DNA of 64,000 bases from an uncultured Planctomycetia bacterium (lineage in GTDB: Bacteria > Omnitrophota > Gorgyraeia > Pluralincolimonadales > Pluralincolimonadaceae): NCBI GenBank assembly GCA_964484255.1, contig CAZAEH010000003.1, forward strand, positions 19,937 to 83,936. The letters are read 5' to 3'. Under the pieces are notes generated by a model. It was not told the DNA's origin and did no database searches. It was given only the letters and a program-made list of their open reading frames with translations. Shown here in pieces: positions 1 to 64,000 of this stretch. Both the position numbers and the translations under genes were made by a program. The stretch's first letter is position 1. Every line of letters begins with the position of its first letter.

Positions 1-578
1 TCAATCTCAAGCATTTTACCCTTATCGGGGCTACGACCCGTTCGGGCTTATTGAGCGCTCCCATGAGGGGAAGGTTTGGCATGCTCTATACGTTGGATTT
101 TTATTCTCCGGAGGAGCTTGTCCAGATAGTCAAAAGGTCGGCGAAGATCCTTAAGATAAGCATGGACAAGGATAGCGCCGGCGAGATATCCCGCAGGTCC
201 CGAGGAACCCCTCGAATAGCCAACAGGCTCCTTCGCAGGGTGAGGGATTATGCAGAGGTAAAGAACTCGGGTAAGGTTGATGTCGCTACAGTTGACAAGT
301 CGTTGTCCATGCTTGGTATAGACCAAATGGGTTTGGACGGCCTTGACAGAAAAGTGCTCAAGGCGATAATCGATACCTATAAAGGCGGCCCGGTCGGTAT
401 AGACTCGATCGCCGCGACCCTTAACGAGGAACCGGATACGATATCCGATGTAGTAGAACCCTTCCTTCTCAAGATAGGTTTTCTTAAAAGGACGCCAAGG
501 GGCAGGGAAGTCACAGATGCCGCCCGCGTCCACCTCAAAGTCCTTCCAGGAAGAGAATCGCAGAAGGAGTTATTTTAG
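1..578 (+). CDS. ruvB: Holliday junction branch migration ATPase RuvB, C-terminal part (5' end outside window)
   Basis: Open frame from the window edge. Translation (…LDFYSPEELVQIVKRSAKILKI…SRGTPRIANRLLRRVRDYAEV…IDQMGLDGLDRKVLKAIIDTYKGGPVG…) matches the conserved RuvB C-terminal winged-helix region. Confidence 0.85.
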   Translation, partial: NLKHFTLIGATTRSGLLSAPMRGRFGMLYTLDFYSPEELVQIVKRSAKILKISMDKDSAGEISRRSRGTPRIANRLLRRVRDYAEVKNSGKVDVATVDKSLSMLGIDQMGLDGLDRKVLKAIIDTYKGGPVGIDSIAATLNEEPDTISDVVEPFLLKIGFLKRTPRGREVTDAARVHLKVLPGRESQKELF

Positions 579-584
579 CCGGTC

Positions 585-1754
585 ATGATAAGACGCCTAT
601 ACCCGATAATAGGTATCGCCGTTGTTGTCTTTTTGGCGTTTTTGCCGGTTAGCGCAGCTGCGCAGGATACCTGCAAGACCCCGGTTGTCCGCGTAGCTGT
701 TGCAAAGGATGCAGGTTCCGTAAGATTGCGTATAGCAGGTAATTACAGGATAACGGACCTTGTCTCAAAAAAGCCCCTGCTCGAAGGCAAGTACCTGGGA
801 GACTCCTTCCTCAAGCCTTCAGGGACAGGTTTTGATATAGACGGTTCCCTGATCGATGCTCCGGCAGTCGAGATAGAACCTTTAGGCGGTGCTCGGGCTT
901 ATGTAAACGAAAGGGTATTCCGAGGCGAGATAAGGGTATATAACGTATCTGGTAAGGTCATGGTGATAAATACCGTTGACCTCGAGGAGTATTTGTACGG
1001 TGTAATACGCAATGAGGTATCGACGTGGTGGCCTATGGAAGCGCTAAAGGCCCAGGCTGTAGCCGCCAGGACATATGCCCTTAACCAGATCAATGAGTCG
1101 AAGGGCAAGGATTACGACGTATATGCAGATGTGAATTCCCAGGTATACGGAGGTATATTCTCCGAGAAATGGAGGACGAACAGGGCGGTCGAGCAGACGC
1201 GGGGCCAGGTCCTTACCTATAAAGGAGCCGTGTTCCCTGCGTTCTTCCACGCGACGTGCGGGGGCAACACTTTCGATGCCGCGAATCTCTGGAATATCGA
1301 CCTGCCGCCGTTGAAAGGCGTTAAATGCGACTGGTGCAAGAAGTCGCCGCATTACTATTGGGAACGTTGGATGCCCGTAAATGAGGCCGAACAAAGGCTT
1401 GATGAGGCGGGTTATCCTGTCGGCGACATCCTGGGTTTCGATGTAATACGAAGGGACCATTCCGGCAGAATATTGGAGCTGCGCGTAAAGGGGACTAAAG
1501 GCGACTCCGTGATGCTTGCGAAGGATTTCAGGAGGATAATGGGCTCGGATACGGTCAGGAGCACGAACTTCAAGGTCACCGTGATAGGCGAGTACGTGGC
1601 ATTTGAGGGGCTTGGATGGGGCCACGGCGTAGGGCTGTGCCAGTGGGGCGCGTATTACATGTCGCGCGCGGGGAAGAAAGCCAATGAGATATTGTATTTC
1701 TATTACCCGGGTTCCAAGATAATGGGCAACTATGGAGAAAAGAACGCAAAATGA
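585..1754 (+). CDS. SpoIID/LytB-domain protein (amidase enhancer-like) with N-terminal signal peptide
   Basis: 389 aa. Hydrophobic N-terminus IIGIAVVVFLAFLPVSAAAQ. Segment EALKAQAVAARTYALNQ resembles the SpoIID/LytB domain core. Confidence 0.75.
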   Translation: MIRRLYPIIGIAVVVFLAFLPVSAAAQDTCKTPVVRVAVAKDAGSVRLRIAGNYRITDLVSKKPLLEGKYLGDSFLKPSGTGFDIDGSLIDAPAVEIEPLGGARAYVNERVFRGEIRVYNVSGKVMVINTVDLEEYLYGVIRNEVSTWWPMEALKAQAVAARTYALNQINESKGKDYDVYADVNSQVYGGIFSEKWRTNRAVEQTRGQVLTYKGAVFPAFFHATCGGNTFDAANLWNIDLPPLKGVKCDWCKKSPHYYWERWMPVNEAEQRLDEAGYPVGDILGFDVIRRDHSGRILELRVKGTKGDSVMLAKDFRRIMGSDTVRSTNFKVTVIGEYVAFEGLGWGHGVGLCQWGAYYMSRAGKKANEILYFYYPGSKIMGNYGEKNAK

Positions 1755-2794
1755 AAGTCAGCGAATTCGATTATAAGCTTCCGGAGGAACTGATAGCGCA
1801 GTATCCCGCGCAGGCGCGTGATGCCTCGCGTCTTATGGTTGTGCACAAGATATCGAAGAAGATCGAACACAGGAACTTTTGCGGCATCACGGATTATATA
1901 AGCCCGGGCGATTGCCTGGTGGTCAATGACACGAAGGTCATAAAGGCCCGCCTTCCCGGGAAGCGTGCAGATACCGGCGGCAAGGCAGAAGTAATGCTTA
2001 TCGAGAAGATGAGCGACCGCCTGTATAAGTGCCTTATAGATACTTCCACCAAGATCAAGGTGGGGACAAAGCTGGCATTCGGCGAAGGGGACGTTACGGG
2101 GACCATCCGCGGCGAAAGCGATGGAATAAGACTCATTGAGTTCAACGTCAATGGAAGCGATTTCAACTCTGTCCTGGAAAATATAGGCATGGTCCCGCTG
2201 CCTCCTTATATCAAAAGGGTCCCGGATAGATCCGACGAGGAGAGGTACCAGACAGTATACGCCAGGGCCCCGGGGGCCGTAGCCGCTCCTACGGCGGGGC
2301 TGCATTTTACGGACGGCCTTATAAGGAATATCGAATCCGGGGGCGTTTCGGTAGAGTCGTTGACCCTCCATGTTGGTTACGGGACCTTCAAACCGGTCGC
2401 GGTAGACGAAGTCTTGAGGCACAAGATGGAACCTGAATTGTTCGAGCTCAAACCCGATACGGCCCAAAAGCTCAATGCGGCCAAGGAGCGCGGCGGGAAG
2501 ATATTCGCCGTGGGGACTACCACGTGCCGGGTCATTGAGAACCAGGCGCGGCTTGTAAAGGGGACCAGGAACAAGGTGGAACCGGGGAAGGGTTGGACCA
2601 ATCTTTTCATCTATCCGCCGTATAATTTCAAGTTTGTCGATGCGCTTATTACGAATTTCCATTTGCCCAAGACCACGCTGCTTATGCTTGTCGCGGCTTT
2701 TTGCGGGAAAGAGGTAATGCTGCAGGCCTATGAAGAGGCTGTAAAGGAGAAATACAGGTTTTACAGTTACGGCGATTCCATGCTTATAATATGA
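1751..2794 (+). CDS. queA: S-adenosylmethionine:tRNA ribosyltransferase-isomerase
   Basis: N-terminus MKVSEFDYKLPEELIAQYPA…RDASRLMVV is the canonical QueA start. 4-nt overlap with the upstream gene. Confidence 0.9.
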   Translation: MKVSEFDYKLPEELIAQYPAQARDASRLMVVHKISKKIEHRNFCGITDYISPGDCLVVNDTKVIKARLPGKRADTGGKAEVMLIEKMSDRLYKCLIDTSTKIKVGTKLAFGEGDVTGTIRGESDGIRLIEFNVNGSDFNSVLENIGMVPLPPYIKRVPDRSDEERYQTVYARAPGAVAAPTAGLHFTDGLIRNIESGGVSVESLTLHVGYGTFKPVAVDEVLRHKMEPELFELKPDTAQKLNAAKERGGKIFAVGTTTCRVIENQARLVKGTRNKVEPGKGWTNLFIYPPYNFKFVDALITNFHLPKTTLLMLVAAFCGKEVMLQAYEEAVKEKYRFYSYGDSMLII

Positions 2795-3927
2795 AAATAG
2801 AGATAACCGCAAAAGACAGATCGACGCGTGCCAGGACAGGCAAGGTAAAGACTTCACATGGGGAGTTTGAGACCCCTGCATTCATGCCGGTGGGCACGCA
2901 GGCTACCGTGAAGACCCTTTCCAATGACGAATTAAAGGATTGCGGCGTCCAGATATTACTGTCCAACGCTTACCACTTGTATCTCAGGCCCGGGGCGGAT
3001 ATAATCAGGAATGCGGGAGGCCTGCATAAGTTCATGAATTGGGATAGGCCGATCCTTACCGACTCGGGGGGTTTCCAGGTTTTTAGCCTTGCGGTCCTGC
3101 GGAAAATAACTGATGAAGGGGTAGAGTTTCAGTCGCATATAGACGGTTCCAAGCATTTCCTTACCCCAAAGGATATGTTAGGGTTCCAAACCGTACTCGG
3201 AAGTGATATAATGATGGTCCTTGATGAATGTGTGCATTATCCATGCGAGCGCGGAGCGGCTAAACGGGCCGTTAAGAGGACCCTTGAATGGGCCCGTCTT
3301 TCAAAGACCGCTTTTGACGATACCAGTTCCGGCTCCAACCGGAAACAGTATCTATTTGGGATAGTGCAGGGTGCCTCGTATGAGGACCTCAGAAAGGAAT
3401 GCGCAGAAGAACTTGTCGGAATGGATTTCGACGGTTATGCTTTAGGCGGCCTTGCGGTAGGCGAACCCAGGGAAATAACTAACGAGATAACGGATTTTAC
3501 CGCGTCGTTGCTGCCGGAAGACAAGCCGAGATACCTTATGGGGGTAGGCGAACCCCGTGATATACTTGAAGCGGTTTCGCGCGGCATAGACATGTTCGAT
3601 TGCGTAGTCCCGACCAGGAACGGACGCAACGGGACGGCGTTCACGTCTGCAGGCAGGTTCTCCGTAAGGACTGCCATTAACTCGTCCGACCTCTCCCCGA
3701 TAGAGGAGGGGTGCGGCTGTTATGCTTGCAGGAACCATACGCGCAGCTACATCAGGCACCTGTTCAACACGGATGAGATACTCGGGCTCAAGCTCGTCTC
3801 TTTGCATAATGTTTATTTTTACCAGAGACTTATGCGGGAGATCAGGCAAGCGATAAAAGAAGGCAAGTTCACGGAATACAAAAACGAAAGGATGGAAAGA
3901 TGGACCCGCAAGCCGCAGGATCGATAG
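2791..3927 (+). CDS. tgt: queuine tRNA-ribosyltransferase
   Basis: HGEFETPAFMPVGTQATVK, the catalytic DSGGFQ region and a C-terminal zinc-site CxCxxC…H pattern. Follows queA as in the conserved queA-tgt-yajC-secDF operon. Confidence 0.9.
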   Translation: MKIEITAKDRSTRARTGKVKTSHGEFETPAFMPVGTQATVKTLSNDELKDCGVQILLSNAYHLYLRPGADIIRNAGGLHKFMNWDRPILTDSGGFQVFSLAVLRKITDEGVEFQSHIDGSKHFLTPKDMLGFQTVLGSDIMMVLDECVHYPCERGAAKRAVKRTLEWARLSKTAFDDTSSGSNRKQYLFGIVQGASYEDLRKECAEELVGMDFDGYALGGLAVGEPREITNEITDFTASLLPEDKPRYLMGVGEPRDILEAVSRGIDMFDCVVPTRNGRNGTAFTSAGRFSVRTAINSSDLSPIEEGCGCYACRNHTRSYIRHLFNTDEILGLKLVSLHNVYFYQRLMREIRQAIKEGKFTEYKNERMERWTRKPQDR

Positions 3928-4193
3928 GAAGTTTCATACCGCTTATACTGGTTTTTGTTATATTCTATTTTCTTTTGATAAGGCCCCAGCAGAAGGAACG
4001 GAAACGCCATCAGGAGATGGTAAAAAGCCTTGCCAAGAACGACGAAGTCGTTACGTCCGGGGGAATACACGGGACTATAGTCAATGTAAAAGAAACATCC
4101 GTGGTATTGCGAATAGACGACAACGCGAAGATGGAAGTCGATAAATATGCTATATCTTATATGATAAAGAAGAGGTCGGGAGAGGAGAAATGA
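3900..4193 (+). CDS. yajC: preprotein translocase subunit YajC
   Basis: 97 aa with a single TM (LILVFVIFYFLLIRPQQK) and the conserved VVTSGGIHGTIV core. Confidence 0.8.
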   Translation: MDPQAAGSIGSFIPLILVFVIFYFLLIRPQQKERKRHQEMVKSLAKNDEVVTSGGIHGTIVNVKETSVVLRIDDNAKMEVDKYAISYMIKKRSGEEK

Positions 4194-6409
4194 AAAAGGG
4201 ACTTCTGTGGAAATTATCGCTGGTAATCGCTCTCGTAGTAGCCTCGCTGTACTTTATATACCCTCCGCTTGACTTAAAGGACAAAGATGGAAATGTTACG
4301 CGGGAGGGCAGGATAAATCTCGGGCTAGACCTGCAGGGCGGTATGCATCTTGTGTTGAAAGTTGATACTTCCAAGATACCTGAGGAAGCCAGGAAGGATG
4401 CGGCGGAAAGGGCCCTGGAAGTTATCCGTAACAGGATAGATGAATTTGGCGTCAAGGAACCCCAGATTTCCCCTCAGGGCAAGGATGAGATAGTCGTCCA
4501 GCTGCCGGGCATAACGGACAGGGAGCGTGCTCTTCAGCTTATAGGCAAGACGGCGCAGCTCGAGTTCAAGCTGGTATCAAGCGATGCCGAAAAATTGAAT
4601 AAAGCGCTTCAGGGTGAAGTTCCGGCGGGATATGAACTGACAAAAGATGAGGATGAAAACCCGTTGTTGCTTGAAAAGACAGCGGTTCTTACCGGCGATG
4701 CCCTTACGGCCGCGTTCATGAGTTTCGACCAATCGCATTTCAACGAACCTTATGTCTCCATACAATTCAATGCCGATGGCGCAAAGAAGTTCGCCAAGAT
4801 AACCCAGGAGAACGTGGGCCGCAGGCTTGCTATCGTCCTTGACGGGAAGGTCAAGTCTGCCCCGCAGATACGCGAAGCGATACCTTCGGGCCAGGCTCAG
4901 ATCACCGGCAGGTTCTCTAAAGAAGAGGCAGGAGACCTTGCGATAGTCCTTAAGGTCGGTGCGCTTCCCGCGCCGGTATATATCGAAGAGGAGAGGACCA
5001 TAGGGCCCCTGCTCGGACAGGATTCCATAAATGCCGGTATAAGGGCCACTCTCCTTGGAGCTGCTTTTGTCGGTGCCTTCATGCTTGTCTATTACCTGCT
5101 TGCAGGTTTTGTCGCGGACATAGCGCTTGTTCTGAACCTTGTGCTGCTGCTCGGGTCAATGGCATATTTTCATGTAACTCTTACCCTGCCCGGTATAGCC
5201 GGTATCGTGCTTACCCTTGGTATGGCAGTTGACGCAAATGTCCTTATACAGGAGAGGATGAGGGAAGAGCTTGAATCGGGAAAGACACTGGCGCAGGCTA
5301 TAAGGCTCGGTTATGACAGGGCTATGAGCGCCATCATAGACTCTAACCTCACTACCGTATTGGCAGCGATCTTCTTGTTCCAGTTCGGTACCGGCCCGAT
5401 CCGCGGTTTTGCCCTTACCCTTATAATAGGTCTTATTATCAGCATGTTCACATCGGTATTCGTGACGAGGGTGATATTTGAGCTCCTGATGGGGATGAAA
5501 CTCATCAAGGGTCTTCCGATGCTCAAGATAATCGGTACGCCCAAGATAGATTATATAAAAATACGCTGGATATGCTATGCGCTGTCCGCCGCTGTCCTCA
5601 TCGTAGGAATGAGTACTTTCTTCATGAAGGGCTCGGACGTATACGGCGTCGATTTCAAAGGAGGCCAGGTACAGGAATTCAGGTTCCAGAAACTCGTGGA
5701 CGTCAAGGACGTGCGCAGTGCCCTGGTAGAGATCGGACTGGGGGATGCTTCCGTCCAACAGCTGAAAGACGACCCCAAGGAGTTCATAGTACGCACTTCA
5801 GGGGAAGTAACGAGCGAGATAACAAAGAAATTCGAGTCAACCTTCAAGGATAATAAGGCGGAGGTCATAAGGATAGAAAAAGTCGGTCCTTCGGTCGGGA
5901 ACCAGCTGCGCACAAAGGCAACGTATGCCATCGTATTCTCCATGATAGGTATTATGGTTTATGTGGCTTTCAGGTTCAAACACTGGTATTTTGCCCTGGC
6001 AGGTGTGCTCGCGCTTTTTCACGATGTATTCGTAGCCATGGGTTTCATGGCGCTGACCGGACGCGAGATGTCGCTGCTTATAGTGTCCGGCCTTCTTACC
6101 ATAGCAGGTTTTTCCATAAACGACACGATAGTTATCTATGACAGAATAAGGGAGAATGCCAGGATCAATCCAAAGATGTCGCTTAAGGACCTGATAAACC
6201 TGAGCGTCAATCAAACGATGTCCAGGACGCTCCTTACTTCTTTTACCGTGCTGGTCGTTGTTGCGATACTCTATTTCTACGGCGGAGAAGTGCTCAATGA
6301 TTTTGCGTTTTGCCTGCTCGTAGGTTTTATATCGGGTGTCTATTCGACGGTCTTCATAGCCAGCCCGCTCATGCTTCTGTTCCATGGGAATAAAAAGAAA
6401 GGTTTATGA
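4190..6409 (+). CDS. secDF: protein-export membrane protein SecDF (fused SecD-SecF)
   Basis: 739 aa. N-terminal SecD periplasmic and TM region plus C-terminal SecF-like TM bundle, consistent with a SecD/SecF fusion as in Bacillus SecDF. ATGA coupling to the next gene. Confidence 0.85.
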   Translation: MKKGLLWKLSLVIALVVASLYFIYPPLDLKDKDGNVTREGRINLGLDLQGGMHLVLKVDTSKIPEEARKDAAERALEVIRNRIDEFGVKEPQISPQGKDEIVVQLPGITDRERALQLIGKTAQLEFKLVSSDAEKLNKALQGEVPAGYELTKDEDENPLLLEKTAVLTGDALTAAFMSFDQSHFNEPYVSIQFNADGAKKFAKITQENVGRRLAIVLDGKVKSAPQIREAIPSGQAQITGRFSKEEAGDLAIVLKVGALPAPVYIEEERTIGPLLGQDSINAGIRATLLGAAFVGAFMLVYYLLAGFVADIALVLNLVLLLGSMAYFHVTLTLPGIAGIVLTLGMAVDANVLIQERMREELESGKTLAQAIRLGYDRAMSAIIDSNLTTVLAAIFLFQFGTGPIRGFALTLIIGLIISMFTSVFVTRVIFELLMGMKLIKGLPMLKIIGTPKIDYIKIRWICYALSAAVLIVGMSTFFMKGSDVYGVDFKGGQVQEFRFQKLVDVKDVRSALVEIGLGDASVQQLKDDPKEFIVRTSGEVTSEITKKFESTFKDNKAEVIRIEKVGPSVGNQLRTKATYAIVFSMIGIMVYVAFRFKHWYFALAGVLALFHDVFVAMGFMALTGREMSLLIVSGLLTIAGFSINDTIVIYDRIRENARINPKMSLKDLINLSVNQTMSRTLLTSFTVLVVVAILYFYGGEVLNDFAFCLLVGFISGVYSTVFIASPLMLLFHGNKKKGL

Positions 6410-7272
6410 GCGAAAACAAGTTTTTGCAGATACGCCGTCTTCTCATAGCGATATTGCTCCTTAACTGGGGCGTGGCTGTCGCGAAGATGGTCTATGGCCA
6501 CATTACGAGCTCGGTTTCGATGTTCGCGGACGGCGTGCACTCGCTTTCCGACGGGTCTTCGAATATCATTGGGCTTATCGGTATAGGAGTGGCAGCACGC
6601 CCCCGTGACGTGAGCCATCCTTACGGACACAGGAAATACGAGACCCTGGCCTCCATGGCCATAGCGGTTGCGCTCTTCCTCGTGGCGTTCAGGCTTATGA
6701 GCGATTCCGTGCACAAACTTATCCACCAGGAGCTTATAGCCCCGAAAGCTACGGTCCTGAGTTTTGTCGTCATGGGCATAACCCTTCTGGTCAATATCTG
6801 GGTTGTCAGATATGAGATGAGTAAGGGCAGGGAGCTTAACAGTGACTTCCTGATAGCGGATTCCCTCCATACCGGTTCGGACATACTTGCTTCCGTGATG
6901 GTAGTGGTAAGTTTGGTCAGCGTCAGGCTTGGCCTGCCCATTATAGATGTCATAGCCGGGATGATAATAGCCTTACTTATCGGATATGTCGGTGTCGGGA
7001 TACTAAGGTCCACCTCCAGGGTCCTTACCGATTATGCCGTTATCAACAGCCAGGATATTAACGAGGCTCTTTCCGACTTGAAGGATGTAGTCGGCTGCCA
7101 CAGGATACGTACGCGAGGCAGGGCGGACGACATACATGTAGACCTGCATATAACCGTTGACAGGAACATGACAGTCGGTAAATCTCACGACTTGGCTACC
7201 GTGATCGAAAAGCGTATACGCGAAAAGTTCCAGGGCGTTACGGATGTCATGGTCCATATAGAGCCGGCCTGA
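6406..7272 (+). CDS. cation diffusion facilitator family transporter (Zn/Co/Cd efflux)
   Basis: 288 aa. TM region with HSLSDG…/H…D metal-site motifs and a C-terminal cytoplasmic domain, matching the CDF family. Confidence 0.75.
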   Translation: MSENKFLQIRRLLIAILLLNWGVAVAKMVYGHITSSVSMFADGVHSLSDGSSNIIGLIGIGVAARPRDVSHPYGHRKYETLASMAIAVALFLVAFRLMSDSVHKLIHQELIAPKATVLSFVVMGITLLVNIWVVRYEMSKGRELNSDFLIADSLHTGSDILASVMVVVSLVSVRLGLPIIDVIAGMIIALLIGYVGVGILRSTSRVLTDYAVINSQDINEALSDLKDVVGCHRIRTRGRADDIHVDLHITVDRNMTVGKSHDLATVIEKRIREKFQGVTDVMVHIEPA

Positions 7273-7273
7273 C

Positions 7274-8998
7274 ATGCAGAAGGCCTGGGAAATAGATTCT
7301 CCGGATACCGAAAAAACAAGGGCCATTTGTAAAGATACGGGCATATCCCCGCTTGTCGCGCACCTGTTGTTAAAGAGGGGCGTAAAGACGGCCGCAGAGG
7401 CGCGCGCTTTCCTTACCTGTGAACTTTCATCCATCCACGATCCGTTTCTTTTCAAGGACATGCAGAAGGTTATCGAAAGGATAGATCTGGCCGTAAAGAA
7501 CGGGCAGAAGATCGTTATCTTCGGTGACTATGATGTAGACGGCCTTACGGCTACAGCGCTTTTATATAATACATTAAAAGACTATGGCGCCATTGTCCGG
7601 ACTTATATACCCGACCGAGTAAGGGAGGGCTACGGTTTAAGCCGGCAAGCCCTGGAGAAGGAACGTAAGACCGGAATGGACCTTGCCATATCCGTCGATT
7701 GCGGTATAACCGCAGCGGAAGAAATAGAGTTTCTTAACGGTAACGGCATAGATTCCGTTATAATCGACCACCATGAGCCGCTCGAAAACAAGATCCCCCG
7801 TTCTTATGGCATACTAAACCCCCTTGTGGCGGGGTCCGGGTATCCGTACAAACATCTTGCCGGTGTCGGACTCGTGTATAAACTTGCCCAGGCATTAAGA
7901 AAGGTTTTAAAATACCCGGGAGGAAGCTCGATCCGGCCGTTGGAGGAAGACCTGGATCTTGTAGCATTGGGGACTATAGCCGATGTAGCGCCGCTTACAG
8001 GGGAGAACAGGATACTGGTCAAGCACGGGTTGAGATATCTTGCAAAGACCAGGCGCGCCGGTTTGAGGGCGCTTATGGAAGCAGCCGGTATAGGCAGGAA
8101 GAAGGAATTCTATTCAGAAACGGTGGCGTTTATCCTGGGCCCGCGCATAAATGCCTCAGGCAGGATGGGGACTTCCGCACATTCGCTTAAACTCCTTCTT
8201 ACTGAAGACAAAGAGGAGGCGGTTAACCTTGCGGCCGAGTTGGACAGGAACAACAGGGAACGCCAGAAGATGGAGGAGACGATCCTTAGGGAAGCTGTCT
8301 CCAAAGTAGAGCGCGAAGTGAATTTTAAAGAGCACAAGGTAATAGTGTTGCATGGGGACAGGTGGCATCCGGGGGTCATAGGGATCGTGGCTTCAAGGAT
8401 AGTGGAAAGATACTACCGCCCGACGGTCCTGGTCGCATTCGACAAGGATGGCCTCGTGCACGGTAAGGGTTCCGGCAGGTCAATAAAGAATTTTCACCTT
8501 TTTGATGCTTTGTCAAAATGCAAAGAGCACCTTATCGGGTTCGGCGGCCATGAGCATGCCGCGGGAATAAGCATTGCCAGGGAAAACATTGGTAATTTTC
8601 GCGATGCGTTGAATGCCATCGCGCATGATGTTCTCCAACCGCTTGACCTTGTCCCGACGCTGGATATAGACGCCTGGGTCTCGCTTAAGGACATAACCGC
8701 TAAACTCATGAAGGAACTTGCCCTTTTGGAGCCTTACGGGGTAGGTAACAGGAAGCCGGTATTTGCCGTTAAAGGCCTTAGGCTTAAAACCCCGCCAAAG
8801 GTCATGGGGTCAAACACCCTTAAGATATGGGTGACTGACGGGCAGACGACCTACGAGGCGGTTGGTTTCAGGAAAGCCCTTGATTATAAACTTGATGCCG
8901 CCTCGTCAATATTCGACCTTGCTTTTACGCCTTCTATTAATGTATGGCAGGGGCAGGAGATGGTGCAGTTACAATTGAAGGACTTAAAACTTAATTAG
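7274..8998 (+). CDS. recJ: single-stranded-DNA-specific exonuclease RecJ
   Basis: DHH motifs (IVIFGDYDVDGLTATALL, IIDHHEP) and DHHA1 region (GGHEHAAG). 574 aa. Confidence 0.85.
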   Translation: MQKAWEIDSPDTEKTRAICKDTGISPLVAHLLLKRGVKTAAEARAFLTCELSSIHDPFLFKDMQKVIERIDLAVKNGQKIVIFGDYDVDGLTATALLYNTLKDYGAIVRTYIPDRVREGYGLSRQALEKERKTGMDLAISVDCGITAAEEIEFLNGNGIDSVIIDHHEPLENKIPRSYGILNPLVAGSGYPYKHLAGVGLVYKLAQALRKVLKYPGGSSIRPLEEDLDLVALGTIADVAPLTGENRILVKHGLRYLAKTRRAGLRALMEAAGIGRKKEFYSETVAFILGPRINASGRMGTSAHSLKLLLTEDKEEAVNLAAELDRNNRERQKMEETILREAVSKVEREVNFKEHKVIVLHGDRWHPGVIGIVASRIVERYYRPTVLVAFDKDGLVHGKGSGRSIKNFHLFDALSKCKEHLIGFGGHEHAAGISIARENIGNFRDALNAIAHDVLQPLDLVPTLDIDAWVSLKDITAKLMKELALLEPYGVGNRKPVFAVKGLRLKTPPKVMGSNTLKIWVTDGQTTYEAVGFRKALDYKLDAASSIFDLAFTPSINVWQGQEMVQLQLKDLKLN

Positions 8999-9222
8999 GC
9001 CTTTACTATCTTACCCGATCTTATGCAGGAAGTGCAGACCTTTATCGTCTTTATTACGCCCTTCATGTTCACCTTGACCTTTTGAAGGTTGGGTGAAAAA
9101 CGCCTTATGCTCCTTCCGGTTATCTTACGGCCTACACCGCCGTCCTTTTTAGCCATACCGCGGCGTTTTATCGACATTCCGGCCATTTTGCCTTTTCCGC
9201 ATATATCACATACCTTTGACAT
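8995..9222 (-). CDS. rpmB: 50S ribosomal protein L28
   Basis: The last 75 codons of the 8995..9462 minus-strand ORF read MSKVCDICGKGKMAGMSIKRRGMAKKDGG…FSPNLQKVKVNMKGVIKTIKVCTSCIRSGKIVKA. An AAGGAGA RBS lies upstream of the ATG at 9222. The N-terminal 80 codons of the ORF are unrelated and rejected. Confidence 0.85.
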   Translation of the reverse strand: MSKVCDICGKGKMAGMSIKRRGMAKKDGGVGRKITGRSIRRFSPNLQKVKVNMKGVIKTIKVCTSCIRSGKIVKA

Positions 9223-9261
9223 TGTTTTCTCCTTATTTATTGGAGTATAATAATAACACAG

Positions 9262-11352
9262 ATGACCCAAAACATCAATACTAAAAAACAAGCCATATGC
9301 GATATCCCGGCGCGTTTCGTCAAGGGAGTAGGTCCCGCCAGGTCCGAAATACTCCGTAAGCTGGATATCGAGACGGTCGAAGACCTCCTTTATCATTTTC
9401 CCCGCCGCTATGAGGACCGCAGCCGTTTTGAACCTGTAAACAAGCTTAAGCCCGGGCTGCATGCGGCCGTGAAGGGTGAGGTTTTAACCTCCGGGGTGCG
9501 CCGGGGAGGTAAGATGGCCGTATATAAGATGGCTTTCGGGGACGAAACAGGTGTTATCTACGCGCTCTGGTTCAACCAGCCGTATATGAAGAACGTCTTC
9601 AAGGTCGGTGATAAGGTCATCTTGTATGGAAAGGTCGAGAGATATAAGGACCTTCAGATGGCGAACCCCGATTTCGAGATCATCAACGACCAGGGAAGCG
9701 AGACCATCCATACGGGAAGGATAGTGCCTATTTACCCGTTAACCGAAGGCATGAGCCAGAGGGGGATGAGGACGGTGATAAAAAACCTTCTAGACAGGTA
9801 TATCGGCGATGTGGAGGAGTTCATGCCTCCGGATATACTGAAGAGGAACAGTTTGCCGGGCATAAGGCAGGCGCTTTCAGACATTCATTTTCCTCCCGAC
9901 GAAACCTCCCGTAAGGTCGCATATGACAGGATAGTTTTTGACGAATTTTTTATACTGCAACTGGCGCTTGCCCGCAGGAGAGCGGGTTCCTTGTCTTCGG
10001 GTAACGGCATAATCCATAAGGCGGGAGGGGATTTGACGGCCTCGTTCATCCAACTGCTTCCTTTCAGGTTTACGGATGCCCAGAAGCGGGCTATAGATGA
10101 TATAGAGAAAGATATGGCCAGCAGCAAGCCGATGAGCCGCCTTCTTGAAGGGGATGTCGGCTCCGGCAAGACAATAGTTGCTGCATATGCGTTGGTGCTT
10201 ACGGTTTCCAATACCCACCAGGGGGCCTTGATGGCCCCCACTGAAATTTTAGCGCAGCAGCATTTCAATAACCTCAACAGGTTGCTTAGCCCTCTCGGGG
10301 TCAATATAGCCCTTCTTACCAACAGCATAACGGGAGAGGATCGCGAAGAGACACTTCGCATGATAAAAGAAGGCCAGGCCGATATAGTGGTTGGCACGCA
10401 TGCCCTGGTCCAGGAAGGGGTGGCTTTCAAAGATCTGGGCCTCGCCGTTATCGACGAACAGCATAAATTCGGCGTTGACCAGAGGTCGCAGTTGGGCCGC
10501 AAGGGTTTTAACCCGGACATGCTTTTTATGACCGCTACGCCTATTCCCAGGACGCTTGCCATGACGCTGTACGGAGACCTGGACCTATCCGTATTGAATG
10601 AGATGCCTCACGGACGGGTACCTTCAAAATCGTATTTGGTAGGAGAAGAGAAGCGTCAGGGAGTATATAAGTTCATATATCAGGAAGTATTGTCCGGGAA
10701 GCAAGCTTTTATAATATGTCCCCTTATAAGCAAGTCAAAGAACGAGGAGCTTAAGTCTGCCACCGAGATGTATGGAAGGTTCAGGGATTCGGTATTTCCA
10801 GGTCTGGACATAGGCTTGGTTCACGGACGGCTCGGTAGCGAGGAAAAAGAAAGGGTAATGTCGGGTTTTAAGTCGGGCAAGGTCCAAGTGCTTGTCTCTA
10901 CGACCGTTGTCGAAGTAGGAATAGACAATCCTAACGTATCGATCATGCTCATCGAGAATCCCGAAAGGTTCGGGTTGAGCCAGTTGCACCAGTTGCGCGG
11001 CAGGATAGGCAGGGGCAACCAGCGCTCTTACTGTATACTTATTTCAGATACGGAATCGGAAGCCGCGAAGAAACGCTTAAGGGCGCTTATTGGGACTACG
11101 AGCGGGTTTAATATAGCAGAGGAAGATCTCAATTTGCGAGGTCCGGGTCAGTTCTTTGGCGCAAGGCAGCATGGCCTCCCGGAACTCAAGTATGCCAATC
11201 TCGTTTCGAATGTCAAACAGCTTGAGTTGGCCAGGAAAGAGGCTTTCGGGCTCATGCGGTATGATACCGGACTCAAAAAGCCGGAAAACTCAGGGTTAAG
11301 GGAGGTTTTGAGGAGGAAATTCCCGGATGCGGATAACAAGCGGAACGCATAA
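9262..11352 (+). CDS. recG: ATP-dependent DNA helicase RecG
   Basis: 696 aa. N-terminal wedge/OB region, Walker A GDVGSGKT, DEQH box (VIDEQHKFG), helicase C motifs (QLHQLRGRIGRG). Confidence 0.9.
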   Translation: MTQNINTKKQAICDIPARFVKGVGPARSEILRKLDIETVEDLLYHFPRRYEDRSRFEPVNKLKPGLHAAVKGEVLTSGVRRGGKMAVYKMAFGDETGVIYALWFNQPYMKNVFKVGDKVILYGKVERYKDLQMANPDFEIINDQGSETIHTGRIVPIYPLTEGMSQRGMRTVIKNLLDRYIGDVEEFMPPDILKRNSLPGIRQALSDIHFPPDETSRKVAYDRIVFDEFFILQLALARRRAGSLSSGNGIIHKAGGDLTASFIQLLPFRFTDAQKRAIDDIEKDMASSKPMSRLLEGDVGSGKTIVAAYALVLTVSNTHQGALMAPTEILAQQHFNNLNRLLSPLGVNIALLTNSITGEDREETLRMIKEGQADIVVGTHALVQEGVAFKDLGLAVIDEQHKFGVDQRSQLGRKGFNPDMLFMTATPIPRTLAMTLYGDLDLSVLNEMPHGRVPSKSYLVGEEKRQGVYKFIYQEVLSGKQAFIICPLISKSKNEELKSATEMYGRFRDSVFPGLDIGLVHGRLGSEEKERVMSGFKSGKVQVLVSTTVVEVGIDNPNVSIMLIENPERFGLSQLHQLRGRIGRGNQRSYCILISDTESEAAKKRLRALIGTTSGFNIAEEDLNLRGPGQFFGARQHGLPELKYANLVSNVKQLELARKEAFGLMRYDTGLKKPENSGLREVLRRKFPDADNKRNA

Positions 11353-11890
11353 AAGCAGGATAATAAAGGCCCCCTCCAACATAAGGCCTACCCTTGATAA
11401 CGTCAGGAAGGCCATATTCGATATACTCGGCGAGTCCGTGAGGGGTTCAAAGGTATTGGATCTCTTTGCCGGTTCCGGGGCTCTCGGCATAGAGGCTATA
11501 AGCAGGGGCGCGGCCTCATGCACGTTCGTGGATAACAGCAGGGCTTCTATCAAGGCGATAAAAGACAACCTCGGCTTGCTTGGGCTTGTTTCGGGAATAC
11601 GGGCCCCGTATCCAGCGGCCGTTATATACGCAGATTCTTCCGCAGCCATTGAAAGGCTCTCCAGGGATGCCGCGGCCTTCGATATAGTGTTGATAGACCC
11701 GCCTTATTACAAGGATTTGGCCAAAAAAACCTTGTTTTTGCTTGGCGATTATGATATATTGTCTGCGACTGGCGTAGCGGTCATAGAGCATTCCAAGCAT
11801 GATCGGATGCCCGATTCAAGCGGGAGTTTAAAGCTCTTGCGTACTGCCAGGTACGGCGATACGCTGGTTTCATTTTACCGCAAGGATTAA
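11327..11890 (+). CDS. rsmD: 16S rRNA (guanine966-N2)-methyltransferase RsmD
   Basis: MRITSGTHKSRIIKAPSNIRPTLDNVRKAIFDIL…LDLFAGSGALGIEAISRGA…LIDPPY is the RsmD signature. Overlaps the recG 3' end. Confidence 0.85.
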   Translation: MRITSGTHKSRIIKAPSNIRPTLDNVRKAIFDILGESVRGSKVLDLFAGSGALGIEAISRGAASCTFVDNSRASIKAIKDNLGLLGLVSGIRAPYPAAVIYADSSAAIERLSRDAAAFDIVLIDPPYYKDLAKKTLFLLGDYDILSATGVAVIEHSKHDRMPDSSGSLKLLRTARYGDTLVSFYRKD

Positions 11891-11900
11891 AAGGCAAACC

Positions 11901-12380
11901 ATGAAGAAAAAAGCGGTCTATCCAGGGACTTTCGATCCGGTCACATACGGTCACATAGATCTGATTAAAAGGGCCCTGAAGATCTTTGATACGGTTGTGA
12001 TAGCCGTGGCGCGTAATGCCGAAAAGAAGCCCCTGTTCAGCGTGGAAGAGAGGCTATCCATGCTCAGGCAAGCGACTAAGGGCATGAGGGGGGTCGAAAT
12101 AGAAAGTTTCGACAACCTTGCCGTAGACTATGTCAGGGGAAAAGGCTCCGTTGTCATGGTGCGCGGGCTCAGGATGTTGTCGGACTTCGAATATGAGTTC
12201 CAGATGGCCCTTACTAACAGGAAACTTGCCCAGGATATAGAGACGATATTCATGATGCCTTCGGAGTCTTACTCGTACATCTCATCGAAACTTATAAAGG
12301 AAGCGTTCGCTTTTGGAGCCGATGTAAAGGATTTTGTCCCGCCTTTCGTCGCCAAAGCCTTGACGCGCAAACTAAGATGA
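11901..12380 (+). CDS. coaD: phosphopantetheine adenylyltransferase
   Basis: AVYPGTFDPVTYGHIDLIKRA (H/T-x-GH nucleotidyltransferase motif). 159 aa. Confidence 0.9.
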   Translation: MKKKAVYPGTFDPVTYGHIDLIKRALKIFDTVVIAVARNAEKKPLFSVEERLSMLRQATKGMRGVEIESFDNLAVDYVRGKGSVVMVRGLRMLSDFEYEFQMALTNRKLAQDIETIFMMPSESYSYISSKLIKEAFAFGADVKDFVPPFVAKALTRKLR

Positions 12381-12823
12381 AGATAAAGGTCAATGATATA
12401 CCGCAGGAAGGGTTGACGCTTGAGGAACAGCATGATGCCGCGGCCCTTGACCTGGCAAGGGACGACCTTAAGTTTGTAACGCCCATAGCATTAAAGGCGT
12501 TCATAACGCGCGACAAGGATGATGTCTATGCGCATGTCTCGGCCGGCGGCAGGATAGAAGCGATATGCGGCCGTTGCCTCGCGGCATACATTATAGATTT
12601 CAACAAGGAATTCGATTTCAGCTATGACGTCAAGGGGAAGACTATCCTGGATCTGACCGATGATATAAGGCAGGAAATAATATTGGAGTATCCGGTAAAA
12701 CCCCTTTGCAGCGAAAACTGCAAAGGACTCTGCCAGGTTTGCGGCAAGAACCTGAACGAAGGTGATTGCGGGCACAAACCGGATGCGGACAGGTGGAGCG
12801 AAGCCAAGAAAAGCGGCAATTAA
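12377..12823 (+). CDS. yceD: YceD/DUF177 family protein (large-subunit ribosomal accumulation protein)
   Basis: 148 aa with C-terminal CSENCKGLCQVCGKNLNEGDCGH cysteine cluster. Sits immediately upstream of rpmF-plsX as in the conserved yceD-rpmF-plsX-fab cluster. Confidence 0.75.
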   Translation: MKIKVNDIPQEGLTLEEQHDAAALDLARDDLKFVTPIALKAFITRDKDDVYAHVSAGGRIEAICGRCLAAYIIDFNKEFDFSYDVKGKTILDLTDDIRQEIILEYPVKPLCSENCKGLCQVCGKNLNEGDCGHKPDADRWSEAKKSGN

Positions 12824-12840
12824 CGAAGGAGAAGAGATAA

Positions 12841-13038
12841 ATGGCACTACCAAAAAGAAAACATTCAAAAGCAAGGCGTGACAAATCGCGTACCCATCAG
12901 GTACTTTCAGCGCCGGCCGTATCTAAATGCCCCCAATGTTTTGCGTATGTAAAATCACACCACGCATGCCCCAGCTGCGGTTATTACAAAGGACGCAAAG
13001 TCCTTGACGTTAAGGTCAAGGAAGAGAAGAAGAAATGA
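12841..13038 (+). CDS. rpmF: 50S ribosomal protein L32
   Basis: MALPKRKHSKARRDKSRTH…CPQC…CPSCGYYKGRKV; GGAGAAGAG RBS upstream. Confidence 0.9.
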   Translation: MALPKRKHSKARRDKSRTHQVLSAPAVSKCPQCFAYVKSHHACPSCGYYKGRKVLDVKVKEEKKK

Positions 13039-14027
13039 GGATAGCCGTCGATGGCATGGGCGGTGATTATGCCCCGAAGGTAGTTGTCGAAGGGGCGGTC
13101 CAAGCCGCGTTAGAGTACGGTTCCGATATAATTTTGGTGGGAGACAAGGCCAGGCTTGAGGCCGAACTCAAGAAGATAGGCCATGTCCCTTCCAATGTAA
13201 GAATACACCATGCTTCCGAGGTCATAGACATGCATGAGCCCGGCGCAGCCAGTGCCAGGGCTAAAAAGGATTCCTCTATATGCGTTGCAACCGAACTTGC
13301 CAAAGAGGGCAAGGCCGATGCCGTTGTATCCGCCGGAAATACGGCAGCCTTTGTAAGCGCGGCTATGCTGTCTCTCAGGAGGCTTCCGGGAGTGGAACGC
13401 CCCGGCATAGCGATACCGTTGCCGTCTATTAAGGGCCCTGTATTACTTATAGATGTGGGCGCAACTATAAACCCCGAACCCGAGCACCTTATGGGATTCG
13501 GTTTGATGGGTGACGTATACGCAAGGCAGATATTCGGGAGGAAAAACCCCTCCATAGGCCTTCTTAATATAGGGGAAGAATCGTCGAAGGGGCCTGATTA
13601 CCTAAAAAAGACCCACCAGCTGCTGGAATCAAGCAAGCTTAATTTCAAAGGAAATGCCGAAGGCAAGGATATCTTTACCGGTGTTTTTGACGTTGTAGTA
13701 TGCGACGGTTATACCGGTAATGTGGTCCTGAAGGTCTCGGAATCCATAGCTTCTACCATAGCGTCCTTCATAAAAGACCAGATCAAGAGAGACCCGTTAA
13801 GGATAATCGGCGGATTATTGACCAAGCCGGCATTGGAAGCCGTGAAGAAGCAGATAGACTACGCGGAATACGGCGGCGCTCCCCTGTTGGGTGTCAACGG
13901 GATATGCATAATAAGCCATGGGCGTTCTTCAGCCAAGGCTATAAAGAACGCCATAAGGGTTGCCGGGGAATTCGTAGACCACAAGGTAAACAGTCACATC
14001 CTCGATTCGATAAACAATCCCAAATGA
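13035..14027 (+). CDS. plsX: phosphate acyltransferase PlsX
   Basis: MRIAVDGMGGDYAPKVVVEGA… typical PlsX N-terminus. 330 aa. Confidence 0.9.
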   Translation: MRIAVDGMGGDYAPKVVVEGAVQAALEYGSDIILVGDKARLEAELKKIGHVPSNVRIHHASEVIDMHEPGAASARAKKDSSICVATELAKEGKADAVVSAGNTAAFVSAAMLSLRRLPGVERPGIAIPLPSIKGPVLLIDVGATINPEPEHLMGFGLMGDVYARQIFGRKNPSIGLLNIGEESSKGPDYLKKTHQLLESSKLNFKGNAEGKDIFTGVFDVVVCDGYTGNVVLKVSESIASTIASFIKDQIKRDPLRIIGGLLTKPALEAVKKQIDYAEYGGAPLLGVNGICIISHGRSSAKAIKNAIRVAGEFVDHKVNSHILDSINNPK

Positions 14028-15007
14028 TGAAGACAAAAGCCGGAATTATAGGTCTGGGGGCATATCTGCCCGAGAAGGTCATGACCAATGCCGATCTCGA
14101 GAAAATTGTAGAGACTTCGGATGAGTGGATCCGCACAAGGACAGGTATATCCGAGAGGAGGATAGCTCATAAAGAAGAGACTACCTCGGACCTGGCCGCG
14201 CACGCCGCCCGCATGGCCCTCAAGGATGCAAAGCTTGAGCCTGAGGATATAGAGCTTATCATACTCGCCACTATAACGCCGGATATGCCTTTTCCGGCTA
14301 CAAGCTGTTTCGTGCAGGCCAAACTTGGGGCGAAGAACGCAGCTTGTTTTGACATCAACGCGGCTTGTTCGGGCTTTATCCACGAGCTTACGATAGCCCA
14401 GCAGTTCATCGAGACGGGGATGTATAAAAGGATACTTGTCATAGGCGTTGAACTGTTGTCGCGTTTTATAGATTGGAATGACCGTTCGACGTGTGTCTTG
14501 TTCGGTGACGGGGCAGGTGCCGCTGTCATAGCGCCCGTTGAGTCGGGAGGACTTTTGTCATCTTATCTCGGTGCGGACGGGACCAAAAGCAGGCTGCTTA
14601 TGTTCCCGGCAGGGGGCTCAGTCAATCCGGCTTCGCATGAGACCGTAACACAAGGATTGCATTTCCTTAAGATGGAAGGCAACGAGGTCTTCAAGAATGC
14701 GGTACGGGTCATGACCGATGCAGTGAACAAGGCCATCGAAAGAGCCGGGCTTACGACGAAGGATATCGATTGTATAATACCTCACCAGGCCAACAGGAGG
14801 ATAATAGAAGCCGTTATTGAACGCGTGGGTATAGCTTCCGATAAGGCGTTCGTAAACGTGGAAAGATACGGGAATATGTCGGCGGCTTCCGCTATAGTTG
14901 CCTTGTATGAAGCCGTAAAAGAAGGCAGGGTAAAGAAGGGCGATAAGGTGCTTATGGTCGCTTTCGGCAGCGGTTTTGTATGGGGGTCATGCGTCATAGA
15001 ATGGTAG
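14024..15007 (+). CDS. fabH: 3-oxoacyl-ACP synthase III
   Basis: MMKTKAGIIGLGAYLPEKVMTNADLEKIVETSDEWIRTRTGI…, active-site Cys region AACSGF. ATGATGA overlap with the plsX stop. The upstream 40 codons of the track ORF (from 13904) lie inside plsX and are rejected. Confidence 0.9.
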   Translation: MMKTKAGIIGLGAYLPEKVMTNADLEKIVETSDEWIRTRTGISERRIAHKEETTSDLAAHAARMALKDAKLEPEDIELIILATITPDMPFPATSCFVQAKLGAKNAACFDINAACSGFIHELTIAQQFIETGMYKRILVIGVELLSRFIDWNDRSTCVLFGDGAGAAVIAPVESGGLLSSYLGADGTKSRLLMFPAGGSVNPASHETVTQGLHFLKMEGNEVFKNAVRVMTDAVNKAIERAGLTTKDIDCIIPHQANRRIIEAVIERVGIASDKAFVNVERYGNMSAASAIVALYEAVKEGRVKKGDKVLMVAFGSGFVWGSCVIEW

Positions 15008-15936
15008 ATACTGCCATAATTTTCCCGGGACAGGGCGCCCAGTATGTCGGAATGGGCAGGGAGCTATACGGGCAATTCCCCTCTTCAAAGGTCATCTTCG
15101 AAAAAGCCAATAACATCCTCGGTTTTGATATAGCAAAATTATGTTTCGAAGGGCCCAAGGAGGAGTTGACAAGGACGGATATATGCCAGCCGGCTATATT
15201 GACGGCTTCGATAGCCGCACTGAGGGCCCTTGAATCGGTTCTTGAGATCCCGGTTGTCCCGAAGGCCGTGTTGGGACTCAGTCTTGGTGAGTATACCGCG
15301 CTCGTTGCGGCCGGTTCGATGTCTTTTGACGATGCAGTAGCGCTTGTAAGAAAACGCGGCCAATTCATGGAAGAGGCCTCGAAACAGAATCCCGGGACCA
15401 TGGCTTCGGTAATAGGCCTTTCACTGGAAGAGACCAGGAAAGTATGCATGGAAACGGGCGCAGAGATAGCTAACCTGAACTCCCCGGGCCAAATAGTGAT
15501 ATCAGGAACGAAGGTTAATGTGGAGGCGGCTTCCAGTTCAGCCAGGCAGAGAGGGGCAAGGAAGGTTATCCCGCTTGATGTAAGCGGCGCTTTCCATTCA
15601 AGCCTTATGGAGCCTGCGGCATTGAAACTTGCCGCTGAAGTAGATAAGGTCGAAATAAAGCCGCCCAAGATACCGGTTGTAACGAATGTCAATGCCGGTT
15701 TCGAGGAGTCTCCGGATGAGATAAAGTCCAATCTCGTAGCCCAAGTGAAATCGTCCGTGCTTTGGGAGGATTCCATAAAGGCGCTTTCCGGGCGCGGGAT
15801 AAAAAGATATATAGAAGTGGGCCCGGGCAAGGTCCTGGCGGGATTGCTAAGAAGGATAGATCCTACGCTTGAATGCCTTAACGTAGAGGCATCTTCCGAT
15901 GTCTTGTCCGTGAAAGATGCTTTATTGCATGAGTAA
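15001..15936 (+). CDS. fabD: ACP S-malonyltransferase
   Basis: MVDTAIIFPGQGAQYVGMG…GLSLGEYTALVAAG (GxSxG nucleophile elbow). Start chosen at the ATG at 15001 overlapping the fabH stop; earlier in-frame starts are possible. Confidence 0.85.
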   Translation: MVDTAIIFPGQGAQYVGMGRELYGQFPSSKVIFEKANNILGFDIAKLCFEGPKEELTRTDICQPAILTASIAALRALESVLEIPVVPKAVLGLSLGEYTALVAAGSMSFDDAVALVRKRGQFMEEASKQNPGTMASVIGLSLEETRKVCMETGAEIANLNSPGQIVISGTKVNVEAASSSARQRGARKVIPLDVSGAFHSSLMEPAALKLAAEVDKVEIKPPKIPVVTNVNAGFEESPDEIKSNLVAQVKSSVLWEDSIKALSGRGIKRYIEVGPGKVLAGLLRRIDPTLECLNVEASSDVLSVKDALLHE

Positions 15937-15951
15937 AGAGAGGAGACGGCT

Positions 15952-16692
15952 ATGATATTTAAGGACAGGGTTTGCTTAATAACCGGAGGGGCGAGGGGGA
16001 TAGGCAGGGAAATAGCCCTGGCTTTTGCGAAAGAAGGCTGCGACATAGTCCTTTGCGACGTGAATCAGGATGCCTTGGACTCCACGAGCAAGGAGATAGA
16101 GTCCTTGGGGCGCAAGAGTGCCACTTTTGTCGTAGACGTGACCAACCTCTCGCAGGTCGAGGATATGGTCAATAAGACGCTTGACAAATTTCAGAAAATC
16201 GATATACTGATTAACAACGCAGGCATAACCAGAGACGCTTTGATTGTCCGCATGAGCGAGCAGGAGTTCGATTCAGTAATTGCCGTAAACCTAAAGGGGA
16301 CATTTAATTGCACAAAGGCGATCTCAAAGGTTATGATGAGGCAGCGTTACGGTAAGATAGTTTCCATCGCCTCGATAATCGGTATAATGGGCAATGCCGG
16401 GCAGGCCAATTATGCGGCCTCTAAGGCGGGGATAATAGGGATCACAAAGAGCGTAGCGAAAGAACTGGCATCAAGGAACGTTAACGTGAATGCTATCGCT
16501 CCGGGCTTCATAGCCACAGACATGACCGCAAAGCTTCCTGAAAACGTGAAAGCCCAGATGCTGTCGATGATCCCATTAAATAGATTCGGTAAAGCGAGCG
16601 ACGTAGCTGAACTGGCGATGTTCCTGGCATCTGACGCGTCGTCATACATAACAGGACAGGTAATAAAGATTGACGGCGGGATGGTCATGTAG
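15952..16692 (+). CDS. fabG: 3-oxoacyl-ACP reductase
   Basis: SDR motifs TGGARGIG, NNAG, S…YAASK. Confidence 0.85.
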   Translation: MIFKDRVCLITGGARGIGREIALAFAKEGCDIVLCDVNQDALDSTSKEIESLGRKSATFVVDVTNLSQVEDMVNKTLDKFQKIDILINNAGITRDALIVRMSEQEFDSVIAVNLKGTFNCTKAISKVMMRQRYGKIVSIASIIGIMGNAGQANYAASKAGIIGITKSVAKELASRNVNVNAIAPGFIATDMTAKLPENVKAQMLSMIPLNRFGKASDVAELAMFLASDASSYITGQVIKIDGGMVM

Positions 16693-16716
16693 TCAACCCA
16701 ACAAGGAGGAGAGTAC

Positions 16717-16962
16717 ATGTCGGCTGTTGCAGATAAAGTTAGAGAGATAATAGCGAAGCAGTTAGGTGTGAAGCTGGAAGAAGTTACCCCCCAGGCGACG
16801 TTCATAGATGACCTTGGCGCGGATTCGCTCGATACGGTCGAGATCGTCATGGCGCTTGAGGAAGAGTTCAAGGCAGAGATACCCGATGAGGACGCCGAGA
16901 AGATGAAGACAGTAGGCGAAGCCATCAAGTATATAGAAGAAAAGACCGGAAACAAGGCCTAA
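16717..16962 (+). CDS. acpP: acyl carrier protein
   Basis: 81 aa with [19 protein letters not shown] (phosphopantetheine-attachment Ser in DSL). Confidence 0.9.
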
Positions 16963-16971
16963 TACAGCTTA

Positions 16972-18219
16972 ATGGAGAGAAGAAGAGTAGTAGTAACGGG
17001 CCTTGGAGCCGTTACACCCGTAGGCAATACCAAGGATGAGTTTTGGACATCCTTGCTTGCGGGCAAAAGCGGCGCCGGAAGGATTACGCAATTCGATCCC
17101 ACCGGATTTGACAGCCAGATAGCCTGCGAGGTTAAGGGATTCGATCCCTCCCTTCATATAAGCAATCCGAAGGATATCAGGAGAATGGACCGGTTTGTCC
17201 AATTCGCGGTCTGTTGTTCCAAGATGGCCATCGAGGATTCCGGACTTGATATTTCAAAAGAGGACCCTTACAGGATAGGGGTCCTCGTGGGTTCGGGTAT
17301 AGGGGGGTTGAAGGTCATACAGGACCAGACCCTCATCTGGAAGGAAAAAGGTCCCTCCAGGCTGGCTCCGTTGCTCATCCCCATGCTTATAGTGAATATG
17401 GCGCCCGGCCAGATATCCATCCAGTTCGGCCTGAAAGGCCCGAACTCCTGTGTCGCTACTGCATGTGCTACCGGTAATCATTCAATAGGAGAAGCCCTCA
17501 GGCTTATACAGCACGGTTACGCCGATGTCATGTTGGCCGGCGGGACAGAGGCGGCGATAGTGCCGACGGGAGTCGGAGGTTTTTGCGCGCTTACGGCGCT
17601 TTCAAAGAGAAATAACGAACCCGAAAAAGCAAGCAGGCCGTTCGACAAGGACAGGGACGGATTTGTTATCGGTGAGGGCTGTGGTATAGCTATGATAGAG
17701 TCCCTGGAACACGCGCGGAAGCGCGGGGCTAAGATATATGCCGAGCTGGCCGGTTACGGTATGTCCGGCGATGCCTATCACATGACTGCGCCCGACCCTA
17801 AAGGGGAAGGGGCCGCGATGTGCATGAGGCTTGCTTTGCAGGATGGAGGATTGACGGTCGGAGACGTATCATATATAAACGCGCACGGCACCTCCACAGA
17901 ATTAAATGATAAGATAGAGTCCTTGGCCATAAAGAAGGTATTCGGCGACAGGGCGTATAAGATACCCGTCAGCTCGACCAAGTCTATGACGGGCCATTGC
18001 CTCGGTGCCGCGGGGGGGATCGAATTTATCGCCTGCACGATGGCCGTAAAGGAGGATATAATACCTCCTACCATGAATTACGAGACGCAGGATCCTGATT
18101 GTGATCTCGATTATGTCCCAAATAAAGCAAGGAAGGCCAAGGTGGATGTGGCGATATCTAATGCCTTCGGTTTCGGCGGGCACAACGCCTGCGTCGCCGT
18201 TAAGAAGTTCCTTCCGTAA
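16972..18219 (+). CDS. fabF: 3-oxoacyl-ACP synthase II
   Basis: 415 aa. Active-site Cys region and HGTSTELND / GHCLGAAGG motifs typical of KAS II. Confidence 0.9.
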
Positions 18220-18245
18220 CCCGAATAATTCGCAAAAGGGGTGAT

Positions 18246-19403
18246 ATGATGGATTATTTACTTACAGAGCAGCAGATCATGGTGCGCGATCTGGCGCGCA
18301 AGATAGCGAAAGAAAAGATCACGCCCGTCGCGGCCGAGCATGATGAAAAAGAGACTTTTCCCTGGGAGATCATGAAGGTCATGGCGGAATCCGACCTTTG
18401 CGGCGTTTACATCGAGGAAAAGTACGGAGGTTTAGGCGGCGGCGCTATGGAGCTTTGCCTTGTGACCGAAGAACTTTCGCGCGCGTGCGGCGGTATTGCC
18501 ATATGTTTTGCTGCCACGGCCCTCGGGACGTACCCCATAATATTGTTCGGCAACGATGAACAAAAACAGAAATACCTCCCGGATATAGCGAGCGGAAAGA
18601 AGCTTGCCGCTTTTGCATTGACCGAGGCCGGCGCAGGCTCTGATGCCGGTGCCATAGCCACGACAGCCAGGAAAGAGGGCGATCATTATGTCCTTAATGG
18701 CGTTAAACAATGGATAACCAACGGCGGTGAAGCGGAAGTCTACACCGTCATAGCGATGACCGACAGGGAAAAAGGCGCGCGCGGGGCCAGCGCTTTTATT
18801 GTTGAGAAGGGTACGCCGGGCTTCGATTTCGGGAAGAAAGAGAAGAAACTCGGTATACGCGCTTCTGCTACCCGTGAACTTGTATTTAATGAATGCAAGA
18901 TCCCTAAGGCGAATTTGCTGGGGCGCGAAGGTATGGGATTCATTGTAGCGATGAAGACTTTTGATAAATCGCGTCCCGGTGTAGCAGCTCAGGCGGTAGG
19001 CATCGCCCAGGGGGCTTTGGACCACGCGGTAAAATATTCGCGTGAACGTAAACAATTCGGCAAGACGATATCGTCGTTCCAGGGGTTGCAGTTCATGCTG
19101 GCCGACATGGCTACAGAAGTCGAGGCGGCCCGGGCCCTTACTTATTCGGTTGCCAGGATGGTAGATACCGGGGCCAAGGATGTCTCTAAGGTCTCCGCGA
19201 TGGCCAAACTTTTCGCTTCGGACACGGCGATGAAAGTCACTACCGATGCCATACAGGTCCTGGGCGGGTACGGTTATATGCGCGATTACCCCGTAGAGAA
19301 ATATATGCGCGATGCCAAGATAACCCAGATATATGAGGGCACTAACCAGATCCAGCGCAATGTCATAGCGTTGGAATTACTGAAAGAGCAGTTAAGAGGA
19401 TGA
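18246..19403 (+). CDS. short-chain (butyryl-CoA-type) acyl-CoA dehydrogenase
   Basis: 385 aa. ACAD fold motifs …[35 protein letters not shown] at the C-terminus. Confidence 0.8.
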
Positions 19404-20206
19404 ACATAATAGTTTGCATCAAACAGGTCCCGGACACCCAGGACATAAGGATAAATCCCGAGACGAACACCCTGATGCGCGAGGGCGTGCAGTCGATAGT
19501 CAACCCCTTCGATATGTACGCTATCGAAGAGGCCCTGAGGATAAAAGAAAGGCTTGGCGCCGCGTCAACGAAAGTGACGGTTTTGAGCATGGGCCCGTCT
19601 CAGGCTGAAGAAGCGTTGCGCGAGGCTGTATCCATGGGCGCCGATGAGATGGTCCTTATGAGCGATCGCGCTTTTGCGGGTTCGGATACCTGGGCCACGA
19701 GTTATACGCTTGCAAAAGGCATACAGAAGCTAGGGAAGTTCGATCTTATCATCTGCGGCAAACAGGCTATAGACGGGGACACCGCGCAGGTTGGGCCCGG
19801 GATCGCGGCTACATTGGATATACCGCAGGTCACATATGTAAAGAAGACCGAGGACATAAAAGAAGGCTTGGCCAAGTTCGAGAGGATGACCGAAGAGGGT
19901 TATGAAGTCATAGAGACCCCCTTGCCTTGCCTGATAACTGTCGTAAAAGAGATAAACATACCGCGTTTACCGTCGCTTAAGGGGAAGATAAAAGCCAAGC
20001 AGTCGAAGGCGGCAGTCCTGGCCGCGAAAGATATAGAGGCTGACCCGGACAGGCTCGGCCTTAAAGGTTCCCCGACAGTCGTGAAAAAGATCTTTACGCC
20101 CCCGAAGAGGACCGGAGGCCAGGTATTGCAGGGAGAGGTCCCTGATATCGTGAATAAATTAGCGGATTCCATAAAAGACGTAGTCATATCGGTGAGCAAA
20201 ACATAA
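19400..20206 (+). CDS. etfB: electron transfer flavoprotein beta subunit
   Basis: [30 protein letters not shown]… Contains [13 protein letters not shown]-coupled to the acyl-CoA dehydrogenase gene. Confidence 0.8.
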
Positions 20207-20207
20207 A

Positions 20208-21449
20208 ATGGCAGACAAACCAAAAGATTGTTCCATACAGATAATAGCCGGCAATTGTACCGGCTGCACCATGTGCGTCAAGACCTGCCCGTTCGGCGCT
20301 ATATCAATGGTCGACTCGGCCGAGGCGAAGAAGGGCAAGCTTGCGGTGATAGATTATATGAAGTGTACTCTTTGCGGAGCCTGTGTGGAATCGTGTAAAT
20401 TCAAGGCCATAGAGATGACCGTGTGCAAGGTCGCACCGAAGGTCGCCCTCGGCGATTACAAGGGAGTATGGGTGTTTGCGGAGCAGAAGAAGGGTAAGGT
20501 TCAGAGTGTGGTATATGAATTACTCGGGAAGGGCAGGGAGCTTGCCGACGACCTGGGTACGGAACTCGCTGCTGTTCTTATTGGAGACGGTATCGAAGGA
20601 CAAGCGGATGAACTCTTTTGGCGTGGTGCGGATAAAGTATACCTTGTTGAAAGTGCTGGGCTCAAAAGTTATCAGGATGAGCCTTATACGAATATAATCG
20701 TGGAGCTGGTCAAAGAGTTCAAACCGGAGGTCCTTCTTTACGGGGCGACATCGATCGGCAGGTCGCTGGCTTCGCGCATAGCGGTGAAACTTTATACCGG
20801 TCTGACCGCAGATTGTACGGGGCTTGATATCGATAAAGAGAAGAAAGTACTGCTTCAGACCCGTCCGGCGTTCGGCGGTAATATAATGGCTACGATCCTT
20901 TGCGAGAACTATCGTCCCCAGATGGCGACGGTCCGCCATAAAGTATTCAAGGAAGCGCAGGTCGATAAGTCCAGGAAAGGGCAAGTAGTAAAAAAGTCCT
21001 ATCCCGACAACCTTTTGGCTTCCCGTACCAGGATATCCGACGTAGTTGAGGAGGTCTCCTCAACAGTGAATCTTACTGAAGCGGACATCATAGTCTCGGG
21101 CGGCAGGGGATTGGGCAAGGCCGATGGGTTCAAGGTCATCGAGGAACTGGCCAAGGTCCTGGGAGGCGCAGTGGGTGCTTCCAGGTCCGCGGTTGACGCG
21201 GAGTGGATACCGTATTCTCATCAGGTAGGTCAGACGGGAAAGACCGTTTGCCCGAAGATATATATAGCCTGCGGTATATCCGGCCAGATACAGCACCTGG
21301 CAGGCATGTCCTCGTCCGAGATAATAATCGCGATAAACAAGGATCCCCAGGCGCCTATATTCTCGGTAGCCACGTATGGGATAGTCGGGGACCTTTATGA
21401 AGTAGTTCCGGCCATGACCCAGAAGTTCAGGGAGATACTTAAGAAATAA
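20208..21449 (+). CDS. etfA: electron transfer flavoprotein alpha subunit with N-terminal 2x[4Fe-4S] ferredoxin domain
   Basis: N-terminus has two CxxCxxCxxxCP clusters (CTGCTMCVKTCPFGAI; CTLCGACVESCKFKAI). These are followed by an EtfA FAD-binding domain (…SGQIQHLAGMSSSEIIIAINKDPQAPIF). Confidence 0.8.
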   Translation: MADKPKDCSIQIIAGNCTGCTMCVKTCPFGAISMVDSAEAKKGKLAVIDYMKCTLCGACVESCKFKAIEMTVCKVAPKVALGDYKGVWVFAEQKKGKVQSVVYELLGKGRELADDLGTELAAVLIGDGIEGQADELFWRGADKVYLVESAGLKSYQDEPYTNIIVELVKEFKPEVLLYGATSIGRSLASRIAVKLYTGLTADCTGLDIDKEKKVLLQTRPAFGGNIMATILCENYRPQMATVRHKVFKEAQVDKSRKGQVVKKSYPDNLLASRTRISDVVEEVSSTVNLTEADIIVSGGRGLGKADGFKVIEELAKVLGGAVGASRSAVDAEWIPYSHQVGQTGKTVCPKIYIACGISGQIQHLAGMSSSEIIIAINKDPQAPIFSVATYGIVGDLYEVVPAMTQKFREILKK

Positions 21450-21476
21450 TTTCTCCTTTAAAAGAGGGGGATCGCT

Positions 21477-23054
21477 TTGGCAGAAGTCCCGCTTACCAGT
21501 ACAAGAGAGAAGATCCCTTTTACTTCCAGCATTAATTTCAGGTTTATCCTGATATTCATACTGCTTGTGACATTCACCACTTTCCTTAGCGGGATGATCC
21601 TTATCTACCAGGGACAGAGTTCCCTTGAAGATGCCGTCCTCAAGAGGAACCTCACCGCGTGCGAGAACGTACGCAGCAAGATAGATAACTTCCTTCAGCA
21701 GGCCAAGTCTTCGGTCGAGCTCATGACCCTAATGCCCAGCATAAAGGATTTTGACCTCTTCCAAATAGACAAGATGATGTACGAGATCATCTCGGAACAT
21801 GAGATGCTGGATCCCGTGGCCGTACTTAACGAACAGGGCATAGAGATAGCTTCGCGAAACCCGGGTGACCAGAACAAAGACATGTCCTTAAGTGATATCT
21901 TCCTGAAATCCAAGAAGAAGAGCTATATATCGGATATATATTTTTCTTCAGACGGCCAACCTTTTGTGACTATAGCTTCCCCCATATTCGATTATGACAG
22001 TTACGGCAGGAGGATAGGCGTCCTTGTGACTGCGGTCAAGCTGCGCAGCCTTTGGCCTATGCTGGACCAGACCAAGATAGGCGAGAGGGGAATGATAATC
22101 GTGACAGACAAAAAGGGCAACCTTATATACAAAACAGGGGATACGGATACCGGTAACCTGTATAATGACAATACGGTGAAACTTGCCCTTGAGGGTAAGG
22201 CCGGAAGCGCTAATATAGGCGACATGCTGGTATCATACCTTCCGTTGTCAGGGAATATCAAAGGCGCTGTCGTAGTAAAGCAGCCTGCCCAGGAAGCGCT
22301 TTACGGCGTGGCGAAGATGAGGAGCCAATCCCTAATCCTGCTTATCTTGAGCATAATGGTGGCCATCGCAATAGGGCTGGTGCTTTCGAACAGCATGCTC
22401 GTATCGGTCAGGAAGCTGCTTATAGGTACCAAGATAGTCGGCGAAGGCGACCTTAACCACAAGATAGACATAAAGACCGATGACGAGATAGGCGAGCTTG
22501 CCAGGTCGTTCAACATGATGACCATTGAATTGAAGAAACAGAGGGAGAGGGCCATAACGGATGAGTTGACCCACCTTTATACGCATTCCTACTTCCTGGA
22601 GACATTGAAAGCTGAAGTGTACAGGGCGAAGAGATATAGGACCAGGTTGTCGCTTATGATGCTCGATATCGACCATTTCAAGTCATTCAACGATAATTAC
22701 GGCCACCAGGTAGGCGATGAGGTCCTGATCAAGATCTCGGATATGCTCAAGGCCAGTCTTAGGGAGTCTGACGTTGCTTCAAGGTACGGCGGCGAAGAGC
22801 TTGTAGTGCTTGCTACAGAGACGGACAGGGAAGGCATATACATATTGGCCGAGAGGATACGCAAGAAGATAGCCGAGGACGTTATAGTCGAATATGAGGA
22901 CAAAAAATTGAAAGTTACCGTCAGTATCGGGGTGACAACGCTTTCGGAGGAAGATATAAAGAAAGATATATTCCCCCATGATTTCCTGAAGCGGGTGGAC
23001 GTTGCCCTCTATCAAGCTAAGGACAAAGGAAGAAATTGCGTCGTCCAGATCTGA
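21477..23054 (+). CDS. membrane sensor diguanylate cyclase (periplasmic sensor domain-HAMP-GGDEF)
   Basis: TTG start after an AGAGGGGG RBS. Two TM segments flank a periplasmic domain of about 250 aa. HAMP region (IGELARSFNMMTIELKK). GGDEF domain with RYGGEEL in place of GG[DE]EF. Confidence 0.75.
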   Translation: MAEVPLTSTREKIPFTSSINFRFILIFILLVTFTTFLSGMILIYQGQSSLEDAVLKRNLTACENVRSKIDNFLQQAKSSVELMTLMPSIKDFDLFQIDKMMYEIISEHEMLDPVAVLNEQGIEIASRNPGDQNKDMSLSDIFLKSKKKSYISDIYFSSDGQPFVTIASPIFDYDSYGRRIGVLVTAVKLRSLWPMLDQTKIGERGMIIVTDKKGNLIYKTGDTDTGNLYNDNTVKLALEGKAGSANIGDMLVSYLPLSGNIKGAVVVKQPAQEALYGVAKMRSQSLILLILSIMVAIAIGLVLSNSMLVSVRKLLIGTKIVGEGDLNHKIDIKTDDEIGELARSFNMMTIELKKQRERAITDELTHLYTHSYFLETLKAEVYRAKRYRTRLSLMMLDIDHFKSFNDNYGHQVGDEVLIKISDMLKASLRESDVASRYGGEELVVLATETDREGIYILAERIRKKIAEDVIVEYEDKKLKVTVSIGVTTLSEEDIKKDIFPHDFLKRVDVALYQAKDKGRNCVVQI

Positions 23055-24328
23055 CCCGGTCTTTCCTGTCGATCGTTTTCATTACGGTTGCCCTATCCGC
23101 GGATTTTCCAGTTCCCGCCGATGTCATCATACGCGATAAAGTCCTGAAAAAAGCCGAGACTATACAGGGTATCGATTTCCCCAAGGGAACGCTTGTTTAT
23201 TTTACGGAAGCCGGAAGATTGCAGTACGCCTACCTTGGCTCAGACCAGCAGGTATCGGGTATTTTTTTTAAAAAGGGTACCTCGGTATATTTCAACGAAG
23301 CGGGAAAGCTCGATTACGCCTACCTTGGCGCAGACCAGCAGGTCTATGGGATACCATTTGCCAAGGGCACCTCATTGTATTTCAACAGGGCCGGAAAGCT
23401 TTTACATGCCGTCTTTGCTGCCGATGAAGAGGTCCAAGGGATATATTGCGCGAAAGGCACAAAAGCCGGTTTTTATGATTCCGGGAAATTGCAATATGCC
23501 ACATTGGCCAAAGACCAGGATATTCAGGGTATCGTTTGCGCCAAAGGTTTTCCCGCCGGTTTTTATGAATCCGGAAGACTGCAGTATGTTACGATCCCCG
23601 CAGATGTCGATATGGGCGGAGTAAAATTCAGGCAGGGGACTTACTTCGTCTTTTATGAATCCGGCAGTATAAAGAACGCGTATCTGGTTTCGCCTACCGA
23701 GGTGATGGGTATCACCTGCGCCAGCGGCCCAAGTGTTAGTTTTTACGAGAACGGGAAAGTAGATTGGGCGGTTCTCAATGAGATCAGCAAGGTACAAGGT
23801 ATCATGTGCGCCAAAGGTTCCACCATAGGTTTTTACCAGTCGGGGAAATTGCAATATGCCACATTGGCGGATGACCAGAACATAAACGGCGTATATTGTG
23901 CTAAGGGCAGTAAAGCCGGTTTTTATCTTTCGGGGAAATTGCAATTCGGAACACTTGTAACCAAGCAAAAAATAAACGGTATTCCCTGCGCTAAGTGCAC
24001 GGTCGCAGGACTTTACGAATCCGGGAAACTGCAATATGCGACACTAGGCGAAGAAAACGAGATAAGCGGCATACCTTGTGCGGCGAACACAAAAGTTGAT
24101 CTTTATGAATCAGGCAGCCTGCAATACGCTTCCCTGGCCAAAGACCACAAGATAGGAGAGACCTTTTTCATGAGGGACACCATAGTTGGCCTTGGAGAAT
24201 CCGGGAAATTACGCTATGTGATCTTGGGCCGCGACCAAGACGTGCAGGGGCACTTTTACCCGAAAGGTTCAAAGATAAGTTTCGACGAGAATGGTAAGCT
24301 CAGGGAAACCGAAAAACCCGCAGAATAA
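23036..24328 (+). CDS. secreted tandem-repeat protein (about 13 copies of a 30-aa unit)
   Basis: TTG start. Signal-peptide-like N-terminus (LTRSFLSIVFITVALSADFP). The body is a 30-residue period, consensus roughly KG(T/S)xxGFYESGKLQYATLAxDQxIxGIxCA. Near-identical 90-bp DNA repeats are visible, e.g. ggaaattgcaatatgccacattggc occurs at 23476-23500 and 23840-23864. Confidence 0.6.
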   Translation: MRRPDLTRSFLSIVFITVALSADFPVPADVIIRDKVLKKAETIQGIDFPKGTLVYFTEAGRLQYAYLGSDQQVSGIFFKKGTSVYFNEAGKLDYAYLGADQQVYGIPFAKGTSLYFNRAGKLLHAVFAADEEVQGIYCAKGTKAGFYDSGKLQYATLAKDQDIQGIVCAKGFPAGFYESGRLQYVTIPADVDMGGVKFRQGTYFVFYESGSIKNAYLVSPTEVMGITCASGPSVSFYENGKVDWAVLNEISKVQGIMCAKGSTIGFYQSGKLQYATLADDQNINGVYCAKGSKAGFYLSGKLQFGTLVTKQKINGIPCAKCTVAGLYESGKLQYATLGEENEISGIPCAANTKVDLYESGSLQYASLAKDHKIGETFFMRDTIVGLGESGKLRYVILGRDQDVQGHFYPKGSKISFDENGKLRETEKPAE

Positions 24329-24367
24329 GAACTCCTATCCGCAAGCCTTCCTGTAACAATAAAATCC

Positions 24368-24396
24368 TTGACGAGCCTTGATACGTGTAATACAAT
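24368..24396 (+). promoter_or_regulatory. sigma70-type promoter TTGACG-17-TACAAT
   Basis: -35 TTGACG at 24368-24373, 17-nt spacer, -10 TACAAT at 24391-24396. Located 33 nt upstream of the ATG at 24429 (RBS GGAAGGAGAGG at 24413-24423). Confidence 0.45.
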
Positions 24397-24428
24397 TATA
24401 TACGAAATATGAGGGAAGGAGAGGCTAA

Positions 24429-24623
24429 ATGGATACAAATACGAAATATATAACAATGGATGAGGTCTCGAGATATCTAAGCCTCAGCGAGGGAAGTATC
24501 CGTAAGCTTATTAAAGAACAGAGTTTCCCGCATGTTAAAGTTTTGAGGAAATACCTGTTCAATAAGCTGGATATAGATGAGTGGCTTAAGATGCATTCTC
24601 AGGGCCTTAAGGCAAAAAAATAG
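24429..24623 (+). CDS. excisionase/MerR-superfamily helix-turn-helix DNA-binding protein
   Basis: 64 aa, …ITMDEVSRYLSLSEGSIRKLIKEQSFPHVKVLRKYLFNKLDIDEWL…. This matches the 'helix_turn_helix, excisionase family' pattern (LTxxEvAeyLxvSxxTiyrLikeGxxPxxKiGrrwrfxxxelxeWl). Confidence 0.6.
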   Translation: MDTNTKYITMDEVSRYLSLSEGSIRKLIKEQSFPHVKVLRKYLFNKLDIDEWLKMHSQGLKAKK

Positions 24624-24649
24624 CATTACCTTAACTTTTTAAAGGGGTT

Positions 24650-27600
24650 ATGCTGAGCCGAAGCTTAATCAAGATTATAACAGTAATATTTACCGCGTCG
24701 ACGGTATTGGTAGTGTTCGTATCCTGTCCGGGCGGTGCGGAAGAATCTTCTCCTGTCGAAGAATTACAGGCGGGAATAGATTGCAGTAATCTCTCGCTTG
24801 AGTCAGCCCTGAACAAGCTTTATGAAGTTGACAGGGATATCCAGATAGCCAAACTTGCCTCCGATGCCGCCGTGCTTGAAATAAAGGCAAGGAAATTGGA
24901 TACTTTCCTTCCCAAGATCAGCATAGCGGGAAGCGTGATAAAACCATTCGACCTCTTCAGCGATCTTGACCAACAGACAGATCTTTTCTCGGAACAGCAA
25001 TTGGTTATAGAGATGTCTATTACTTCCGACAGCCTTAATTATATCTCCAAAGACAGGAAGAACTATGAGGCGAGCCTGCTTGAGATCAAACAGGCCGTAA
25101 CGGAAAGGACAAGGAAACTTATATCTGTATATTATGCGGTTGCTTCAGCTCAGGAAAATTACCGCATGAGCTGTGATAATGTAGAAACTGTTGAAAAAGT
25201 AATAGAGCTTATAAAGGGGAGCCCCGAATACACCGAAACAGAGAAACTTGAATTAAAGAATTATCTGGGCATAGTCAATGAAAGAAAAATAGGGGCGTTG
25301 AATACCCTTATAAATACAAGACGGGACCTCAGGGGATTATTGGGATTGGAGGATAACGATGACCTGGAGATCGTTGTCCAGGAACTTCCCGGCAATGTGA
25401 ACAAGGATCCGGCCTTCGCCGAAAAAGCGGAGATAAGGCCCACTGACTATACGCTTGATATAGTCAAGAAGAGGAGCGAGGAAGCTTCCGTATCGGCCCA
25501 TATAGGCACCAGTCCCCGCCTGAAGCTTGCCTCAACTACTATACTCGGGCTGGCGGAAGGTAAAGGTACCAGGTTTGAAAGGAAAGTTATAACCGACACC
25601 CAGCTGGAGTTATTCGTTACTGATTTCGGCCATTCGGAAGGCTTGAACCGCACGAAAAGTTTGGAATCACAGATAGCCAGGCTTGAGGTGTTAAAGGCTT
25701 CGGAGGACCTTGAGTGTGATGATCTTATGGGAAACGCGAAAATCTCCGACCTCAGCAAGAAGATAGATAATTACAGGGAGTATATAGCGAAAACAGAAGA
25801 TACACTCAGGATGCTTAAGGAGAAACTCTCGCTCCCGGTCATCGAAGTAATAAGGATTAGCGATAACCTTTACAAGGCCAAGTATGCATTACAGCAGGCG
25901 TTGAGCGATTATACGGTAACCTTGTCGAAGCTAAAAGGTGTCGAGATTAAGCCGGAAAATATGAGCCCGGCTTACCAGGACATGGATCTCGGGGACCTGA
26001 TATCAAGAGGAGAAAGAGCGGATCTTCTTACGGCGAGACAGATAGCCGAGAAGAGGATAAAGGTAGAGAAGGTGCGTATAGGTGCAGAGAGGGCCGGTTA
26101 TCTTCCCAAGCTTTACGGAGCGGCAGTACTTGAGAACGTGAACATAAACGGCACGCCGTCCAAGAATACCAGGGCTTTCCTTGCCTTGGAAGGCCGCATA
26201 CTTAACAACAAGGTCGGGGCAGCGGTAAAAGCCGCCAAGGCCGGGCTCAAGGAAGCCGAATACGAAGGCAGGGCGCTCCAGAACGCTGTTGCAGATGAGA
26301 TAATAAAGAATTATCTTCTTGTCCTGCGTTTCACCAACACACTTAAGAGACTCAACGAGATAAAAGAGCTTAAGAGCGGTCTTATAAACGATATGCTTGA
26401 GGACATGAGAAGCAAGAACACTAAATACACAAATTCCGACATACTTCCCCTCGTCCTACAGCAACTGGAAGTGGACAGGGAGATCTCGAATGTCGAATTT
26501 TCCTTGGCAGTGGTCGAATACAACCTCAAGAGATGGACAGGGATACCGCTTAACGAAACTATAACGGTGAAAGACCTGCCCTTGTTCGGCAGCGAAGAAG
26601 GGTTGTCTGATTTTAAAATGATGCTTAAAGGGAAGGTGGCGCCTTATTACGACGGGATGGCTTCCGTAAAACAGGCGCTTAGTTCTGTTGAAAGAAAGAG
26701 GGCCGGTGAGACCAGGGCCTTAGCCTATGAAGGGGCCATATGGCAGGTCAGGTATGAGACCAAGGGTTCCGATTATGACGGCTGGGAAGACCCTGATAAA
26801 CAGCTTTCATTTAGTGTCTCGATCCCATGGGGAGATCATGCCGAGAAGGTTGCCAGGTCCGAAGCCGCCAGGGACCGTATAAGATCTGAGATAGAATACG
26901 CGAAGAGCATGGATTCGTACGAGAAGGAAAGGTTCGCCGTGAAGACCGCCTACGATGCCTCAAATGACCTGCTCGGGGATCTTCGAAATAAAATGGAAAA
27001 TGCCGGTTCCCAGTTCAGGATAACGGATGAACTTTTCAGGTTCGGGGGAAGGACCAAGCGCCAATGGGCGGATGCCCGCCTTGATTATGTAGTTTCTCAG
27101 CTTACCTATGAAGAGGCGATCTTCGATAATTACTATGCCAGCGCCAGGGAGATACTTTTTGTAGAAAAAGATTCCAGACCGGAGGGCGGGGAAAAGATAC
27201 TTTTGTCGGGCCTCCAGGAGGCGCTGGATCTTGCTTTGCGCAACAGCCGTGAGATCAAAAAATACGAAGATGCCCTTGCGCTCGAGGAAGAGTCCCTTAA
27301 CTATTATAAGATGATAAGGGTGAACGGTTCGGTAAGCAAAGGTTATTATGTAATGGACAACAAGGGTTCTCAGAAACGAAAGACAGTCCAGACGACTGGA
27401 GGGGTTATTTCGGCGGAAGTGGACCTTGTGAACAATCTTATGGTCAGGAAACAGGAATTAAGGGTAGAGTTGGCCAGGAAAGACCTCGAACAGGCCAAGT
27501 TCGATCTTAACATAAGGGTGGTCGATTCATACTGCAATTACCTGGCCTCGCTTGCGGAGTACTCCCAGGTAGGCGGTGAGTACGAAAAACAGAAAGCTGT

Positions 27601-28498
27601 GCTCGCAGGGATCGAGGAGCTTTACACGGCGGGGGCGGTAGCCCACGTAGATTACCTCAAGCAAAAGGAATTTGTAGAAAGCCTCCTGCAAAAAACAATC
27701 GATGTCCGGAAATATTGCGAGGGTTACAGGAGCAATCTCGGTATAGTGGTTGGAGGGCTTGACCCCAGGTTCTCCGTAATGAATATCGAAGTATATGACG
27801 AATCATCCAAGAAGGTTATGTTGGCCGATAACTGTGATATAAAAGAAAGGCTTACCGCCGAACTCGGGTCGGCGAAGAAGGAGCTGGAAGTGCCGTTGCG
27901 CGCGGACCTGCTGAAACGGACCGAATGCAATATAGGAATGGCCAGGCTCGATACCGAGGCCATATCAAAGCAGATCAAGTCCCTGACATTCAATCTCGAG
28001 TATACTTATCTTACCGACTTTATGGGGGCGGTAACAAGGAATGAGGCCATATTCTCACGCTATAATTCCCTCTCGGAGTTCATATCCCTTAATTCCATGG
28101 ATAAGATATTCGATCCTGCCACGGCCACCAAGGCGAGGGTAGCTGCGTTAAAGGAAAAGATAACGGCCCTCAAGTCGAAATCGTACATGTCTGAGGTGCT
28201 CCAGAATGCCCTCAGGATCTTCACCGATTATAAGATGGCCGTTTTGGACTATGAGAATTTTGAAAAGAACGTATCCGTGCTCGAGGAGCGGATGAGCGAG
28301 CTCATGCGCGCTGAAGAGGCGACCGGGGACATGCCTGTCGTAAGGATCAGGGAGATAAAAGAGACCCTGCTGAACAATAAAATAAAGGATATACAGGCTT
28401 ATTACCATATGGTCAGTCTTATGAACGAGCTTGACCGGTACCTTATGAGGTATACAGCCAAGGGCATCGATTCATATATAACTTACGTGTCAAAATGA
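24650..28498 (+). CDS. giant outer-membrane-factor (TolC/NodT)-like lipoprotein, 1282 aa
   Basis: Lipoprotein signal with lipobox (…LVVFVSC). Repeated OEP-like segments (LSLESALNKLYEVDRDIQIAKLASDAAVLEIKARKLDTFLPKISIAGSV; DLLTARQIAEKRIKVEKVRIGAERAGYLPKLYGAAVL; LSGLQEALDLALRNSREIKKYEDALALEEESLNYYKM…) lie within extensive predicted coiled coil. It is about three times the length of TolC. AAAGGGG RBS; stop overlaps the next start (ATGA). Confidence 0.45.
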   Translation: MLSRSLIKIITVIFTASTVLVVFVSCPGGAEESSPVEELQAGIDCSNLSLESALNKLYEVDRDIQIAKLASDAAVLEIKARKLDTFLPKISIAGSVIKPFDLFSDLDQQTDLFSEQQLVIEMSITSDSLNYISKDRKNYEASLLEIKQAVTERTRKLISVYYAVASAQENYRMSCDNVETVEKVIELIKGSPEYTETEKLELKNYLGIVNERKIGALNTLINTRRDLRGLLGLEDNDDLEIVVQELPGNVNKDPAFAEKAEIRPTDYTLDIVKKRSEEASVSAHIGTSPRLKLASTTILGLAEGKGTRFERKVITDTQLELFVTDFGHSEGLNRTKSLESQIARLEVLKASEDLECDDLMGNAKISDLSKKIDNYREYIAKTEDTLRMLKEKLSLPVIEVIRISDNLYKAKYALQQALSDYTVTLSKLKGVEIKPENMSPAYQDMDLGDLISRGERADLLTARQIAEKRIKVEKVRIGAERAGYLPKLYGAAVLENVNINGTPSKNTRAFLALEGRILNNKVGAAVKAAKAGLKEAEYEGRALQNAVADEIIKNYLLVLRFTNTLKRLNEIKELKSGLINDMLEDMRSKNTKYTNSDILPLVLQQLEVDREISNVEFSLAVVEYNLKRWTGIPLNETITVKDLPLFGSEEGLSDFKMMLKGKVAPYYDGMASVKQALSSVERKRAGETRALAYEGAIWQVRYETKGSDYDGWEDPDKQLSFSVSIPWGDHAEKVARSEAARDRIRSEIEYAKSMDSYEKERFAVKTAYDASNDLLGDLRNKMENAGSQFRITDELFRFGGRTKRQWADARLDYVVSQLTYEEAIFDNYYASAREILFVEKDSRPEGGEKILLSGLQEALDLALRNSREIKKYEDALALEEESLNYYKMIRVNGSVSKGYYVMDNKGSQKRKTVQTTGGVISAEVDLVNNLMVRKQELRVELARKDLEQAKFDLNIRVVDSYCNYLASLAEYSQVGGEYEKQKAVLAGIEELYTAGAVAHVDYLKQKEFVESLLQKTIDVRKYCEGYRSNLGIVVGGLDPRFSVMNIEVYDESSKKVMLADNCDIKERLTAELGSAKKELEVPLRADLLKRTECNIGMARLDTEAISKQIKSLTFNLEYTYLTDFMGAVTRNEAIFSRYNSLSEFISLNSMDKIFDPATATKARVAALKEKITALKSKSYMSEVLQNALRIFTDYKMAVLDYENFEKNVSVLEERMSELMRAEEATGDMPVVRIREIKETLLNNKIKDIQAYYHMVSLMNELDRYLMRYTAKGIDSYITYVSK

Positions 28499-31400
28499 GA
28501 CCGGAGATGGCCAAGAACGGCAAAAAGGTAATTATAGTATTGATAGCGGTGCTGGCGGTGCTGCTTGCCATGCGTTCATGCCACAGGCCTGCCTTCAAGG
28601 CGTCAGTCCGTGAACCTTCTCCGGCCGAGCCTGAGAAGGCGATACCGGTTACCGCAGCGAATCCTTTGGATAATTCAAAGCAAAAGGATGGCCCGATAAA
28701 TGCCGGCGAGTTGGCAACTTTCATACTCGAATGGTCTGATCCTGGTACGGGCCTTGTGCCTACCATGATAGCCAAGTCAGGCGAGAAGAACCCCTTTGCA
28801 GAGATGTCTTATGTGTATCCTCAGGCTCTTGCCCACCAGAATATGGTTATGGCCGGTCAGCACGAATTTTCTTCCAAGGTTGCCGGGTTGTTGATGGAAA
28901 GAGGGGAGACTAGGGACATTCCCAACGGTCTTAACGTAAGGACCGGGTTGAGTGAAGATCCCCTCATAACGGCAGGGCCCAACGCCTGGTGGGGAATAAG
29001 TTTCATAAGGGAATTTCAATTGAGCGGTGATGAAAAATGGCTTGCCGCGGCTGAACGCCGTGCCGAGTTCCTTATAAATCTCCAGGCGGACAACGGGGGC
29101 ATAAGGAAATACCCGTTCCAGGGCAATACGGAATATTATGCTAAGTCGACAGAGGAGAACCTGGACTGTTATGTCCTGTTCGGGATGCTTTACGATATCA
29201 CCGGTAATGGTGTTTACAAGAATGCCATGGACAATATCCTTAAATGGATGGTATCGAGCGGCGTATACAACATAAAAGGAGGGTATTTTACAGCCGGTAC
29301 TTCTAAAGACGAGATAAATGATGTTTATGCTACTGACGCAAACGCACTTGCCATTATAATCCTGGGGCCCGAGGTCCTGGATTCGGAGTTTGGAGTGAAA
29401 TTCGGGGGGATCCGCACAAGCCGCAGGTTGCTTGAGAACCTGGAAAGGGCAAGGGTAAAAGTAGATTATTTGCATCCTAGCGGGGTAAAGGTCAAGAACG
29501 TAGAGGGATTCGATTTTACCGATAAATTCGGCAGGCCGGGCAGAAAACCTGTGCTGTCTCCGGAGTTCTCTTCCCAGGTTGCACTGGCTTATCTTGTTAT
29601 GGCCAAGCACGCAAGGGATAAGGGGGATAATGAAACCGCGGTGAAGTTTGTCGATACGGCAAAGTTATACCTTGATAACCTAGGGCGTATGGCCGCAAGG
29701 ATGGGTGTTTCCGCGTCGCTTCCTTATGCTTCCGAAAAAGGGATCAGGCGCTACCCATTCGATAACTGGCTTACTCCGCAGGCGGATGCCGATATCTCGG
29801 CCACGTGGACGTCATTCCCTCTCTCCGGGTTTAACCCGTTTGACCTCAACGGATTCGCGTTGCGCGACTCACTCAAGGATATTGCTAAGTGGATGAACGA
29901 ACAGGGCAAGGTGACAAAACCCTCCAAAGCGATAGTTATCCCGGAGCAGGAGAGGGTGATATCTGAAGCGGAACTTATCGCGCAGCGGGAGGCCAGCAGG
30001 GATGCCGCCCTCAAGAAACCCATAGTTTATTATAAGGTCCTTTACGACCAGGTCCTCAAGGATGCTACGATAGCCAGGAAGAGGGCCATAGCAGTCCTGA
30101 TGACTAGCTATAATTGCTGGTTTGACGGGGTGTTGGATACGCAAAAACGGGATTATGATGTTATAGGTGTTGACGGCGGTTTCAAGATAATTTACAAGAA
30201 GTTCTCAGACCTCCCGGAGCCCCTGAGCAAAGCTATCAGGTCGGAATATGCCTATTTCGACGATTCGACCGGAATCAAATGGAGGATAGCACCGAAGTAC
30301 AACCTGCGCCTGGATGGTAATTATAAGCCTTATTATGCTTTTGAGATAGACGGCGACTACAACATAGTAAGGCAGTTCTCTTCCGAGAACGACTTGCCTG
30401 AGGCCAACAGGGAAGACCTTAAGAACCAGGCCCAGCAGTTCCAGTCCGCAAAAGACCTGCCAGAGGGCCATTTGATAGCCAGGTATTTTACAGCCCTTGA
30501 AGTTGACGCGGATATGAATATACTCCAATATTATGATTCCGTAGAAGACCTGCCGGGCCTTGTTTCTAAAGTACCTATTACCGAACAGGAATACAAGAAA
30601 TATGTAAACGCGCAGGACTGGCAGAGGGCAGACCTGATATCTGCCGGTGTGGTCCCTGACGACAAGGGCATGCTTGCTACCCAGGAACGCGGCATGTACT
30701 ACGCCAGGGTCCTTGGGCTTGATGAGACAAGGCGATTACGGGTGGGCGGCGTTTCGGTCAAGAGCGGACAGGAAATAGTCATGGGTACCAAGTTCAACCT
30801 CACGAATTGGAGGACGAGCGAGACCTCGAAGTTGAACGCCGTGAAATATGAGCGGGGCCTTATCGAGGGCATGGTCATAAAGCCAAGGAAAGAATTCACC
30901 GGGAGCAGACCTACCCCTACGCAGCCGTTATGGATATACCTCGGCAATGACGTGATAGCTTCGGAGACAAAAGAATTCAAGGAAAGGCTGCTTGAACTGC
31001 TCAAAAGGGTCAGGGAGGAGAAGGATGCGCAGACCCGCCTCGAACTGATCGAACAGTATGACCGCCTTTCCAACGAATTGGCCTGGTATGACGACGACGG
31101 GTTTATCCACGTAATATATTATGGTGCAAAAGCAGCCGAAAAAAGGTTAGGCGAATTCGAGGTGGCAAAAGAAAGGGCTGAATCCACCCTAAGGAGTTAT
31201 GAGTCCATACTGGGCAAGGACGAATTCGGACGAGACCTGCGTGATGCTTCGGGCAGGGTCTGGCTCAAGGTGGTCAATGAAGCTACCGGTAGGGTCCTTT
31301 ATGTGGAGGTCTATGATATTGCCGGTAACCTTGAGACCATATATTCCGAGAATATACAGATAGACCCGCTTACAAAAGTCGTTACTTCTGATATCAGGAC

Positions 31401-34400
31401 GGATATCGAATACGACAAAGACACGCTTCAGGTGGTGGGCGGCCATACTTATCGTACGGATGAGAACGGAGAGTGGCTTTCCGATTTATCCGAGAGCATC
31501 TTCAAAGGTTACACCCCGGATAAGAAATATTTCGTCTCGGAAGTACATGTATTTGCCAGAGATGAAGACGGGAGGATAATATTCGAGGACGGCAAGGCAC
31601 GGTACACAAAGAAAATAGAATATTATACGCCGGAAGGTGATATATCCGCGCAGATAGTCAAAAACATAATAACCATAGTAAAATACGGGCCCGACCAAGA
31701 GGTCACCAAGGAAGTCTTTCTTGAATCGCCCGGCAAGACTTTATCGGATGAGGTCCCTAACCTTGAGAATCTGACCCAAGGTCTCGCGTGGGTACGCCGT
31801 TACAAGACTACCGGGAAGATCATGAATTTCAAGGAAGCATTGACCAAGTCGCTTACGTCCTTGCCCGAAGGTGAAAGGGAGAGGCAGGCTATACTTATAC
31901 TTAACAGGCTTGGCGCAGAGAAGGTAGGCAGGGTCAGCGACAGCCTTGTACTGGAGGAGAACGAGGTAACAAACAACCTCATCGGTGACCCCAACGCTCC
32001 GGGAGAGACGCCCTATTTCGTTTTCTATGAACCTGGGGACAGTCTTGGCAGGCAGAGGTTGATAGTCCGCGGCGGCACTATAGAGGTCCCGGTAGATTGG
32101 ATAGCCGAGACCGAAATACCGGCAAAGACCCTGACGTTCAACCTTGCGGGAGAACTTGTGTCGATAAGCGATGTCGACAACTCTGTCCGCGCAGATTCGA
32201 TACTCTCTCCCAAATATATAAAGAGAATGGAGCCTTTGGGCATATATGCCGATACCCTGTTGCCGCAGATGAAGAAGAGGATATTCAGGATGGTGACCGG
32301 GGAAGACGGGCTTCCGCATTTCACCAATACCGTAGCCATAACAACGGTCAGTTATATGATACCGGATGACGTGCTTGGGAGGGAATTGGTGAACGTCAAG
32401 TTCGTAATGCTCGGCGATGAGACGACATTACATAAAGGAAGCAAGCTTAAGCTCAAGAAGAACATGTTCGGCAGGGACACCCTGCTGGAATCCTGGAAGG
32501 ACGACAGAGGGGAAGACCGCACCCGGGCCATAGCCAAGAAAGAAGATACAGTCATCTATGAGTGGTACAAGGAGGGCCTGGAGGTAGACGAGTTAAGGGA
32601 ATTGCTGAAGTCCGAGTACGGGAAGCTGATCAAGCGAAAGGCGCTTGATGAGGCAATGAATAATATAGAAAAAGCCCCGTTCGGGACACTGCCCGGTTAC
32701 CATATAATAGAGCCAGGCGGACGCGTCGGAGAGATCAAATATTTCTCCGGAACGCTCGAGTATCCGCGCAGCGTATTCAGCCATCCGATGATCAAAATCC
32801 CTTATGAACCTGAGGTGAAACCGTTCAAACTTCCTGACGGACCTCCTATAAGGGGCGTCAAATACGGCGTCTTGAATTCCGACTACGCTTTTTACGATGT
32901 CCATTCCCTGAGCGGGCAGCTGATCGTGCTCGAGCGCCGCTTCATAATATTAAGGCTTATGAACATACTCCCGATACAGGGAGGGAGGCAGACGGAATAT
33001 TATGATCCGCTTGTCCCGTATTCATACCTAAGGCCCATAAAGATAGAAAGATATTTCAAACCCGGTACCCAGCCGGAAGGTACGCAACCGGGTACTCAGA
33101 TAGTAGCGGTTTTCCTCGGAGATGCCAGCGTTTACCATCGCAACGGATGGCAGACGCAGACATTCCTCGAACGCAGGCCGTTCGATATCGAACACTGGAT
33201 AAGGTCTGACTACGAGTTTGATGACAACGGTGTGTATAAGTATAAGAAGGAGCATATTGAAAGCAGCTCAGTATACCTCATGAAGACCATAAGATGGCAG
33301 AAACCCCTTCTCTCTGCCGTGTTATTTGCGGGTGCGCTCTTCATGTCCGGATATATATCCAGAAGGAGACTGAAAGCAGGCAGGACCCGCAGGATAAAAG
33401 TTGCCGAGGATGAAGCAAGGGTACAGGCGCCGCCGAAAGGCGCCATAGCGCCGTTTAACAAGGCCTTGCTGGAAAGATCGAACGTTCCTGAAGAGGTCAA
33501 GAAAGCCTGCATAGATGTCTACGAGGGGAATAAACCTCCGTCCGTGCTTTTTGCCGTGGTCATGGAAAAGTTCCGTCCTTTACTGGAAGAACGTTTCCGT
33601 GGTTTTGGCGCAGATCCTTCAAGGCATACCGCCGGTATAAATGTCATAATAAAGAGGATAGCCGACAGGATAGGGCGCGAGGAGATAATCCTCGGTAACC
33701 TGTTTGCGGTTGAGGCGAGGGAGTTTGAGAAATGGTCGGCCAAGAACGGAAGCGGGATCAGGCTGTCAGGCCTTGGGAATAAGCCGGATGAACTCGCGCT
33801 TGTGGCGCTGTTCCGCCTGATATTTGACGAATCCGTGGAATTCAGGGCGGCGGTGCCAGGTTTCAGGAATTACCTGCTTGATAAATCGCTTGGCATACTG
33901 CGTTCCGGAAAAGGGCCCGATGTATTGAAAGAGATCCGAAGCGATGTGCAGGTGTTCATAGAAGCTTTGAGGCCCGGATATGATAAGAAACTTGGCCTCA
34001 TAAAGGAATATATATTCACTTATGACGACATGAACGACCTTTTCGAAGGCAAGAGGCCGGGATTCATAACTTCTTTCGCTAAACTGGCGGGAGCTTCCGC
34101 GGAACAGAAACTTTTGTTCCTGGCGACAAAAGGCGGCAAGGAGCCCTCATCGGACCCGAAGTCTTATAAGAGCTATGCTTGGATGAAGACATTCCCGGAC
34201 AAGGCCGGTATACCGCAATTCGTCGATAACTTGCGCAGGTTCTGGGAGTTCCTAGTACCGATATTTTCCGTTGTTACCCTCGGCGGAGCGGCTATAGCCT
34301 TGAAGCTCTTGCCGTTTGCCGGGAGGATTGAGCAGCTGTCCGTCCACCTTGTCGGGATTCTTTCTCCGATTGCGCGTTTGTCCCCGAACGTGTTGGCCGT

Positions 34401-37400
34401 GTTCATAGAGATAACCCTCTTGATCCTGGCCGGAGTAATGCTGACGGTATTATTAATGAAACGGAGCCTTGGCAACTACAGGCCGGCTCACCTTGCAAGC
34501 GCGGAAAGCAGCGAGATAAGACGCTCTACCAGGCTGTTCTGGGTGATGTTCTTTTCCGCATCGTACCTGTGGGGCCTGTTCAGCATATTCGTGATAATTT
34601 GGACGGTCAGGATAATAATCAAACTTACGTTCGTGAACGCGGGCTGGGGCTTGTTCATCAACTCAAGCGCGCTGCTGCTTACGTTTACTTTCATACTTTC
34701 CAGTTTCTTCTCCCTGTTCTACATAATAATAGCCCTTATAGGTTTTTACCGGGGAAAGAGGGAAGGGGTCGGCCAGGTCATATCATGGGGCCAACTGAGA
34801 AGGAAATTCGGGTTATCGATGCAGCGTTTCTCGGATGTGATGATGCCCTCAGGGGGGCAGGCTTCCGGCCGTGCTGATGAAACGTGGAAGTCCTATTGGA
34901 ACGCCATGATAAAGGAACTCCATGATTACTATATAATAAGCGGAAGAGAGAAAGAGTCGCTTGTCTATTCATCCGGTAATCCCGCTCCGAAAATTGACAG
35001 GCCGCCGCGCGCCGAAGAGGCCTCGGAAAGGATAAGGATCTATATTAACAGTTGGCTCATGGAACTGCCCAAGGCGGAATCCTGGACGGATCTGCCTTCA
35101 CTGACGGCCATGATAACCGCTTTTAACGAACCTGTCAGTTTCACGTTCGATGAGCTCAACGGTTGCGACAGGGGCGCCGAAGTCACGAGGCTGAACCACC
35201 TGATAGGTTTTTACAGGCCCCAATGGGAAGAGTTTGTCAACAGGCTTGGCAGCTCCGATCTGGGGCAATTTGTGACACGGGAGCAACTAAAGCTGTTATT
35301 CGGCCTTAAGAGGCTCCCGGAAGGGCTGCCTGAACAGCTTAGGGAAAAGATACGCAAGTGGGCTAATCTTACCGTCCAGTGTGTTGAGAAGACGGTCGTG
35401 GAAGTATACAAGATACGGGACGCTTTTGCTATGTACGCCCGTATCTGTTACCCCGGGTTTTCCGACGGAGAGATAGAACGCATGGTTTCCGAGAAGGTCC
35501 AGATATTGCTCAACTATGAGGGGTATCATAGCCCCGCGACCAAGGATTCGGACAGGATAGCCTTGAGAAGATTAATGAAAGAGATGCCGAAGCTCAACGT
35601 TTATTGGTCCGCCAGCGATGCAGATTACACGTCCGGGGAAGACGAAACGGCCGTTGCCTATTTCAAGGGCGGCGACTGCGGCCTGCACAGGTATGATGAG
35701 GCTTCCGGCAGGATAGAACTTATAGAGACCGCGCCTTTTGTAGCGCCCGTTAAAAAAGGTAAGCCGAGCGGCCTAAACCAGGCCTTGCCTTTCATAAAAG
35801 GCGAGACCGTACTTTTCTTCGATGCCAACTGTTCTGTAAGGGTAGAGGATGCCGTAAAGATACCGGTGGCATTATCGGAGTTCAGGAACGATCCCGCTCT
35901 CGGAGAGGTCCTGTTCGCGGAGTATATATTCAACAAGAATTACTCATGGATATCTCAGGCGATAGGTTTCAACGAGGAGACGTTCGTATCCGTTACGCAA
36001 CGCACCCTGAATATATTCCAGGCCTGCGGTTTTTACGGCCATAGTGCGATCATAAGGACCGATATGATAACAGCTGCGGGAGGTTTTCCGCAGGACTACA
36101 TATCAGAGGATATACTGTTGGCTACATCTCTTTGGAAGAAAGGTTTCAGGACCGCTCACAAGGAGTACTTGCTCTTCGGTAAAGGCAGGGAGACCTCATA
36201 TTTTACCAGCCTTGTCCCGCTTACAAAATGGGCCATGGGATCTTCCGATGCCGCCATAGGCAGGGTAATCCCCGGTATATTGGATTCCGAGAAACTGCAC
36301 GTAGCCCAGAAGTTCATGCTTATGTTCGGGTTCTCGTTCTTCTACCAGACTCCGCTAATGTTTATAATCAATTTTCTTTACCTGTGGTTGATGATATGCT
36401 GGGGTATAAACGGTTTCATGGCCGTGCCGTATCCTATAGTATTCGGTATATTGGGGCTGCTTTTCAACCAATCTATAACCGCAACGGGTATCGCATACCT
36501 GCTTGAACATTTTGGATTCAGGAAATCTTTCTCGGCATATTTGAGGCTGGTTGCAAAGAACCATTTCTTCTACGCATCGGTCATACCGGCGTATGCCTTC
36601 GGGTTCCTCGCCGGACTTAAAGGGAAGGCTATATTCATAATAAGCCCGAAAGGGTGGAACCTCGGCCATTTACCGCTTAAGATCATCTGGGGGGAGAAGA
36701 GGGACATACTCAAGGCTTCCATGTTCAGCACGATAATAGGCCTGCCTTTGGCCTATGTGGCGGTGGCGACGAAGTCAATGCCGTTGTGGCTTAGCCCGTT
36801 CATACCGTTCCTGCCTTTTGCCATAGTTGCCTTGATGTATACCGCCGGGGTCAAATGGAACAAGATAGGAATACCGTACCTTAAGAACTGGCGCGACGAG
36901 GTAGTCCCTGACGGGGATATAGGGAAGATGTCGGTGATCAAACTGCAGATGATATATGCCGTGGTCCTTCTCGTCTTCACGGGAGTGGGTTTCGTCATGT
37001 GGGGCCTGATATTCTCATCACTGGCGGTCAAGGCGTTGTTCATATTCTCGGCTCTGTACATAAGTACGACGTTGTCTTTCATAATAATGCCGCTTTTTGC
37101 CCATTCGCAGCCTATAGCACTCTTCAAAGAGTTGACGATCTCGAGGTTCTGGAACTTTGTGATAATGCCGTTGCTGTTTGTTTGTGTTGTCCTGGGCATC
37201 AGTTCTATAGCCTCGGGACCGGCTACTGCGTCTCCTGAATCGGTGGTCTATACACTGCTAGGTATATCTTCCCTGATAGGTTGGGCGTTGCTGAAATGGA
37301 AACTCAGCGGTTATACTCGATTGAATAAATGGCTGAAGAATAACCTGCAAGGCTACCCGGCTGCTTCTTCGGTCCAGAAGTCCGATCTTATGGACGACAT

Positions 37401-37854
37401 GTATTTTTCGCACCAGGAACTCATACAGAGCGACAGGCAGGCCGAGATAAGGTATAACAGGGTACTGGGCAAGGTAAAAGCCGTGTTCATATTTACTATC
37501 CTGTTGACACTCCTGCTCTATTTTGCCTCAGAGTTCAACGCGAAATGCTATTCTCACTGGTTATGGGTTTTTGTGGTGTTAGAGGCAGCGTATATGCTAA
37601 TCCTGAACGTAGAGCATACCTCCGATGACAGGGTCTACCTGGGCAAGTTTTACAGCAGCGTGATCATCAATGATTTTAACAGGCTTAATGAGAACGTCAG
37701 GGCAATGGAAGATATCTGGAAGAAACTGGACCGCGCCTACAAAGCCAAGCTTGTGAGGATCTATGAGGATGAGGTGAGAGCCAAGAAAGCGGTCACGATC
37801 TATATGTCCAGGTGTATAAAGGCGTTCTCGACAGACTTCCAGAAGATTACCTAG
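28495..37854 (+). CDS. 3119-aa multidomain membrane protein: N-terminal anchor + periplasmic GH8-like region + polytopic processive GT2 (cellulose-synthase-like) glycosyltransferase
   Basis: Single 9.36-kb ORF, ATGA-coupled to the upstream gene. N-terminal TM at aa 12-27. GH8-signature-like YATDANALAIIIL at about aa 280. TM at about aa 1610. Two TM clusters flank a cytoplasmic domain. That domain has K-x-x-GLNQAL, an F-F-D-A-N-C D-x-D equivalent, an S-E-D…KGFR TED equivalent, and an L-T-K-W-A-M-G QxxRW equivalent, in the spacing seen in BcsA/chitin/hyaluronan synthases. Confidence 0.6.
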   Translation: MRPEMAKNGKKVIIVLIAVLAVLLAMRSCHRPAFKASVREPSPAEPEKAIPVTAANPLDNSKQKDGPINAGELATFILEWSDPGTGLVPTMIAKSGEKNPFAEMSYVYPQALAHQNMVMAGQHEFSSKVAGLLMERGETRDIPNGLNVRTGLSEDPLITAGPNAWWGISFIREFQLSGDEKWLAAAERRAEFLINLQADNGGIRKYPFQGNTEYYAKSTEENLDCYVLFGMLYDITGNGVYKNAMDNILKWMVSSGVYNIKGGYFTAGTSKDEINDVYATDANALAIIILGPEVLDSEFGVKFGGIRTSRRLLENLERARVKVDYLHPSGVKVKNVEGFDFTDKFGRPGRKPVLSPEFSSQVALAYLVMAKHARDKGDNETAVKFVDTAKLYLDNLGRMAARMGVSASLPYASEKGIRRYPFDNWLTPQADADISATWTSFPLSGFNPFDLNGFALRDSLKDIAKWMNEQGKVTKPSKAIVIPEQERVISEAELIAQREASRDAALKKPIVYYKVLYDQVLKDATIARKRAIAVLMTSYNCWFDGVLDTQKRDYDVIGVDGGFKIIYKKFSDLPEPLSKAIRSEYAYFDDSTGIKWRIAPKYNLRLDGNYKPYYAFEIDGDYNIVRQFSSENDLPEANREDLKNQAQQFQSAKDLPEGHLIARYFTALEVDADMNILQYYDSVEDLPGLVSKVPITEQEYKKYVNAQDWQRADLISAGVVPDDKGMLATQERGMYYARVLGLDETRRLRVGGVSVKSGQEIVMGTKFNLTNWRTSETSKLNAVKYERGLIEGMVIKPRKEFTGSRPTPTQPLWIYLGNDVIASETKEFKERLLELLKRVREEKDAQTRLELIEQYDRLSNELAWYDDDGFIHVIYYGAKAAEKRLGEFEVAKERAESTLRSYESILGKDEFGRDLRDASGRVWLKVVNEATGRVLYVEVYDIAGNLETIYSENIQIDPLTKVVTSDIRTDIEYDKDTLQVVGGHTYRTDENGEWLSDLSESIFKGYTPDKKYFVSEVHVFARDEDGRIIFEDGKARYTKKIEYYTPEGDISAQIVKNIITIVKYGPDQEVTKEVFLESPGKTLSDEVPNLENLTQGLAWVRRYKTTGKIMNFKEALTKSLTSLPEGERERQAILILNRLGAEKVGRVSDSLVLEENEVTNNLIGDPNAPGETPYFVFYEPGDSLGRQRLIVRGGTIEVPVDWIAETEIPAKTLTFNLAGELVSISDVDNSVRADSILSPKYIKRMEPLGIYADTLLPQMKKRIFRMVTGEDGLPHFTNTVAITTVSYMIPDDVLGRELVNVKFVMLGDETTLHKGSKLKLKKNMFGRDTLLESWKDDRGEDRTRAIAKKEDTVIYEWYKEGLEVDELRELLKSEYGKLIKRKALDEAMNNIEKAPFGTLPGYHIIEPGGRVGEIKYFSGTLEYPRSVFSHPMIKIPYEPEVKPFKLPDGPPIRGVKYGVLNSDYAFYDVHSLSGQLIVLERRFIILRLMNILPIQGGRQTEYYDPLVPYSYLRPIKIERYFKPGTQPEGTQPGTQIVAVFLGDASVYHRNGWQTQTFLERRPFDIEHWIRSDYEFDDNGVYKYKKEHIESSSVYLMKTIRWQKPLLSAVLFAGALFMSGYISRRRLKAGRTRRIKVAEDEARVQAPPKGAIAPFNKALLERSNVPEEVKKACIDVYEGNKPPSVLFAVVMEKFRPLLEERFRGFGADPSRHTAGINVIIKRIADRIGREEIILGNLFAVEAREFEKWSAKNGSGIRLSGLGNKPDELALVALFRLIFDESVEFRAAVPGFRNYLLDKSLGILRSGKGPDVLKEIRSDVQVFIEALRPGYDKKLGLIKEYIFTYDDMNDLFEGKRPGFITSFAKLAGASAEQKLLFLATKGGKEPSSDPKSYKSYAWMKTFPDKAGIPQFVDNLRRFWEFLVPIFSVVTLGGAAIALKLLPFAGRIEQLSVHLVGILSPIARLSPNVLAVFIEITLLILAGVMLTVLLMKRSLGNYRPAHLASAESSEIRRSTRLFWVMFFSASYLWGLFSIFVIIWTVRIIIKLTFVNAGWGLFINSSALLLTFTFILSSFFSLFYIIIALIGFYRGKREGVGQVISWGQLRRKFGLSMQRFSDVMMPSGGQASGRADETWKSYWNAMIKELHDYYIISGREKESLVYSSGNPAPKIDRPPRAEEASERIRIYINSWLMELPKAESWTDLPSLTAMITAFNEPVSFTFDELNGCDRGAEVTRLNHLIGFYRPQWEEFVNRLGSSDLGQFVTREQLKLLFGLKRLPEGLPEQLREKIRKWANLTVQCVEKTVVEVYKIRDAFAMYARICYPGFSDGEIERMVSEKVQILLNYEGYHSPATKDSDRIALRRLMKEMPKLNVYWSASDADYTSGEDETAVAYFKGGDCGLHRYDEASGRIELIETAPFVAPVKKGKPSGLNQALPFIKGETVLFFDANCSVRVEDAVKIPVALSEFRNDPALGEVLFAEYIFNKNYSWISQAIGFNEETFVSVTQRTLNIFQACGFYGHSAIIRTDMITAAGGFPQDYISEDILLATSLWKKGFRTAHKEYLLFGKGRETSYFTSLVPLTKWAMGSSDAAIGRVIPGILDSEKLHVAQKFMLMFGFSFFYQTPLMFIINFLYLWLMICWGINGFMAVPYPIVFGILGLLFNQSITATGIAYLLEHFGFRKSFSAYLRLVAKNHFFYASVIPAYAFGFLAGLKGKAIFIISPKGWNLGHLPLKIIWGEKRDILKASMFSTIIGLPLAYVAVATKSMPLWLSPFIPFLPFAIVALMYTAGVKWNKIGIPYLKNWRDEVVPDGDIGKMSVIKLQMIYAVVLLVFTGVGFVMWGLIFSSLAVKALFIFSALYISTTLSFIIMPLFAHSQPIALFKELTISRFWNFVIMPLLFVCVVLGISSIASGPATASPESVVYTLLGISSLIGWALLKWKLSGYTRLNKWLKNNLQGYPAASSVQKSDLMDDMYFSHQELIQSDRQAEIRYNRVLGKVKAVFIFTILLTLLLYFASEFNAKCYSHWLWVFVVLEAAYMLILNVEHTSDDRVYLGKFYSSVIINDFNRLNENVRAMEDIWKKLDRAYKAKLVRIYEDEVRAKKAVTIYMSRCIKAFSTDFQKIT

Positions 37855-39226
37855 TGTTGTAGCTTTCCTTCAGGACTTCGTGATAGTAAAGCCAATCGTC
37901 ACTAACCTTCTTCATAGCGCTATAGAGGTTCCTGTAATCATCATAGATGTCGCATTCGAACTCTATATTACGCCTTCCGCTTAAGAAATTGGCGAACAGC
38001 TTGTAGTTCATCTCTTTACGCAGGAAGTTCTTCTTTTTAAGGGCATAGAAGAGAGAGCCGTTGCCCTCGAAGCAATTCATTATCCTGACCCATTCGCAGG
38101 CTATGAAGATGCAATTCTTATAGCTTCCAAAAAGATCGATAGTATCGCAATCGATAAATACGCACGATTCCAGTTTACTCGAAGGCTTTATCTTCTTGCT
38201 CCTGACGAAATAATTGCCGTATTCATCCGGCTTAGCTATTTGTGCAGTAAGTTTTCTCAAAAGTTCCAGGTAGGTCATTATATTCGACGCCCAGTCTATC
38301 CAGTATCCTTTGGCTACCGCGCCGCCTACGCTTATCTCATATTGCTGCAGGCATTCACGCATGGCCAACTGTATCTTTGAGAGGGCTTTTTTGTTGAGGA
38401 CAAGGGATTCGCAGACAAGTTTATTGAAGCTCCATTCAGTTGCGTTCAAGTGGGTGATGAAGTCCTTGTTCTTTTCCTTTGAACAGAAAAGATCAAGAGC
38501 ATTTTGGAGCTTGTCTATGCCTTCCTTGGTCATAAAAAGCTGGAAAGTATTTGCCAGCGTCATGTTCTTTCCGAATTTGGGTATTAATTTCTCGTCAAAG
38601 GTCTTCTCGTAGAAGCATGAAATGGAGTTGTCCTCTCCGAGTTTTGCCGTTCCCAGGCTTCCCAGAGCCTTGTTTATCTGGACGGGAGTGAAGAGCATGG
38701 AAGCGGTATTTTTGTTAAGGGATTTGAGGAGCCCGCCGATATCTATATCTGAGTAGTCGAAATACTGGTCTATGGGTAATATTACTACCGTATTTTTTAA
38801 AAGCGGGATACTTTTTGCTATGCAGGGAAGAAGCATATCCGGCGCCCTGCCTTCGGGGAATCTTATGCTTGCCTTTGACGGGGTCCCGAACTCATAAGAG
38901 AGGGGGAAGATCCTGGTGGCCAATCCGGCGTCATGTATGTATATAATAGTATCGAAGGAATCGAGCTTTTTCTTTGACAGGAGTTTTTTTATGCGCTCGT
39001 GCGTCCTGAGGTAACCGGTAAGGTTTCCCCTGGTCTGTCCGAGCTCCGCCATGCCTATAAGCTCGACCTCTATTACCTTGTTGTATTTTTCCCTTAGTTT
39101 CTTTTTGAAGAACTGCCTTAGATCAGGCGAGAATTCAAGTTTGTCGTAGGAATTCAATACAAGAAGAACGCGGTCCGCGACCTCGTTCTTGACCTTAAGG
39201 TTTTCACTGCAATTCGTATTAGCCAT
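37847..39226 (-). CDS. hypothetical protein with NDP-sugar pyrophosphorylase-like motif (lower-GC gene)
   Basis: 459 aa, K/N/F/Y-rich, from visibly AT-richer DNA than its neighbours. Contains HDAGLATRIFPLSYEFGTP, resembling the G-x-G-T-R-L-x-P-L-T motif of sugar-1-phosphate nucleotidyltransferases. No convincing RBS at the annotated ATG, so the start is uncertain. Its 3' end overlaps the giant gene's 3' end by 8 nt. Confidence 0.4.
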   Translation of the reverse strand: MANTNCSENLKVKNEVADRVLLVLNSYDKLEFSPDLRQFFKKKLREKYNKVIEVELIGMAELGQTRGNLTGYLRTHERIKKLLSKKKLDSFDTIIYIHDAGLATRIFPLSYEFGTPSKASIRFPEGRAPDMLLPCIAKSIPLLKNTVVILPIDQYFDYSDIDIGGLLKSLNKNTASMLFTPVQINKALGSLGTAKLGEDNSISCFYEKTFDEKLIPKFGKNMTLANTFQLFMTKEGIDKLQNALDLFCSKEKNKDFITHLNATEWSFNKLVCESLVLNKKALSKIQLAMRECLQQYEISVGGAVAKGYWIDWASNIMTYLELLRKLTAQIAKPDEYGNYFVRSKKIKPSSKLESCVFIDCDTIDLFGSYKNCIFIACEWVRIMNCFEGNGSLFYALKKKNFLRKEMNYKLFANFLSGRRNIEFECDIYDDYRNLYSAMKKVSDDWLYYHEVLKESYNTR

Positions 39227-39241
39227 TTAGGAAAATATACT

Positions 39242-39258
39242 CTTTTTTGCCAAAAAAG
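39242..39258. promoter_or_regulatory. 8-bp inverted repeat CTTTTTTG-C-CAAAAAAG in divergent intergenic region
   Basis: Perfect palindrome arms at 39242-39249 and 39251-39258, between the divergently transcribed 459-aa gene and cvpA. Candidate operator. Confidence 0.3.
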
Positions 39259-39277
39259 TCAAGTATTTTACCGTACC

Positions 39278-39306
39278 TTGACAATTCTAACCCTATGTGG
39301 TATACT
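39278..39306 (+). promoter_or_regulatory. sigma70-type promoter TTGACA-17-TATACT upstream of cvpA
   Basis: -35 TTGACA at 39278-39283, 17-nt spacer, -10 TATACT at 39301-39306. Confidence 0.45.
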
Positions 39307-39326
39307 TACTTCCAAATATCAGGAGA

Positions 39327-39851
39327 ATGATCTTGCCGGAAGTCTTCCAGCGTGTCAATTGGGTTGATGTTTTAACCGTAATCCTTTTGTTAAGAACGTG
39401 TTATATCGGCGCCAGGACAGGTCTGTCGGTAGAGATTTTCAGGACAATAGGGGTAATATTGGGATTATATGTTGCCGCCAAGTATTATTCTCCTCTTGGT
39501 AGCAGGATAAATGCCGGGTTCTCCCTTCCGCAAGACCTGGTAGACGGGTTCTCTTTTGTGTTACTGGTGCTGCTTCCCATGCTGAGCCTTAAACTCATTG
39601 CTTTAGGGCTTACAAAGATCGTCAAGCTCTCTTTTGCCGACAAGATAGACAAGTGGGGAGGTTTTTTGGCCGGCCTTTTAAGGGGAGCCTTGCTGTTAAG
39701 CCTTCTCTTCATGTTGTTCAATATTTTAAATGTGGATTACCTGATAAGATCGGTTGATGAACGGTCGCTGTCGGGTCCTTACATCAAGCAGATGGTCCCG
39801 TATGCTTATAAGGTAGTCGAGAAGACCTCCCCGGAAGATAAATTGAAATAA
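39327..39851 (+). CDS. cvpA: CvpA family membrane protein
   Basis: …VNWVDVLTVILLLRTCYIGARTGLSVEIFRTIGVILGLYVA… with 4 TM. Start is ATG 39327 or the in-frame TTG 39333 after an AGGAGA RBS; the track ORF start at 39297 is probably too early. Confidence 0.7.
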   Translation: MILPEVFQRVNWVDVLTVILLLRTCYIGARTGLSVEIFRTIGVILGLYVAAKYYSPLGSRINAGFSLPQDLVDGFSFVLLVLLPMLSLKLIALGLTKIVKLSFADKIDKWGGFLAGLLRGALLLSLLFMLFNILNVDYLIRSVDERSLSGPYIKQMVPYAYKVVEKTSPEDKLK

Positions 39852-39873
39852 TACAAATAGACAGGAGGAAAAA

Positions 39874-40833
39874 TTGAAGCTATCCAGGATTTACCGAAAA
39901 GTGGTAGAGGAAGGAATGGCCGCAGACCCGCGCGGCAGGGAGGCCGTGGCAAAGGTATTGGCCAAGGCAAAGAAGGATCTCGAGGCATTGAAAGAGGCCG
40001 ACAAAAAATACTTTGATAAGGAAAGGCTCGAGAACCCTTATGCGGATACCAGGATACTTTACGGTGATGATTCTACCGAGGTAAAGCGCGCGATCGTCGG
40101 TGTAGATATGGAGGTCGGAGAGATAGTGCTCGCGGACAGGCTCAATGATAAAGGCAGGAAGATAGACCTGGTGATCGCGCATCACCCCGAAGGCCGCGCG
40201 TGGGCGAACTTCTACGAAGTAATGAATATGCAGCCCGATATCTGGGCTAAGTTCGGGGTCCCGATAAACGTGGCCGAAGGCATAATGAGGGATAGGGTAA
40301 AAGAGGTTGAGCGCAGGGTCCTGCCTGCGAACCATACCCGTACCGTTGACGCCGCGAGGCTTCTTGACATTCCCATGATGTGCGCTCATACCCCGGCAGA
40401 TAATCACGTGGTCACGTTCCTCCAAAAGATGATGGATGATAAGAAGCCCGAGACCGTATCGGATGTAATAGATATCCTCAAGGGCATACCGGAATACCAG
40501 CAGGCAATGAAGGTGAACGCAGGACCGCGCGTATTCTTCGGTGATGCCAGGAACAGGGCAGGCAAGGTCTTTGTGGATATGACCGGCGGTACGGAAGGCC
40601 CGACGAACATGTTCGAAAAACTCGAAGCTGCCGGTGTAGGTACTATAATAGCTATGCACCTCGGGGAAGACCACCTCAAGAACGCCCAAAAAGGGCATAT
40701 GAACATAGTGATCGCAGGCCACATTTCGAGCGATAACCTAGGTCTTAACCTGCTATTCGACAAGATAGAGAAGGAAGGCAGGATAGAGTTTATCGGTTGC
40801 TCGGGTTTCGAAAGGATAAGCCGCAGGAAATAA
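39874..40833 (+). CDS. Nif3-family dinuclear metal center protein (YqfO/YbgI-like)
   Basis: TTG start after an AGGAGG RBS. IDLVIAHHPEG and second-half His/Glu ligands are typical of the Nif3 family. Confidence 0.75.
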   Translation: MKLSRIYRKVVEEGMAADPRGREAVAKVLAKAKKDLEALKEADKKYFDKERLENPYADTRILYGDDSTEVKRAIVGVDMEVGEIVLADRLNDKGRKIDLVIAHHPEGRAWANFYEVMNMQPDIWAKFGVPINVAEGIMRDRVKEVERRVLPANHTRTVDAARLLDIPMMCAHTPADNHVVTFLQKMMDDKKPETVSDVIDILKGIPEYQQAMKVNAGPRVFFGDARNRAGKVFVDMTGGTEGPTNMFEKLEAAGVGTIIAMHLGEDHLKNAQKGHMNIVIAGHISSDNLGLNLLFDKIEKEGRIEFIGCSGFERISRRK

Positions 40834-42599
40834 TGGCGTTTTCGGAGCAGCTGTTAGAAGAAGTACAAAGCAAGTCGGATATAGTAGAGGTCGTCGGGAG
40901 CTATATACCTCTAAGGCGTGCCGGCAGGAACTATAAGGCCAATTGCCCGTTCCATAAGGAAAAGACGCCTTCATTTATGGTAAGCCCTTCCAAGCAGATT
41001 TACCATTGCTTCGGATGCGGCGCAGGCGGTAACGTCTTCGGGTTCGTAATGAAAATGGAAAATATAGATTTCCCGGAGGCGGTCAGGATACTGGCGAAGA
41101 GAGCCGGAGTGCCGTTGCCGAGTTTTACGCGCGGCCAGTTTGAAACAAGCAGTTACGCTGTCCAGATATACAGGGCCAACGAATTGGCCGCCGAGTTTTA
41201 CCGTTCCATGCTCTCAAAGACGGAAGCGGGTAAACGTGCCGGGGCATACCTTAAAAGCCGGGGCGTGAACGATAAGACTGCCGAAAAAACGGGTCTCGGG
41301 TTTGCGCCGGATGGCTGGAGCGAGCTGATAAATTACGCCAAGGCTAAAGGTGTAGGTGCAGACCTGCTGGAACGGGCCGGGTTGGTCCTGCCGGGCGAAA
41401 AAGGCGGTCACTACGACAGGTTCAGGAACAAGATCATATTCCCGATCTTCGACATAAAGGGCAAGGTAGTTGCTTTCGGTGCAAGGGTGCTGGATAACTC
41501 TTTACCCAAGTACATAAATTCCCCTGAAACGGAAGTATATGTAAAGAGCAGGCATCTTTACGGGTTTAATTTTTCGGTGCAGGCTGTAAGGGAAAAGGAC
41601 CTTTGCATCATAGTAGAGGGATACCTCGATTTTCTCATCCCTTATCAGGAAGGCCTGTTCAATATTGCAGCTTCCCTCGGTACAAGCTTGACGGATTCGC
41701 AGGCCAGGCTGATAAGAAGGTATACCAAGAACGTAGTGATGCTTTACGACGGAGATGCCGCCGGGGAATCGGCTTCCTTGCGGGGGCTCGACATATTCCT
41801 GCAGGAAGGCATGTCGGTTAGGGTTGCGGTCCTGCCGAAAGGCTTTGACCCGGATTCATTCGTGCGCAGCAAGGGTGTCGCGGCGCTGGAATCGCTGGTT
41901 AATTCCGCATCGGACCTTTTTGAGTATAAACTGGGAGTACTGGAATCCAGGCATGACAGCCGCAGTTCTACGGGAAAAGCAAAGATATGTTCGGAGATGC
42001 TGCCGACCATAGCTAAAGTTACCGATGCCGTTCTTAAGTTCGAATATATAAAGCATTTGTCGGAAAAGCTGCATATAAGGGAAGAGGCGTTGCTGTCGGA
42101 GATCAAGAAGGTCAAGCCTGACCGCGGGTATGAGTTTTCGGAAGAGGTCGTATCTGACGAGAAGCAGCAGGCGGCCATGGCCGAGAAGATAATAATAGGG
42201 CTTATGCTCGACGACAATGAGTTCGTTGAGCAGGTCAAAGGCAGTTTAAAGCCGTCGGATTTTGAGGATGCATCCGCCAGGAAAGTGGCGGAAGAGATAT
42301 TTGCACTGGCGAACGGAAAGTCAGCCGGCCCTTCGCAGTTGATAAACAGGCTTTCCGAGCCGGAGCTTACCAGGCTTATAGCGGAATCCACGAGTATAGT
42401 GGATGACATAAAGGATAAACAGAAGAACCTCGAGGATTGCATAAGATGGATAAAGTACAAGCACGCGGAATCGAGGCTCTCCGAATTGCAAAACCTTATC
42501 AAAGCTGCCCAGATGATGGGAGACGAGGGCAAGGTCAGCCAGCTTGTGGCCGAATATAGCGGGTTGGTTAAATGCCGGAAAGAGTTTGTAAGGAGATGA
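40833..42599 (+). CDS. dnaG: DNA primase
   Basis: CHC2 zinc finger ([36 protein letters not shown]), TOPRIM motifs ([15 protein letters not shown]). Start at the ATG at 40833 in a TAATG overlap with the Nif3 gene. Confidence 0.85.
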
Positions 42600-44197
42600 C
42601 TGTGAAGAAGACCGATATAAGGAAAAAGATAAAAGGCCTTGAGAAGCTTATAGCTCTCGGGAAAGAGAAGGGGCACCTGACCTTTGAAGAGGTGAACAAC
42701 CTGTTGCCCGAGGAAGTCACTTCTTCGGAGGATATCGATGAGATCTTCGCCATTCTCGATAAAGAGAAGATAGAGATAGTCGATCCCGAAGAAGAGAAGG
42801 ACCTCAAGGAAGAAGCTCTTGAGGAAGAGAAAGAGGAAGTCCATAAGCACGAGGCCGAAGCCGAAGAGATGCCTCGTATGGCGGTCATGGAAGATCCCGT
42901 CCGTATGTACCTGAAACAGATGGGGCAGATATCCCTTCTTACTCGCGAACAGGAACTTGAACTGGCGAAGAAAATAAAAGAAGCCGAATTGAGGTTCCGG
43001 GAGTCGGTATTCGAATGCAAGTTCTGCAGGAAAGAGATACTTGCGCTTGTCAATGATATCCTTGCCAGGCAGGTGAATATCGACGAAGTGATCGATATCG
43101 ACCCTACCGATAAGATAGAGAAGGTCATAAGGAAGATACAGAGGCTTACCAAGCGGCTTCGCGGGGCCAAGAGGACCACCAACCTTGTCCCGCTCCTGAT
43201 GGATTTCAGGTTCTCGACCTCAGTGGTCGAGGATATCTCCAATATGATGAAGCGCCTGGTCATGGAGCTGGAGAGGATTGACAGGGACACAACGAGGCTG
43301 CGGGGCAGGACCACCAAGGCCGTAAGAGCGCAGGTCAAGCAGCTCAAAGAAAGGAGACGCAGGGTCCTAGCGGATTTTGGCGAGCCCCTTCTCAGGGTAA
43401 AGGACCGTTTGGCCTATGTCAGGAGAAGGGAGAGGCAATTCGAGAGCGCGCAGAAGAAACTTGTGGAAGCCAACCTGAGGCTCGTTGTTTCTATCGCAAA
43501 GAAATACACGAACAGGGGCCTGTCATTCCTTGACCTGATACAGGAAGGTAATATAGGTCTCATGCGTGCCGTTGACAAATTTGAATACGAGAGGGGATAT
43601 AAATTTTCCACTTACGCGACCTGGTGGATCCGCCAGGCCATTACACGCGCCATCGCCGACCAGGCGAGGACCATAAGGATACCCGTCCACATGACGGAGA
43701 CCATAAATAAGCTTATCAGGGTATCCCGGAACCTTGTACAGGAGACGGGCAGGGAGCCTTTGCCGGAGGAGATAGCGCACGAGATGAGGATGGCTACCGA
43801 AAAGGTCCGCGGCATCCTCAAAATAGCGCAGGAACCTATATCGCTCCAGACCCCGGTAGGCGATGAAGGCGACACCCATTTTGGGGACTTTATAGAGGAC
43901 AAGCGAGCCATATCGCCCGCGAACGCGACCGCTTATTCGATGCTCAAGGAGCAGCTCGAAGATGTCCTTACGACACTTACCGAACGCGAGAAAAAGGTCC
44001 TTAAGCTGCGTTTCGGCATAGGCGACGGCTGTCCCAGGACGCTCGAGGAAGTCGGCTCGATATTCAATGTTACCAGGGAGAGGGTAAGACAGATAGAGGC
44101 CAAGGCTTTGCGCAAACTCCGTCATCCCATACGTTCCAAGAAGCTCAAGACCTTCCTTGAGATGGGATTGGGTCTTGGGGAAGAGAACGTATCTTAA
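42596..44197 (+). CDS. rpoD: RNA polymerase sigma factor RpoD (sigma-70)
   Basis: Regions 1.2-4.2 recognisable ([54 protein letters not shown]; region 4 [14 protein letters not shown]…TLEEVG…[10 protein letters not shown]). Start is ATG 42596 or GTG 42602; the track start at 42572 is also possible. Confidence 0.9.
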
Positions 44198-44219
44198 TGT
44201 CGCCGCAGTAATTTTTGGC

Positions 44220-44248
44220 TTGATAAAAATACCTCAAAATAGTATCAT
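44220..44248 (+). promoter_or_regulatory. sigma70-type promoter TTGATA-17-TATCAT for the tRNA pair
   Basis: -35 at 44220-44225, 17-nt spacer, -10 at 44243-44248, about 16 nt upstream of the tRNA 5' end. Confidence 0.4.
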
Positions 44249-44264
44249 ATCTAATACTTTTCAT

Positions 44265-44341
44265 GGGCCCATAGCTCAGTTGGTTAGAGCAGCTGACTCA
44301 TAATCAGCGGGTCATAGGTTCAAGTCCTATTGGGCCCACCA
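44265..44341 (+). tRNA. tRNA-Met (anticodon CAT; elongator-type, could alternatively be tRNA-Ile2 if lysidinylated)
   Basis: Cloverleaf: acceptor GGGCCCA/TGGGCCC, D-arm AGCTCAGTTGGTTAGAGC, anticodon stem GCTGA/TCAGC with loop CTCATAA, T-arm GGTTCAAGTCC, encoded CCA. Fully paired 1:72, so not an initiator. Confidence 0.85.
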
Positions 44342-44347
44342 TTTTTT

Positions 44348-44424
44348 GGGCGATTGGCTCAGTTGGTTAGAGCGCCACATTCACATTGTGGAGGTCAAAG
44401 GTTCGAATCCTTTATCGCCCACCA
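44348..44424 (+). tRNA. tRNA-Val (anticodon CAC)
   Basis: Acceptor GGGCGAT/ATCGCCC, D-arm GGCTCAGTTGGTTAGAGC, anticodon stem CCACA/TGTGG with loop TTCACAT, T-arm GGTTCGAATCC, encoded CCA. Confidence 0.8.
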
Positions 44425-44447
44425 TTTCACACCCCTGGGAGCGCCAA

Positions 44448-45179
44448 ATGCAAAAGATAAATGCAGAAGAGCAGATAAACCGGCTCATCGATCTTCAATC
44501 CGTGGACAGCGATATCTTCCGCCTTAAAAGAGAACGGGAATCAAAACCGAAGCTCATCGAAGACTTGGAGATCAGGAGGGACGAAGAGCAGGCGGCCGTT
44601 AAGGCTATCGAGGAGAAGGCCAGGGCAAATCAGGTAAAACGCAAACAGCGTGAACTGGATCTTCAGGCGAAAGAAGAAAACATCAAGAAGCTTCAGGCCC
44701 AACTCTATCAGCTCAAGACTAACAAGGAATACCAATCGATGCAGCAGGAGATAGAAGGGCAGAAGGCCGATAAATCCAGGATAGAGGATGACATACTTGT
44801 CCTCATGGAAGAATCGGAGTTCCTTTCAAAAGAGATGGAGAAAGAGAAAAGCCTTTTTACCGAGGCAGACAAGCGCCTTGGCGATGACAGGAAAAAAATC
44901 GAATCGGAGATAGCCTCCCTCGATAATGAAATAGCGGCGCTTAGTTCCAAACGCGGGGAATTAGCCGCCCTCGTGGATCATAAGGTCCTCGGGCATTATG
45001 ACAAAGTCCTTTCGGGCAGGGACGGTTTAGCGATAGTTCCCGTGAAGAACAAGGCCTGCCAGGGCTGCTTCATGAACCTTCCCCCTCAGGTCATAAACGA
45101 GATAAAGATGGGTGATAAAATAATCACTTGCGAAAGCTGCGCCCGTATATTATATATTGAAAAAGAAATAGATGCCTAA
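44448..45179 (+). CDS. COG1579/DUF164 zinc-ribbon coiled-coil protein
   Basis: Long heptad-rich region, then a C-terminal C4 zinc ribbon (CQGCFMNLPPQ…ITCESCARILY). Start is the ATG at 44448 after a GGGAG RBS. The track ORF's first 34 codons overlap tRNA-Val and are rejected. Confidence 0.7.
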   Translation: MQKINAEEQINRLIDLQSVDSDIFRLKRERESKPKLIEDLEIRRDEEQAAVKAIEEKARANQVKRKQRELDLQAKEENIKKLQAQLYQLKTNKEYQSMQQEIEGQKADKSRIEDDILVLMEESEFLSKEMEKEKSLFTEADKRLGDDRKKIESEIASLDNEIAALSSKRGELAALVDHKVLGHYDKVLSGRDGLAIVPVKNKACQGCFMNLPPQVINEIKMGDKIITCESCARILYIEKEIDA

Positions 45180-45585
45180 ACGTCTCGTTATCTATACGGA
45201 CGGCGGTTCACGCGGGAATCCCGGGCCGTCAGGCATAGGTGTTGTAGTCTGCGATGAGAGCGGAGAAACGGTAAGGAACGTTTCCAAATACATAGGAGAG
45301 ACCACAAATAACGTAGCCGAATATACGGCGCTCATTTACGGCCTGCAGGAGGCCTTGATTTTAAGGGCCGATGAAGTTATAATCAATTGTGATTCCGAAC
45401 TGATGGTGAAACAGGTAAAGAAGGAATACAGGGTCAAAGACAAGGGCCTGAAACCGCTTAGCGGGCAGGTTGAACATCTCTTGTCGGGTTTCAGCAAGTA
45501 CGAGATAAACCACATAGACCGTTCGCTCAATAAAGGCGCGGACAGGTTGGCCGATAGGGCCGTGGGTGAGGAATCGCTCTTTTAG
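45172..45585 (+). CDS. rnhA: ribonuclease HI-type RNase H
   Basis: RLVIYTDGGSRGNPGPSGIGVVV…NNVAEYTALIYGLQEA…INCDSELMVKQ, the DEDD RNase H fold. Overlaps the preceding gene by 8 nt. Confidence 0.8.
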   Translation: MPKRLVIYTDGGSRGNPGPSGIGVVVCDESGETVRNVSKYIGETTNNVAEYTALIYGLQEALILRADEVIINCDSELMVKQVKKEYRVKDKGLKPLSGQVEHLLSGFSKYEINHIDRSLNKGADRLADRAVGEESLF

Positions 45586-45594
45586 AATAAGGAT

Positions 45595-45973
45595 TTGGGC
45601 AAGCCGGACGGTCGCTTTAGGCGTTTAGCTGAAGAGAGGAAAGTCCGAGCTCCATAGGACAGCGTAGCGGGTAACACCCGTCCCCCTGCCGGTTCGTTTT
45701 GCGAACCAATACTCAGGGGAGGATCAGAGCCACAGTGACGAACAATCCCACGCGGGAGGCCAGACGGCCTTAACGCCGGGAAGAAGTGAAACGCGGCAAT
45801 CTCTACGCGGAGCAAGGCCAAATAGGCGCATCATTCGGGGTTGTCCGCCCCGGGCCTTTAAGGTCGGATGCGCGGGTTGGCTGCTTGAGCCCCGGAGCAA
45901 TCCGGGGACCAGATGGATGACCGCCATGGTCCTTAACTGGGCCACACAGAACTCGGCTTACAGGCTTGCCCAA
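45595..45973 (+). ncRNA. rnpB: RNase P RNA, bacterial type A
   Basis: P1 pairing GGGCAAGCC (45597-45605) with GGCTTGCCC (45963-45971). Universally conserved P4 strands …AGAGGAAAGTCCGAGCTCC… and …ACAGAACTCGGCTTA… GNRA/P-loops typical of type A. Confidence 0.85.
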
Positions 45974-45998
45974 TTAAATTTCAGGAGTGTGAGCTGGT

Positions 45999-47096
45999 AT
46001 GGATATAAAAACTATTTTCAGGTCTATGGTGGAATCAGGGGCTTCCGATATATTTTTCAAGGTCGGAAGCCCTGTTAATTTCCGGACAGACGGTTCGCTC
46101 ATACCGGCGAACCAGGAAAGGATCACGGAAAAAGACATATCCGGTATGATTGCCGAGATGCTGAACCCTGCGCAGAAGAAGGCTTTCGATGTAGAAAGAG
46201 AGATAGATTTCGGCATGAACATAGAAGGGCTTGGCAGGTTTCGCGGGAGCATTTTCCACCAGAACGGCGTACCCGGGGCGGTATTCAGGTATATAAAGGG
46301 AAAGATAGAGACCTTTGACGAATTGAACTTGCCTGCAAAAGTTCTGGGCAGACTTGCGCTTGAAAAACGCGGGCTCATATTGATAACCGGCGCCACCGGC
46401 AGCGGAAAATCGACAACAATAGCCAGCATCATAGAATATATCAACCAAAACCTTCCTTCACATGTAGTGACAATAGAAGACCCTATAGAATTTGTGTTCA
46501 ACGACAAAAAGTCTCTTATTGAGCAGAGGGAGATAGGCCTCGATACGCCTGATTATATTGAAGCTTTGAAGCATGTCATGTACCAAAGCCCGGATGTGAT
46601 ATTTATAGGAAACATCCGTGATATGGAGACGATGGCAGCGGCGATGAATGCGGCTGAGACCGGGCAGCTTGTCGTCAGTACGATACATTCCATAAATGCC
46701 ATCCAAACGGTCGAGAGGATAGTGAATTTTTATCCTCCCCACCAGCATGAAGAGATCAGGATGCAGCTTTCCCTTTTACTTAAAGGGATAATATCGCAGA
46801 GGCTGATCCCGGTCAAGGAAGGCAAGGGAAGGGTCCCGGCTTGCGAGATAATGCTGAACACACCGACTATATCCGCGCTTATAAGAGAAGGCAAGACCAA
46901 CGAGCTTATACAGTTCATCGAGGATGGCGCTATCTACGGTATGCAGGCCTTTGACCAGTACCTCGCGAAACTCTGTCTTGACGGGAGGATATCCGTGGAA
47001 GAGGCCAAGAGATTTTGTGATTCCATCCCGGTCCTCGAATTGGCCCTCAAAGGCATAAAACGCACAGAACGCGGGACTCCGTTCACCGAGCGCTGA
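45999..47096 (+). CDS. pilT: type IV pilus retraction ATPase PilT/PilU family
   Basis: 365 aa. Walker A ILITGATGSGKSTT, Asp box, His box and the PilT-type C-terminus. Confidence 0.8.
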   Translation: MDIKTIFRSMVESGASDIFFKVGSPVNFRTDGSLIPANQERITEKDISGMIAEMLNPAQKKAFDVEREIDFGMNIEGLGRFRGSIFHQNGVPGAVFRYIKGKIETFDELNLPAKVLGRLALEKRGLILITGATGSGKSTTIASIIEYINQNLPSHVVTIEDPIEFVFNDKKSLIEQREIGLDTPDYIEALKHVMYQSPDVIFIGNIRDMETMAAAMNAAETGQLVVSTIHSINAIQTVERIVNFYPPHQHEEIRMQLSLLLKGIISQRLIPVKEGKGRVPACEIMLNTPTISALIREGKTNELIQFIEDGAIYGMQAFDQYLAKLCLDGRISVEEAKRFCDSIPVLELALKGIKRTERGTPFTER

Positions 47097-47133
47097 AAAG
47101 CGCCGTTTTCCTTTAAAACCATACATACTTTCG

Positions 47134-47180
47134 GGGGCTGTCCTTAACGGGACAGCCCCATATTTTTTCCTATTTTTTTC
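47134..47180 (+). terminator. rho-independent terminator after pilT
   Basis: Stem GGGGCTGTCC (47134-47143), loop TTAACG, stem GGACAGCCCC (47150-47159), then the T-rich tract ATATTTTTTCCTATTTTTTT. Confidence 0.55.
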
Positions 47181-47209
47181 TTGACATAGGTGGGAGAGGA
47201 GTGTATACT
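47181..47209 (+). promoter_or_regulatory. consensus sigma70 promoter TTGACA-17-TATACT (dcw/mraZ promoter)
   Basis: -35 TTGACA at 47181-47186, 17-nt spacer, -10 TATACT at 47204-47209. Lies 177 nt upstream of mraZ. Confidence 0.55.
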
Positions 47210-47221
47210 TTGTAGCGTTAG

Positions 47222-47245
47222 GTGGAGTAAAGTGGTTTAAAGTGG
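47222..47245 (+). promoter_or_regulatory. putative MraZ operator: three direct GTGG repeats at 10-bp phasing
   Basis: GTGG at 47222-25, 47232-35 and 47242-45 (…gGTGGagtaaaGTGGtttaaaGTGGtg…), immediately downstream of the -10. It resembles the repeated GTGG[G/A/T] MraZ boxes described in E. coli, Bacillus and Mollicutes. Confidence 0.4.
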
Positions 47246-47385
47246 TGAATATGAGGTTGTGGGTTCCAAAATCGCCTTTGTCGGGGAGCCCTCGTAAGAG
47301 GGAAAGGCAAAGAGAAAAAGGTCCAGCCGGTCCTTATGAGTTTCGGAACCCACAACCTTTAATCTCTTGGACGGGGGGATGATAG

Positions 47386-47835
47386 ATGTTTTATGGCGAA
47401 TACGAACATACTATCGACAGAAAAGGAAGGATCATCATACCCTCCAAATTCCGTGAGGTATTTAAGGAGAATTTCGTAGAGAAGTTCTACGTAACACGCG
47501 GCCTCGATAAATGCCTTTTCGTGTTTACCGAAGAAGAGTGGAAACTCACCGAACAGAAATTCAAGGGTATGTCGTTTACCAAGGCGGATTCCAGGAAGTT
47601 CAACCGCCTTTTTTTCTCGGGTGCCGCGGACGTCAGCTGCGACAAGCAGGGAAGGGTCCTGTTGCCGCAGTATCTCAAGGATTATGCCGGGATAAAACGC
47701 GACGTCATGGTGATCGGCGTCTCGAACAGGATGGAGATATGGGCGAAGGAGGAATGGCGCAAGTATTACGATGATTCCGCGCCTTCATTCGAGAAAACGG
47801 CAGAGAACCTTTTGGATACCGAAGAGAAAGGCTGA
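47386..47835 (+). CDS. mraZ: transcriptional regulator MraZ
   Basis: MFYGEYEHTIDRKGRIIIPSKFREVF…; duplicated SpoVT/AbrB-like halves (second half DKQGRVLLPQYL). Confidence 0.9.
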   Translation: MFYGEYEHTIDRKGRIIIPSKFREVFKENFVEKFYVTRGLDKCLFVFTEEEWKLTEQKFKGMSFTKADSRKFNRLFFSGAADVSCDKQGRVLLPQYLKDYAGIKRDVMVIGVSNRMEIWAKEEWRKYYDDSAPSFEKTAENLLDTEEKG

Positions 47836-47838
47836 AGC

Positions 47839-48774
47839 ATCGACGGGGAGATATTACATAAGCCCGTTCTTTTAAAAGAAGTGCTTGAAGCGCTTGAGCC
47901 CGCGCCGGGAAAGACGATGGTAGATTGCACGGTAGGGCTTGGCGGCCATTCCTTGGCGATGATCGAAGCTGTTTCGCCCGGCGGAAGATTGATCGGCATG
48001 GACAAGGACGCAAAGGCGCTTGAGATAGCGGGGAAGAGATTAGGGAGGCCCGGGGAGAGGGTAGACCTGATCAAAGGCAACTTTGACGAACTTGGGTCGA
48101 TCTTTGAGAGGATGGGTATAGGGGGGGCGGACGGATTCCTCTTTGACTTGGGCGTGTCATCCATGCAGCTTGATGAAGCCGAACGCGGTTTCAGTTTTCG
48201 CAGCGACGCTCCGCTTGATATGCGCATGGATACCGGTTCGGCAAGGGATGCGGCCTCAATCATTAACAGCGCCAGTGAACCTGAACTGGACCGGATATTA
48301 TCCGAATACGGAGAGGAGCGCTTCCACAGGAGGATAGCGGCGTCTATTATCTCGGAGAGGAATAAGGCCCCGATAGAGACGACCGGCAGGCTTGTTGAGG
48401 CGGTTGTCCGTGCCGTTCCCTATAAAGCGAGGCACGGCAGGGTACATGTCGCGACAAGGACTTTCCAGGCCCTCAGGATAGCCGTTAACGATGAACTTTC
48501 CAGGCTGGACAAGGCATTGGACCAGGCGATAGGCCTCCTGAACCCGTCCGGGGTGATATGCGTTATCTCTTATCACTCTCTGGAAGACAGGATAGTGAAG
48601 AACAAGTTTAAGGAAGCCAGGGCCAAAGGGTCCCTGGAATTAAAGAATAAGAAACCGATTACGCCATCCGAAGCAGAGATAGGCGGCAATGCAAGGGCAC
48701 GCAGCGCGAAACTTCGCGCTGCAAAAAAGACCGTTCAAGGCAGGGGGATAGAGGGTAGAGATGAAAGTCTGTAA
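47839..48774 (+). CDS. rsmH: 16S rRNA (cytosine1402-N4)-methyltransferase RsmH/MraW (start codon uncertain)
   Basis: Conserved N-terminus HKPVLLKEVLEALEPAPGKTMVDCTVGLGGHS plus SAM-MTase body. The first canonical start (GTG 47881) lies inside this conserved N-terminal motif. Upstream in-frame codons back to the mraZ TGA include only ATC (47839) and ATA (47851). Confidence 0.75.
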   Translation: MDGEILHKPVLLKEVLEALEPAPGKTMVDCTVGLGGHSLAMIEAVSPGGRLIGMDKDAKALEIAGKRLGRPGERVDLIKGNFDELGSIFERMGIGGADGFLFDLGVSSMQLDEAERGFSFRSDAPLDMRMDTGSARDAASIINSASEPELDRILSEYGEERFHRRIAASIISERNKAPIETTGRLVEAVVRAVPYKARHGRVHVATRTFQALRIAVNDELSRLDKALDQAIGLLNPSGVICVISYHSLEDRIVKNKFKEARAKGSLELKNKKPITPSEAEIGGNARARSAKLRAAKKTVQGRGIEGRDESL

Positions 48775-49150
48775 GTTCCTGGTGATGACTGTGTTAATAA
48801 CTGTGGTCGCGCTGGTTTATGTGACCCAGCAGACCTCGTTGATACGCCTCAGTTATGATATCAAGGCGAAGGAACAGACTTATTCCCAGCTTCTTGACCG
48901 GAGTAAGATACTGTTATATAATGTAAGGCAGCTGGAGTCGCCGGCCCGCCTGGAAAAAACGCTCCTTGCTAATAATTTCAAGATGGAGGTACCCTCAAAA
49001 GAACGGCTCATACTTGTCGCTTCTTCCCAGGATATCGCGCAGGAGAACGGATTTGAAAACGGGGCCGTGGGGTTTTTCGGAAGGGTCCGCCAGACTGTCG
49101 CAAGTTTGTTCGCTCTGGGCCCCGAAGCCCAGGCTAAACCTTTAAAATAA
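48761..49150 (+). CDS. ftsL: cell division protein FtsL-like (septum formation initiator)
   Basis: 129 aa. Single N-terminal TM (FLVMTVLITVVALVYV) followed by coiled coil. Position between rsmH and ftsI is conserved. Confidence 0.55.
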   Translation: MKVCKFLVMTVLITVVALVYVTQQTSLIRLSYDIKAKEQTYSQLLDRSKILLYNVRQLESPARLEKTLLANNFKMEVPSKERLILVASSQDIAQENGFENGAVGFFGRVRQTVASLFALGPEAQAKPLK

Positions 49151-49206
49151 TCGTAATTATTTATATACCCTAATAGTTTTCCGCCGAAAACAAGGGTTGG
49201 CTATAC

Positions 49207-50934
49207 GTGTACACTAGAGCCCACAAGACACGCCTTAATCTCGTATTTTCTTTATTTATTGTTTTATTAAGCCTTCTGCTTATCCGCGTAATATATATTG
49301 AACTCGCCAAGGCAGACGATTATTCCCTCCTGGCAAAGAAACAGCATACCGCCGTTATAGCTCTACAACCGAAGCGCGGGACCATATACGACAGGAATTT
49401 CAGGCCGTTGGCGGTCTCAATTAATCTGGATTCCGTCTTTGCAAATCCCCGGGAAATGGCGGACAAAAGGACCGATGCCAAACTGCTGGCATCGGCAATG
49501 GGCCTGAACGAGCAATTCATATATGACAGGATACGCAGGGACAAGGGTTTTGTCTGGCTTAAAAGAAAAATTGATCCCAAGGAGTCCGAAAGAGTCGGGA
49601 ACCTCAGGATAAAAGGCGTAGGGTTCGAGAAGGAGCCCAAGAGAGTCTATCCTAATAACTCCCTGGCCAGCCAGGTGATAGGATATGCCGGCACTGACGA
49701 TAACGGCCTTGAGGGCCTTGAGCTTAAGTATGACGGATATCTAAAAGGCACCCCTGGATACAGGGTTACGATGAGGGATGCGCGAAGGCGCCCCATAGCG
49801 TCTTTTGAATGCGAATATTATCCCTCGAGGGACGGCCATGACCTTGTGCTTACAATCGACGATGTAATACAGCATATAGCGGAGAGGGAACTTGACTGGG
49901 CTGTCGAAAAATTCCATCCGATCGGCGCGTGCATAATCGTCATGGACCCGAGGAAAGGCGATATCCTGGCCATGTCGAGCAGGCCCACTTTCAACCTTAA
50001 TTCGTTCCAGAACGTGAATGCCGAAAAAAAGAGGAACCGGTCGGTGACCGATATGTATGAGCCCGGCTCCATATTCAAGATAGTGACGGCATCGGCAGCC
50101 CTTGAGGAGAAAGCTGTCGGGCTCGATGACCGTTTCTATTGCGAAAACGGCGCATGGAAACACGCCGGCGGAAAGATACTCCATGATCATAAACCCCACG
50201 GATGGCTTACGTTCAGGCAGGTAATAGAAAAATCCTCCAATATAGGGACCGTCAAGGTTGCCATGAAGGTCGGGCAGGATGACCTTTATGCGTATATAAA
50301 GAAGTTCGGTTTTGGAGACCTGACGAACATAGACCTGCCCGGAGAGGTCCCGGGCATTATCCGCCCGCCTTCTAGGTGGTCAGGGACATCTATCTACGCC
50401 ATACCTATGGGCCAGGAGATCAGCGTCACGCCGGTCCAGATGGCGTGTGCCATGTCGGTTATCGCAAACGGCGGCAAGTTGATGAAACCCAGGATAATAC
50501 AGTCGATACAGGACAAGCATAGCGAGACCATAAAGGAGTTCCCGGTTACCATCGTAAGACAGGTCCTGTCGGAAAAGACCGCGGCTACTATGCGCGATAT
50601 ACTAAGCGGTGTGGTCGAGGACGGGACGGGACAATTAGCCAGGGTGGAAGGCTACGAGGTAGGAGGCAAGACCGGGACATCGCAGAAGATAGAGAACGGG
50701 ACATATTCTCATTCCAAGTTCATAGCGTCTTTCGTGGGTTTTGCCCCGGTGAATAATCCCAAGGTCGTGGTCGTAGTGATGCTTGACCAACCGCATCCTT
50801 TATATTACGGTGGTGTCGTGGCTGCCCCGGTCTTCAGCCGGGTAGTCAGGGATACTTTGAGGTATATGGACATAAAACCAAATGCCGCAATACAGGTAAG
50901 GAGGGAAGTGGAACTTGATACGGTGGAGGATTAA
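49207..50934 (+). CDS. ftsI: peptidoglycan D,D-transpeptidase FtsI (class B PBP)
   Basis: GTG start. TM anchor, PBP dimerisation domain, transpeptidase motifs SIFK (SxxK), SSN (KSSNIG), KTGT. Confidence 0.85.
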   Translation: MYTRAHKTRLNLVFSLFIVLLSLLLIRVIYIELAKADDYSLLAKKQHTAVIALQPKRGTIYDRNFRPLAVSINLDSVFANPREMADKRTDAKLLASAMGLNEQFIYDRIRRDKGFVWLKRKIDPKESERVGNLRIKGVGFEKEPKRVYPNNSLASQVIGYAGTDDNGLEGLELKYDGYLKGTPGYRVTMRDARRRPIASFECEYYPSRDGHDLVLTIDDVIQHIAERELDWAVEKFHPIGACIIVMDPRKGDILAMSSRPTFNLNSFQNVNAEKKRNRSVTDMYEPGSIFKIVTASAALEEKAVGLDDRFYCENGAWKHAGGKILHDHKPHGWLTFRQVIEKSSNIGTVKVAMKVGQDDLYAYIKKFGFGDLTNIDLPGEVPGIIRPPSRWSGTSIYAIPMGQEISVTPVQMACAMSVIANGGKLMKPRIIQSIQDKHSETIKEFPVTIVRQVLSEKTAATMRDILSGVVEDGTGQLARVEGYEVGGKTGTSQKIENGTYSHSKFIASFVGFAPVNNPKVVVVVMLDQPHPLYYGGVVAAPVFSRVVRDTLRYMDIKPNAAIQVRREVELDTVED

Positions 50935-52392
50935 GTGAGGTTAAGGGACCTTATCGGCAGCCTTGATTACAGGGATTCATCGGTATTCCCTCTCGGGGAA
51001 GATATTGACATAAAAGGAGTGACCTGTGATTCACGGGCAGCCGGGAGTTCTTTTCTATTTGTCGCCGTAAGCGGTGCCTCATCGAACGGGCACAGGTATG
51101 TGAACGATGCGGTCGACAGGGGTGCAGTAGCCGTTGTCATGGAAGAGGACATTGTCGTTCCGGACCATGTGGCAAGGATATACGTCAGGAGCTCAAGGGA
51201 CGCGGCGCCCAGGATCGCCAATGAATTCTTCGGCCGCCCCGCGAGCAAACTAAAGAGTACAGGTATCACAGGCACCAACGGTAAGACGACGATATCTTAC
51301 CTTATGGACAGCATAATATCCTCGGCAGGGCATAAGGCCGGGATCATAGGTACTATATGCTACAGGATAGGCGGGAGGATGATCCCTGCGGCGAACACGA
51401 CGCCGGGTCCCGTGGAACTCTGCGGTTTCATGGCCGATATCATAAAAAGCGGGAGCGACTATCTTATCATGGAAGTGTCTTCCCATGCTTTGGACCAGAA
51501 CAGGGTCGGCGGCATATCTTTTGACTCGGCTATATTCACAAATTTGACGGGGGATCACCTTGATTACCATAAGACTATGGAGGAGTATTTCAAGGCGAAA
51601 TCACGCCTGTTCCTTAATTTACGGGATGATGCCTATGCCGTAATAAATATGGATGATGAATGGGGCAGGAAACTCCTTAAGATCTCGAAGGGGAGGGTTG
51701 TGACATATGGGACCGACCTGGTCGCCGATTTTCTTTCCACGGACATAAGACTTTCCATAGAGGGGACAAGGTTCACTGTCAATTACCCGAAAGGAAGATT
51801 GGAGATAAACTCGCGGCTCATCGGGATGCACAACGTATATAACATGACTGCCGCCGCGGCCTGCGGGATAAGCATGGGTTTCTCCGCCGAAGAGGTAAAA
51901 CTGGGCATCGAGAAGTTGTCGTCGGTCCCTGGAAGGCTTGAGCCCGTGGAATGCGGGCAGCCGTTCAAGGTATTTGTAGATTATGCCCATACCGATGACG
52001 CGCTGATCAACGTCCTTTCGGCGCTAAAACCGATGATCGGTAACAGGATAATAACCGTCTTCGGCTGCGGAGGGGACAGGGACAGGACCAAGCGCCCAAG
52101 GATGGGCAGGGCCGCTGCGCGGTTATCGGATTTCGTCTTCGTGACTTCCGATAACCCGAGAAGCGAAGACCCTGCGGATATAGCTGCGCAGATAGTGTCG
52201 GGTATCGGGACGCATAACTATAGAACGGTCTTAGACAGGACAGAAGCCATTAGCGAGGCTCTTTCAGAGGCCCGCCCGGGGGATTGCGTATTAATCGCCG
52301 GCAAGGGCCACGAGGCGTATCAGGTGCTTAAAAACACAACGGTGTCGTTCGATGACAGGGAAGTAGCGAGGAAGATACTTTGTTCAAGATAG
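50935..52392 (+). CDS. murE: UDP-N-acetylmuramoyl-L-alanyl-D-glutamate--2,6-diaminopimelate ligase
   Basis: GTG start. ITGTNGKTTISYLM P-loop. DNPR motif (TSDNPRSEDP), indicating meso-DAP specificity. Confidence 0.9.
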   Translation: MRLRDLIGSLDYRDSSVFPLGEDIDIKGVTCDSRAAGSSFLFVAVSGASSNGHRYVNDAVDRGAVAVVMEEDIVVPDHVARIYVRSSRDAAPRIANEFFGRPASKLKSTGITGTNGKTTISYLMDSIISSAGHKAGIIGTICYRIGGRMIPAANTTPGPVELCGFMADIIKSGSDYLIMEVSSHALDQNRVGGISFDSAIFTNLTGDHLDYHKTMEEYFKAKSRLFLNLRDDAYAVINMDDEWGRKLLKISKGRVVTYGTDLVADFLSTDIRLSIEGTRFTVNYPKGRLEINSRLIGMHNVYNMTAAAACGISMGFSAEEVKLGIEKLSSVPGRLEPVECGQPFKVFVDYAHTDDALINVLSALKPMIGNRIITVFGCGGDRDRTKRPRMGRAAARLSDFVFVTSDNPRSEDPADIAAQIVSGIGTHNYRTVLDRTEAISEALSEARPGDCVLIAGKGHEAYQVLKNTTVSFDDREVARKILCSR

Positions 52393-53747
52393 AAGAGGTC
52401 CTGGAAGCGACAGGGGGCACATTGGTGCGCGAAGGCGCCCGAGATAGTTTCACGGGTGTGTTGACGGATTCGAGAAAGCTTGCCCCCGGATGCCTTTTTG
52501 TGGCGATAAAAGGTGCTAATTTCGACGGTCACGATTTTGTTGAGGAAGCGGTAAAGCAGGGGGCCTCAGGAGTGGTTGTGGAACATCGGGTTTCCATATC
52601 CGGGTCCGCTTCTGTCGTGCAGGTGGATGATACCCTGAAGGCTTTAGGTAAACTGGCCGGTTACCACCGCCGCAGGTTCGATGTCCCGGTCATAGCCCTG
52701 ACCGGTTCTAACGGCAAGACAACGACAAAAGAGATGCTTTTTACCATACTTTCATACAGGTATAATGTCCTGAGGAACGAGGGGACCGAGAATAACTTCA
52801 TCGGGGTGCCGCAGACGCTGCTTAAAATGGAAAGGACCCACGATATAGCAGTGATAGAGTTAGGAACTAACCATTTCGGGGAGATCGCCTATCTTTCGGA
52901 CATGGTCCAGCCTAACTGCGGAATAATTGTGAACGCCGGCCCTTCTCACCTGGAATTTTTCGGGACCGTTGAAAACGTAAGGACAGAAAAACTCGACCTT
53001 TTGAAGAGGGTGGGCCAGGGAGGGTATGCCGTAGTCAATGGTGACGACTGCGGTCTTTCCGATGCGGCCATGAATATGTGCGCGGATACCGTCACATTCG
53101 GTTTGAACGCGGGTTGTAGTTATACCGCCGGAAGGATAAAGGAGGACGGTTGCGGCATGGACTTTACGGTAAATGATGCCCATATCGTGAAGCTGGGGAT
53201 AATAGGAAGGCACAATATATATAATGCACTTGCCGCCATAGCGGCAGCTTCGCTTTACGGTGTTGAAGTGCCGGAAGCGGCAAAAGCTTTAGAGAGTTTC
53301 CGGCTTCCGAAGCTCAGGATGGAATTGGCGTCGTCGGATGGGGTGGATTTTGTCTTTGATTGTTACAATTCCAACCCGCTGTCGATGAAGGCGGCCATAG
53401 AGACGCTGAGAGACCTGGGTCCCGATAAGAGGAAAGTTCTTGTTGCTGGCGACATGCTTGAGCTTGGGGATTGCGCTCCTGAATCCCACAGGGAGATCGG
53501 CCGCCTGGCCGCAAGGGCGAATGTGGAAGTGCTGGTAAGTGTGGGCTCGTTCTCCGGGTATATCCTGGAGGGCGCTCGGGAGGAGGGGATCGGCGGAGAA
53601 ACCCTCCTCCGTTTTGATAGTCCGGTAGAGGCCGCAAAGGCCTTGAAAAAAATATTGAGGCGGGGGGACCTGGTCCTGGTAAAAGGTTCGCGCGGCATGA
53701 AGATGGAGGAGATCAAAAAGTGTTTTATCAACTGCTCTACCCGTTAA
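52380..53747 (+). CDS. murF: UDP-N-acetylmuramoyl-tripeptide--D-alanyl-D-alanine ligase
   Basis: Mur ligase fold, P-loop LTGSNGKTTTKEM. 455 aa. Confidence 0.85.
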   Translation: MFKIEEVLEATGGTLVREGARDSFTGVLTDSRKLAPGCLFVAIKGANFDGHDFVEEAVKQGASGVVVEHRVSISGSASVVQVDDTLKALGKLAGYHRRRFDVPVIALTGSNGKTTTKEMLFTILSYRYNVLRNEGTENNFIGVPQTLLKMERTHDIAVIELGTNHFGEIAYLSDMVQPNCGIIVNAGPSHLEFFGTVENVRTEKLDLLKRVGQGGYAVVNGDDCGLSDAAMNMCADTVTFGLNAGCSYTAGRIKEDGCGMDFTVNDAHIVKLGIIGRHNIYNALAAIAAASLYGVEVPEAAKALESFRLPKLRMELASSDGVDFVFDCYNSNPLSMKAAIETLRDLGPDKRKVLVAGDMLELGDCAPESHREIGRLAARANVEVLVSVGSFSGYILEGAREEGIGGETLLRFDSPVEAAKALKKILRRGDLVLVKGSRGMKMEEIKKCFINCSTR

Positions 53748-54811
53748 AGGACATTTTCTTCGGTTTCAATGTTTTCAAGTACATAACGTTCCGCGCAGCC
53801 GGCGCGGCGATCACTTCCTTTCTCTTGTGTATGATACTCGGCCCGTTCATAATAGAGAGGCTTCGCGCGCTAAAAGTAGGCCAGGTGGTCAGGACGGAAG
53901 GTGATGCCAAGGGCATATATGAGATGCATAAGGACAAGGCCGGCACCCCGACCATGGGCGGCCTGCTCATAGTAACGGCGATAGTCATCTCAACGCTGTT
54001 ATGGGGCGACATGACCAATAAATATGTGTTACTCGCCCTGGTATCGATAATCTGGCTTTGTGTCGTAGGCTTCCTTGACGATTATCTGAAGATGAAGCTT
54101 AAGAAATCAAAAGGCCTTACCGCGCGCTCTAAGTTCATAGGCCAGATTATGCTCGGGCTTATGTTGGGACTTTACGTATATTTTGATCCGCAGATCGGAA
54201 AACAGCTGGACACACCTTTCCTGAAAAACCTGGTCATGAACCTGGGGATATTCTATGTTCTCTTTACGATGACCGTCATAGTAGGTTCATCGAATGCCGT
54301 CAACCTTACCGACGGCCTGGATGGCCTCGCTATAGGATGCACGATAATCGTGGTGCTGACATATACCGCGTTGAGCTATATCACGGGCAACGCCAAGATA
54401 AGCGAATACCTGAACATAATATATATACCGGGGACGGGTGAACTTGCCGTATTTTGCGCCGCCATGCTGGGCGCCGGCCTCGGCTTCCTGTGGTTTAACT
54501 GTTTCCCGGCGAATGTTTTCATGGGCGATACCGGTTCACTCGCGTTGGGAGGGGCTATAGGGGTGGTGGCCACTTTTATCAAAAAGGAGCTGCTCCTGCT
54601 TATAGTAGGAGGGATATTTGTGATGGAAGCCCTCTCGGTGATAATACAGGTCACATCGTTCAGGTTCTTCAGGAAGAGGGTATTTCTTATGGCGCCCATA
54701 CACCATCATTTCCAGATGAAGGGCTGGTCTGAGTCAAAGGTGGTTATAAGGTTTTGGATAATAGGGATAATACTGGCTTTGGTCAGCTTATCAACGCTTA
54801 AATTGAGATGA
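53720..54811 (+). CDS. mraY: phospho-N-acetylmuramoyl-pentapeptide transferase
   Basis: GTG start. 10-TM protein with NAVNLTDGLDGLA and FMGDTGSLALGG motifs. Confidence 0.9.
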   Translation: MFYQLLYPLKDIFFGFNVFKYITFRAAGAAITSFLLCMILGPFIIERLRALKVGQVVRTEGDAKGIYEMHKDKAGTPTMGGLLIVTAIVISTLLWGDMTNKYVLLALVSIIWLCVVGFLDDYLKMKLKKSKGLTARSKFIGQIMLGLMLGLYVYFDPQIGKQLDTPFLKNLVMNLGIFYVLFTMTVIVGSSNAVNLTDGLDGLAIGCTIIVVLTYTALSYITGNAKISEYLNIIYIPGTGELAVFCAAMLGAGLGFLWFNCFPANVFMGDTGSLALGGAIGVVATFIKKELLLLIVGGIFVMEALSVIIQVTSFRFFRKRVFLMAPIHHHFQMKGWSESKVVIRFWIIGIILALVSLSTLKLR

Positions 54812-56127
54812 AGAACTTTAAAGGGTCGAAGGTTACCGTTGTCGGCCTCGCGAAGAGCGGTATAGCCGCCGCGCTGCTGCTGAATAGCAGGGGTGCGGTT
54901 GTCCTGGCGACGGACTCCGGGTATTCGAAAGCCCTGAGGCTGGCAAAGCGCGAGCTTATGGCCCGCGGGATCTCCGTAGAACTCGGCGGCCACAGCAGGA
55001 AATCTGTAGAGGGCAGGGACCTGGTGGTCGTAAGCCCCGGTGTCCCTGAATGTTCGCCTGTTTTTAAATGGGCGCGTGAGATGGGAATACCCGTGATAGG
55101 CGAGATAGAGCTCGGGTATCTTTGCTGTCCGGCGCCGATAATCGCGGTTACCGGTACCAATGGAAAGTCGACAACGACTACGCTTATAGGACGGATACTC
55201 AAGAAGGGCGGCAAACATGCAGTCGTTTGCGGAAATATAGGGGATCCTTTTTGCGGGGAGGTAGGCAAGGTAAGGAAAAATTCCGTGGTGGTCCTTGAGG
55301 TTAGCTCTTTTCAGCTGGAGGGAATAAGAGAATTCCATCCGCGGGTTTCCGTAGTGCTCAATATATCCCAAAACCATTTTGACAGACATCCCGACCTTAA
55401 GGCTTATATCAGGGCAAAAGCAATGATATTTGAGAACCAGGGAAAGACCGACCGGACGGTCTTGAATTTCGATGACCCCCTGACAAGAAAGCTTGCATCC
55501 GCGACCCGGGCGAAGGTATTGTTTTACTCCAGGCGTAAAGGTTCTCCTTCTCCCGTCTGCCGCCAGGAAGAGATGAAGATAAAGGGGGCGCACAATATGG
55601 AGAACCTACTTGCATGCCAGAGCGTTGCATCGATATTCGGGATAAGCAGGCGCAAGGTAAGGCAAGCTGTCATGGGATTCAAGGGCCTGGAGCACAGGTT
55701 TGAGCGCGTCAGGGAGATAGAAGGGGTCGAGTTCATAAATGATTCCAAGGGGACAACGGTCCTGGCAACGGTCATGGCCTTGGAATCGTGTCCAAGGCCC
55801 GTTATCTTGATAGCCGGAGGTCATGATAAGGGCAGTGATTTTACCAGGGCTTCGCGCGCAGTTGACTCGAAGGTGAAAAAACTCATCTTGATAGGCGAGG
55901 CTAAAAGTAAGATAAAAAAACAGCTTGGCAGGAATGTGCCGTGCATATTCGCCGGTTCAATGAAAGACGCGGTAGAAAAGGCATTCGCCTTAGCTTCCCG
56001 CGGCGATTGCGTTCTATTGTCTCCCATGTGTGCCAGCTTCGATATGTTCAAGAATTTCGAGGAGAGGGGGAGGGTTTTCAAGGATGAGGTGCGTTCATTG
56101 AAGAAAAGGCGAGGGAACCTCAAGTGA
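54808..56127 (+). CDS. murD: UDP-N-acetylmuramoylalanine--D-glutamate ligase
   Basis: Rossmann N-terminal domain (KVTVVGLAKSG), P-loop VTGTNGKSTTTTLIG. Confidence 0.9.
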   Translation: MKNFKGSKVTVVGLAKSGIAAALLLNSRGAVVLATDSGYSKALRLAKRELMARGISVELGGHSRKSVEGRDLVVVSPGVPECSPVFKWAREMGIPVIGEIELGYLCCPAPIIAVTGTNGKSTTTTLIGRILKKGGKHAVVCGNIGDPFCGEVGKVRKNSVVVLEVSSFQLEGIREFHPRVSVVLNISQNHFDRHPDLKAYIRAKAMIFENQGKTDRTVLNFDDPLTRKLASATRAKVLFYSRRKGSPSPVCRQEEMKIKGAHNMENLLACQSVASIFGISRRKVRQAVMGFKGLEHRFERVREIEGVEFINDSKGTTVLATVMALESCPRPVILIAGGHDKGSDFTRASRAVDSKVKKLILIGEAKSKIKKQLGRNVPCIFAGSMKDAVEKAFALASRGDCVLLSPMCASFDMFKNFEERGRVFKDEVRSLKKRRGNLK

Positions 56128-57227
56128 GGAGATTAAGGATACAGTTATTCATGGTGACTGTCATCCTGCTTGCTATAGGGGTGGTTATGGTCTACAGCGC
56201 GAGCGCCGTAAACGCCTATGAGACCCTCAAGGACAGCGCCTATTTCCTTAAGCGCCAACTCGTCTACCTTTTTCTCGGCGTCATAGCCTCCCTTATGATA
56301 ATGGCCGTGGATTATGATGTTATCAAGAAGTATGTAAAGCCCGTGCTCATGGTGACTTTTTTCCTTCTCGTGCTTGTCCTTGTACCGGGAATAAGCCGCG
56401 AGATATCAGGAGCCCACAGGTGGTTCCGGTTATTCTCCCTGAGCTTCCAGCCGTCGCAGGCCATGAAATTGGTTATGATACTGTATCTTGCGGATTTTCT
56501 TTCCAGGAAACAAAGTGATATACGCAGTTTTTGGGAAGGTTTTATGCCTCCCATGATAATACTTGGCGTTACTGTAGGGCTCATTTTGCTTGAACCGGAC
56601 CTCGGGACTTCCGTAGCCATAAGCATAGTGGCTGTCATAATGCTGTTTGTGGCCGGGATGAAACTTGCCCATCTTATACCGATGATCGTGGGTTCGGTAC
56701 CGGTACTATTGGTCCTCGTATTCCTTAAGGCATACAGGAAGAGGAGGATCCTGGCTTTCATAGATCCCTGGAGCGACCCTCAAGGTGTCGGTTTCCAGAT
56801 AATACAGTCTTTTATAGCTTTAGGTTCCGGGGGCCTGTTCGGCGTCGGGCTGGGCCAATCCCGGCAGAAACTGCTCTACCTGCCCGGGTGCCATACGGAT
56901 TTCATATTTTCAATAATAGGTGAAGAACTTGGGCTTGTCGGCGCGGGTGCCGTCATAATACTTTTTGTTCTGTTCATATGGCTGGGCTTCAGGATCGCCT
57001 TGAGGGCAAGGGACCTGTTCGGGCATCTTGCAGCGCTGGGTATCGTATCTATGATAGCTTTGGAGGCGATAATAAATATCGCCGTAGCCACGGGCTCCAT
57101 GCCGACAAAAGGCCTGCCCCTGCCTTTTATCAGCTATGGAGGTTCTTCCCTGATTTTCGATATGATGGGCGTGGCGTTGTTGCTTAACATTGCCAAATAC
57201 AGCGAGACACCTTATGAGAAGGAATAG
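56124..57227 (+). CDS. ftsW: SEDS-family peptidoglycan glycosyltransferase / lipid II flippase FtsW
   Basis: 367 aa, about 10 TM, conserved …QPSQAMKLVMILYLADFL… and …LPLPFISYGGSS… motifs. Confidence 0.85.
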   Translation: MRRLRIQLFMVTVILLAIGVVMVYSASAVNAYETLKDSAYFLKRQLVYLFLGVIASLMIMAVDYDVIKKYVKPVLMVTFFLLVLVLVPGISREISGAHRWFRLFSLSFQPSQAMKLVMILYLADFLSRKQSDIRSFWEGFMPPMIILGVTVGLILLEPDLGTSVAISIVAVIMLFVAGMKLAHLIPMIVGSVPVLLVLVFLKAYRKRRILAFIDPWSDPQGVGFQIIQSFIALGSGGLFGVGLGQSRQKLLYLPGCHTDFIFSIIGEELGLVGAGAVIILFVLFIWLGFRIALRARDLFGHLAALGIVSMIALEAIINIAVATGSMPTKGLPLPFISYGGSSLIFDMMGVALLLNIAKYSETPYEKE

Positions 57228-57230
57228 AGG

Positions 57231-58301
57231 ATGAAGGTGCTGATAGCCTGCGGCGGGACAGGCGGGCACATATTTCCCGGGCTCAGCCTTGCGCAGGAAC
57301 TGGACAGGCGGGGTATAAATGATCTACTCCTTGTAGGCACCGATCATCCGCTTGAAGTCAAGTTGTTTAGTTCTTTCGGGTTTCCGTATGTCCTCCTGCC
57401 GGTTGCTAAAATATCGGCCGATCCCGTGAAGTTCGTAAGATTCATATTCAGATTCCTTCACGCGTCAACGCGGTCGGCAAGACTACTGGCGGCTTATAAG
57501 CCGGATGTAATAGTTGGTTTCGGAGGCTACGCCTCTTTTCCCATATGTTTATTGGGCGCATTTATGGGACGGCCGTTATACCTGCATGAGCAGAATTGTG
57601 AGGCGGGCCTGGCCAACAGGATACTTGCCATTTTTGCTAAACGCGTTGCCGTTAGTTTTGAGGGAACAAAAAAAGCGTTCGGCGCAAAAGCGGTCTTTAC
57701 CGGCAACCCGATACGCAGGAAATTATTGTCGGCTTCAAAGGAAGATGCCCTGAAAAGTTACGGCCTTTCCGGGGATAGATTCACGATACTTGTACTCGGA
57801 GGAAGCCAGGGATCACAGCGGATAAACATGATAGTAGGTGACATGCTTGGGATATTGGATGACAGGGAGAAGGCCGGTATACAGATCATACACATAGCGG
57901 GAATGAAGAACTACGAGGATGTTTTTACAAGGTACAGGGCCTCCGGTATAGAGGCCTGTGTCTATGATTTTGTCGAAGACATAGGCAGTGCCTACGCGCC
58001 GTCGGACCTTGTGATATCAAGGGCGGGTGCTACCGCGCTCTTTGAGATAGCGGCCTTGGGCATACCGTCCATAATGATCCCTTACAGGTTTGCCGGGGGG
58101 CACCAGTATTTTAATGCCGCGGTTTTGGCGAAAGCAGGGGGGACGGTAATAATGCGCGAGGAGGGGCTTACTTCGCAGATGCTAAAAGATAAAGTATTCG
58201 GGTTAATCAGGGACAAGGATGCGCTTAGAGCCATGTCGGAGGCCGCAAAGAAATTTGCTGTTGCCGATGCGGCAGGGCGCCTGGCGGATTGTATACTATG
58301 A
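57231..58301 (+). CDS. murG: UDP-GlcNAc:undecaprenyl-PP-MurNAc-pentapeptide GlcNAc transferase
   Basis: MKVLIACGGTGGHIFPG N-terminus. GT28 C-terminal domain. Confidence 0.9.
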   Translation: MKVLIACGGTGGHIFPGLSLAQELDRRGINDLLLVGTDHPLEVKLFSSFGFPYVLLPVAKISADPVKFVRFIFRFLHASTRSARLLAAYKPDVIVGFGGYASFPICLLGAFMGRPLYLHEQNCEAGLANRILAIFAKRVAVSFEGTKKAFGAKAVFTGNPIRRKLLSASKEDALKSYGLSGDRFTILVLGGSQGSQRINMIVGDMLGILDDREKAGIQIIHIAGMKNYEDVFTRYRASGIEACVYDFVEDIGSAYAPSDLVISRAGATALFEIAALGIPSIMIPYRFAGGHQYFNAAVLAKAGGTVIMREEGLTSQMLKDKVFGLIRDKDALRAMSEAAKKFAVADAAGRLADCIL

Positions 58302-59707
58302 AAACGTTAAAGAAGAAGCATATACATTTTATAGGCATCGGCGGCATAGGGATGAGTGCGATAGCGTTCGTCCTGCTAAAGCAGGGCAATAAGGTCTCGG
58401 GTTCGGATGTGAAACGTTCAAGGATAGTGGAGAAGCTTGAATCCCTGGGAGGCAAGTTCCACGAAGGGCATCATGAGAAGAACATCAAAGGCGCCGATAT
58501 AGTGGTTTTTTCGTCTTCCATAACTCCCGAGAACCCGGAGATAAAAGCCGCCCGTAACAAAGGTATAACGATACTCCACCGCGCCGACATGCTTGCATTG
58601 GTGATGAACGGCAAGAAAGGAATAACGGTTACCGGCGCCCATGGCAAGACCACAACATCTTCGCTTATAGCCCACATATTGTTCAGGACGGGTTTGGACC
58701 CTACGGCTATACTCGGAGGAGAAGTGAAATCGCTTGAAGGCAACGCCAGGGTCGGGGAGGGGGAATATTTTGTTGTTGAAGCCGACGAGAGCGACGGCTC
58801 TTTCGTCCACCTCAGGCCTTTCTACAGCGTCGTGACGAATATTGATGCCGAACACCTTGATTATTACAGGAACATGGGCGAGATAATTGCATGGTACCTT
58901 AAGTTCATCGGGAAGATAAAACCTGGAGGTATGTTGTTTGCCTGCGGCGATTGTGATAACCTGAAAAGGGCATTAGGGGGTTACTCGGGTAACGTCTTTA
59001 CTTTCGGGCTTTCGAAGGGTTGCGATATCCATCCCGAGGATATAAAGACGCATGATTCCCATTCCGAGTTCGATGTCGTTTACCGCGGCAAGCACCTTGG
59101 GAGGGCGGCAATCAACATCCCCGGGATACACAATGTTTCCAATGCCCTGGCCGCTTTTGCCGTGGCGCTGGAACTCGGCCTGGATTTTTCCGCTATAAAG
59201 GAGGCGGTAGAGGATTTTACCGGGGCGGCACGCAGGTTCCAGGTGAAATATTCCGGGAACGGGATAAAGGTCATAGATGATTATGCGCACCACCCGTCGG
59301 AGATAAAAGCGACGATACTCGCAGCGAGGAACTGGGCGCCAAAGCGCCTTATAGTAGCTTTCCAGCCCCACAGGTTCTCCCGCACGAAATACCTTAAGGA
59401 CAAGTTCGGCAGGTGTTTTGACGCGGCGGATAAGCTGGTATTGACGGATATATACGCGGCTTCGGAAGAGGCGCTTGATAATGTCTCGGGCAGGAATATA
59501 TACGCTCAGGCAAAAGAATACGGGCATAAAGATGTTTCGTATGTCGATAAAAAAGACCTCAAACGACACCTGCTTGGGCAGCTTAAACGCGGTGATATGC
59601 TTTTAATGATGGGTGCAGGGGATATAACGACCATAGCGGATTCGATAGCAGGCGAGCTTTTATCCGGGAAGAAGAGGAGAATATGCCGGTCAGGGAAGAC
59701 GATCTGA
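58289..59707 (+). CDS. murC: UDP-N-acetylmuramate--L-alanine ligase
   Basis: HIHFIGIGGIGMSAIA; P-loop VTGAHGKTTTSS. Confidence 0.9.
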   Translation: MYTMKTLKKKHIHFIGIGGIGMSAIAFVLLKQGNKVSGSDVKRSRIVEKLESLGGKFHEGHHEKNIKGADIVVFSSSITPENPEIKAARNKGITILHRADMLALVMNGKKGITVTGAHGKTTTSSLIAHILFRTGLDPTAILGGEVKSLEGNARVGEGEYFVVEADESDGSFVHLRPFYSVVTNIDAEHLDYYRNMGEIIAWYLKFIGKIKPGGMLFACGDCDNLKRALGGYSGNVFTFGLSKGCDIHPEDIKTHDSHSEFDVVYRGKHLGRAAINIPGIHNVSNALAAFAVALELGLDFSAIKEAVEDFTGAARRFQVKYSGNGIKVIDDYAHHPSEIKATILAARNWAPKRLIVAFQPHRFSRTKYLKDKFGRCFDAADKLVLTDIYAASEEALDNVSGRNIYAQAKEYGHKDVSYVDKKDLKRHLLGQLKRGDMLLMMGAGDITTIADSIAGELLSGKKRRICRSGKTI

Positions 59708-60582
59708 AGTTCATAAAGGGTACGGTGAAATTCGAGGAACCCATGTCGGGCCACACAACATTCAAAATAGGCGGCCCGGCGGAGATATTCATATATCCTT
59801 CCGACGAAGAAGACCTCCTGGGGGTGCTTGAGTATGCTTATGGCCACAAGATGGGCGTTTTCGTGATAGGGGGAGGCAGTAAGCTCCTGGTCGGGGATAA
59901 AGGCATAAGAGGGTTCGTTATATCTCTTAACGCGCCTTCATTCAAGAAGCTGGATATTGAGGGCGATACGGTTATCGCTGGCTGCGGCTTGAAGATAAGC
60001 GAATTATTGAAGAAATGCTCCGCCGAGGGCCTGGGCGGGCTTGAATTCCTCTCCGGGATACCCGGAACGCTTGGAGGGGCGCTCGTAATGAATGCGGGCT
60101 GGCCTGCCAGGGCAATAGGCGATTATGTTGAGGAAGTCGCTTTGATAAGGGGCCTGGAGAAGATAGTACTTGGCAGGAACGGGCTTACGTTCTCATACCG
60201 CAGTTCGAACCTTGAGGGCAACGTCCTTTTGTCCGCGAAGTTGAAATTAGAGAAGAAACCTGTCGATAGGATAGAAGCCGAGATCAAAAGCAACCTGGAG
60301 AAGAAAAGGAAGACGCAGGACCTCGGCCATCCGAGCGTCGGCAGTCTCTTCCTTAACCCTTCCGGTAAGGTCCCTGCATGGCGGGTCGTAGAAAGTTGCG
60401 GGTTCAGGGGGAAGGCCGTAGGAGGCGCGGCAGTATCCGAAAAACACGCAAATTTTGTCGTAAATAAAGGCGGCGCTACAGCTGCCGATGTCCGGGCACT
60501 TATCGATGAAATACAAAAAAAGGTTTTTAAAGAACATCAAATTGTGTTAAAATTAGAAGCCAAACTCACAGGAGATTTTTAG
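59683..60582 (+). CDS. murB: UDP-N-acetylenolpyruvoylglucosamine reductase
   Basis: FAD-binding PCMH domain (TFKIGGPAE…IGGGSKLLV) plus the MurB C-terminal domain. Confidence 0.85.
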   Translation: MPVREDDLKFIKGTVKFEEPMSGHTTFKIGGPAEIFIYPSDEEDLLGVLEYAYGHKMGVFVIGGGSKLLVGDKGIRGFVISLNAPSFKKLDIEGDTVIAGCGLKISELLKKCSAEGLGGLEFLSGIPGTLGGALVMNAGWPARAIGDYVEEVALIRGLEKIVLGRNGLTFSYRSSNLEGNVLLSAKLKLEKKPVDRIEAEIKSNLEKKRKTQDLGHPSVGSLFLNPSGKVPAWRVVESCGFRGKAVGGAAVSEKHANFVVNKGGATAADVRALIDEIQKKVFKEHQIVLKLEAKLTGDF

Positions 60583-61484
60583 TGGATAAAAAATCCATGC
60601 GGATAGGCGTATTGATGGGAGGCCCTTCCGCTGAAAGGGAAGTTTCTCTGCGTTCCGGCAGGGCCATAAAGGACGCGCTTTCAGCCAGGGGATATAAAGT
60701 CATTGCGCTTGAGACATGGCTTCCTACGAGGCAGGAACTCAGATCCGCAGGTATAGACGTGGCTTTTATCGCGTTGCATGGAACCTTCGGTGAGGATGGC
60801 CAGATACAGTCGATCCTGGAGGATCTTAAGATACCCTATACAGGCTCCAAGGTGAAGGCCAGCAGGCTTGGCATGGATAAGGTGGCTTCAAGGATGCTCT
60901 TTAAAAAAGCCCGGCTCAATGTCCCTGATTGTCATGTGATCAGGAACGGTGTCCGCACGAGGAAGAAGCTTTGGACCCCTTTGGTCATAAAGCCGTCGGC
61001 TCAGGGATCTTCGGTAGGGGTATCTATAATAGATAACCTTGAAGAACTCGAGAATGCCGTTGCCGGCGCTTTCATGTTCGGGGAACGCGTTCTCCTGGAA
61101 AAGTTCATACCGGGAAGGGAGCTTACGGTGGGTATGCTTGATAACAGGCCTCTTCCGGTAGTCCAGGTGGTACCCAAGAGGCGTTATTATGACGAAGTGG
61201 CTAAGTATACGGTCGGGATGACCGAATATCTTTGCCCGGCGCCAATATCCGGGAAAGAAGCGAAACTGGCGCAGGATGCCGCGCTTAAGGCGCATAAGGC
61301 ATTGGGCTGTGCGAATTATTCAAGGGTCGATATGATAATCGATGACGGAGGCAAAGTGTTTGTCCTTGAGGTCAATACTATACCAGGGATGACAGAACTG
61401 AGCCTTCTGCCAAAAGCCGCGAAGGTTGCCGGGATAGATTTCCCCGAGCTCTGTGAAAGGATGCTGGATTCGGCATTTATCTGA
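60582..61484 (+). CDS. ddl: D-alanine--D-alanine ligase
   Basis: ATP-grasp; RIGVLMGGPSAEREVSLRSG N-terminus; EVNTIPGMT C-terminal motif. Confidence 0.9.
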   Translation: MDKKSMRIGVLMGGPSAEREVSLRSGRAIKDALSARGYKVIALETWLPTRQELRSAGIDVAFIALHGTFGEDGQIQSILEDLKIPYTGSKVKASRLGMDKVASRMLFKKARLNVPDCHVIRNGVRTRKKLWTPLVIKPSAQGSSVGVSIIDNLEELENAVAGAFMFGERVLLEKFIPGRELTVGMLDNRPLPVVQVVPKRRYYDEVAKYTVGMTEYLCPAPISGKEAKLAQDAALKAHKALGCANYSRVDMIIDDGGKVFVLEVNTIPGMTELSLLPKAAKVAGIDFPELCERMLDSAFI

Positions 61485-61486
61485 AT

Positions 61487-62284
61487 ATGGCGAGAAAAAG
61501 GAAAAATTCGAACGAGGCGGTAAAAAGATTAGGCGAGTTTATGAAGGAGAACAAAGCGGCAATCGCCGCCTTTCTCGTCATAATACTTATCTTGACAGGG
61601 GGCTTCCTCTGGCTCAATGATTTCTTCCGTTCGTCCGATTATTTTTCGGTAGACAAAATAGAAGTGGTGAAGCCGGGGAGGGAAGGCGCTTATCGCCTCC
61701 AGAAGGAATACTTCCGTCTTGAGTTCCCGGTGAATATTTTTACGGTCGACCCGGCGATACTTGCCGCGAAGATAAAGCAAAAGCATCCCGAATACCAGAT
61801 AGTGGTCATAACTAAATTCCTTCCCGACAGGATAATCGCGACCATAAAGGACAGGGAAGCCGTAGCCAGGATAAAGGTTGCAAGGGTGTTGCCGGTCGAT
61901 TTCGACGGGGTAGTAGTATCGGAGACGGCCAACCTTGATTCCCTGCCCCTTATTACTGGGCTTGAATCGCAGTTAGCTGATCCAAAGCCGGGGACCAAGG
62001 TCAAGTCCAAGAGGCTCAATACTGCCATGGGTATACTTAAACAGCTGTATTCCACGGGCGAGTTCAGGGATTCGCAGGTAGGGGTCCTGAACATGACCTA
62101 CCCTGAGAAGGCCTCGGTTTCTGTCGACGGGATAACCGTGATCCTGGGAAGCGGGGATATACAAGGCAAGCTTGACGTATTAGCGAGCATACTTGGCGAC
62201 CCTGAATTGGACAAAACCAAAGTGGATTCCATAGACCTGAGATTTACCGATCCGGTCATGACCTTCAAACCGGAGAAAAAATGA
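61487..62284 (+). CDS. ftsQ: cell division protein FtsQ/DivIB (POTRA domain)
   Basis: 265 aa. Short cytoplasmic N-terminus, single TM (IAAFLVIILILTGGFLWL), periplasmic POTRA-like region. Position between ddl and ftsA. Confidence 0.7.
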   Translation: MARKRKNSNEAVKRLGEFMKENKAAIAAFLVIILILTGGFLWLNDFFRSSDYFSVDKIEVVKPGREGAYRLQKEYFRLEFPVNIFTVDPAILAAKIKQKHPEYQIVVITKFLPDRIIATIKDREAVARIKVARVLPVDFDGVVVSETANLDSLPLITGLESQLADPKPGTKVKSKRLNTAMGILKQLYSTGEFRDSQVGVLNMTYPEKASVSVDGITVILGSGDIQGKLDVLASILGDPELDKTKVDSIDLRFTDPVMTFKPEKK

Positions 62285-63510
62285 AGAAGAAGACGATCGC
62301 GGGCCTGGATATCAGCGAAGACCTTGTAACATGTTCCATATGTGTTGGGGACGAAAAAGAAGGGGTGAGCCTGCTCGGCTCAGGAGTATCCCGTTCGCGG
62401 GGCATAGATAACGGCGTTATCACCGACCTGAGCGAAGTAGCACTCTCGGTCGCCGAAGCGGTCGAGAAAGCCGAAGCTTCCGCAAAGACCAAGATAATTT
62501 CGCTTCTCACGAGCTGCGACGGGGCCAGTTTGCGTTCTTACGAGATAAAGGGCAGCATAACGGTCGCGGAGAAAGAGAACGAGATAGGCCGCCGCGAGAT
62601 AGAGCGGGTAACCGAGTCCGCAAAGACCATAGTGCTTCCGTTTGACAGGGAGATAGTCCACTCGATAACCAGGGGTTTTATCCTGGACGGCCAGAATGGA
62701 ATAAAAGACCCGACTGGAATGTTCGGCACGCGCCTTGAGGTCGATATGGAATTCGTGACGGCCCTTATAACAAACCTGCATAACCTCAGGCGTGCGATAA
62801 ACACCGCCGGTTTCGAGATACAGGATATAGTGCTTTCCGGTATAGCCTCCGGCAGTGCGCTGCTTGAGGACCTTGATAAGGACCTTGGGGTGATATTGAT
62901 ATATATGTCTTATTCAGCCGTCCATATCGTTGTTTACGGAGGCGGCGATATAAAGTCGATAGAGATAATGCCTTTCGGAGGCGGGGACATTATACGTTCC
63001 GTAGCGGATGCCTTCAATATACCAAATGACTATGCGCAACAACTGATAAGGCGGGAAGTCAACCTTGATGATCCGCCTTCCGGCGGTAACGACGAGATAA
63101 CCTTGAGGATAGGCGGAACGAACAAGGCGATATCCAGAAAATCGCTCCACGACGCGGTAAGGCCCAAGGCAGAGGAACTCATAAATAACATCAGCGGTAC
63201 GCTTAAAAAGATGCGTTATTCCAAGGAAGCGGCCACCGGTTGTGTTATAGCCGGCGTGCTTTCCGATATGGGAGGTTTCCTGGAAATGTTCGAATTGTCT
63301 TTGAGCATGCCGGTAAAGATGGGACTGGTAAAAGGTATTGCGGGTGAAGGCCTGAATATAGCCGAGCCCGGGCAGATAGCCTCCCTCGGCCTGGCAAAGT
63401 ATTGGGCGAAAGAGGGGACAAAGAAGAAAGTCCGTAAAAAGTTCTTTGCCAATACGCCCCTGGGTAACGTTATCGACAGGGTGCAAGAGATATTCAGCGA
63501 GTATTTTTAA
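62281..63510 (+). CDS. ftsA: cell division protein FtsA
   Basis: Actin-like ATPase; N-terminus KKTIAGLDISEDLVTCSI; 409 aa. Confidence 0.85.
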   Translation: MKKKTIAGLDISEDLVTCSICVGDEKEGVSLLGSGVSRSRGIDNGVITDLSEVALSVAEAVEKAEASAKTKIISLLTSCDGASLRSYEIKGSITVAEKENEIGRREIERVTESAKTIVLPFDREIVHSITRGFILDGQNGIKDPTGMFGTRLEVDMEFVTALITNLHNLRRAINTAGFEIQDIVLSGIASGSALLEDLDKDLGVILIYMSYSAVHIVVYGGGDIKSIEIMPFGGGDIIRSVADAFNIPNDYAQQLIRREVNLDDPPSGGNDEITLRIGGTNKAISRKSLHDAVRPKAEELINNISGTLKKMRYSKEAATGCVIAGVLSDMGGFLEMFELSLSMPVKMGLVKGIAGEGLNIAEPGQIASLGLAKYWAKEGTKKKVRKKFFANTPLGNVIDRVQEIFSEYF

Positions 63511-63511
63511 T

Positions 63512-64000
63512 ATGGTCCCGGATAACCTGAAAAAGGTTCGTGAACGCATACGCCAGGCGGCGGAAAAGATCGGAAGGAACGACAGGGATATAACGCTTGT
63601 ATGCGTGACCAAGACCGTAGGGGTCCCGCAGATAGAGGAAGCCATTTCAGCAGGGGCTACCGATATAGGCGAGAGTTATATCCAGGCGGCCGAGATAAAA
63701 TACGCGGACATAGGCCATCGCGCAAAATGGCATCTTGTGGGACATCTTCAGACCAACAAGGTAAAAGAAGCCGTGAAGATGTTCGACCTCATACATTCCG
63801 TCGATTCTTTCAAGCTTGCGGAAGAGATATCAAAGAGGGCCGCGGCGTTTAAGGTGCCCAAAAAAGTCCTTATAGAAGTAAAGACCTCCGAGGAGGCCAC
63901 GAAATTCGGCGTGCTTCCCGAGCATACGCTTCAGTTGATAGAGAAGATATCCGAGCTTAAATTCATCAGGGTATGCGGATTGATGACGATGGCGCCCTTT
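63512..64000 (+). CDS. yggS: YggS/PLPHP-family pyridoxal-phosphate homeostasis protein (3' end outside window)
   Basis: Open frame from the ATG at 63512 to the window end: LKKVRERIRQAAEKIGRNDRDITLVCVTKTV…HLVGHLQTNKVK…, the alanine-racemase N-terminal-domain fold with the PLP-binding Lys in VTKT. It is not in the supplied track because it is unterminated. Confidence 0.75.
   Translation, partial: MVPDNLKKVRERIRQAAEKIGRNDRDITLVCVTKTVGVPQIEEAISAGATDIGESYIQAAEIKYADIGHRAKWHLVGHLQTNKVKEAVKMFDLIHSVDSFKLAEEISKRAAAFKVPKKVLIEVKTSEEATKFGVLPEHTLQLIEKISELKFIRVCGLMTMAPF

Follow-up and report, generated by a model that had tools for sequence, protein, structure and literature searches.

A stable array of 30-residue, predicted MORN_2-type repeats in a cyclase and glucan-synthase gene module of Omnitrophota

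In bacterial MORN2 proteins the repeat is 22−23 residues long and forms one hairpin (PMC4222103). In Fusobacterium, 87 % of the MORN2 genes encode signal peptides; the function of these proteins is unknown, and a role in adhesion or invasion has been proposed (PMC4222103). Solved structures of MORN proteins revealed a 23-aa repeat, i.e., a hairpin of two 6-residue strands, with nine repeats spanning ~80 Å (PMC7725318). Here we consider a repeat protein, referred to as REP, that is encoded in a stretch of 64,000 nucleotides (the whole of the DNA analyzed, referred to as the window) together with a gene module that offers a concrete, testable context for the functionally uncharacterized MORN-type repeats of bacteria.

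Tandem coding repeats are also found in size- or phase-variable surface proteins such as streptococcal alpha C/Rib and mycoplasma Vlp, where the DNA repeats are near-identical and the copy number varies from strain to strain. The likeness to REP is that of in-frame tandem coding repeats in a protein that is presumably exported. A sequence-only reading of the locus had described it as a member of this class, i.e., as near-identical 90-bp repeats under concerted evolution, where slipped-strand or recombinational changes of the copy number would make a surface protein vary in phase or size.

The features of the locus are listed in Table 1. The open reading frame described in the sequence-only reading, with about 13 tandem 30-residue repeats, was recovered, and an identical gene call is present on four public contigs. 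The 430-aa protein contains, at aa 48−430, 12 complete 30-aa units and a partial unit of 23 aa. Its self-identity is 0.425 at a lag of 30 residues, 0.33−0.37 at lags of 60, 90 and 120, and at most 0.12 at every other lag in the range that was scanned (5−130). The consensus of the units, xAKGTxxxFYESGKLQYATLxxDQxIxGIx, is close to that given earlier, where each unit was said to harbor a Cys and a YxxGxL core. The Cys did not withstand inspection: it is found in 7 of the 13 units at the supposed conserved column, the remaining units having Phe or Tyr, and across the family this column is occupied by F (22 %), C (18 %) or L (13 %). Hence, the column is hydrophobic in character and the cysteine is not conserved.

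Table 1. Features of the REP locus; coordinates are counted from the first nucleotide of the window
Feature	Coordinates	Strand	Basis and remarks
dCache_1-HAMP-GGDEF diguanylate cyclase, periplasmic sensor domain	21477..23054	+	Pfam; upstream of REP
Overlap of cyclase 3' end and REP start, 19 nt	23036..23054	+	ORF coordinates
REP gene (430-aa repeat protein)	23036..24328	+	ORF list; TTG start, stop included
Candidate N-terminal export signal or membrane anchor of REP, aa 1−22 MRRPDLTRSFLSIVFITVALSA	23036..23101	+	Kyte-Doolittle, AlphaFold
Array of 12 full and 1 partial 30-residue (90-bp) beta-repeat units	23177..24328	+	Lag-30 autocorrelation, unit table, models
26-nt exact repeat, first copy, in unit 4	23483..23508	+	k-mer scan; second copy 23843−23868, in unit 8
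Best sigma-70-like promoter match of the region, TTGACG-17-TACAAT	24368..24396	+	Consensus scan, 10/12; pattern match only
Gene for 64-aa HTH_17 (excisionase/MerR-like) DNA-binding protein	24429..24623	+	Pfam HTH_17, E = 2.9e-11
1282-aa TolC-like (OEP) protein	24650..28498	+	Pfam OEP, 3−5 matched stretches
3119-aa protein: N-terminal GH76-like region, C-terminal FKS-type Glucan_synthase/GT2-like domain	28495..37854	+	Pfam

At the DNA level, the units are not near-identical. The pairwise identity of the 12 full 90-bp units is on average 0.51 (maximum 0.71, minimum 0.38). Tandem Repeats Finder, the check that had been suggested, detects 2 copies only, at 76 %, and a repeat search with the best reference unit yields 7 copies at 61−74 % identity, where all spacings are multiples of 90. 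Identical 25-mers had been reported at spacings of 364 and 72 bp, but a k-mer scan of the array found no exact repeats at either spacing; the sole exact repeat of at least 20 nt is a single 26-mer pair spaced by 360 bp (4 × 90). In other units the GKLQYATL peptide is encoded by different codons. A block duplication (units 4−7 giving rise to units 8−11) was considered as the origin of the 26-mer and rejected, because units 5/9, 6/10 and 7/11 are only 0.46−0.50 identical.

The REP gene is 100 % identical, with zero indels, in four independent assemblies with flanks that differ by up to 22 SNPs; these assemblies are short-read consensus sequences, in which minor within-population variants are invisible. 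When compared with an orthologue at 95 % identity, the closest unit is the positional counterpart in 12 of 12 cases, and the identity is 0.94 between orthologous units (on the diagonal) versus 0.51 between paralogous units (off the diagonal). Ten orthologues of 410−430 aa each have 12−13 units, which are in position-for-position register over the range from 97 % to 49 % identity, and in an alignment of seven orthologues, the most distant at 49 % identity, units 1−11 are free of gaps. The sole indel among the orthologues comprises 10−12 aa, i.e., less than a whole unit. These data show that the array is evolutionarily stable, with a fixed number of units, positional orthology and units that are ~50 % identical in DNA.

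The combination of low DNA identity, absence of indels among the four assemblies, positional orthology and a fixed unit number refutes concerted evolution and copy-number switching; the REP locus does not vary in phase or size. The tandem, in-frame arrangement of the units, the exact 26-mer common to units 4 and 8, and a T8 tract at 23262 could each be taken as a sign of a contingency locus, but the gene contains no simple-sequence repeats and, given the identities, the stability among assemblies and species and the absence of any whole-unit indel, this explanation is very improbable. In contrast to alpha C/Rib and Vlp, REP has units of ~51 % DNA identity and a unit number that is conserved across species. 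The claim of variability carried the original interest in the locus; as a hypervariable contingency gene the finding fails and would not matter. Two observations had been named beforehand as contradicting the sequence-only reading, and both were made: the units share less than 60 % DNA identity, and the repeat matches a family that has a name.

The named family is MORN_2. REP scores 32.4 bits against the Pfam model (PF07661; cut-off 29.6, E = 6.2e-8) in a match that covers only positions 5−17 of the 22 in the model, and the same model matches 44 of 64 close family representatives (best E = 6e-18). A loose resemblance to MORN and YwqK, noted earlier, is thereby confirmed. REP shares with MORN_2 proteins (Fusobacterium MORN2, B. 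subtilis YwqK) the F/Y-Y-x-[SN]-G-K-L hairpin motif, the tandem arrays and the all-beta structure, but each of its 30-residue units has four short strands, compared to one hairpin per 22−23 residues in MORN_2 (PMC4222103). The Fusobacterium MORN2 genes are also prone to expansion, whereas REP has a fixed unit number and a dedicated genomic context. Among 168 relatives of REP, the best period is 30 in 128 and 22−24 in none. These relatives belong to a large family, found in many phyla, in which the MORN_2 repeat takes a 30-residue, four-strand form; the family comprises ~1074 clusters at 50 % identity (E ≤ 1e-3). The Pfam and NCBIfam versions searched contain no dedicated model for this 30-residue repeat and no NCBIfam model matches REP; there is no solved structure, and searches of PDB sequences with REP and with a 60-column family profile gave chance-level matches only.

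The structural models are all-beta, both for full-length REP (AlphaFold; pLDDT 88.4, pTM 0.80) and for a 5-unit fragment (pLDDT 96.5), and DSSP assigns four short strands to each unit. A search with the 5-unit model among predicted viral structures (BFVD) gave 70 matches at E ≤ 1e-3 with TM scores up to 0.49/0.59, and the top matches are nearly all MORN, MORN-variant or YwqK proteins, i.e., predicted rather than solved structures. In the PDB, Foldseek found only local, low-TM matches of the full model to Rhs, teneurin, OspA and CROP proteins, and matches of the 5-unit model with TM ≤ 0.36, SET7/9 being one of them. Eukaryotic MORN proteins (PF02493; TbMORN1, junctophilin, the SET7/9 N-domain) resemble REP in having repeated beta-hairpins and a predicted elongated, twisted sheet; however, REP lacks the GxG / YEGEW signature, the TM scores in the PDB are only 0.24−0.36, and the eukaryotic proteins are cytoplasmic while REP is presumably extracytoplasmic. 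Similarly, Rhs/YD-repeat shells, clostridial CROP/cell-wall-binding repeats and engineered OspA single-layer sheets, the top PDB matches, share the local hairpin-repeat geometry, but at TM scores of only 0.1−0.36, with a different period and with YD or CROP motifs that REP does not have. With respect to the beta-solenoid that had been suggested in the sequence-only reading, which would have parallel coils stacked along an axis, the fold matches are antiparallel hairpin-repeat sheets (MORN, OspA, Rhs), and no solenoid family recurs among them. As judged from the models, the REP repeat is a bacterial MORN_2 beta-hairpin repeat in enlarged form, where the FYESGKL hairpin is predicted to be followed by an extra DQxIxGI mini-hairpin to give four short strands per unit. 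REP is probably a non-enzymatic protein, and its presumed mature part is one continuous array of 12−13 anciently diverged 30-residue repeats.

The resemblance to YwqK raises the question of whether REP is an immunity protein (antitoxin) that neutralizes a polymorphic toxin. Such an antitoxin would be expected to be cytoplasmic and to have a cognate (LXG-type) toxin gene as a neighbor. The source of one distant relative annotates it as "antitoxin component YwqK", and YwqK-family antitoxins are found among the structural matches. Yet REP carries a candidate N-terminal export signal, its period is 30 rather than 22−23 residues, PADLOC gave no match, and no toxin-like gene adjoins REP, the neighbors being the cyclase, the HTH protein, the OEP protein and the synthase. 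We therefore consider an antitoxin function extremely improbable. More generally, distant relatives (≤ 41 % identity) are found in unrelated contexts, i.e., next to HEAT/PLD, sugar ABC transporter, secretin, MCP and housekeeping genes, and in eight further contexts of the wider family no conserved partner gene recurs, with occasional tandem paralogues only. These unrelated contexts indicate that the repeat is a generic scaffold and that family membership in itself says nothing specific about glucan. A strict genomic partnership, such as that of REP with a sensor cyclase, a TolC-like protein and an FKS-like synthase, is rare for such repeat proteins.

This partnership was noted in part in the sequence-only reading, which placed the gene between a c-di-GMP synthase and a glycan-synthase module, and the domain assignments agree. 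The upstream cyclase has two hydrophobic segments (about aa 13−45 and 281−311) that flank the dCache domain and carries a RESD I-site and a GGEEL motif. Downstream, the OEP protein has the N-terminal sequence ...VSC-PGGAEE, where the Cys is conserved in the consensus of the orthologues, and is probably an outer-membrane lipoprotein; an internal triplication was searched for and not found in this protein. The synthase is matched by PF02364 (93 bits), PF13632 and PF03663. Neither a PilZ domain nor another c-di-GMP receptor was found in it, and the link between c-di-GMP and the synthase is thus deduced from gene adjacency. REP lies directly upstream of OEP in all loci that reach far enough (the window, L011−L015, L018, L031−L036 and L038−L040), and in the orthologous modules the TolC-like lipoprotein has a length of ~1300 aa and the FKS-like glucan synthase ~3100 aa. 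Clade-A loci have the HTH_17 gene; clade-B loci lack both this gene and the upstream ETF genes, and the module is maintained in them. Thus, in one Omnitrophota lineage, REP is a fixed part of a four-gene module composed of the cyclase, REP, the TolC-like probable lipoprotein and the FKS-like synthase. In the literature, we found no paper that pairs Omnitrophota with a glucan synthase, and a recent survey of giant proteins in Omnitrophota does not mention MORN, GGDEF or TolC. The module, with a eukaryote-type glucan synthase domain and a dedicated c-di-GMP source in an uncultivated bacterial phylum, is of greater interest than REP, which is its one wholly unexplained part.

The sequence-only reading also called REP a secreted protein, and the N-terminus is consistent with this assignment. 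An Arg-rich n-region precedes a hydrophobic core (Kyte-Doolittle maximum 2.8 around aa 8−14; low-confidence helix at aa 7−21 in the AlphaFold model) that ends with ...ALSA followed by D, where the signal may be cleaved. The orthologues start at the same TTG-CGT-CGT, all of them retain the RR and the hydrophobic segment while the sequence of the latter diverges, and the type of hydropathy profile is conserved. Clade-B orthologues have no obvious AxA site, for which reason an uncleaved anchor is also conceivable. Based on the hydropathy profile, REP would be an exported tandem-repeat protein.

An exported protein could be exposed to the exterior and attach to prey or host cells, as proposed for the Fusobacterium MORN2 proteins with their frequent signal peptides (PMC4222103). 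A host-dependent lifestyle is among the properties reported for Omnitrophota in PMC10066038, which fits such a role, as does the observation that REP evolves faster than its cytoplasmic neighbors. The orthologues are 49−63 % identical for REP, 37−63 % for OEP and 65−87 % for the cyclase, and faster divergence of REP and OEP is what is expected of envelope proteins. In REP we saw neither an outer-membrane anchor or a lipobox nor a signal for sorting or for autotransporter/T1SS export, and the gene is in strict synteny with an envelope-spanning synthase module. Furthermore, the number and order of units are conserved, unlike in the Fusobacterium expansions, and the adhesion role in Fusobacterium is itself a proposal. 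A function of REP as a surface adhesin or in host attachment is therefore unlikely.

The closest link of REP is to the cyclase gene. The 19-nt overlap is also present in L031, L032 and L012-type loci, and all Omnitrophota loci open to examination show the TTG of REP overlapping the cyclase stop by this length, which suggests co-transcription and translational coupling of the two genes. The candidate promoter falls in the gap after the REP stop, ahead of the downstream genes. REP might be a periplasmic co-sensor: upon binding a ligand in the envelope or outside the cell, perhaps the glucan product or a host surface, it would modulate the periplasmic dCache domain of the cyclase with which it is co-translated. 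The link of REP to the synthase would then be only indirect, via c-di-GMP. Such an arrangement would be analogous to NspS-MbaA or YfiR-YfiN. The overlap is conserved in all orthologous loci, the sensor domain between the two transmembrane segments would share the periplasm with REP, and the best promoter-like site of the region separates REP from the genes that follow. At one locus (L030), a related cyclase is found without OEP and synthase, and an unrelated multi-TM/TPR protein begins at the same start codon; the cyclase may therefore generally have a downstream partner encoded by an overlapping gene. The same locus can be read in the opposite direction: it is the sole locus with the cyclase but without OEP and synthase, and REP is absent from it, which indicates that REP tracks the OEP and synthase genes. 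In addition, the conserved start codon and first residues of REP are explained by the overlapping coding sequence of the cyclase rather than by REP. Overall, a co-sensor function is possible, though doubtful. L030 is a single locus, and its cyclase may be paralogous.

With somewhat more than even confidence, we infer instead that REP is a periplasmic scaffold or adaptor of a c-di-GMP-controlled polysaccharide secretion module. REP would be made together with the cyclase and exported to the periplasm. There, either unattached or anchored through its N-terminal helix, it would form a long, rigid beta-rod. This rod could serve the machinery of polysaccharide secretion as an adaptor or binding scaffold, and might connect or arrange the synthase of the inner membrane and the channel of the outer membrane, or retain the glucan as it is made. 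In other systems, such a role is filled by BcsB, TPR scaffolds or membrane-fusion proteins, and no gene for any of these was identified within the run of genes from the cyclase through REP and, where present, the HTH gene to OEP and the synthase. The likeness to these scaffolds is one of setting, i.e., REP is encoded amid genes for a source of c-di-GMP, for a glycan synthase of the inner membrane and for a channel of the outer membrane. The analogy with BcsB, the TPR parts of BcsC/AlgK/PgaA and the membrane-fusion adaptors of TolC systems would be a functional one only; REP has no sequence or fold relationship to BcsB-, TPR- or HlyD-type proteins, being composed of all-beta hairpin repeats and not of carbohydrate-binding domains. 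The tight coupling of REP to the cyclase gene and the promoter-like site between REP and the downstream genes speak against a scaffold, and a co-sensor fits these two features equally well.

A more specific form of the scaffold reading, which we regard as rather unlikely, is that REP is a periplasm-spanning, MORN-like beta-rod adaptor of a previously undescribed synthase-dependent system of Omnitrophota, in which a giant GT48/FKS-like glucan synthase of the inner membrane would connect, via this rod, to the 1300-aa TolC-like lipoprotein of the outer membrane, and a dedicated, translationally coupled Cache-sensor cyclase would switch the whole system. If the adaptor reading is true, a MORN-like beta-rod would here replace coupling of the BcsB, TPR or HlyD type.

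The 430-residue repeat protein shows a self-identity of 0.425 at a lag of 30 residues, 0.33−0.37 at lags of 60, 90 and 120, and at most 0.12 at every other lag scanned from 5 to 130; this periodicity is therefore genuine and greatly exceeds chance. The approximately 13 tandem 30-residue units described in a sequence-only reading of this DNA are borne out, except that the last is partial. The Cys that the same reading assigned to each unit is found in only 7 of 13, in alternation with Phe or Tyr. Across 371 units of the wider family this column holds Phe (22 %), Cys (18 %) or Leu (13 %), i.e., it is a hydrophobic position.

Features of the repeat-protein locus, with positions in the window
Feature	Position	Strand	Description
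Fatty-acid synthesis genes (FabH-, FabD-, FabG-, ACP-, FabF-like), acyl-CoA dehydrogenase, ETF beta/alpha	13035-21449	+	Upstream of cyclase
Tract of clustered differences	19371-19768		Start of ETF-beta gene
ETF-beta gene	19400-20206		
Diguanylate cyclase	21477-23054	+	Upstream of repeat protein; dCache_1-HAMP-GGDEF
Cyclase active-site motif	22788-22802		GGEEL, aa 438-442
Repeat protein	23036-24328	+	TTG start, 430 aa
Unit array	23177-24328	+	12 complete 30-residue units and a 23-residue partial unit, cut from aa 48
T8A5 tract	23258-23281		Unit 1/2 boundary
Exact 26-mer pair	23483 and 23843		360 bp apart
Sigma-70-like site	24368-24396		Pattern match, best of region; in 100-bp gap downstream of repeat-protein gene
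HTH_17 gene	24429-24623	+	Excisionase/MerR-like, 64 aa; between repeat protein and OEP
OEP	24650-28498	+	TolC-like, 1282 aa; conserved N-terminal Cys, 3-5 OEP stretches
Synthase	28495-37854	+	3119 aa; GH76-like N-terminal region, C-terminal FKS-type Glucan_synthase/GT2

The 90-bp DNA units had been described as near-identical, which is contradicted by 66 pairwise comparisons of the twelve complete units (mean identity 0.51; maximum 0.71, units 4 and 8; minimum 0.38). The same amino acid is encoded by the same codon in only 40 % of cases, Tandem Repeats Finder returned only two copies (76 %), and a repeat search recovered seven copies with 61−74 % identity to the best reference unit, all spaced by multiples of 90. 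Neither of the spacings reported for identical 25-mers (364 and 72 bp) exists; the sole exact repeat of at least 20 nt is a pair of 26-mers four units apart, and the GKLQ[YF][AG]TL peptide is encoded with different codons in other units. The gene is free of microsatellites and has just a T8 run, which codes for Phe-Phe.

At least six public contigs encode exactly this protein. Four of them were compared (one from an NCBI MAG, three from independent sequencing runs); their copies of the gene are 100 % identical without gaps, next to flanks with up to 22 SNPs, as judged from consensus short-read assemblies, which cannot reveal rare variants. A genome scan of Omnitrophota MAGs yielded orthologues with 95 %, 61−63 % and 58 % identity, and searches anchored on neighboring genes yielded others with ~97 % and ~50 %. 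When compared to the 95 % orthologue, 12 of 12 units are closest to their positional counterpart (DNA identity 0.94 on the diagonal vs 0.51 off it); with a 61 % orthologue the diagonal is still higher (0.63 vs 0.50), and units 6 and 7, the two most distinctive ones, are kept in place. The orthologues are 410−430 residues long (n = 10), and nine of the ten display an unbroken chain of 10−13 turn glycines spaced by exactly 30 residues; in both with a 10-glycine chain the next Gly is merely substituted, and the L031 orthologue aligns without a gap. When seven orthologues are aligned, units 1−11 contain no gap and the sole indel (10−12 residues) falls in units 12/13. Positional orthology, gap-free alignment and the lack of microsatellites thus indicate that the paralogous units arose before the species diverged and evolve independently of one another. 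The concerted evolution and the changes in copy number proposed earlier are refuted by the difference between orthologous and paralogous identities and by the lack of indels in four assemblies; with ~51 % DNA identity and a fixed unit register, the reading as a hypervariable repeat locus is wrong. The T8A5 tract, which encodes Phe-Phe-Lys-Lys and contains a 17-nt imperfect palindrome (GGTATTTTTTTTAAAAAGGGTACC), is unchanged across the four identical assemblies.

The protein matches Pfam MORN_2 (PF07661) with 32.4 bits, above the gathering score of 29.6, so that the MORN likeness noted earlier stands, but not the statement that no family can be named. The best match spans only positions 5−17 of the 22-position model, i.e., the FYESGKL hairpin, and an NCBIfam search gave no match. 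An exhaustive HMMER search of 1.84 billion representatives identified 1074 clusters at E ≤ 1e-3 (396 at E ≤ 1e-10); 44 of the top 64 relatives match MORN_2, and no other domain recurs among them. Autocorrelation peaks at a lag of 30 in 128 of 168 relatives and at 22−24 in none, in contrast to canonical MORN2 repeats of 22−23 residues (PMC4222103) and eukaryotic MORN repeats of 23 residues (PMC7725318). The family consensus is [F/C/L]-x-K-G-T-x-V-x-F-Y-E-[S/N]-G-K-L-x-x-A-x-L-A-x-D-Q-x-I-x-G-I-x. An AlphaFold2 model of the whole protein (28-sequence alignment; pLDDT 88.4, pTM 0.80) predicts an all-beta fold in which each unit contributes four short strands, confidence being low at residues 1−30 only; a five-unit fragment reached pLDDT 96.5. 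Fold searches of the PDB gave only local similarity to hairpin-repeat sheets (TM-scores ≤ 0.36), found in Rhs/YD, teneurin, engineered OspA, CROPs, the SdgB/TarM sheet domain and SET7/9 MORN; no PDB relative was found by sequence or family profile. Among predicted viral structures there were 70 matches at E ≤ 1e-3 (TM up to 0.49/0.59), the top ones almost all labeled MORN repeat, MORN variant or YwqK-family antitoxin. Together, the MORN_2 match, the period, the modeled strands and these structural matches identify the protein, as judged from sequence and predicted fold, as a variant of the MORN_2 hairpin repeat with 30 residues and four strands per unit. The family lacks both a dedicated model in the Pfam and NCBIfam versions searched and a solved structure; the novelty is the 30-residue-period form of a known repeat in an unusual conserved gene module.

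Wider-family members with at most 41 % identity reside in unrelated neighborhoods, sometimes as tandem paralogues, and elsewhere the family expands through tandem gene duplication. Two adjoining paralogues (446−486 + 719−722 or 381 + 337 residues) are found beside housekeeping genes in Spirochaetota and another lineage (L019:5652-9219, L020:5929-9454, L027:4846-7014). The closest non-orthologous relatives (P0001, P0002, P0028, P0029 and P0037 in alignment A3; 40−46 % identity; Auribacterota and others) carry after the repeats a conserved, possibly propeller-like C-terminal domain of ~250 residues (...RISPNG..LIY...), which the repeat protein lacks.

The gene order from cyclase to synthase is found in one group of Omnitrophota loci, clade A (L011−L015, L018, L033−L038), and the core cyclase-repeat protein-OEP-synthase persists in a second, clade B (L031, L032, L039, L040), at identities of ~65−72 % (cyclase), ~50 % (repeat protein), ~37−39 % (OEP) and ~55−57 % (synthase N-terminus). 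The HTH gene, which has weak similarity to PADLOC 'mad1' (E = 8e-6), and the upstream ETF genes are present in clade A and absent in clade B; ETF-alpha, in the window fused to a ferredoxin domain, lies directly 5' of the cyclase in clade A, and other genes take this position in clade B. The repeat protein is present in every locus reaching upstream of OEP. OEP, ~three times the usual TolC-like length and without internal repeats by BLAST, is the fastest-diverging module gene; its conserved ...VSC-PGGAEE N-terminus suggests a lipoprotein. The repeat protein shares the fast divergence of this envelope component. In the synthase, a membrane anchor at the N-terminus and a GH76-like (alpha/alpha)6 region are joined to a C-terminal domain of the eukaryote-type 1,3-beta-glucan synthase (FKS, PF02364, 93 bits) / GT2 kind; its N-terminal 1200 residues are 55−93 % conserved across all the related loci of Omnitrophota, a PilZ domain was not detected, and a convergent gene follows. 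A literature search found no paper linking Omnitrophota with glucan synthase, MORN, GGDEF or TolC.

In the cyclase, two hydrophobic segments flank the Cache domain. Its active-site motif is GGEEL in place of GGDEF/GGEEF, and five residues before it lies an intact RESD I-site. The start of the repeat-protein gene overlaps the last 19 nt of the cyclase gene, also in clade B. This overlap and the promoter-like site 3' of the repeat-protein gene favor the main rival explanation, in which the repeat protein would be a co-sensor modulating the Cache domain. Against it stands locus L030, an Omnitrophota contig where a related, orthologous-looking cyclase (P0180, ~72 % identity) without OEP and synthase genes also lacks the repeat protein, which thus tracks OEP and synthase. 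The L030 cyclase is followed instead by an unrelated 554-residue multi-TM and TPR protein (L030:4049-5713) with the same overlapping TTG-CGT-CGT-TCA start (LRRS...); different genes have therefore been attached to one overlapping start, whose conservation is imposed by the cyclase reading frame.

The N-terminus, MRRPDLTRSFLSIVFITVALSA followed by DF..., begins with Arg-rich residues and contains an ALSA motif and a hydrophobic core that peaks at a Kyte-Doolittle value of 2.8; RR and the hydrophobic segment are kept in all orthologues despite sequence divergence, and the protein is probably exported. In clade B the orthologues show no evident AxA site and may thus retain an uncleaved anchor.

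The data establish that the beta-repeat protein is stable and diverged, bears a hydrophobic signal at its N-terminus and is fixed in the cyclase-repeat protein-OEP-synthase module; readings as an adhesin, an immunity protein or a contingency locus are less likely or, as for the last, refuted. In the leading reading, the protein would be co-produced with the cyclase, enter the periplasm and serve the glucan secretion machinery there as a rigid scaffold for binding or as an adaptor; the adaptor hypothesis in particular is considered rather unlikely. In the run from cyclase to synthase, no gene of the BcsB, TPR or HlyD type was identified. Solved MORN sheets measure about 80 Å for 18 strands (PMC7725318), and by analogy the rod, which may be one twisted sheet or more solenoid-like, could as a single 52-strand sheet be ~200 Å or more long.

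The window and the MAG contig L001, which is 99.9 % identical to it, show 22 differences, 18 of which fall within 400 bp at the start of the ETF-beta gene, at spacings that are mostly multiples of 3; the remainder of the 21 kb is nearly invariant. The 400-bp stretch resembles a tract of synonymous changes brought in by recombination.

What the first reader, a model, noticed from the sequence alone, without database searches (positions are those of the whole stretch)
24368..39226. Candidate undescribed synthase-dependent glycan synthesis/export module: HTH regulator, giant TolC-like lipoprotein, and a translationally coupled 3119-aa hydrolase-synthase fusion
What the sequence shows:
- A near-consensus promoter (TTGACG-17-TACAAT) drives a 64-aa excisionase-type HTH gene.
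- Next is a 1282-aa lipoprotein (lipobox FVSC) with several TolC/OEP-like repeat segments.
- It is ATGA-coupled (28495-28498) to a 9.36-kb ORF. That ORF's product has an N-terminal anchor, a periplasmic region of about 1500 aa with a GH8-like signature, and a C-terminal polytopic domain. The C-terminal domain carries the K-x-G-L-N / D-x-D / (S)ED / (L)xxKW motif series of processive GT2 beta-glycan synthases.
- A convergent lower-GC gene carries an NDP-sugar-pyrophosphorylase-like G-x-x-T-R-x-x-P-L motif.

Established background: synthase-dependent exopolysaccharide systems (cellulose BcsA/B/Z/C, PNAG PgaABCD, alginate Alg8/44/K/E) combine an inner-membrane GT2 synthase, a periplasmic hydrolase or lyase, and an outer-membrane porin.

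Inference: here the same logic appears in a very different layout. The hydrolase-like and synthase modules are fused into one giant polypeptide, and the outer-membrane partner is a triple-length TolC-family lipoprotein rather than a TPR/beta-barrel porin. I do not recognise this architecture as a described system.
Basis: partly seen in the sequence, partly recalled or inferred. Interest (0 to 1): 0.85.

Follow-up and report, generated by a model that had tools for sequence, protein, structure and literature searches.

The report
Bacterial FKS-like glycan synthase, triple-TolC duct
An uncultured Omnitrophota bacterium has a conserved gene set that looks like an undescribed way for bacteria to make and export a polysaccharide: a fungal/plant-type (GT48, FKS-like) sugar-polymer synthase fused to a very large periplasmic domain, a TolC-like outer-membrane channel made as one triple-length chain, and a dedicated sugar-activating enzyme.

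Summary
The genes are real, at the stated coordinates, and conserved.

**What the parts are**
- **Outer-membrane protein (1282 aa).** It carries six consecutive Pfam OEP repeats, equal to three TolC protomers in one chain.
- **Giant ORF (3119 aa).** Its order is TM anchor, about 1570 hydrophilic (periplasmic) residues, TM, cytoplasmic linker, then a polytopic synthase.
- **Synthase family.** The best matches are eukaryotic GT48 enzymes, not GT2 (Pfam Glucan_synthase 1.6e-26; yeast FKS1 2e-11). It keeps the GT48-specific D-A-N motif in place of D-x-D, plus ED and GKGR.
- **"GH8-like" part.** This is a short, weak GH76-like match to an (α/α)6 barrel.

**Conservation**
- Related loci were found in Omnitrophota, Auribacterota and UBP3.
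- In Auribacterota-like genomes the giant is split into two genes.
- In the Omnitrophota clade a diguanylate cyclase and a repeat protein always precede the module. The HTH gene is not a core part.

**Interpretation**
The most likely function is an envelope-spanning, synthase-dependent glycan synthesis and export machine. I found no publication describing it. The polymer, the sugar donor and the duct docking are all inferred.

**Limits**
AlphaFold failed on the duct protein. No experiment exists.

The parts
21477..23054 (+). dCache-HAMP-GGDEF diguanylate cyclase. The active-site motif is GGEEL, with an RESD I-site 5 aa upstream. It is an accessory part conserved in the Omnitrophota clade.
   Evidence: Pfam GGDEF 1.5e-43, dCache_1 3.3e-18, HAMP 8.9e-11. 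Motifs read. It precedes the module in L001, L003, L004 and in L022, L024, L025, L027, L028 at 65-87% identity.
23036..24328 (+). Protein of about 430 aa with an N-terminal hydrophobic segment and about 13 tandem 29-aa MORN_2-like repeats. It overlaps the cyclase gene and is an accessory part conserved in the Omnitrophota clade.
   Evidence: Pfam MORN_2 6.2e-8. Repeats read. Homologues at 49-63% identity sit in the same position in L001, L003, L004, L022-L025, L027, L028.
24368..24396 (+). Sigma-70-like promoter candidate, TTGACG-17-TACAAT.
   Evidence: 10 of 12 match, located in the 100-bp gap before the HTH gene. This is a consensus match only.
24429..24623 (+). 64-aa HTH_17 / excisionase-family DNA-binding protein. 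It is present only in close relatives.
   Evidence: Pfam HTH_17 2.9e-11 and TIGR01764 3.4e-11. An 81% identical copy is in L001. No such gene is called between the repeat-protein gene and the OEP gene in L003 or L004.
24650..28498 (+). 1282-aa single-chain triple TolC-like outer-membrane factor. It has a signal peptide with a lipobox Cys26, then six OEP repeats, equal to three protomer equivalents (aa 40-440, 441-850, 851-1282).
   Evidence: Pfam OEP 7.6e-25 for the whole protein. The sixths score 5e-9, 0.03, 1e-5, 2e-5, 7e-6 and 0.1. Each third hits OEP in 6 of 6 homologues (best 9e-13, 1e-10, 4e-10). Six amphipathic hairpin candidates recur about every 200 aa and three linker segments about every 400 aa.
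28495..37854 (+). 3119-aa fusion protein: periplasmic arm plus GT48-like synthase.
   Evidence: Intact ORF. Eleven full-length homologues at 46-100% identity come from independent assemblies.
28528..28584 (+). TM1 (aa 12-30), an N-in signal anchor preceded by KNGKK.
   Evidence: Kyte-Doolittle peak 2.46.
28672..29874 (+). Periplasmic (alpha/alpha)6-barrel-like module (about aa 60-460), distantly GH76-like. E220-E221 is invariant among six homologues.
   Evidence: Pfam Glyco_hydro_76 5.1e-7 over aa 163-272. The family profile hits GH76 alpha-1,6-mannanases 5agd/4bok at about 1e-6 over 88 residues. The same module recurs with the synthase in P0018 and P0024.
29875..33303 (+). About 1140 further hydrophilic residues (aa 461-1603) of unknown fold. 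Inferred to be periplasmic and to bridge to the duct.
   Evidence: No Pfam hit at E<=1. 43% identical to the separate 1661-aa protein of L005.
33304..33360 (+). TM2 (aa 1604-1622), followed by RRRLKAGRTRR on the cytoplasmic side.
   Evidence: The gene split in L005 falls just after this helix.
33361..34239 (+). Cytoplasmic region (aa 1623-1915) of unknown fold.
   Evidence: K+R 53 against D+E 39. No Pfam hit.
34240..34752 (+). First TM cluster of the synthase (aa 1916-2086).
   Evidence: It is collinear with the TM helices that precede the GT domain in a eukaryotic-type GT48 protein.
34753..36312 (+). Cytoplasmic GT48-like glycosyltransferase domain (aa 2087-2606). Key residues are F2210/E2212, K2423, D2443-A-N2445, E2538-D2539 and G2562-K-G-R-E2566.
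   Evidence: Pfam Glucan_synthase 1.6e-26, 93.2 bits against a cut-off of 37.2. Yeast FKS1 2.4e-11, BcsA 7e-7. Residue equivalences taken. Conservation in 150 representatives: D 148/150, N 129/150, E 145/146, D 143/146, K 139/142.
36313..37617 (+). Second TM cluster (aa 2607-3041, roughly 10-12 helices), followed by a 78-aa cytoplasmic tail.
37847..39226 (-). 459-aa divergent sugar-1-phosphate nucleotidyltransferase with a C-terminal beta-helix-like part. It is convergent with the giant and overlaps its 3' end by 8 nt.
39234..39262 (-). Promoter-like site TTGACT-17-TATATT in front of the nucleotidyltransferase gene.
   Evidence: 10 of 12 match. This is a consensus match only.

Best explanation
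This is a chromosomal module for making a polysaccharide at the inner membrane and passing it through the whole envelope.

**Proposed steps**
1. The convergent 459-aa enzyme makes an NDP-sugar in the cytoplasm.
2. The C-terminal half of the 3119-aa protein is a processive FKS/callose-synthase-type (GT48-like) glycosyltransferase. It polymerises the sugar and threads the chain through its own transmembrane channel. By analogy the product is a beta-glucan. The D-A-N motif suggests metal-independent catalysis, as in FKS1.
3. The N-terminal ~1570-residue periplasmic arm of the same polypeptide receives the chain. It carries a GH76-like (alpha/alpha)6 module that may trim or transfer the chain.
4. 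The arm hands the chain to a TolC-like duct built from one 1282-aa chain holding three protomer equivalents. Such a duct is asymmetric, which would suit 1:1 docking with a monomeric partner and no separate adaptor protein.
5. In Omnitrophota, an upstream sensor diguanylate cyclase suggests c-di-GMP control.

**Shown here:** the domain identities, catalytic-motif conservation, hydropathy pattern, gene fusion and fission, and strict co-occurrence.

**Inferred:** the polymer and donor identity, the docking of arm and duct, export to the outside, and c-di-GMP control.
For: **Synthase**
- Pfam Glucan_synthase 1.6e-26.
- FKS1 structures at 2e-11 with collinear K / DAN / ED / GKGR motifs.
- These residues are kept in 129-148 of about 150 representatives.
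- Named eukaryotic GT48 proteins hit at 6e-19 to 3e-15 in a 1.84-billion-protein library. Full-length relatives of those proteins reach 8e-28.
- One such relative (P0079) aligns over 715 columns that include the flanking TM helices.

**Duct**
- OEP hits in all six sixths.
- OEP hits in each third of all six homologues tested.
- Six hairpin candidates with a period of about 200 aa.

**Topology**
-.

**Coupling**
- ATGA overlap.
- The OEP gene is directly followed by the giant in the four loci from the giant look-up (L001-L004) and in 5 of 5 informative loci from the OEP-seeded scan.
- The nucleotidyltransferase is convergent-adjacent to the synthase in 11 of 11 informative loci.
- L005/L006 encode the same four functions as separate genes in the same order: OEPx3 at 29%, arm at 43%, synthase at 46%, nucleotidyltransferase at 52% identity.
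- The (alpha/alpha)6 module and the synthase recur together in other giant proteins.

**Nucleotidyltransferase**
-.

**Cyclase**
-.
Against: - There are no experimental data.
- No usable structure of the duct was obtained (AF2 pLDDT 39.8). Profiles of its thirds find no TolC in the PDB.
- The three thirds show no detectable similarity to each other.
- No PilZ or other c-di-GMP receptor is recognisable.
- About 1140 periplasmic residues have no known fold.
- The GH76-like match covers only about 90-110 residues, and the GH76 catalytic Asp pair could not be placed.
- In L004 an MFP and an ABC transporter follow the giant in place of the nucleotidyltransferase, so the duct could also serve a pump.
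Confidence: 0.6

Rival explanations
1. The synthase makes a periplasmic or envelope-bound glycan that is not exported, comparable to osmoregulated periplasmic glucans or a wall-like layer. The periplasmic arm processes or attaches the glycan. The TolC-like protein serves as a membrane tether or carries another cargo.
For: The arm holds a glycosidase/transglycosylase-like (alpha/alpha)6 module. Fungal GH76 proteins of the Dfg5 type cross-link wall components (abstracts listed). No adaptor gene or docking evidence was found. L004 has an MFP-ABC pair next to the module.
Against: The duct gene is adjacent to the giant in every informative locus. Its stop overlaps the giant's start in the window and L004, and the adjoining tblastn coordinates in L022, L023, L025 and L026 indicate the same. 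In the scans run here, homologues of the duct were found only next to the giant.
Confidence: 0.2
2. The module is part of the predatory or host-dependent apparatus proposed for Omnitrophota. The arm acts on a partner cell's surface glycans, and the synthase and duct lay down or inject a glycan at the contact site.
For: GT48-like domains sit in many Omnitrophota giant proteins of 2000-7900 aa. Published work links Omnitrophota giant proteins to host or prey interaction (abstracts).
Against: The hydropathy pattern places the arm between two TM helices, so in the periplasm rather than on the cell surface. The papers read do not mention this protein type. Nothing in the locus points to a partner cell.
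Confidence: 0.12
3. This is a type I secretion or efflux pair: the giant protein is a secreted adhesin, or a pump that uses the TolC-like channel.
For: The pairing is a TolC-family gene next to a giant gene.
Against: The giant has about 18 hydrophobic segments and a conserved glycosyltransferase active site. No ABC, RND, MFS or MFP gene was found among the window ORFs scanned. No RTX or adhesin repeats were found.
Confidence: 0.03
4. The 9.36-kb ORF is an assembly or frameshift artefact that joins two genes.
For: The two halves are separate genes in L005/L006.
Against: Fused ORFs of 3035-3131 aa occur in many independent assemblies from NCBI, JGI, ENA and Logan.
Confidence: 0.01

Closest known systems
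Eukaryotic GT48 beta-1,3-glucan synthases (yeast FKS1/GSC2, plant and oomycete callose synthases)
   Same: This is the best-scoring family for the synthase half. The shared motifs are K, D-A-N, YGH, E-D and GKGR(D/E). The GT domain lies between two TM clusters, and the alignment extends into the flanking helices.
   Different: The protein is bacterial and has no Rho1-type partner. It carries an added ~1600-residue N-terminal periplasmic arm and works next to an outer-membrane duct. The residue equivalent to N1085 is Gly in this clade. The product and donor are unknown. Only 22% identity was seen over the 715-column alignment to P0079.
Bacterial cellulose synthase system BcsA-BcsB-BcsZ-BcsC, and the Pga and Alg systems as the same kind
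   Same: The logic is the same: a processive inner-membrane synthase, a periplasmic partner anchored by a TM helix next to the synthase (BcsB-like position), a glycosidase-like module, an outer-membrane exit, and a nearby diguanylate cyclase. BcsA is the second-best solved relative (7e-7).
   Different: The motif is DAN, not DxD, and there is no QxxRW (L-T-K-W instead). No PilZ domain is recognisable. CelA scores 26.7 bits against a cut-off of 699. The exit is a TolC-type duct, not a TPR plus beta-barrel porin. The glycosidase-like module is GH76-like, not GH8.
TolC / OprM / NodT outer-membrane factors of tripartite pumps and type I secretion
   Same: It hits Pfam OEP repeats above the cut-off. 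The window protein has a lipobox, as in the NodT/OprM type. NCBI names homologues 'TolC family protein'.
   Different: There are six repeats in one chain, whereas the known family has two per protomer and forms a homotrimer. The thirds are mutually unrecognisable. TIGR01844 and TIGR01845 score 15.7 and 14.3 bits against cut-offs of 225 and 210. There is no adaptor or transporter gene, and the partner is a glycan synthase.
Curdlan synthase CrdS and cyclic beta-1,2-glucan synthase Cgs (from my own knowledge, not tested here)
   Same: Both are bacterial membrane beta-glucan synthases. Cgs is also a giant multi-domain fusion of a synthase with a glycan-processing domain.
   Different: CrdS belongs to GT2. 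Cgs belongs to GT84 with a cytoplasmic GH94 domain. Neither is GT48-like, and neither is paired with a TolC-like duct.
Sugar-1-phosphate nucleotidyltransferases with a C-terminal beta-helix (GlgC, GMPPB, and the pyrophosphorylase part of FKP)
   Different: The window protein itself has no Pfam hit at E<=0.1. The loop reads A-G-L-A-T-R. Identity to solved enzymes is 10-16%. The specificity is unknown.
Omnitrophota giant proteins described in the West-Roberts et al. 2023 preprint and the 2026 complete-genome preprint
   Same: The phylum is the same. GT48-like domains occur in other 2000-7900-aa proteins of this phylum.
   Different: Those papers report GT1, GT5, dockerin and repeat architectures. 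They do not mention glucan synthase, GT48 or TolC.

Membership tests
GT48 (FKS / callose synthase) | Match to Pfam PF02364 Glucan_synthase above the curated cut-off | tested here: met
   93.2 bits against 37.2, E 1.6e-26, aa 2172-2642 on profile positions 4-502 of 819.
GT48 (FKS / callose synthase) | D-A-N motif in place of the GT-A D-x-D (FKS1 D1102-A-N1104) | tested here: met
   D2443-A2444-N2445 aligns to the FKS1 DAN. D is kept in 148/150 and N in 129/150 relatives.
GT48 (FKS / callose synthase) | Catalytic E-D (FKS1 E1221-D1222) and the GKGRD segment | tested here: met
   E2538-D2539 and G2562-K-G-R-E2566. Conservation is 145/146, 143/146, and K 127/143, R 123/143.
GT48 (FKS / callose synthase) | UDP-glucose-binding residues Y849, E851, K1082 and N1085 | tested here: inconclusive
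   F2210, E2212 and K2423 are kept. The N1085 position is G2426 in this clade, while most of the bacterial family has N.
GT48 (FKS / callose synthase) | GT domain inserted between TM bundles (6 before, 11 after in FKS1) | tested here: inconclusive
   Hydropathy shows a cluster of 4-6 helices before and about 10-12 after. No structure or dedicated topology predictor was available.
GT48 (FKS / callose synthase) | Makes beta-1,3-glucan from UDP-glucose | not testable with these tools
   This needs an enzyme assay and linkage analysis.
GT2 processive synthases (BcsA type) | D-x-D, Q-x-x-R-W and a C-terminal PilZ domain; membership of TIGR03030 CelA | tested here: not met
   DAN instead of DxD. L-T-K-W instead of QxxRW. 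No PilZ hit or motif. CelA scores 26.7 bits against a cut-off of 699.1. Glyco_trans_2_3 matches only weakly (34.3 against 27).
TolC / outer-membrane factor family | OEP repeats (Pfam PF02321) | tested here: met
   88.2 bits against 22. All sixths and all thirds hit OEP.
TolC / outer-membrane factor family | Two OEP repeats per protomer of about 430-500 aa, assembling as a homotrimer | tested here: not met
   Six repeats lie in one 1282-aa chain, and the homologues are 1251-1370 aa.
TolC / outer-membrane factor family | 12-stranded barrel plus a long alpha-helical tunnel | tested here: inconclusive
   Six two-strand hairpin candidates and long predicted helices are present. The AF2 model is unusable (pLDDT 39.8), and there is no PDB hit by profile.
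TolC / outer-membrane factor family | Works with an adjacent adaptor (MFP) and an ABC, RND or MFS transporter | tested here: not met
   None was found among the window ORFs scanned. Only L004 has an MFP-ABC pair nearby.
GH76 alpha-1,6-mannanases | Full-length match to the (alpha/alpha)6 domain | tested here: not met
   The Pfam hit is just above the cut-off (30.0 against 25.9) but covers only profile positions 89-207 of 366. The PDB match covers 88 residues.
GH76 alpha-1,6-mannanases | Two adjacent catalytic Asp residues (D124/D125 in the Bacillus circulans enzyme, PMC9213526) | tested here: inconclusive
   The pair lies outside the aligned stretch. I infer that it sits just before the aligned W-W segment, where this family has the invariant A-G-P-N. 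An invariant E220-E221 lies elsewhere in the module.
GH8 | Match to the GH8 family model | tested here: not met
   No such hit at E<=0.1.
Sugar-1-phosphate nucleotidyltransferases (Pfam NTP_transferase; GlgC-like) | Family model match | tested here: inconclusive
   The window protein has no hit. 9 of 18 close family members do hit (best 2.2e-8). The profile hits GlgC at 0.005.
Sugar-1-phosphate nucleotidyltransferases (Pfam NTP_transferase; GlgC-like) | Nucleotidyltransferase fold followed by a beta-helix domain | tested here: met
Synthase-dependent exopolysaccharide secretion systems (Bcs, Pga, Alg) | c-di-GMP receptor on the synthase or its co-polymerase | tested here: not met
   None is recognisable. 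Only an upstream cyclase gene is present.
Synthase-dependent exopolysaccharide secretion systems (Bcs, Pga, Alg) | TPR scaffold plus beta-barrel porin as the outer-membrane exit | tested here: not met
   No such gene is present. A TolC-like gene takes this position.
GGDEF diguanylate cyclases | GGDEF domain with a GG(D/E)EF active site and an RxxD I-site | tested here: met
   148.8 bits. The active site reads GGEEL (F to L), with RESD 5 residues upstream. Activity was not tested.

The most novel reading that the evidence does not exclude
Omnitrophota and their neighbours hold a large, unrecognised bacterial branch of the GT48 (FKS / callose synthase) family. In this module it runs a new type of synthase-dependent secretion machine. 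A monomeric synthase reaches across the periplasm with its own ~1570-residue arm and docks 1:1, without an adaptor protein, to an asymmetric TolC duct made as one chain. This bacterial branch would then be the sister or the source of the eukaryotic beta-1,3-glucan synthases that build fungal and plant walls.
Probability: 0.3. Interest if true: 0.9.

Novelty: new variant of a known kind. Interest (0 to 1): 0.78.

Why it matters
- **GT48 in bacteria.** GT48 enzymes are treated in the literature I could search as eukaryotic wall and storage-glucan synthases. FKS1 is the target of the echinocandin antifungals. A broad bacterial branch of the family would give a prokaryotic outgroup for its origin. 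The search found 462 representatives at E<=0.001, the best of them in Omnitrophota. It might also give simpler proteins for mechanistic work.
- **A new export route.** All three textbook synthase-dependent systems leave the cell through a TPR/beta-barrel porin. A TolC-type duct fed by a glycan synthase would be a different solution.
- **A natural single-chain TolC.** A single-chain, asymmetric TolC is itself a natural experiment in breaking the three-fold symmetry of this channel family.
- **Omnitrophota surface biology.** For Omnitrophota, which are uncultured, very small and thought to depend on other cells, the module points to a surface polymer that nobody has looked for.

Tried and rejected
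**Attempts that gave nothing usable**
- AlphaFold2 on the 1282-aa protein (aa 48-1247, 8-sequence alignment) gave pLDDT 39.8. I did not use the model.
- Self-BLAST and hhalign between the thirds and sixths of that protein found no significant internal similarity.
- Profiles of each third against PDB sequences found no TolC-family chain.
- The afdb50 fold library was not available.
- Segment-wise Pfam scans of the giant (aa 480-1602, 1623-1915 and 2640-3119) found nothing at E<=1.
- A PilZ-like motif search in the giant found nothing.
- Rfam found no riboswitch or other RNA in the module.
- I could not place the GH76 catalytic Asp pair, because the alignment stops short of it.

**Readings rejected**
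- GH8: no hit.
- BcsA-type GT2 membership: DAN in place of DxD, no QxxRW, no PilZ, and CelA far below its cut-off.
- An adhesin/T1SS pair: the giant is polytopic, carries a glycosyltransferase active site, and has no ABC or MFP partner.
- A mobile element, despite the excisionase-type HTH: the neighbours are housekeeping genes and the synteny is conserved.
- An assembly artefact: many independent assemblies carry the fused ORF.

**Literature**
- Searches for Omnitrophota with glucan synthase, GT48 in bacteria, PF02364, and fused TolC found no description.

Full report
**1. The observation**

All four ORFs exist at the stated coordinates.
- TTGACG-17-TACAAT lies at 24368-24396, in the 100-bp gap before the 64-aa gene. 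Such 10/12 matches are common in this region: 40 sites against 23.6 +/- 5 in shuffles. The position supports a promoter more than the score does.
- The stop of the 1282-aa gene overlaps the ATG of the 9.36-kb ORF (ATGA, 28495-28498). Public gene calls start four codons later (P0001, 3115 aa, 100% identical).
- The overlap is also seen in L004. Adjoining coordinates in L022, L023, L025 and L026 suggest the same arrangement there.
- Two descriptive items fail. There is no GH8 signal, and the "D-x-D" is D-A-N.

**2. Organism and setting**

- The nearest genome record is Candidatus Omnitrophica bacterium UBA6215. Its nucleotidyltransferase is 98.9% identical at the amino-acid level and its giant about 96%.
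- The module sits among housekeeping genes: SecDF, RecJ, RecG, plsX-fab, an acyl-CoA dehydrogenase with ETF, DnaG, RpoD, RNase P RNA and the dcw cluster.
- It is therefore chromosomal and not obviously mobile.

**3. The 1282-aa protein**

- Pfam OEP scores 88 bits (E 7.6e-25).
- Cut into six equal pieces, every piece hits OEP in a plausible register: 5e-9, 0.03, 1e-5, 2e-5, 7e-6 and 0.1.
- Cut into thirds, each third hits OEP in all six homologues tested, at 26-65% identity (best 9e-13, 1e-10, 4e-10).
- The sequence shows six pairs of alternating hydrophobic/polar strand candidates at aa 89-127, 290-327, 487-519, 696-727, 890-927 and 1110-1156.
- It also shows three similar linker segments at aa 231-248, 631-648 and 1026-1063.
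- Known TolC-family proteins have two OEP repeats per protomer and form a trimer with a 12-stranded barrel. This protein therefore holds three protomer equivalents in one chain.
- The thirds are not detectably similar to one another, so the channel would be asymmetric.
- AlphaFold failed (pLDDT 39.8), and profiles of the thirds find nothing in the PDB. The fold therefore rests on the Pfam profile and on the sequence pattern.
- The lipobox Cys occurs only in the window's close clade.

**4. The giant protein: topology**

The hydropathy pattern is:

| Segment | Residues | Note |
|---|---|---|
| TM1 | 12-30 | preceded by KNGKK |
| Hydrophilic stretch | 34-1603 | |
| TM2 | 1604-1622 | followed by RRRLKAGRTRR |
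| Basic hydrophilic stretch | 1623-1915 | K+R 53, D+E 39 |
| TM cluster | 1916-2086 | |
| Loop | 2087-2606 | 520 aa |
| TM cluster | 2607-3041 | |

By the positive-inside rule the first long stretch is periplasmic and the loop is cytoplasmic. This is inference; no dedicated topology predictor was available.

**5. The giant protein: synthase**

- The loop and its flanks match Pfam Glucan_synthase (GT48) at 1.6e-26. Glyco_trans_2_3 scores 2.7e-8. NCBIfam CelA reaches 26.7 bits against a cut-off of 699.
- Among solved structures the best matches are yeast FKS1 and GSC2 (2e-11 to 9e-9), ahead of BcsA (about 7e-7).
- A review of FKS1 lists its key residues (PMC12715860). The FKS1 alignment gives these equivalents:

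| FKS1 residue(s) | Window residue(s) |
|---|---|
| Y849 / E851 | F2210 / E2212 |
| K1082 | K2423 |
| D1102-A-N1104 | D2443-A-N2445 |
| E1221-D1222 | E2538-D2539 |
| GKGRD | GKGRE (2562-2566) |

- A full scan of 1.84 billion representative proteins gave 462 hits at E<=0.001 and 58 at E<=1e-30.
- All the named high-ranking hits are "hypothetical proteins" of Candidatus Omnitrophota, or of unclassified bacteria whose cluster mates are labelled Auribacterota. Many are 2000-7900 aa long.
- Eukaryotic GT48 proteins follow: Allomyces at 6e-19, a Thraustotheca callose synthase at 3e-16 and Physocladia at 3e-15. Full-length relatives of these reach 8e-28.
- One such relative (P0079) aligns over 715 columns, including TM helices on both sides of the GT domain.
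- Across the 150 best hits the catalytic residues are nearly invariant.
- Many bacterial members read GKPxNQ / DxNQ(D/E) / YGHPD / NEDIFGG, very close to the eukaryotic enzymes. The window's clade is more derived: GKPSGLNQ / DANCS / YGHSA / SEDILLA.

**6. The giant protein: periplasmic arm**

- Residues 163-272 match GH76 (5e-7, just above the cut-off). They also touch other (alpha/alpha)6 families weakly.
- A six-sequence profile of aa 1-500 hits Bacillus GH76 alpha-1,6-mannanases at about 1e-6, but over 88 residues only.
- GH76 is defined by two adjacent catalytic Asp residues (PMC9213526). I could not place them.
- This family has an invariant A-G-P-N where I expect the pair, and an invariant E220-E221 elsewhere.
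- The remaining ~1140 periplasmic residues have no Pfam hit.
- The same (alpha/alpha)6 module recurs upstream of a GT48-like synthase in two other giant proteins, P0018 and P0024. This argues for a functional link between the two domains.

**7. The convergent 459-aa gene**

- The window protein itself has no Pfam hit. Nine of 18 family members hit NTP_transferase, and the family profile touches GlgC collinearly.
- The AlphaFold model is good over aa 15-380 (mean pLDDT 76.5).
- Foldseek ranks ADP-glucose pyrophosphorylases first (2e-11).
- Invariant R105, D153 and E207-K208 lie where I recall GlgC's catalytic motifs. GlgC was not aligned here.
- The protein is therefore a sugar-1-phosphate nucleotidyltransferase of unknown specificity.

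**8. Conservation and linkage**

- Omnitrophota loci at 46-76% identity keep the order OEPx3 then giant.
- A genome-wide scan seeded with the nucleotidyltransferase found 14 loci among 185,579 species genomes. They come from Omnitrophota, Auribacterota and UBP3, plus a few probably mis-binned contigs. In all 11 loci with enough flank, the synthase lies convergent and adjacent.
- A metagenome scan seeded with the OEPx3 protein found 7 loci. The giant follows in all 5 with downstream flank. The cyclase and the repeat protein precede in all 5 with enough upstream flank.
- In the Auribacterota-like L005/L006 the same functions are four separate genes in the same order: 1321 aa (29% identical), 1661 aa (43%), 1447 aa (46%), and a convergent 460 aa (52%). 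The split falls just after TM2.
- This fusion/fission pattern shows that the arm and the synthase are distinct modules that belong together.
- The HTH gene is seen only in close relatives.

**9. Upstream genes**

- The dCache-HAMP-GGDEF protein has an RESD I-site and a GGEEL active-site motif.
- The next protein consists of about 13 MORN_2-like repeats behind a hydrophobic N-terminus.
- Both are conserved with the module within Omnitrophota, but L005 does not have them.
- No c-di-GMP receptor is recognisable in the giant.

**10. How it most likely works**

The domain identities, motif conservation, hydropathy pattern and linkage are shown. The steps below are inferred.
1. The nucleotidyltransferase supplies an NDP-sugar.
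2. The GT48-like domain polymerises it and translocates the chain, as FKS1 and BcsA do.
3. The covalently attached arm takes the chain. It may cut or transfer it with the (alpha/alpha)6 module.
4. The arm leads the chain into the single-chain TolC-like duct. No adaptor gene is present, and an asymmetric duct fits a single monomeric partner.
5. c-di-GMP from the neighbouring cyclase may regulate the system.

A beta-glucan is the most economical guess for the product. The altered donor-site residues and the GDP-sugar-like fold match keep other sugars open.

**11. Comparison and novelty**

- The module works like the Bcs, Pga and Alg synthase-dependent systems, but it is not a member of any of them. 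It fails the GT2/PilZ and porin criteria.
- The synthase meets the sequence criteria of GT48.
- The duct meets the OEP criterion but not the two-repeat, homotrimer architecture.
- Public annotation names the parts "glycoside hydrolase family 76 protein", "glycosyltransferase family 2 protein" and "TolC family protein".
- No paper I could search describes bacterial GT48-like synthases, a six-repeat TolC, or this module. A published GT48 phylogeny is described only in terms of eukaryotic groups and is midpoint-rooted (PMC7965971).
- I rate it a new variant of a known kind, of high interest. The function is untested and the duct structure is unconfirmed.

Noticed in passing
Proteins P0014-P0161 (not in the window): GT48-like synthase domains are widespread in Omnitrophota giant proteins of 2000-7900 aa, all annotated as hypothetical. 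The scan gave 462 representatives at E<=0.001. Some bacterial members (for example P0029 and P0038) have active-site motifs almost identical to those of eukaryotic FKS and callose synthases.
   Followed up: partly
P0018 (5601 aa), P0024 (6932 aa), P0012 (4735 aa): Two other giant proteins carry both the (alpha/alpha)6 module and the GT48-like synthase, in the same order. A third, with SecA and HEAT-repeat Pfam hits, carries the (alpha/alpha)6 module alone.
   Followed up: partly
L004:16685-20630: In one Omnitrophota relative the giant is followed by a periplasmic adaptor (MFP, 346 aa) and a fused ABC transporter (932 aa) in place of the nucleotidyltransferase. The TolC-like duct there might also serve a pump.
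   Followed up: no
L005:1-888 and L005:17357-23372: In the Auribacterota-like genome the split module is preceded by a protein that looks like another (alpha/alpha)6 barrel. It is followed by a GH35/42 beta-galactosidase-like gene, a GntR/periplasmic-binding regulator and a GH94 glycan phosphorylase.
   Followed up: no
window 23036-24328: This protein consists of about 13 tandem 29-aa repeats (G-x-x-C-A-K-G-T-x-x-G-F-Y-E-S-G-K-L-Q-Y-A-T-L...) behind a hydrophobic N-terminus. It is always paired with the cyclase gene, and its function is unknown.
   Followed up: partly
window 21477-23054: The diguanylate cyclase has GGEEL instead of GG(D/E)EF, with a canonical RxxD I-site. Whether it is active is unknown.
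   Followed up: no
window 44265-44424, 44346-45179 and 45596-45976: tRNA-Met, tRNA-Val and RNase P RNA (class A, 194.8 bits) lie here. The mechanical ORF starting at 44346 (CT398-like coiled coil plus zinc ribbon) overlaps tRNA-Val, so its real start must be further downstream.
   Followed up: no
window 18246-21449: An acyl-CoA dehydrogenase is followed by EtfB and an EtfA that carries an N-terminal two-cluster ferredoxin domain. This arrangement resembles electron-bifurcating Bcd/Etf-type complexes. It lies directly after the fab genes.
   Followed up: no
L012, L018, P0198: Contigs labelled Planctomycetia, Polyangiales and Dehalococcoidales carry homologues of module genes at 45-89% identity. 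They are probably mis-binned DNA from Omnitrophota or related lineages.
   Followed up: no
window 585-1754 and 45999-47096: A SpoIID-like protein and a T2SSE-family secretion ATPase are encoded in the flanks. No link to the module was seen.
   Followed up: no

Follow-up and report, generated by a model that had tools for sequence, protein, structure and literature searches.

The gene at 24650..28498 (+) of the window, the whole 64,000-nucleotide stretch of DNA analysed here, is best explained as encoding a single-chain, pseudo-trimeric outer-membrane channel of the TolC type that would serve as the outlet of a glucan-secretion machine spanning the cell envelope, a reading to which we assign a probability of roughly two in three. 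Because the chain appears to amount to three subunits and a giant glucan-synthase gene lies directly 3' of its gene in every relative examined, this outer-membrane factor (OMF) is probably the outlet of an unusual polysaccharide-secreting machine.

The gene is one unbroken frame of 1282 aa, with a computed mature mass of 142.1 kDa. Translation thus bears out the preliminary description, which had reported a lipobox-bearing protein three times the normal OMF length. The N-terminus, MLSRSLIKIITVIFTASTVLVVFVS-C26, reads as a hydrophobic signal peptide closing with a PROSITE-type lipobox. The lipobox cysteine is restricted to a close clade, and the relatives P0002, P0008, P0009, P0012, and P0013 have a signal peptide without it. 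The triple-length gene is not an assembly artefact, since independent MAGs and metagenomes contain relatives of 1251-1369 aa that are colinear with it from end to end at 28-89% identity.

Three TolC-like modules and the predicted fold

The Pfam OEP profile (PF02321) matches the whole protein in four stretches with a significant score of 88.2 bits (E 7.6e-25; curated cut-off 22 bits), which agrees with the earlier assignment to the TolC/OEP family. When six fragments were scanned one by one, each matched OEP (6/6), four of them above 22 bits on their own and two under the Pfam cut-off. Both weak matches fall at the expected second-repeat sites and align, as they should, to the C-terminal portion of the profile. 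As read from these profile matches, the OMF holds six OEP segments arranged 2+2+2, equivalent to three complete TolC protomers of ~400 aa each (Table 1). The preliminary description had counted at least three OEP-like segments and a possible fourth; the segments are real, while the count was too low, the true one being six. Those near aa 47, 450, and 835 open modules 1, 2, and 3, respectively, as their first repeats, and the one near aa 1050 corresponds to the second repeat of module 3.

Table 1. Features of the OMF-synthase locus, with nucleotide positions in the window and residue numbers in the respective protein
Feature	Position	Strand	Residues	Basis
dCache-HAMP-GGDEF membrane diguanylate cyclase	21477..23054	+		Pfam GGDEF, E 1.5e-43
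Secreted 430-aa protein, ~14 MORN_2-type repeats	23036..24328	+		Translation; Pfam MORN_2, 32.4 bits
Sigma-70-like promoter match, TTGACG-17-TACAAT	24368..24396	+		Consensus scan, 10/12 positions, pattern match only
HTH_17 (excisionase/MerR-like) DNA-binding protein, 64 aa	24429..24626	+		Pfam HTH_17, E 2.9e-11
OMF signal peptide and lipobox (VFVS-C26)	24650..24727	+	1-26	Translation; hydrophobic segment aa 6-24
OMF module 1, predicted first protomer equivalent	24788..25984	+	47-445	Two OEP repeats, AF2
Module 1, first OEP repeat			50-188	36.5 bits
Module 1, second OEP repeat			366-429	14.5 bits (weak)
Module 1, predicted strands			89-99, 113-125, 291-303, 309-324	AF2
Module 1, predicted long helices			128-188, 328-391	AF2
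OMF module 2, predicted second protomer equivalent	25985..27208	+	446-853	Two OEP repeats, AF2
Module 2, first OEP repeat			464-631	26.1 bits
Module 2, second OEP repeat			701-825	25.0 bits
Module 2, predicted strands			487-499, 502-517, 696-707, 716-728	AF2
Module 2, predicted long helices			520-586, 732-797	AF2
OMF module 3 and stop codon, predicted third protomer equivalent	27209..28498	+	854-1282	Two OEP repeats, AF2
Module 3, first OEP repeat			855-1006	35.4 bits
Module 3, second OEP repeat			1174-1265	12.3 bits (weak)
Module 3, predicted strands			889-903, 911-925, 1111-1121, 1143-1154	AF2
Module 3, predicted long helices			928-993, 1158-1225	AF2
OMF stop/synthase start overlap, 4-nt ATGA	28495..28498	+		Sequence, ORF coordinates
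Synthase, N-terminal part	28495..34251	+	1-1919	Hydropathy, Pfam, profile
Synthase, C-terminal part	34252..37854	+	1920-3119	Pfam, PDB sequence matches, TM segments

The three modules are joined by linkers of 17-19 aa and, in profile comparison, align mutually in register with 13-18% identity. Self-BLAST of the 1282-aa protein detected no internal repeat. Together, these two results rule out a recent tandem duplication as the origin of the gene, and the duplication proposed earlier does not hold if a recent event was meant. Module 3 ends in a highly conserved motif, NELDRYLxRYTxKG, and comparison of the family profile with PDB sequences matched this module to CmeC and OprJ. The six periplasmic helix tips are all unlike, each keeping its own signature among orthologues throughout the family. 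At the subfamily level, the OMF stays under the NCBIfam cut-offs for both NodT (TIGR01845, 14.3 bits against 210) and type I secretion TolC (TIGR01844, 15.7 bits against 225); the term "NodT-like" used initially therefore applies to the lipobox only.

The structure of the OMF monomer was predicted with AF2 from a 14-sequence alignment, a procedure that may lean toward the familiar TolC assembly; the model stops short of the last 36 aa, a highly conserved stretch. With a mean pLDDT of 84.2 and a pTM of 0.77, it displays 12 strands paired into six hairpins; six long helices measure 61-68 aa and each has a shorter partner, so that a unit of hairpin, long helix, and partner helix occurs six times. 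The predicted strands (11-16 residues, pLDDT mostly ~75-95) lie where TolC hairpins would place them and alternate polar and non-polar residues, as membrane beta-strands do. In a Foldseek comparison with the PDB, the best 39 matches are all OMF protomers (probability 1.00), including TolC, SilC, OprJ, OprM, OprN, CmeC, CusC, VceC, and MtrE, with the barrel part included. The TM-score is 0.57-0.75 when normalised to the target and ~0.27 when normalised to the query, and hence each protomer match spans one third of the model.

In this model, one chain supplies the full set of a TolC trimer, 12 strands and 12 helices. This count, the pTM, and the superposition of protomers on one third of the model suggest that the barrel closes within the single chain. 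The long coiled coils predicted in the preliminary description correspond to real long helices, which we identify as the six long helices of the alpha-barrel, and the presence of 12 beta-strands sets the fold apart from a purely coiled-coil or SMC-like one. Koronakis et al. (2000) are said to have given 67 residues for the long helices of TolC. Since those of the OMF have a TolC-like length, an extended periplasmic tunnel, one of the two earlier proposals, is not supported; the other, an unusual oligomeric state, is favoured by the evidence and takes the predicted form of one chain with all strands and helices.

The protein has the OEP repeat unit, the predicted protomer fold, and the overall number of strands (12) and tunnel helices (12) in common with the TolC/OMF family (TC 1.B.17, PF02321), and it shares a signal peptide and lipobox with OprM/NodT-type lipoproteins. 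Known OMFs are 472 +/- 30 aa long (PMC4827864) and assemble as homotrimers (PMC8277102), the one of TolC having ~150 kDa and 12 strands (PMC8277102). Whereas each of their ~470-aa subunits contributes four of the 12 strands, here 1282 aa carry 12 predicted strands, and the three fused protomers have lost three-fold symmetry. For a 12-stranded barrel in the outer membrane, one chain can suffice, as in type Va autotransporters, or three chains can supply four strands each, as in type Vc, and these are separate, well-known families. By analogy, not homology, the triple-length OMF would be the single-chain counterpart of the three-by-four-strand TolC barrel; its folds outside the barrel and its functions are unrelated to those of autotransporters. 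No published precedent for a single-chain or triple-length TolC was found in the literature searched, and, as far as these searches show, the trimer is the only TolC solution described so far.

The family and its conserved synthase

A search of 1.84 billion representatives returned 14 matches. Seven clusters are full-length (1266-1369 aa) in a family of ~8, and they are colinear with almost the entire query at identities as low as 28%, while ordinary OMFs of 440-560 aa surface only at E 1e-4 to 1e-5. The family is small and invariably triple-length, and its members come from Omnitrophota and allied MAGs. Its distant members have faint or no precomputed Pfam OEP matches, and domain-architecture surveys would therefore miss it. 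NCBI-derived records name the relatives just "TolC family protein".

In all seven distinct locus types examined (7/7), a gene for an FKS1-like synthase of ~3100 aa lies directly 3' of the OMF gene. The pair is undivided in the window and in L001/L002, L009, L012, L013/L014, and L015; in one lineage (L011/L016/L017) the synthase is split, the OMF gene being followed by a 1661-aa periplasmic gene and then by a 1447-aa synthase gene. The 4-nt ATGA overlap of the window recurs in L001 and L009, in keeping with the translational coupling noted in the preliminary description.

The N-terminal part of the synthase, 42-75% identical across the family, consists of a TM anchor (aa 12-30) followed by ~1900 aa predicted from hydropathy to be non-cytoplasmic. 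It contains a GH76-like segment at aa 163-272 (Pfam GH76), and its profile matches PDB alpha-1,6-mannanases (E 1.2e-7); neither Pfam nor PDB profile comparison revealed a recognisable adaptor-like domain in this periplasmic module. In the C-terminal part, TM clusters flank a predicted cytoplasmic processive glycosyltransferase domain of the FKS1/BcsA type (aa 2172-2642), with Pfam matches to Glucan_synthase (E 1.6e-26) and Glyco_trans_2_3. Among PDB sequences, this core matches yeast FKS1 (E 2.4e-11) and BcsA (E 6e-7); its AF2 model is of low confidence, with a pLDDT of 49.7. Pfam detected no PilZ or other c-di-GMP receptor domain in the synthase nor, with the threshold relaxed to E <= 1, any HlyD, Biotin_lipoyl, or MFP match in the operon proteins or in pieces of the periplasmic module. 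No HlyD/MFP, ABC, or RND partner gene lies within the operon or close by.

On the 5' side, the HTH_17 gene ends 23 nt ahead of the OMF start, and the same small gene is also present 5' of the OMF in L001, L002, and L015. The candidate promoter upstream of the HTH_17 gene could mark where an HTH-OMF-synthase transcript begins. A GGDEF gene adjoins the pair in L001, L009, L013, and L018, its place being taken by a two-component system in L012; the dCache-HAMP-GGDEF cyclase is likely a regulatory input via c-di-GMP. L001 and L009 encode equivalents of the MORN_2-repeat protein with lengths of 410 and 420 aa, respectively, and the part of this protein in the OMF-synthase system is uncertain.

A putative glucan outlet and its alternatives

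In the mechanism we propose, the signal peptide would be cleaved and, in the close clade, Cys26 lipidated. One 142-kDa polypeptide would do the job of three subunits, its six beta-hairpins closing into a 12-stranded outer-membrane barrel and its six long and six short helices building an alpha-helical periplasmic tunnel of ~100 Å. As the modules have diverged so far in sequence, the channel would be without three-fold symmetry and its six tips would present six different surfaces. The FKS1/BcsA-like part of the synthase would polymerise the putative glucan and move it through the inner membrane, while the ~1900-aa N-terminal module would replace the HlyD-type adaptor, bridging to the OMF and docking 1:1 on the asymmetric channel tip, and the polymer would exit the cell via the OMF channel. 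The ATGA overlap would favour equimolar synthesis of the two proteins, and the adjacent dCache-GGDEF cyclase suggests c-di-GMP control.

Comparable arrangements have been described. Cyanobacterial cellulose synthase works together with two proteins, one HlyD-like and one TolC-like (PMC8892547, which cites Maeda et al. 2018 for the Thermosynechococcus system), and BgsA/BgsB/TolC of S. meliloti are associated with a mixed-linkage beta-glucan under c-di-GMP control (PMC13438883). The likeness lies in a processive inner-membrane glucan synthase paired with a TolC-type outlet, not a BcsC/PgaA/AlgE-type porin, and possibly in a c-di-GMP link, suggested here by the adjacent GGDEF gene. In contrast to these synthase-HlyD-TolC systems, the adaptor appears to be replaced by a conserved 1660-1900-aa periplasmic module with a GH76-like piece, which is part of the synthase or, in one lineage, a separate gene, and the synthase core resembles eukaryotic FKS1 more closely than it does BcsA. 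Compared to a shared trimeric TolC, the outlet would be dedicated, and it is operon-encoded and predicted to be single-chain. More tentatively, and at a little under even odds, the locus might represent an undescribed synthase-dependent polysaccharide machine devoid of both HlyD-type adaptor and TPR-porin, in which a monomeric, symmetry-broken TolC is docked 1:1 on the giant periplasmic module of an FKS1-like synthase, the fusion having been selected because the partner is one asymmetric polypeptide. It would then be the first natural single-chain TolC, together with a bacterial enzyme that is related to the beta-1,3-glucan synthase of fungi and plants and has its own outer-membrane outlet.

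TolC-family channels are typically common to several pumps and often genetically unlinked to them. The OMF could accordingly be a single-chain but general-purpose channel serving efflux or type I systems elsewhere, next to the synthase through co-regulation or chance. Service to several, often unlinked pumps (PMC13438883) and an operon without a recognisable adaptor protein are compatible with this, and even for S. meliloti the authors regard direct involvement of TolC in glucan passage as unproven (PMC13438883). A general-purpose channel nevertheless seems unlikely: all loci examined retain the adjacency, with OMFs down to 28% identity and including the 4-nt-overlap loci and the split-synthase lineage, at least one genome with a triple-length OMF also encodes, beside an MFP-like gene, a 423-aa OEP protein of the ordinary kind that would cover conventional duties, and tips without three-fold symmetry fit symmetric hexameric adaptors poorly.

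Two further explanations concern the chain itself. If it did not close on itself, several chains could form a larger or multi-channel complex, either three chains with three channels of like modules or two or three chains sharing one wider barrel (24-36 strands). We consider this quite improbable, given that a single chain already has exactly 12 strands and 12 helices (pTM 0.77) and the mass of one TolC trimer, that the partner synthase is encoded once and translationally coupled 1:1, and that the 17-19-aa linkers suit neighbouring positions in one barrel and, by geometric reasoning rather than computation, are ill-suited to bridging separate ~70 Å channels. It would nonetheless conform to the oligomeric nature of every characterised OMF (PMC8277102), the modules are divergent enough for separate self-interfaces, and AF2, run on the monomer only, is blind to oligomers. 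The two weak OEP matches, the faint or missing precomputed matches of distant members, and the dominance of helices in the sequence would also suit a helical periplasmic or surface scaffold that keeps OEP-like hairpins and forms no membrane channel, the strands being artefactual. The chances of this are very slight, as every strong fold match is to an entire OMF protomer, barrel part included, the 12 predicted strands combine TolC hairpin positions with an alternating hydrophobic pattern, and a signal peptide and lipobox are present.

Implications for TolC-type channels and Omnitrophota

Reviews give TolC-family channels as trimeric (PMC8277102). If the single-chain reading is true, the 12-strand, 12-helix architecture of TolC would be reachable by gene fusion. 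The six tips and each third of the lumen would be separately mutable, which is impossible in a homotrimer, and questions of asymmetric docking and gating would become directly testable. During assembly, BAM would face six hairpins with helical segments of ~200 aa between them in one 142-kDa chain. A single-chain TolC scaffold is also potentially useful for engineered nanopores. Together with the giant FKS1-like synthase, the channel hints at an uncharacterised glucan route through the diderm envelope in Omnitrophota, to our knowledge a phylum without cultured model organisms.

Repeat architecture and family of the outer membrane factor

The gene of the TolC-family outer membrane factor (OMF) is a single open frame, preceded by a good ribosome-binding site (AGGGG) and lying 23 nt downstream of a small HTH_17 gene. 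The N-terminus of the protein carries a hydrophobic signal peptide leading to a lipobox (VFVS-C26), and hydropathy analysis reveals no other hydrophobic segment. The whole protein matches the Pfam OEP profile with 88 bits (E 7.6e-25). When it was cut into six consecutive fragments, each scanned against OEP alone with the curated cut-off of 22 bits, every fragment matched and four exceeded the cut-off individually. The two weak matches are placed exactly at the expected second-repeat sites and align to the C-terminal part of the profile. Since all six fragments match, with the weak two in the expected place, we count six OEP repeats. The preliminary description had located OEP-like segments near aa 47, 450, 835 and perhaps 1050; these positions are right, and the fragment scan completes the list. 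Judged from these profile matches, the six repeats are three two-repeat units of about 400 aa (modules 1 to 3: aa 47-445, 446-853 and 854-1282), each with the make-up of one TolC protomer.

Coordinates of the OMF, the synthase and associated features (nucleotide positions of genes refer to the window or, where named, to a relative's locus; AF2, AlphaFold2)
Feature	Position	Strand	Remarks
OMF ORF	24650-28498	+	1282 codons
OEP repeat 1	OMF aa 50-188		36.5 bits
OEP repeat 2	OMF aa 366-429		14.5 bits (weak)
OEP repeat 3	OMF aa 464-631		26.1 bits
OEP repeat 4	OMF aa 701-825		25.0 bits
OEP repeat 5	OMF aa 855-1006		35.4 bits
OEP repeat 6	OMF aa 1174-1265		12.3 bits (weak)
Hairpin 1 strands	OMF aa 89-99 + 113-125		AF2
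Hairpin 2 strands	OMF aa 291-303 + 309-324		AF2
Hairpin 3 strands	OMF aa 487-499 + 502-517		AF2
Hairpin 4 strands	OMF aa 696-707 + 716-728		AF2
Hairpin 5 strands	OMF aa 889-903 + 911-925		AF2
Hairpin 6 strands	OMF aa 1111-1121 + 1143-1154		AF2
OMF C-terminal tail	28391-28495 (aa 1248-1282)		
Synthase ORF	28495-37854	+	3119 aa; start overlaps OMF stop by 4 nt (ATGA, 28495-28498)
Synthase membrane anchor	synthase aa 12-30		hydropathy
Synthase periplasmic module	~1900 residues after anchor		predicted extracytoplasmic; sole recognisable piece GH76-like (alpha/alpha)6
Synthase transmembrane helix cluster	between periplasmic module and glycosyltransferase domain		
Synthase processive glycosyltransferase domain			cytoplasmic; more transmembrane helices after it
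MORN_2-repeat protein	23036-24328	+	430 aa
Convergent gene	37847-39226	-	459 aa
L001, L002			OMF then synthase; 63% identity
L009			OMF then synthase; 37% identity
L015			OMF then synthase; 40% identity; contig end cuts locus
L012			OMF then synthase; 28% identity
L013, L014			OMF then synthase; 29% identity
L016, L017	4968-14344		OMF then split synthase; 28-30% identity
L011	13799-18784		OMF then split synthase; 28-30% identity
L013 divergent genes	3606-9681		
L012 GH16 gene and two-component system	7477-8394		

Searched exhaustively with HMMER, 1.84 billion cluster representatives gave only 14 matches. Seven of the clusters matched are full-length (1266-1369 aa, 28-63% identity) and colinear across nearly the whole query; the others are fragments and four ordinary OMFs of 440-560 aa at E 1e-4 to 1e-5. 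These conserved full-length relatives rule out an assembly or frameshift artefact. The 608-aa relative P0015 was considered as an intermediate architecture and rejected as a truncated fragment, as it ends mid-helix at periplasmic tip 3. Omnitrophota MAGs are the source of the close relatives (62-89% identity, 1251-1283 aa); the distant ones belong to Omnitrophota and the candidate lineage UBP3, and the lipobox cysteine is limited to the close clade. NCBI-derived records name the relatives only "TolC family protein", and precomputed OEP matches are faint or absent in distant members, so domain-architecture surveys would miss the latter. Word-indexed homology searches with the OMF family profile and with the synthase core enlarged neither family.

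By profile and predicted fold the protein belongs to the OEP/OMF superfamily, whose members measure 472 +/- 30 aa over 5000 proteins (PMC4827864). At 1282 aa, however, it departs from the superfamily's homotrimer of ~470-aa subunits, and it stays below the NCBIfam NodT and TolC subfamily cut-offs. In the open-access literature we found no precedent for a fused, single-chain or triplicated TolC/OMF, where an unnoticed one is possible, and nothing relevant on TolC in Omnitrophota; neither TolC nor glucan synthase was found in two published papers on Omnitrophota giant genes.

Predicted fold and divergence of the three modules

Using a 14-sequence family alignment, AlphaFold2 generated a model of aa 47-1246 with a mean pLDDT of 84.2 and a pTM of 0.77; the C-terminal 36 aa, which rank with the best-conserved stretches of the family, lie outside the model. 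The model contains twelve strands forming six hairpins, in which the alternating pattern typical of membrane beta-strands is visible, and six long helices (61-68 residues) with a shorter partner helix after each. The TolC trimer has 12 strands in a barrel of ~40 Å, a helical tunnel of ~100 Å and a mass of ~150 kDa (PMC8277102); the mass of the mature OMF is 142.1 kDa. The predicted element count is that of a complete TolC homotrimer, with a single chain supplying all of it. An extended periplasmic tunnel, as earlier envisaged, is not borne out, because the length of the long helices is the one usual for TolC.

The best 39 Foldseek matches in the PDB are all OMF protomers (TolC, SilC, OprJ, OprM, OprN, CmeC, CusC, VceC and MtrE). 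TM-scores relative to the target lie between 0.57 and 0.75 and those relative to the query at only ~0.27, so that each solved protomer spans one third of the model. From sequence alone, the OMF family profile matches CmeC (E 3.8e-5) and OprJ; the profile was required for these hits, as phmmer with the single OMF sequence against PDB sequences gave spurious matches only.

Self-BLAST found no internal repeat, and hhalign of the OMF thirds gave no match with a shallow 8-sequence alignment. With the 14-sequence alignment, profile-profile comparison of the thirds yielded weak in-register alignments of 320-370 columns at only 13-18% identity (P-values: global mode, ~3e-5 to 4e-4; local mode, 0.002-0.012). 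By this measure the thirds are no more alike than they are to ordinary OMFs, for which structural alignments show 12-16%. The empty self-BLAST and the weak profile matches rule out a recent tandem duplication; on these alignments, the three modules are old and different. The six periplasmic helix-turn-helix tips are also all distinct (GSPEY, LSLPV, KNTKY, FGGRT, AGAVA and TGDMP), and each keeps its own signature among orthologues down to 28% identity. As modules and tips differ, the predicted channel has no three-fold symmetry, and the family-wide conservation of this asymmetry suggests selection.

The C-terminal tail, IQAYYHMVSLMNELDRYLMRYTAKGIDSYITYVSK, contains the motif D-x-Y-L-x-R/K-Y-T-x-K-G, among the most conserved in the family, and could be the seam closing the pseudo-trimer or a docking element.

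The adjoining synthase and the gene neighborhood

Pfam Glucan_synthase hits the glycosyltransferase domain of the synthase at E 1.6e-26, and yeast FKS1 structures (E 2.4e-11) match it more strongly than BcsA does (E 6e-7); by these matches we assign the core as FKS1-like. Its AlphaFold2 model (aa 1920-3119, 7-sequence alignment) was unusable (pLDDT 49.7, pTM 0.31). In the periplasmic module, overlapping-fragment Pfam scans and a family profile against PDB sequences gave the GH76-like piece only, with no adaptor-like, TPR or carbohydrate-binding domain. This N-terminal module is more conserved than the OMF, with 42-75% identity across the family. In the three UBP3-type loci (L011, L016 and L017), a 1321-aa OMF is directly followed by two genes, one for a GH76-like periplasmic protein of 1661 aa and one for a catalytic protein of 1447 aa; since it can be encoded separately, the N-terminal module is a separable unit. 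The natural split marks a domain boundary and gives a smaller experimental construct.

The OMF-synthase pair is kept in every locus whose downstream side is visible. A dCache-HAMP-GGDEF diguanylate cyclase adjoins it in most loci, and genes for a small HTH_17 protein and for a secreted protein of MORN repeats often lie nearby. In the window, the secreted MORN_2 protein consists almost wholly of ~14 tandem ~24-aa repeats (G-I-x-C-A-K-G-x-x-x-G-F-Y-E-S-G-K-L-Q-Y-A-T-L); its gene shares 19 nt with the end of the GGDEF gene, and counterparts exist in L001 and L009. The convergent 459-aa gene shares 8 nt with the 3' end of the synthase gene; its product lacks hydrophobic segments and matches neither Pfam nor NCBIfam, and a 447-460-aa protein occupies the same position in L001, L016 and L017. 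In two 2-kb bins, 24001-26000 (OMF gene, 5' part) and 38001-40000 (region of the 459-aa gene), G+C drops to ~0.45, compared with ~0.50 elsewhere in the window. The flanks are housekeeping genes (upstream, fatty-acid synthesis and ETF; downstream, primase, sigma-70 and the dcw cluster), and Pfam scans of the operon and its surroundings detected neither an HlyD-type adaptor gene nor any ABC or RND gene.

In L012, the most distant locus of the family, the place of the GGDEF gene just upstream of the pair is taken by a GH16/SKN1-KRE6-like beta-glucanase gene together with a two-component system. The GH16 neighbor lends slight support to a beta-glucan product, and the two-component system suggests that regulation differs by lineage. 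In L013, a conventional gene set lies divergent to the triple-length OMF. It encodes a 510-aa GT2 glycosyltransferase, an MFP-like protein (assigned by a faint BSH_CzcB match), an OEP protein of the ordinary kind (423 aa) and two further proteins of unknown type, so that one genome has both the single-chain form and an OMF of the normal trimeric type. Because the 423-aa OEP and MFP-like genes coexist with it, the long OMF is a specialized addition and not the cell's only TolC.

Channel assembly and a possible secretion route

The element count, the high pTM and inter-module linkers of 17-19 aa suggest that the barrel closes inside one chain, and we put the probability that the OMF is a single-chain TolC-type channel at about 0.85. 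That several chains join into one larger complex or a multi-channel one is unlikely: the count of 12+12 elements is exact, the linkers are short and the pTM is high. A non-channel helical scaffold is hard to reconcile with confident, correctly placed predicted strands and protomer-wide fold matches. The channel might also be a general-purpose outlet that happens to lie beside the synthase, but the strictly kept adjacency and the lost symmetry speak against it. With less assurance than for the channel itself, we favor the OMF as an outlet dedicated to the neighboring synthase.

We propose that OMF and synthase form a trans-envelope glucan-secretion machine. Polymerization and passage across the inner membrane are established for the FKS1 and BcsA families, and the FKS1/BcsA-like core would likewise polymerize the chain and move it across the inner membrane. 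The large periplasmic module would stand in for an HlyD-type adaptor and dock on the OMF tips, and the single-chain channel would carry the polymer through the periplasm and outer membrane. A partner consisting of one asymmetric polypeptide would account for the replacement of a symmetric trimer by a fused and diverged pseudo-trimer whose six docking tips all differ, and also for the translational coupling of the two genes.

The pair shares the logic of tripartite synthase-adaptor-TolC systems but is without their adaptor. Glucan synthases with a TolC-type outlet have two precedents: in the cyanobacterial cellulose system, the synthase has HlyD-like and TolC-like partners (PMC8892547), and BgsA/BgsB/TolC of S. 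meliloti is a c-di-GMP-controlled mixed-linkage beta-glucan system, in which direct passage of glucan via TolC is still unproven, as its authors stress (PMC13438883).

The synthase unites a core like that of yeast beta-1,3-glucan synthase with a GH76-like (alpha-1,6-mannanase-type) segment in a huge periplasmic module. The FKS1-type and GH76 families are best known in fungal cell-wall biology, and a bacterial FKS1-like synthase this large merits separate study.
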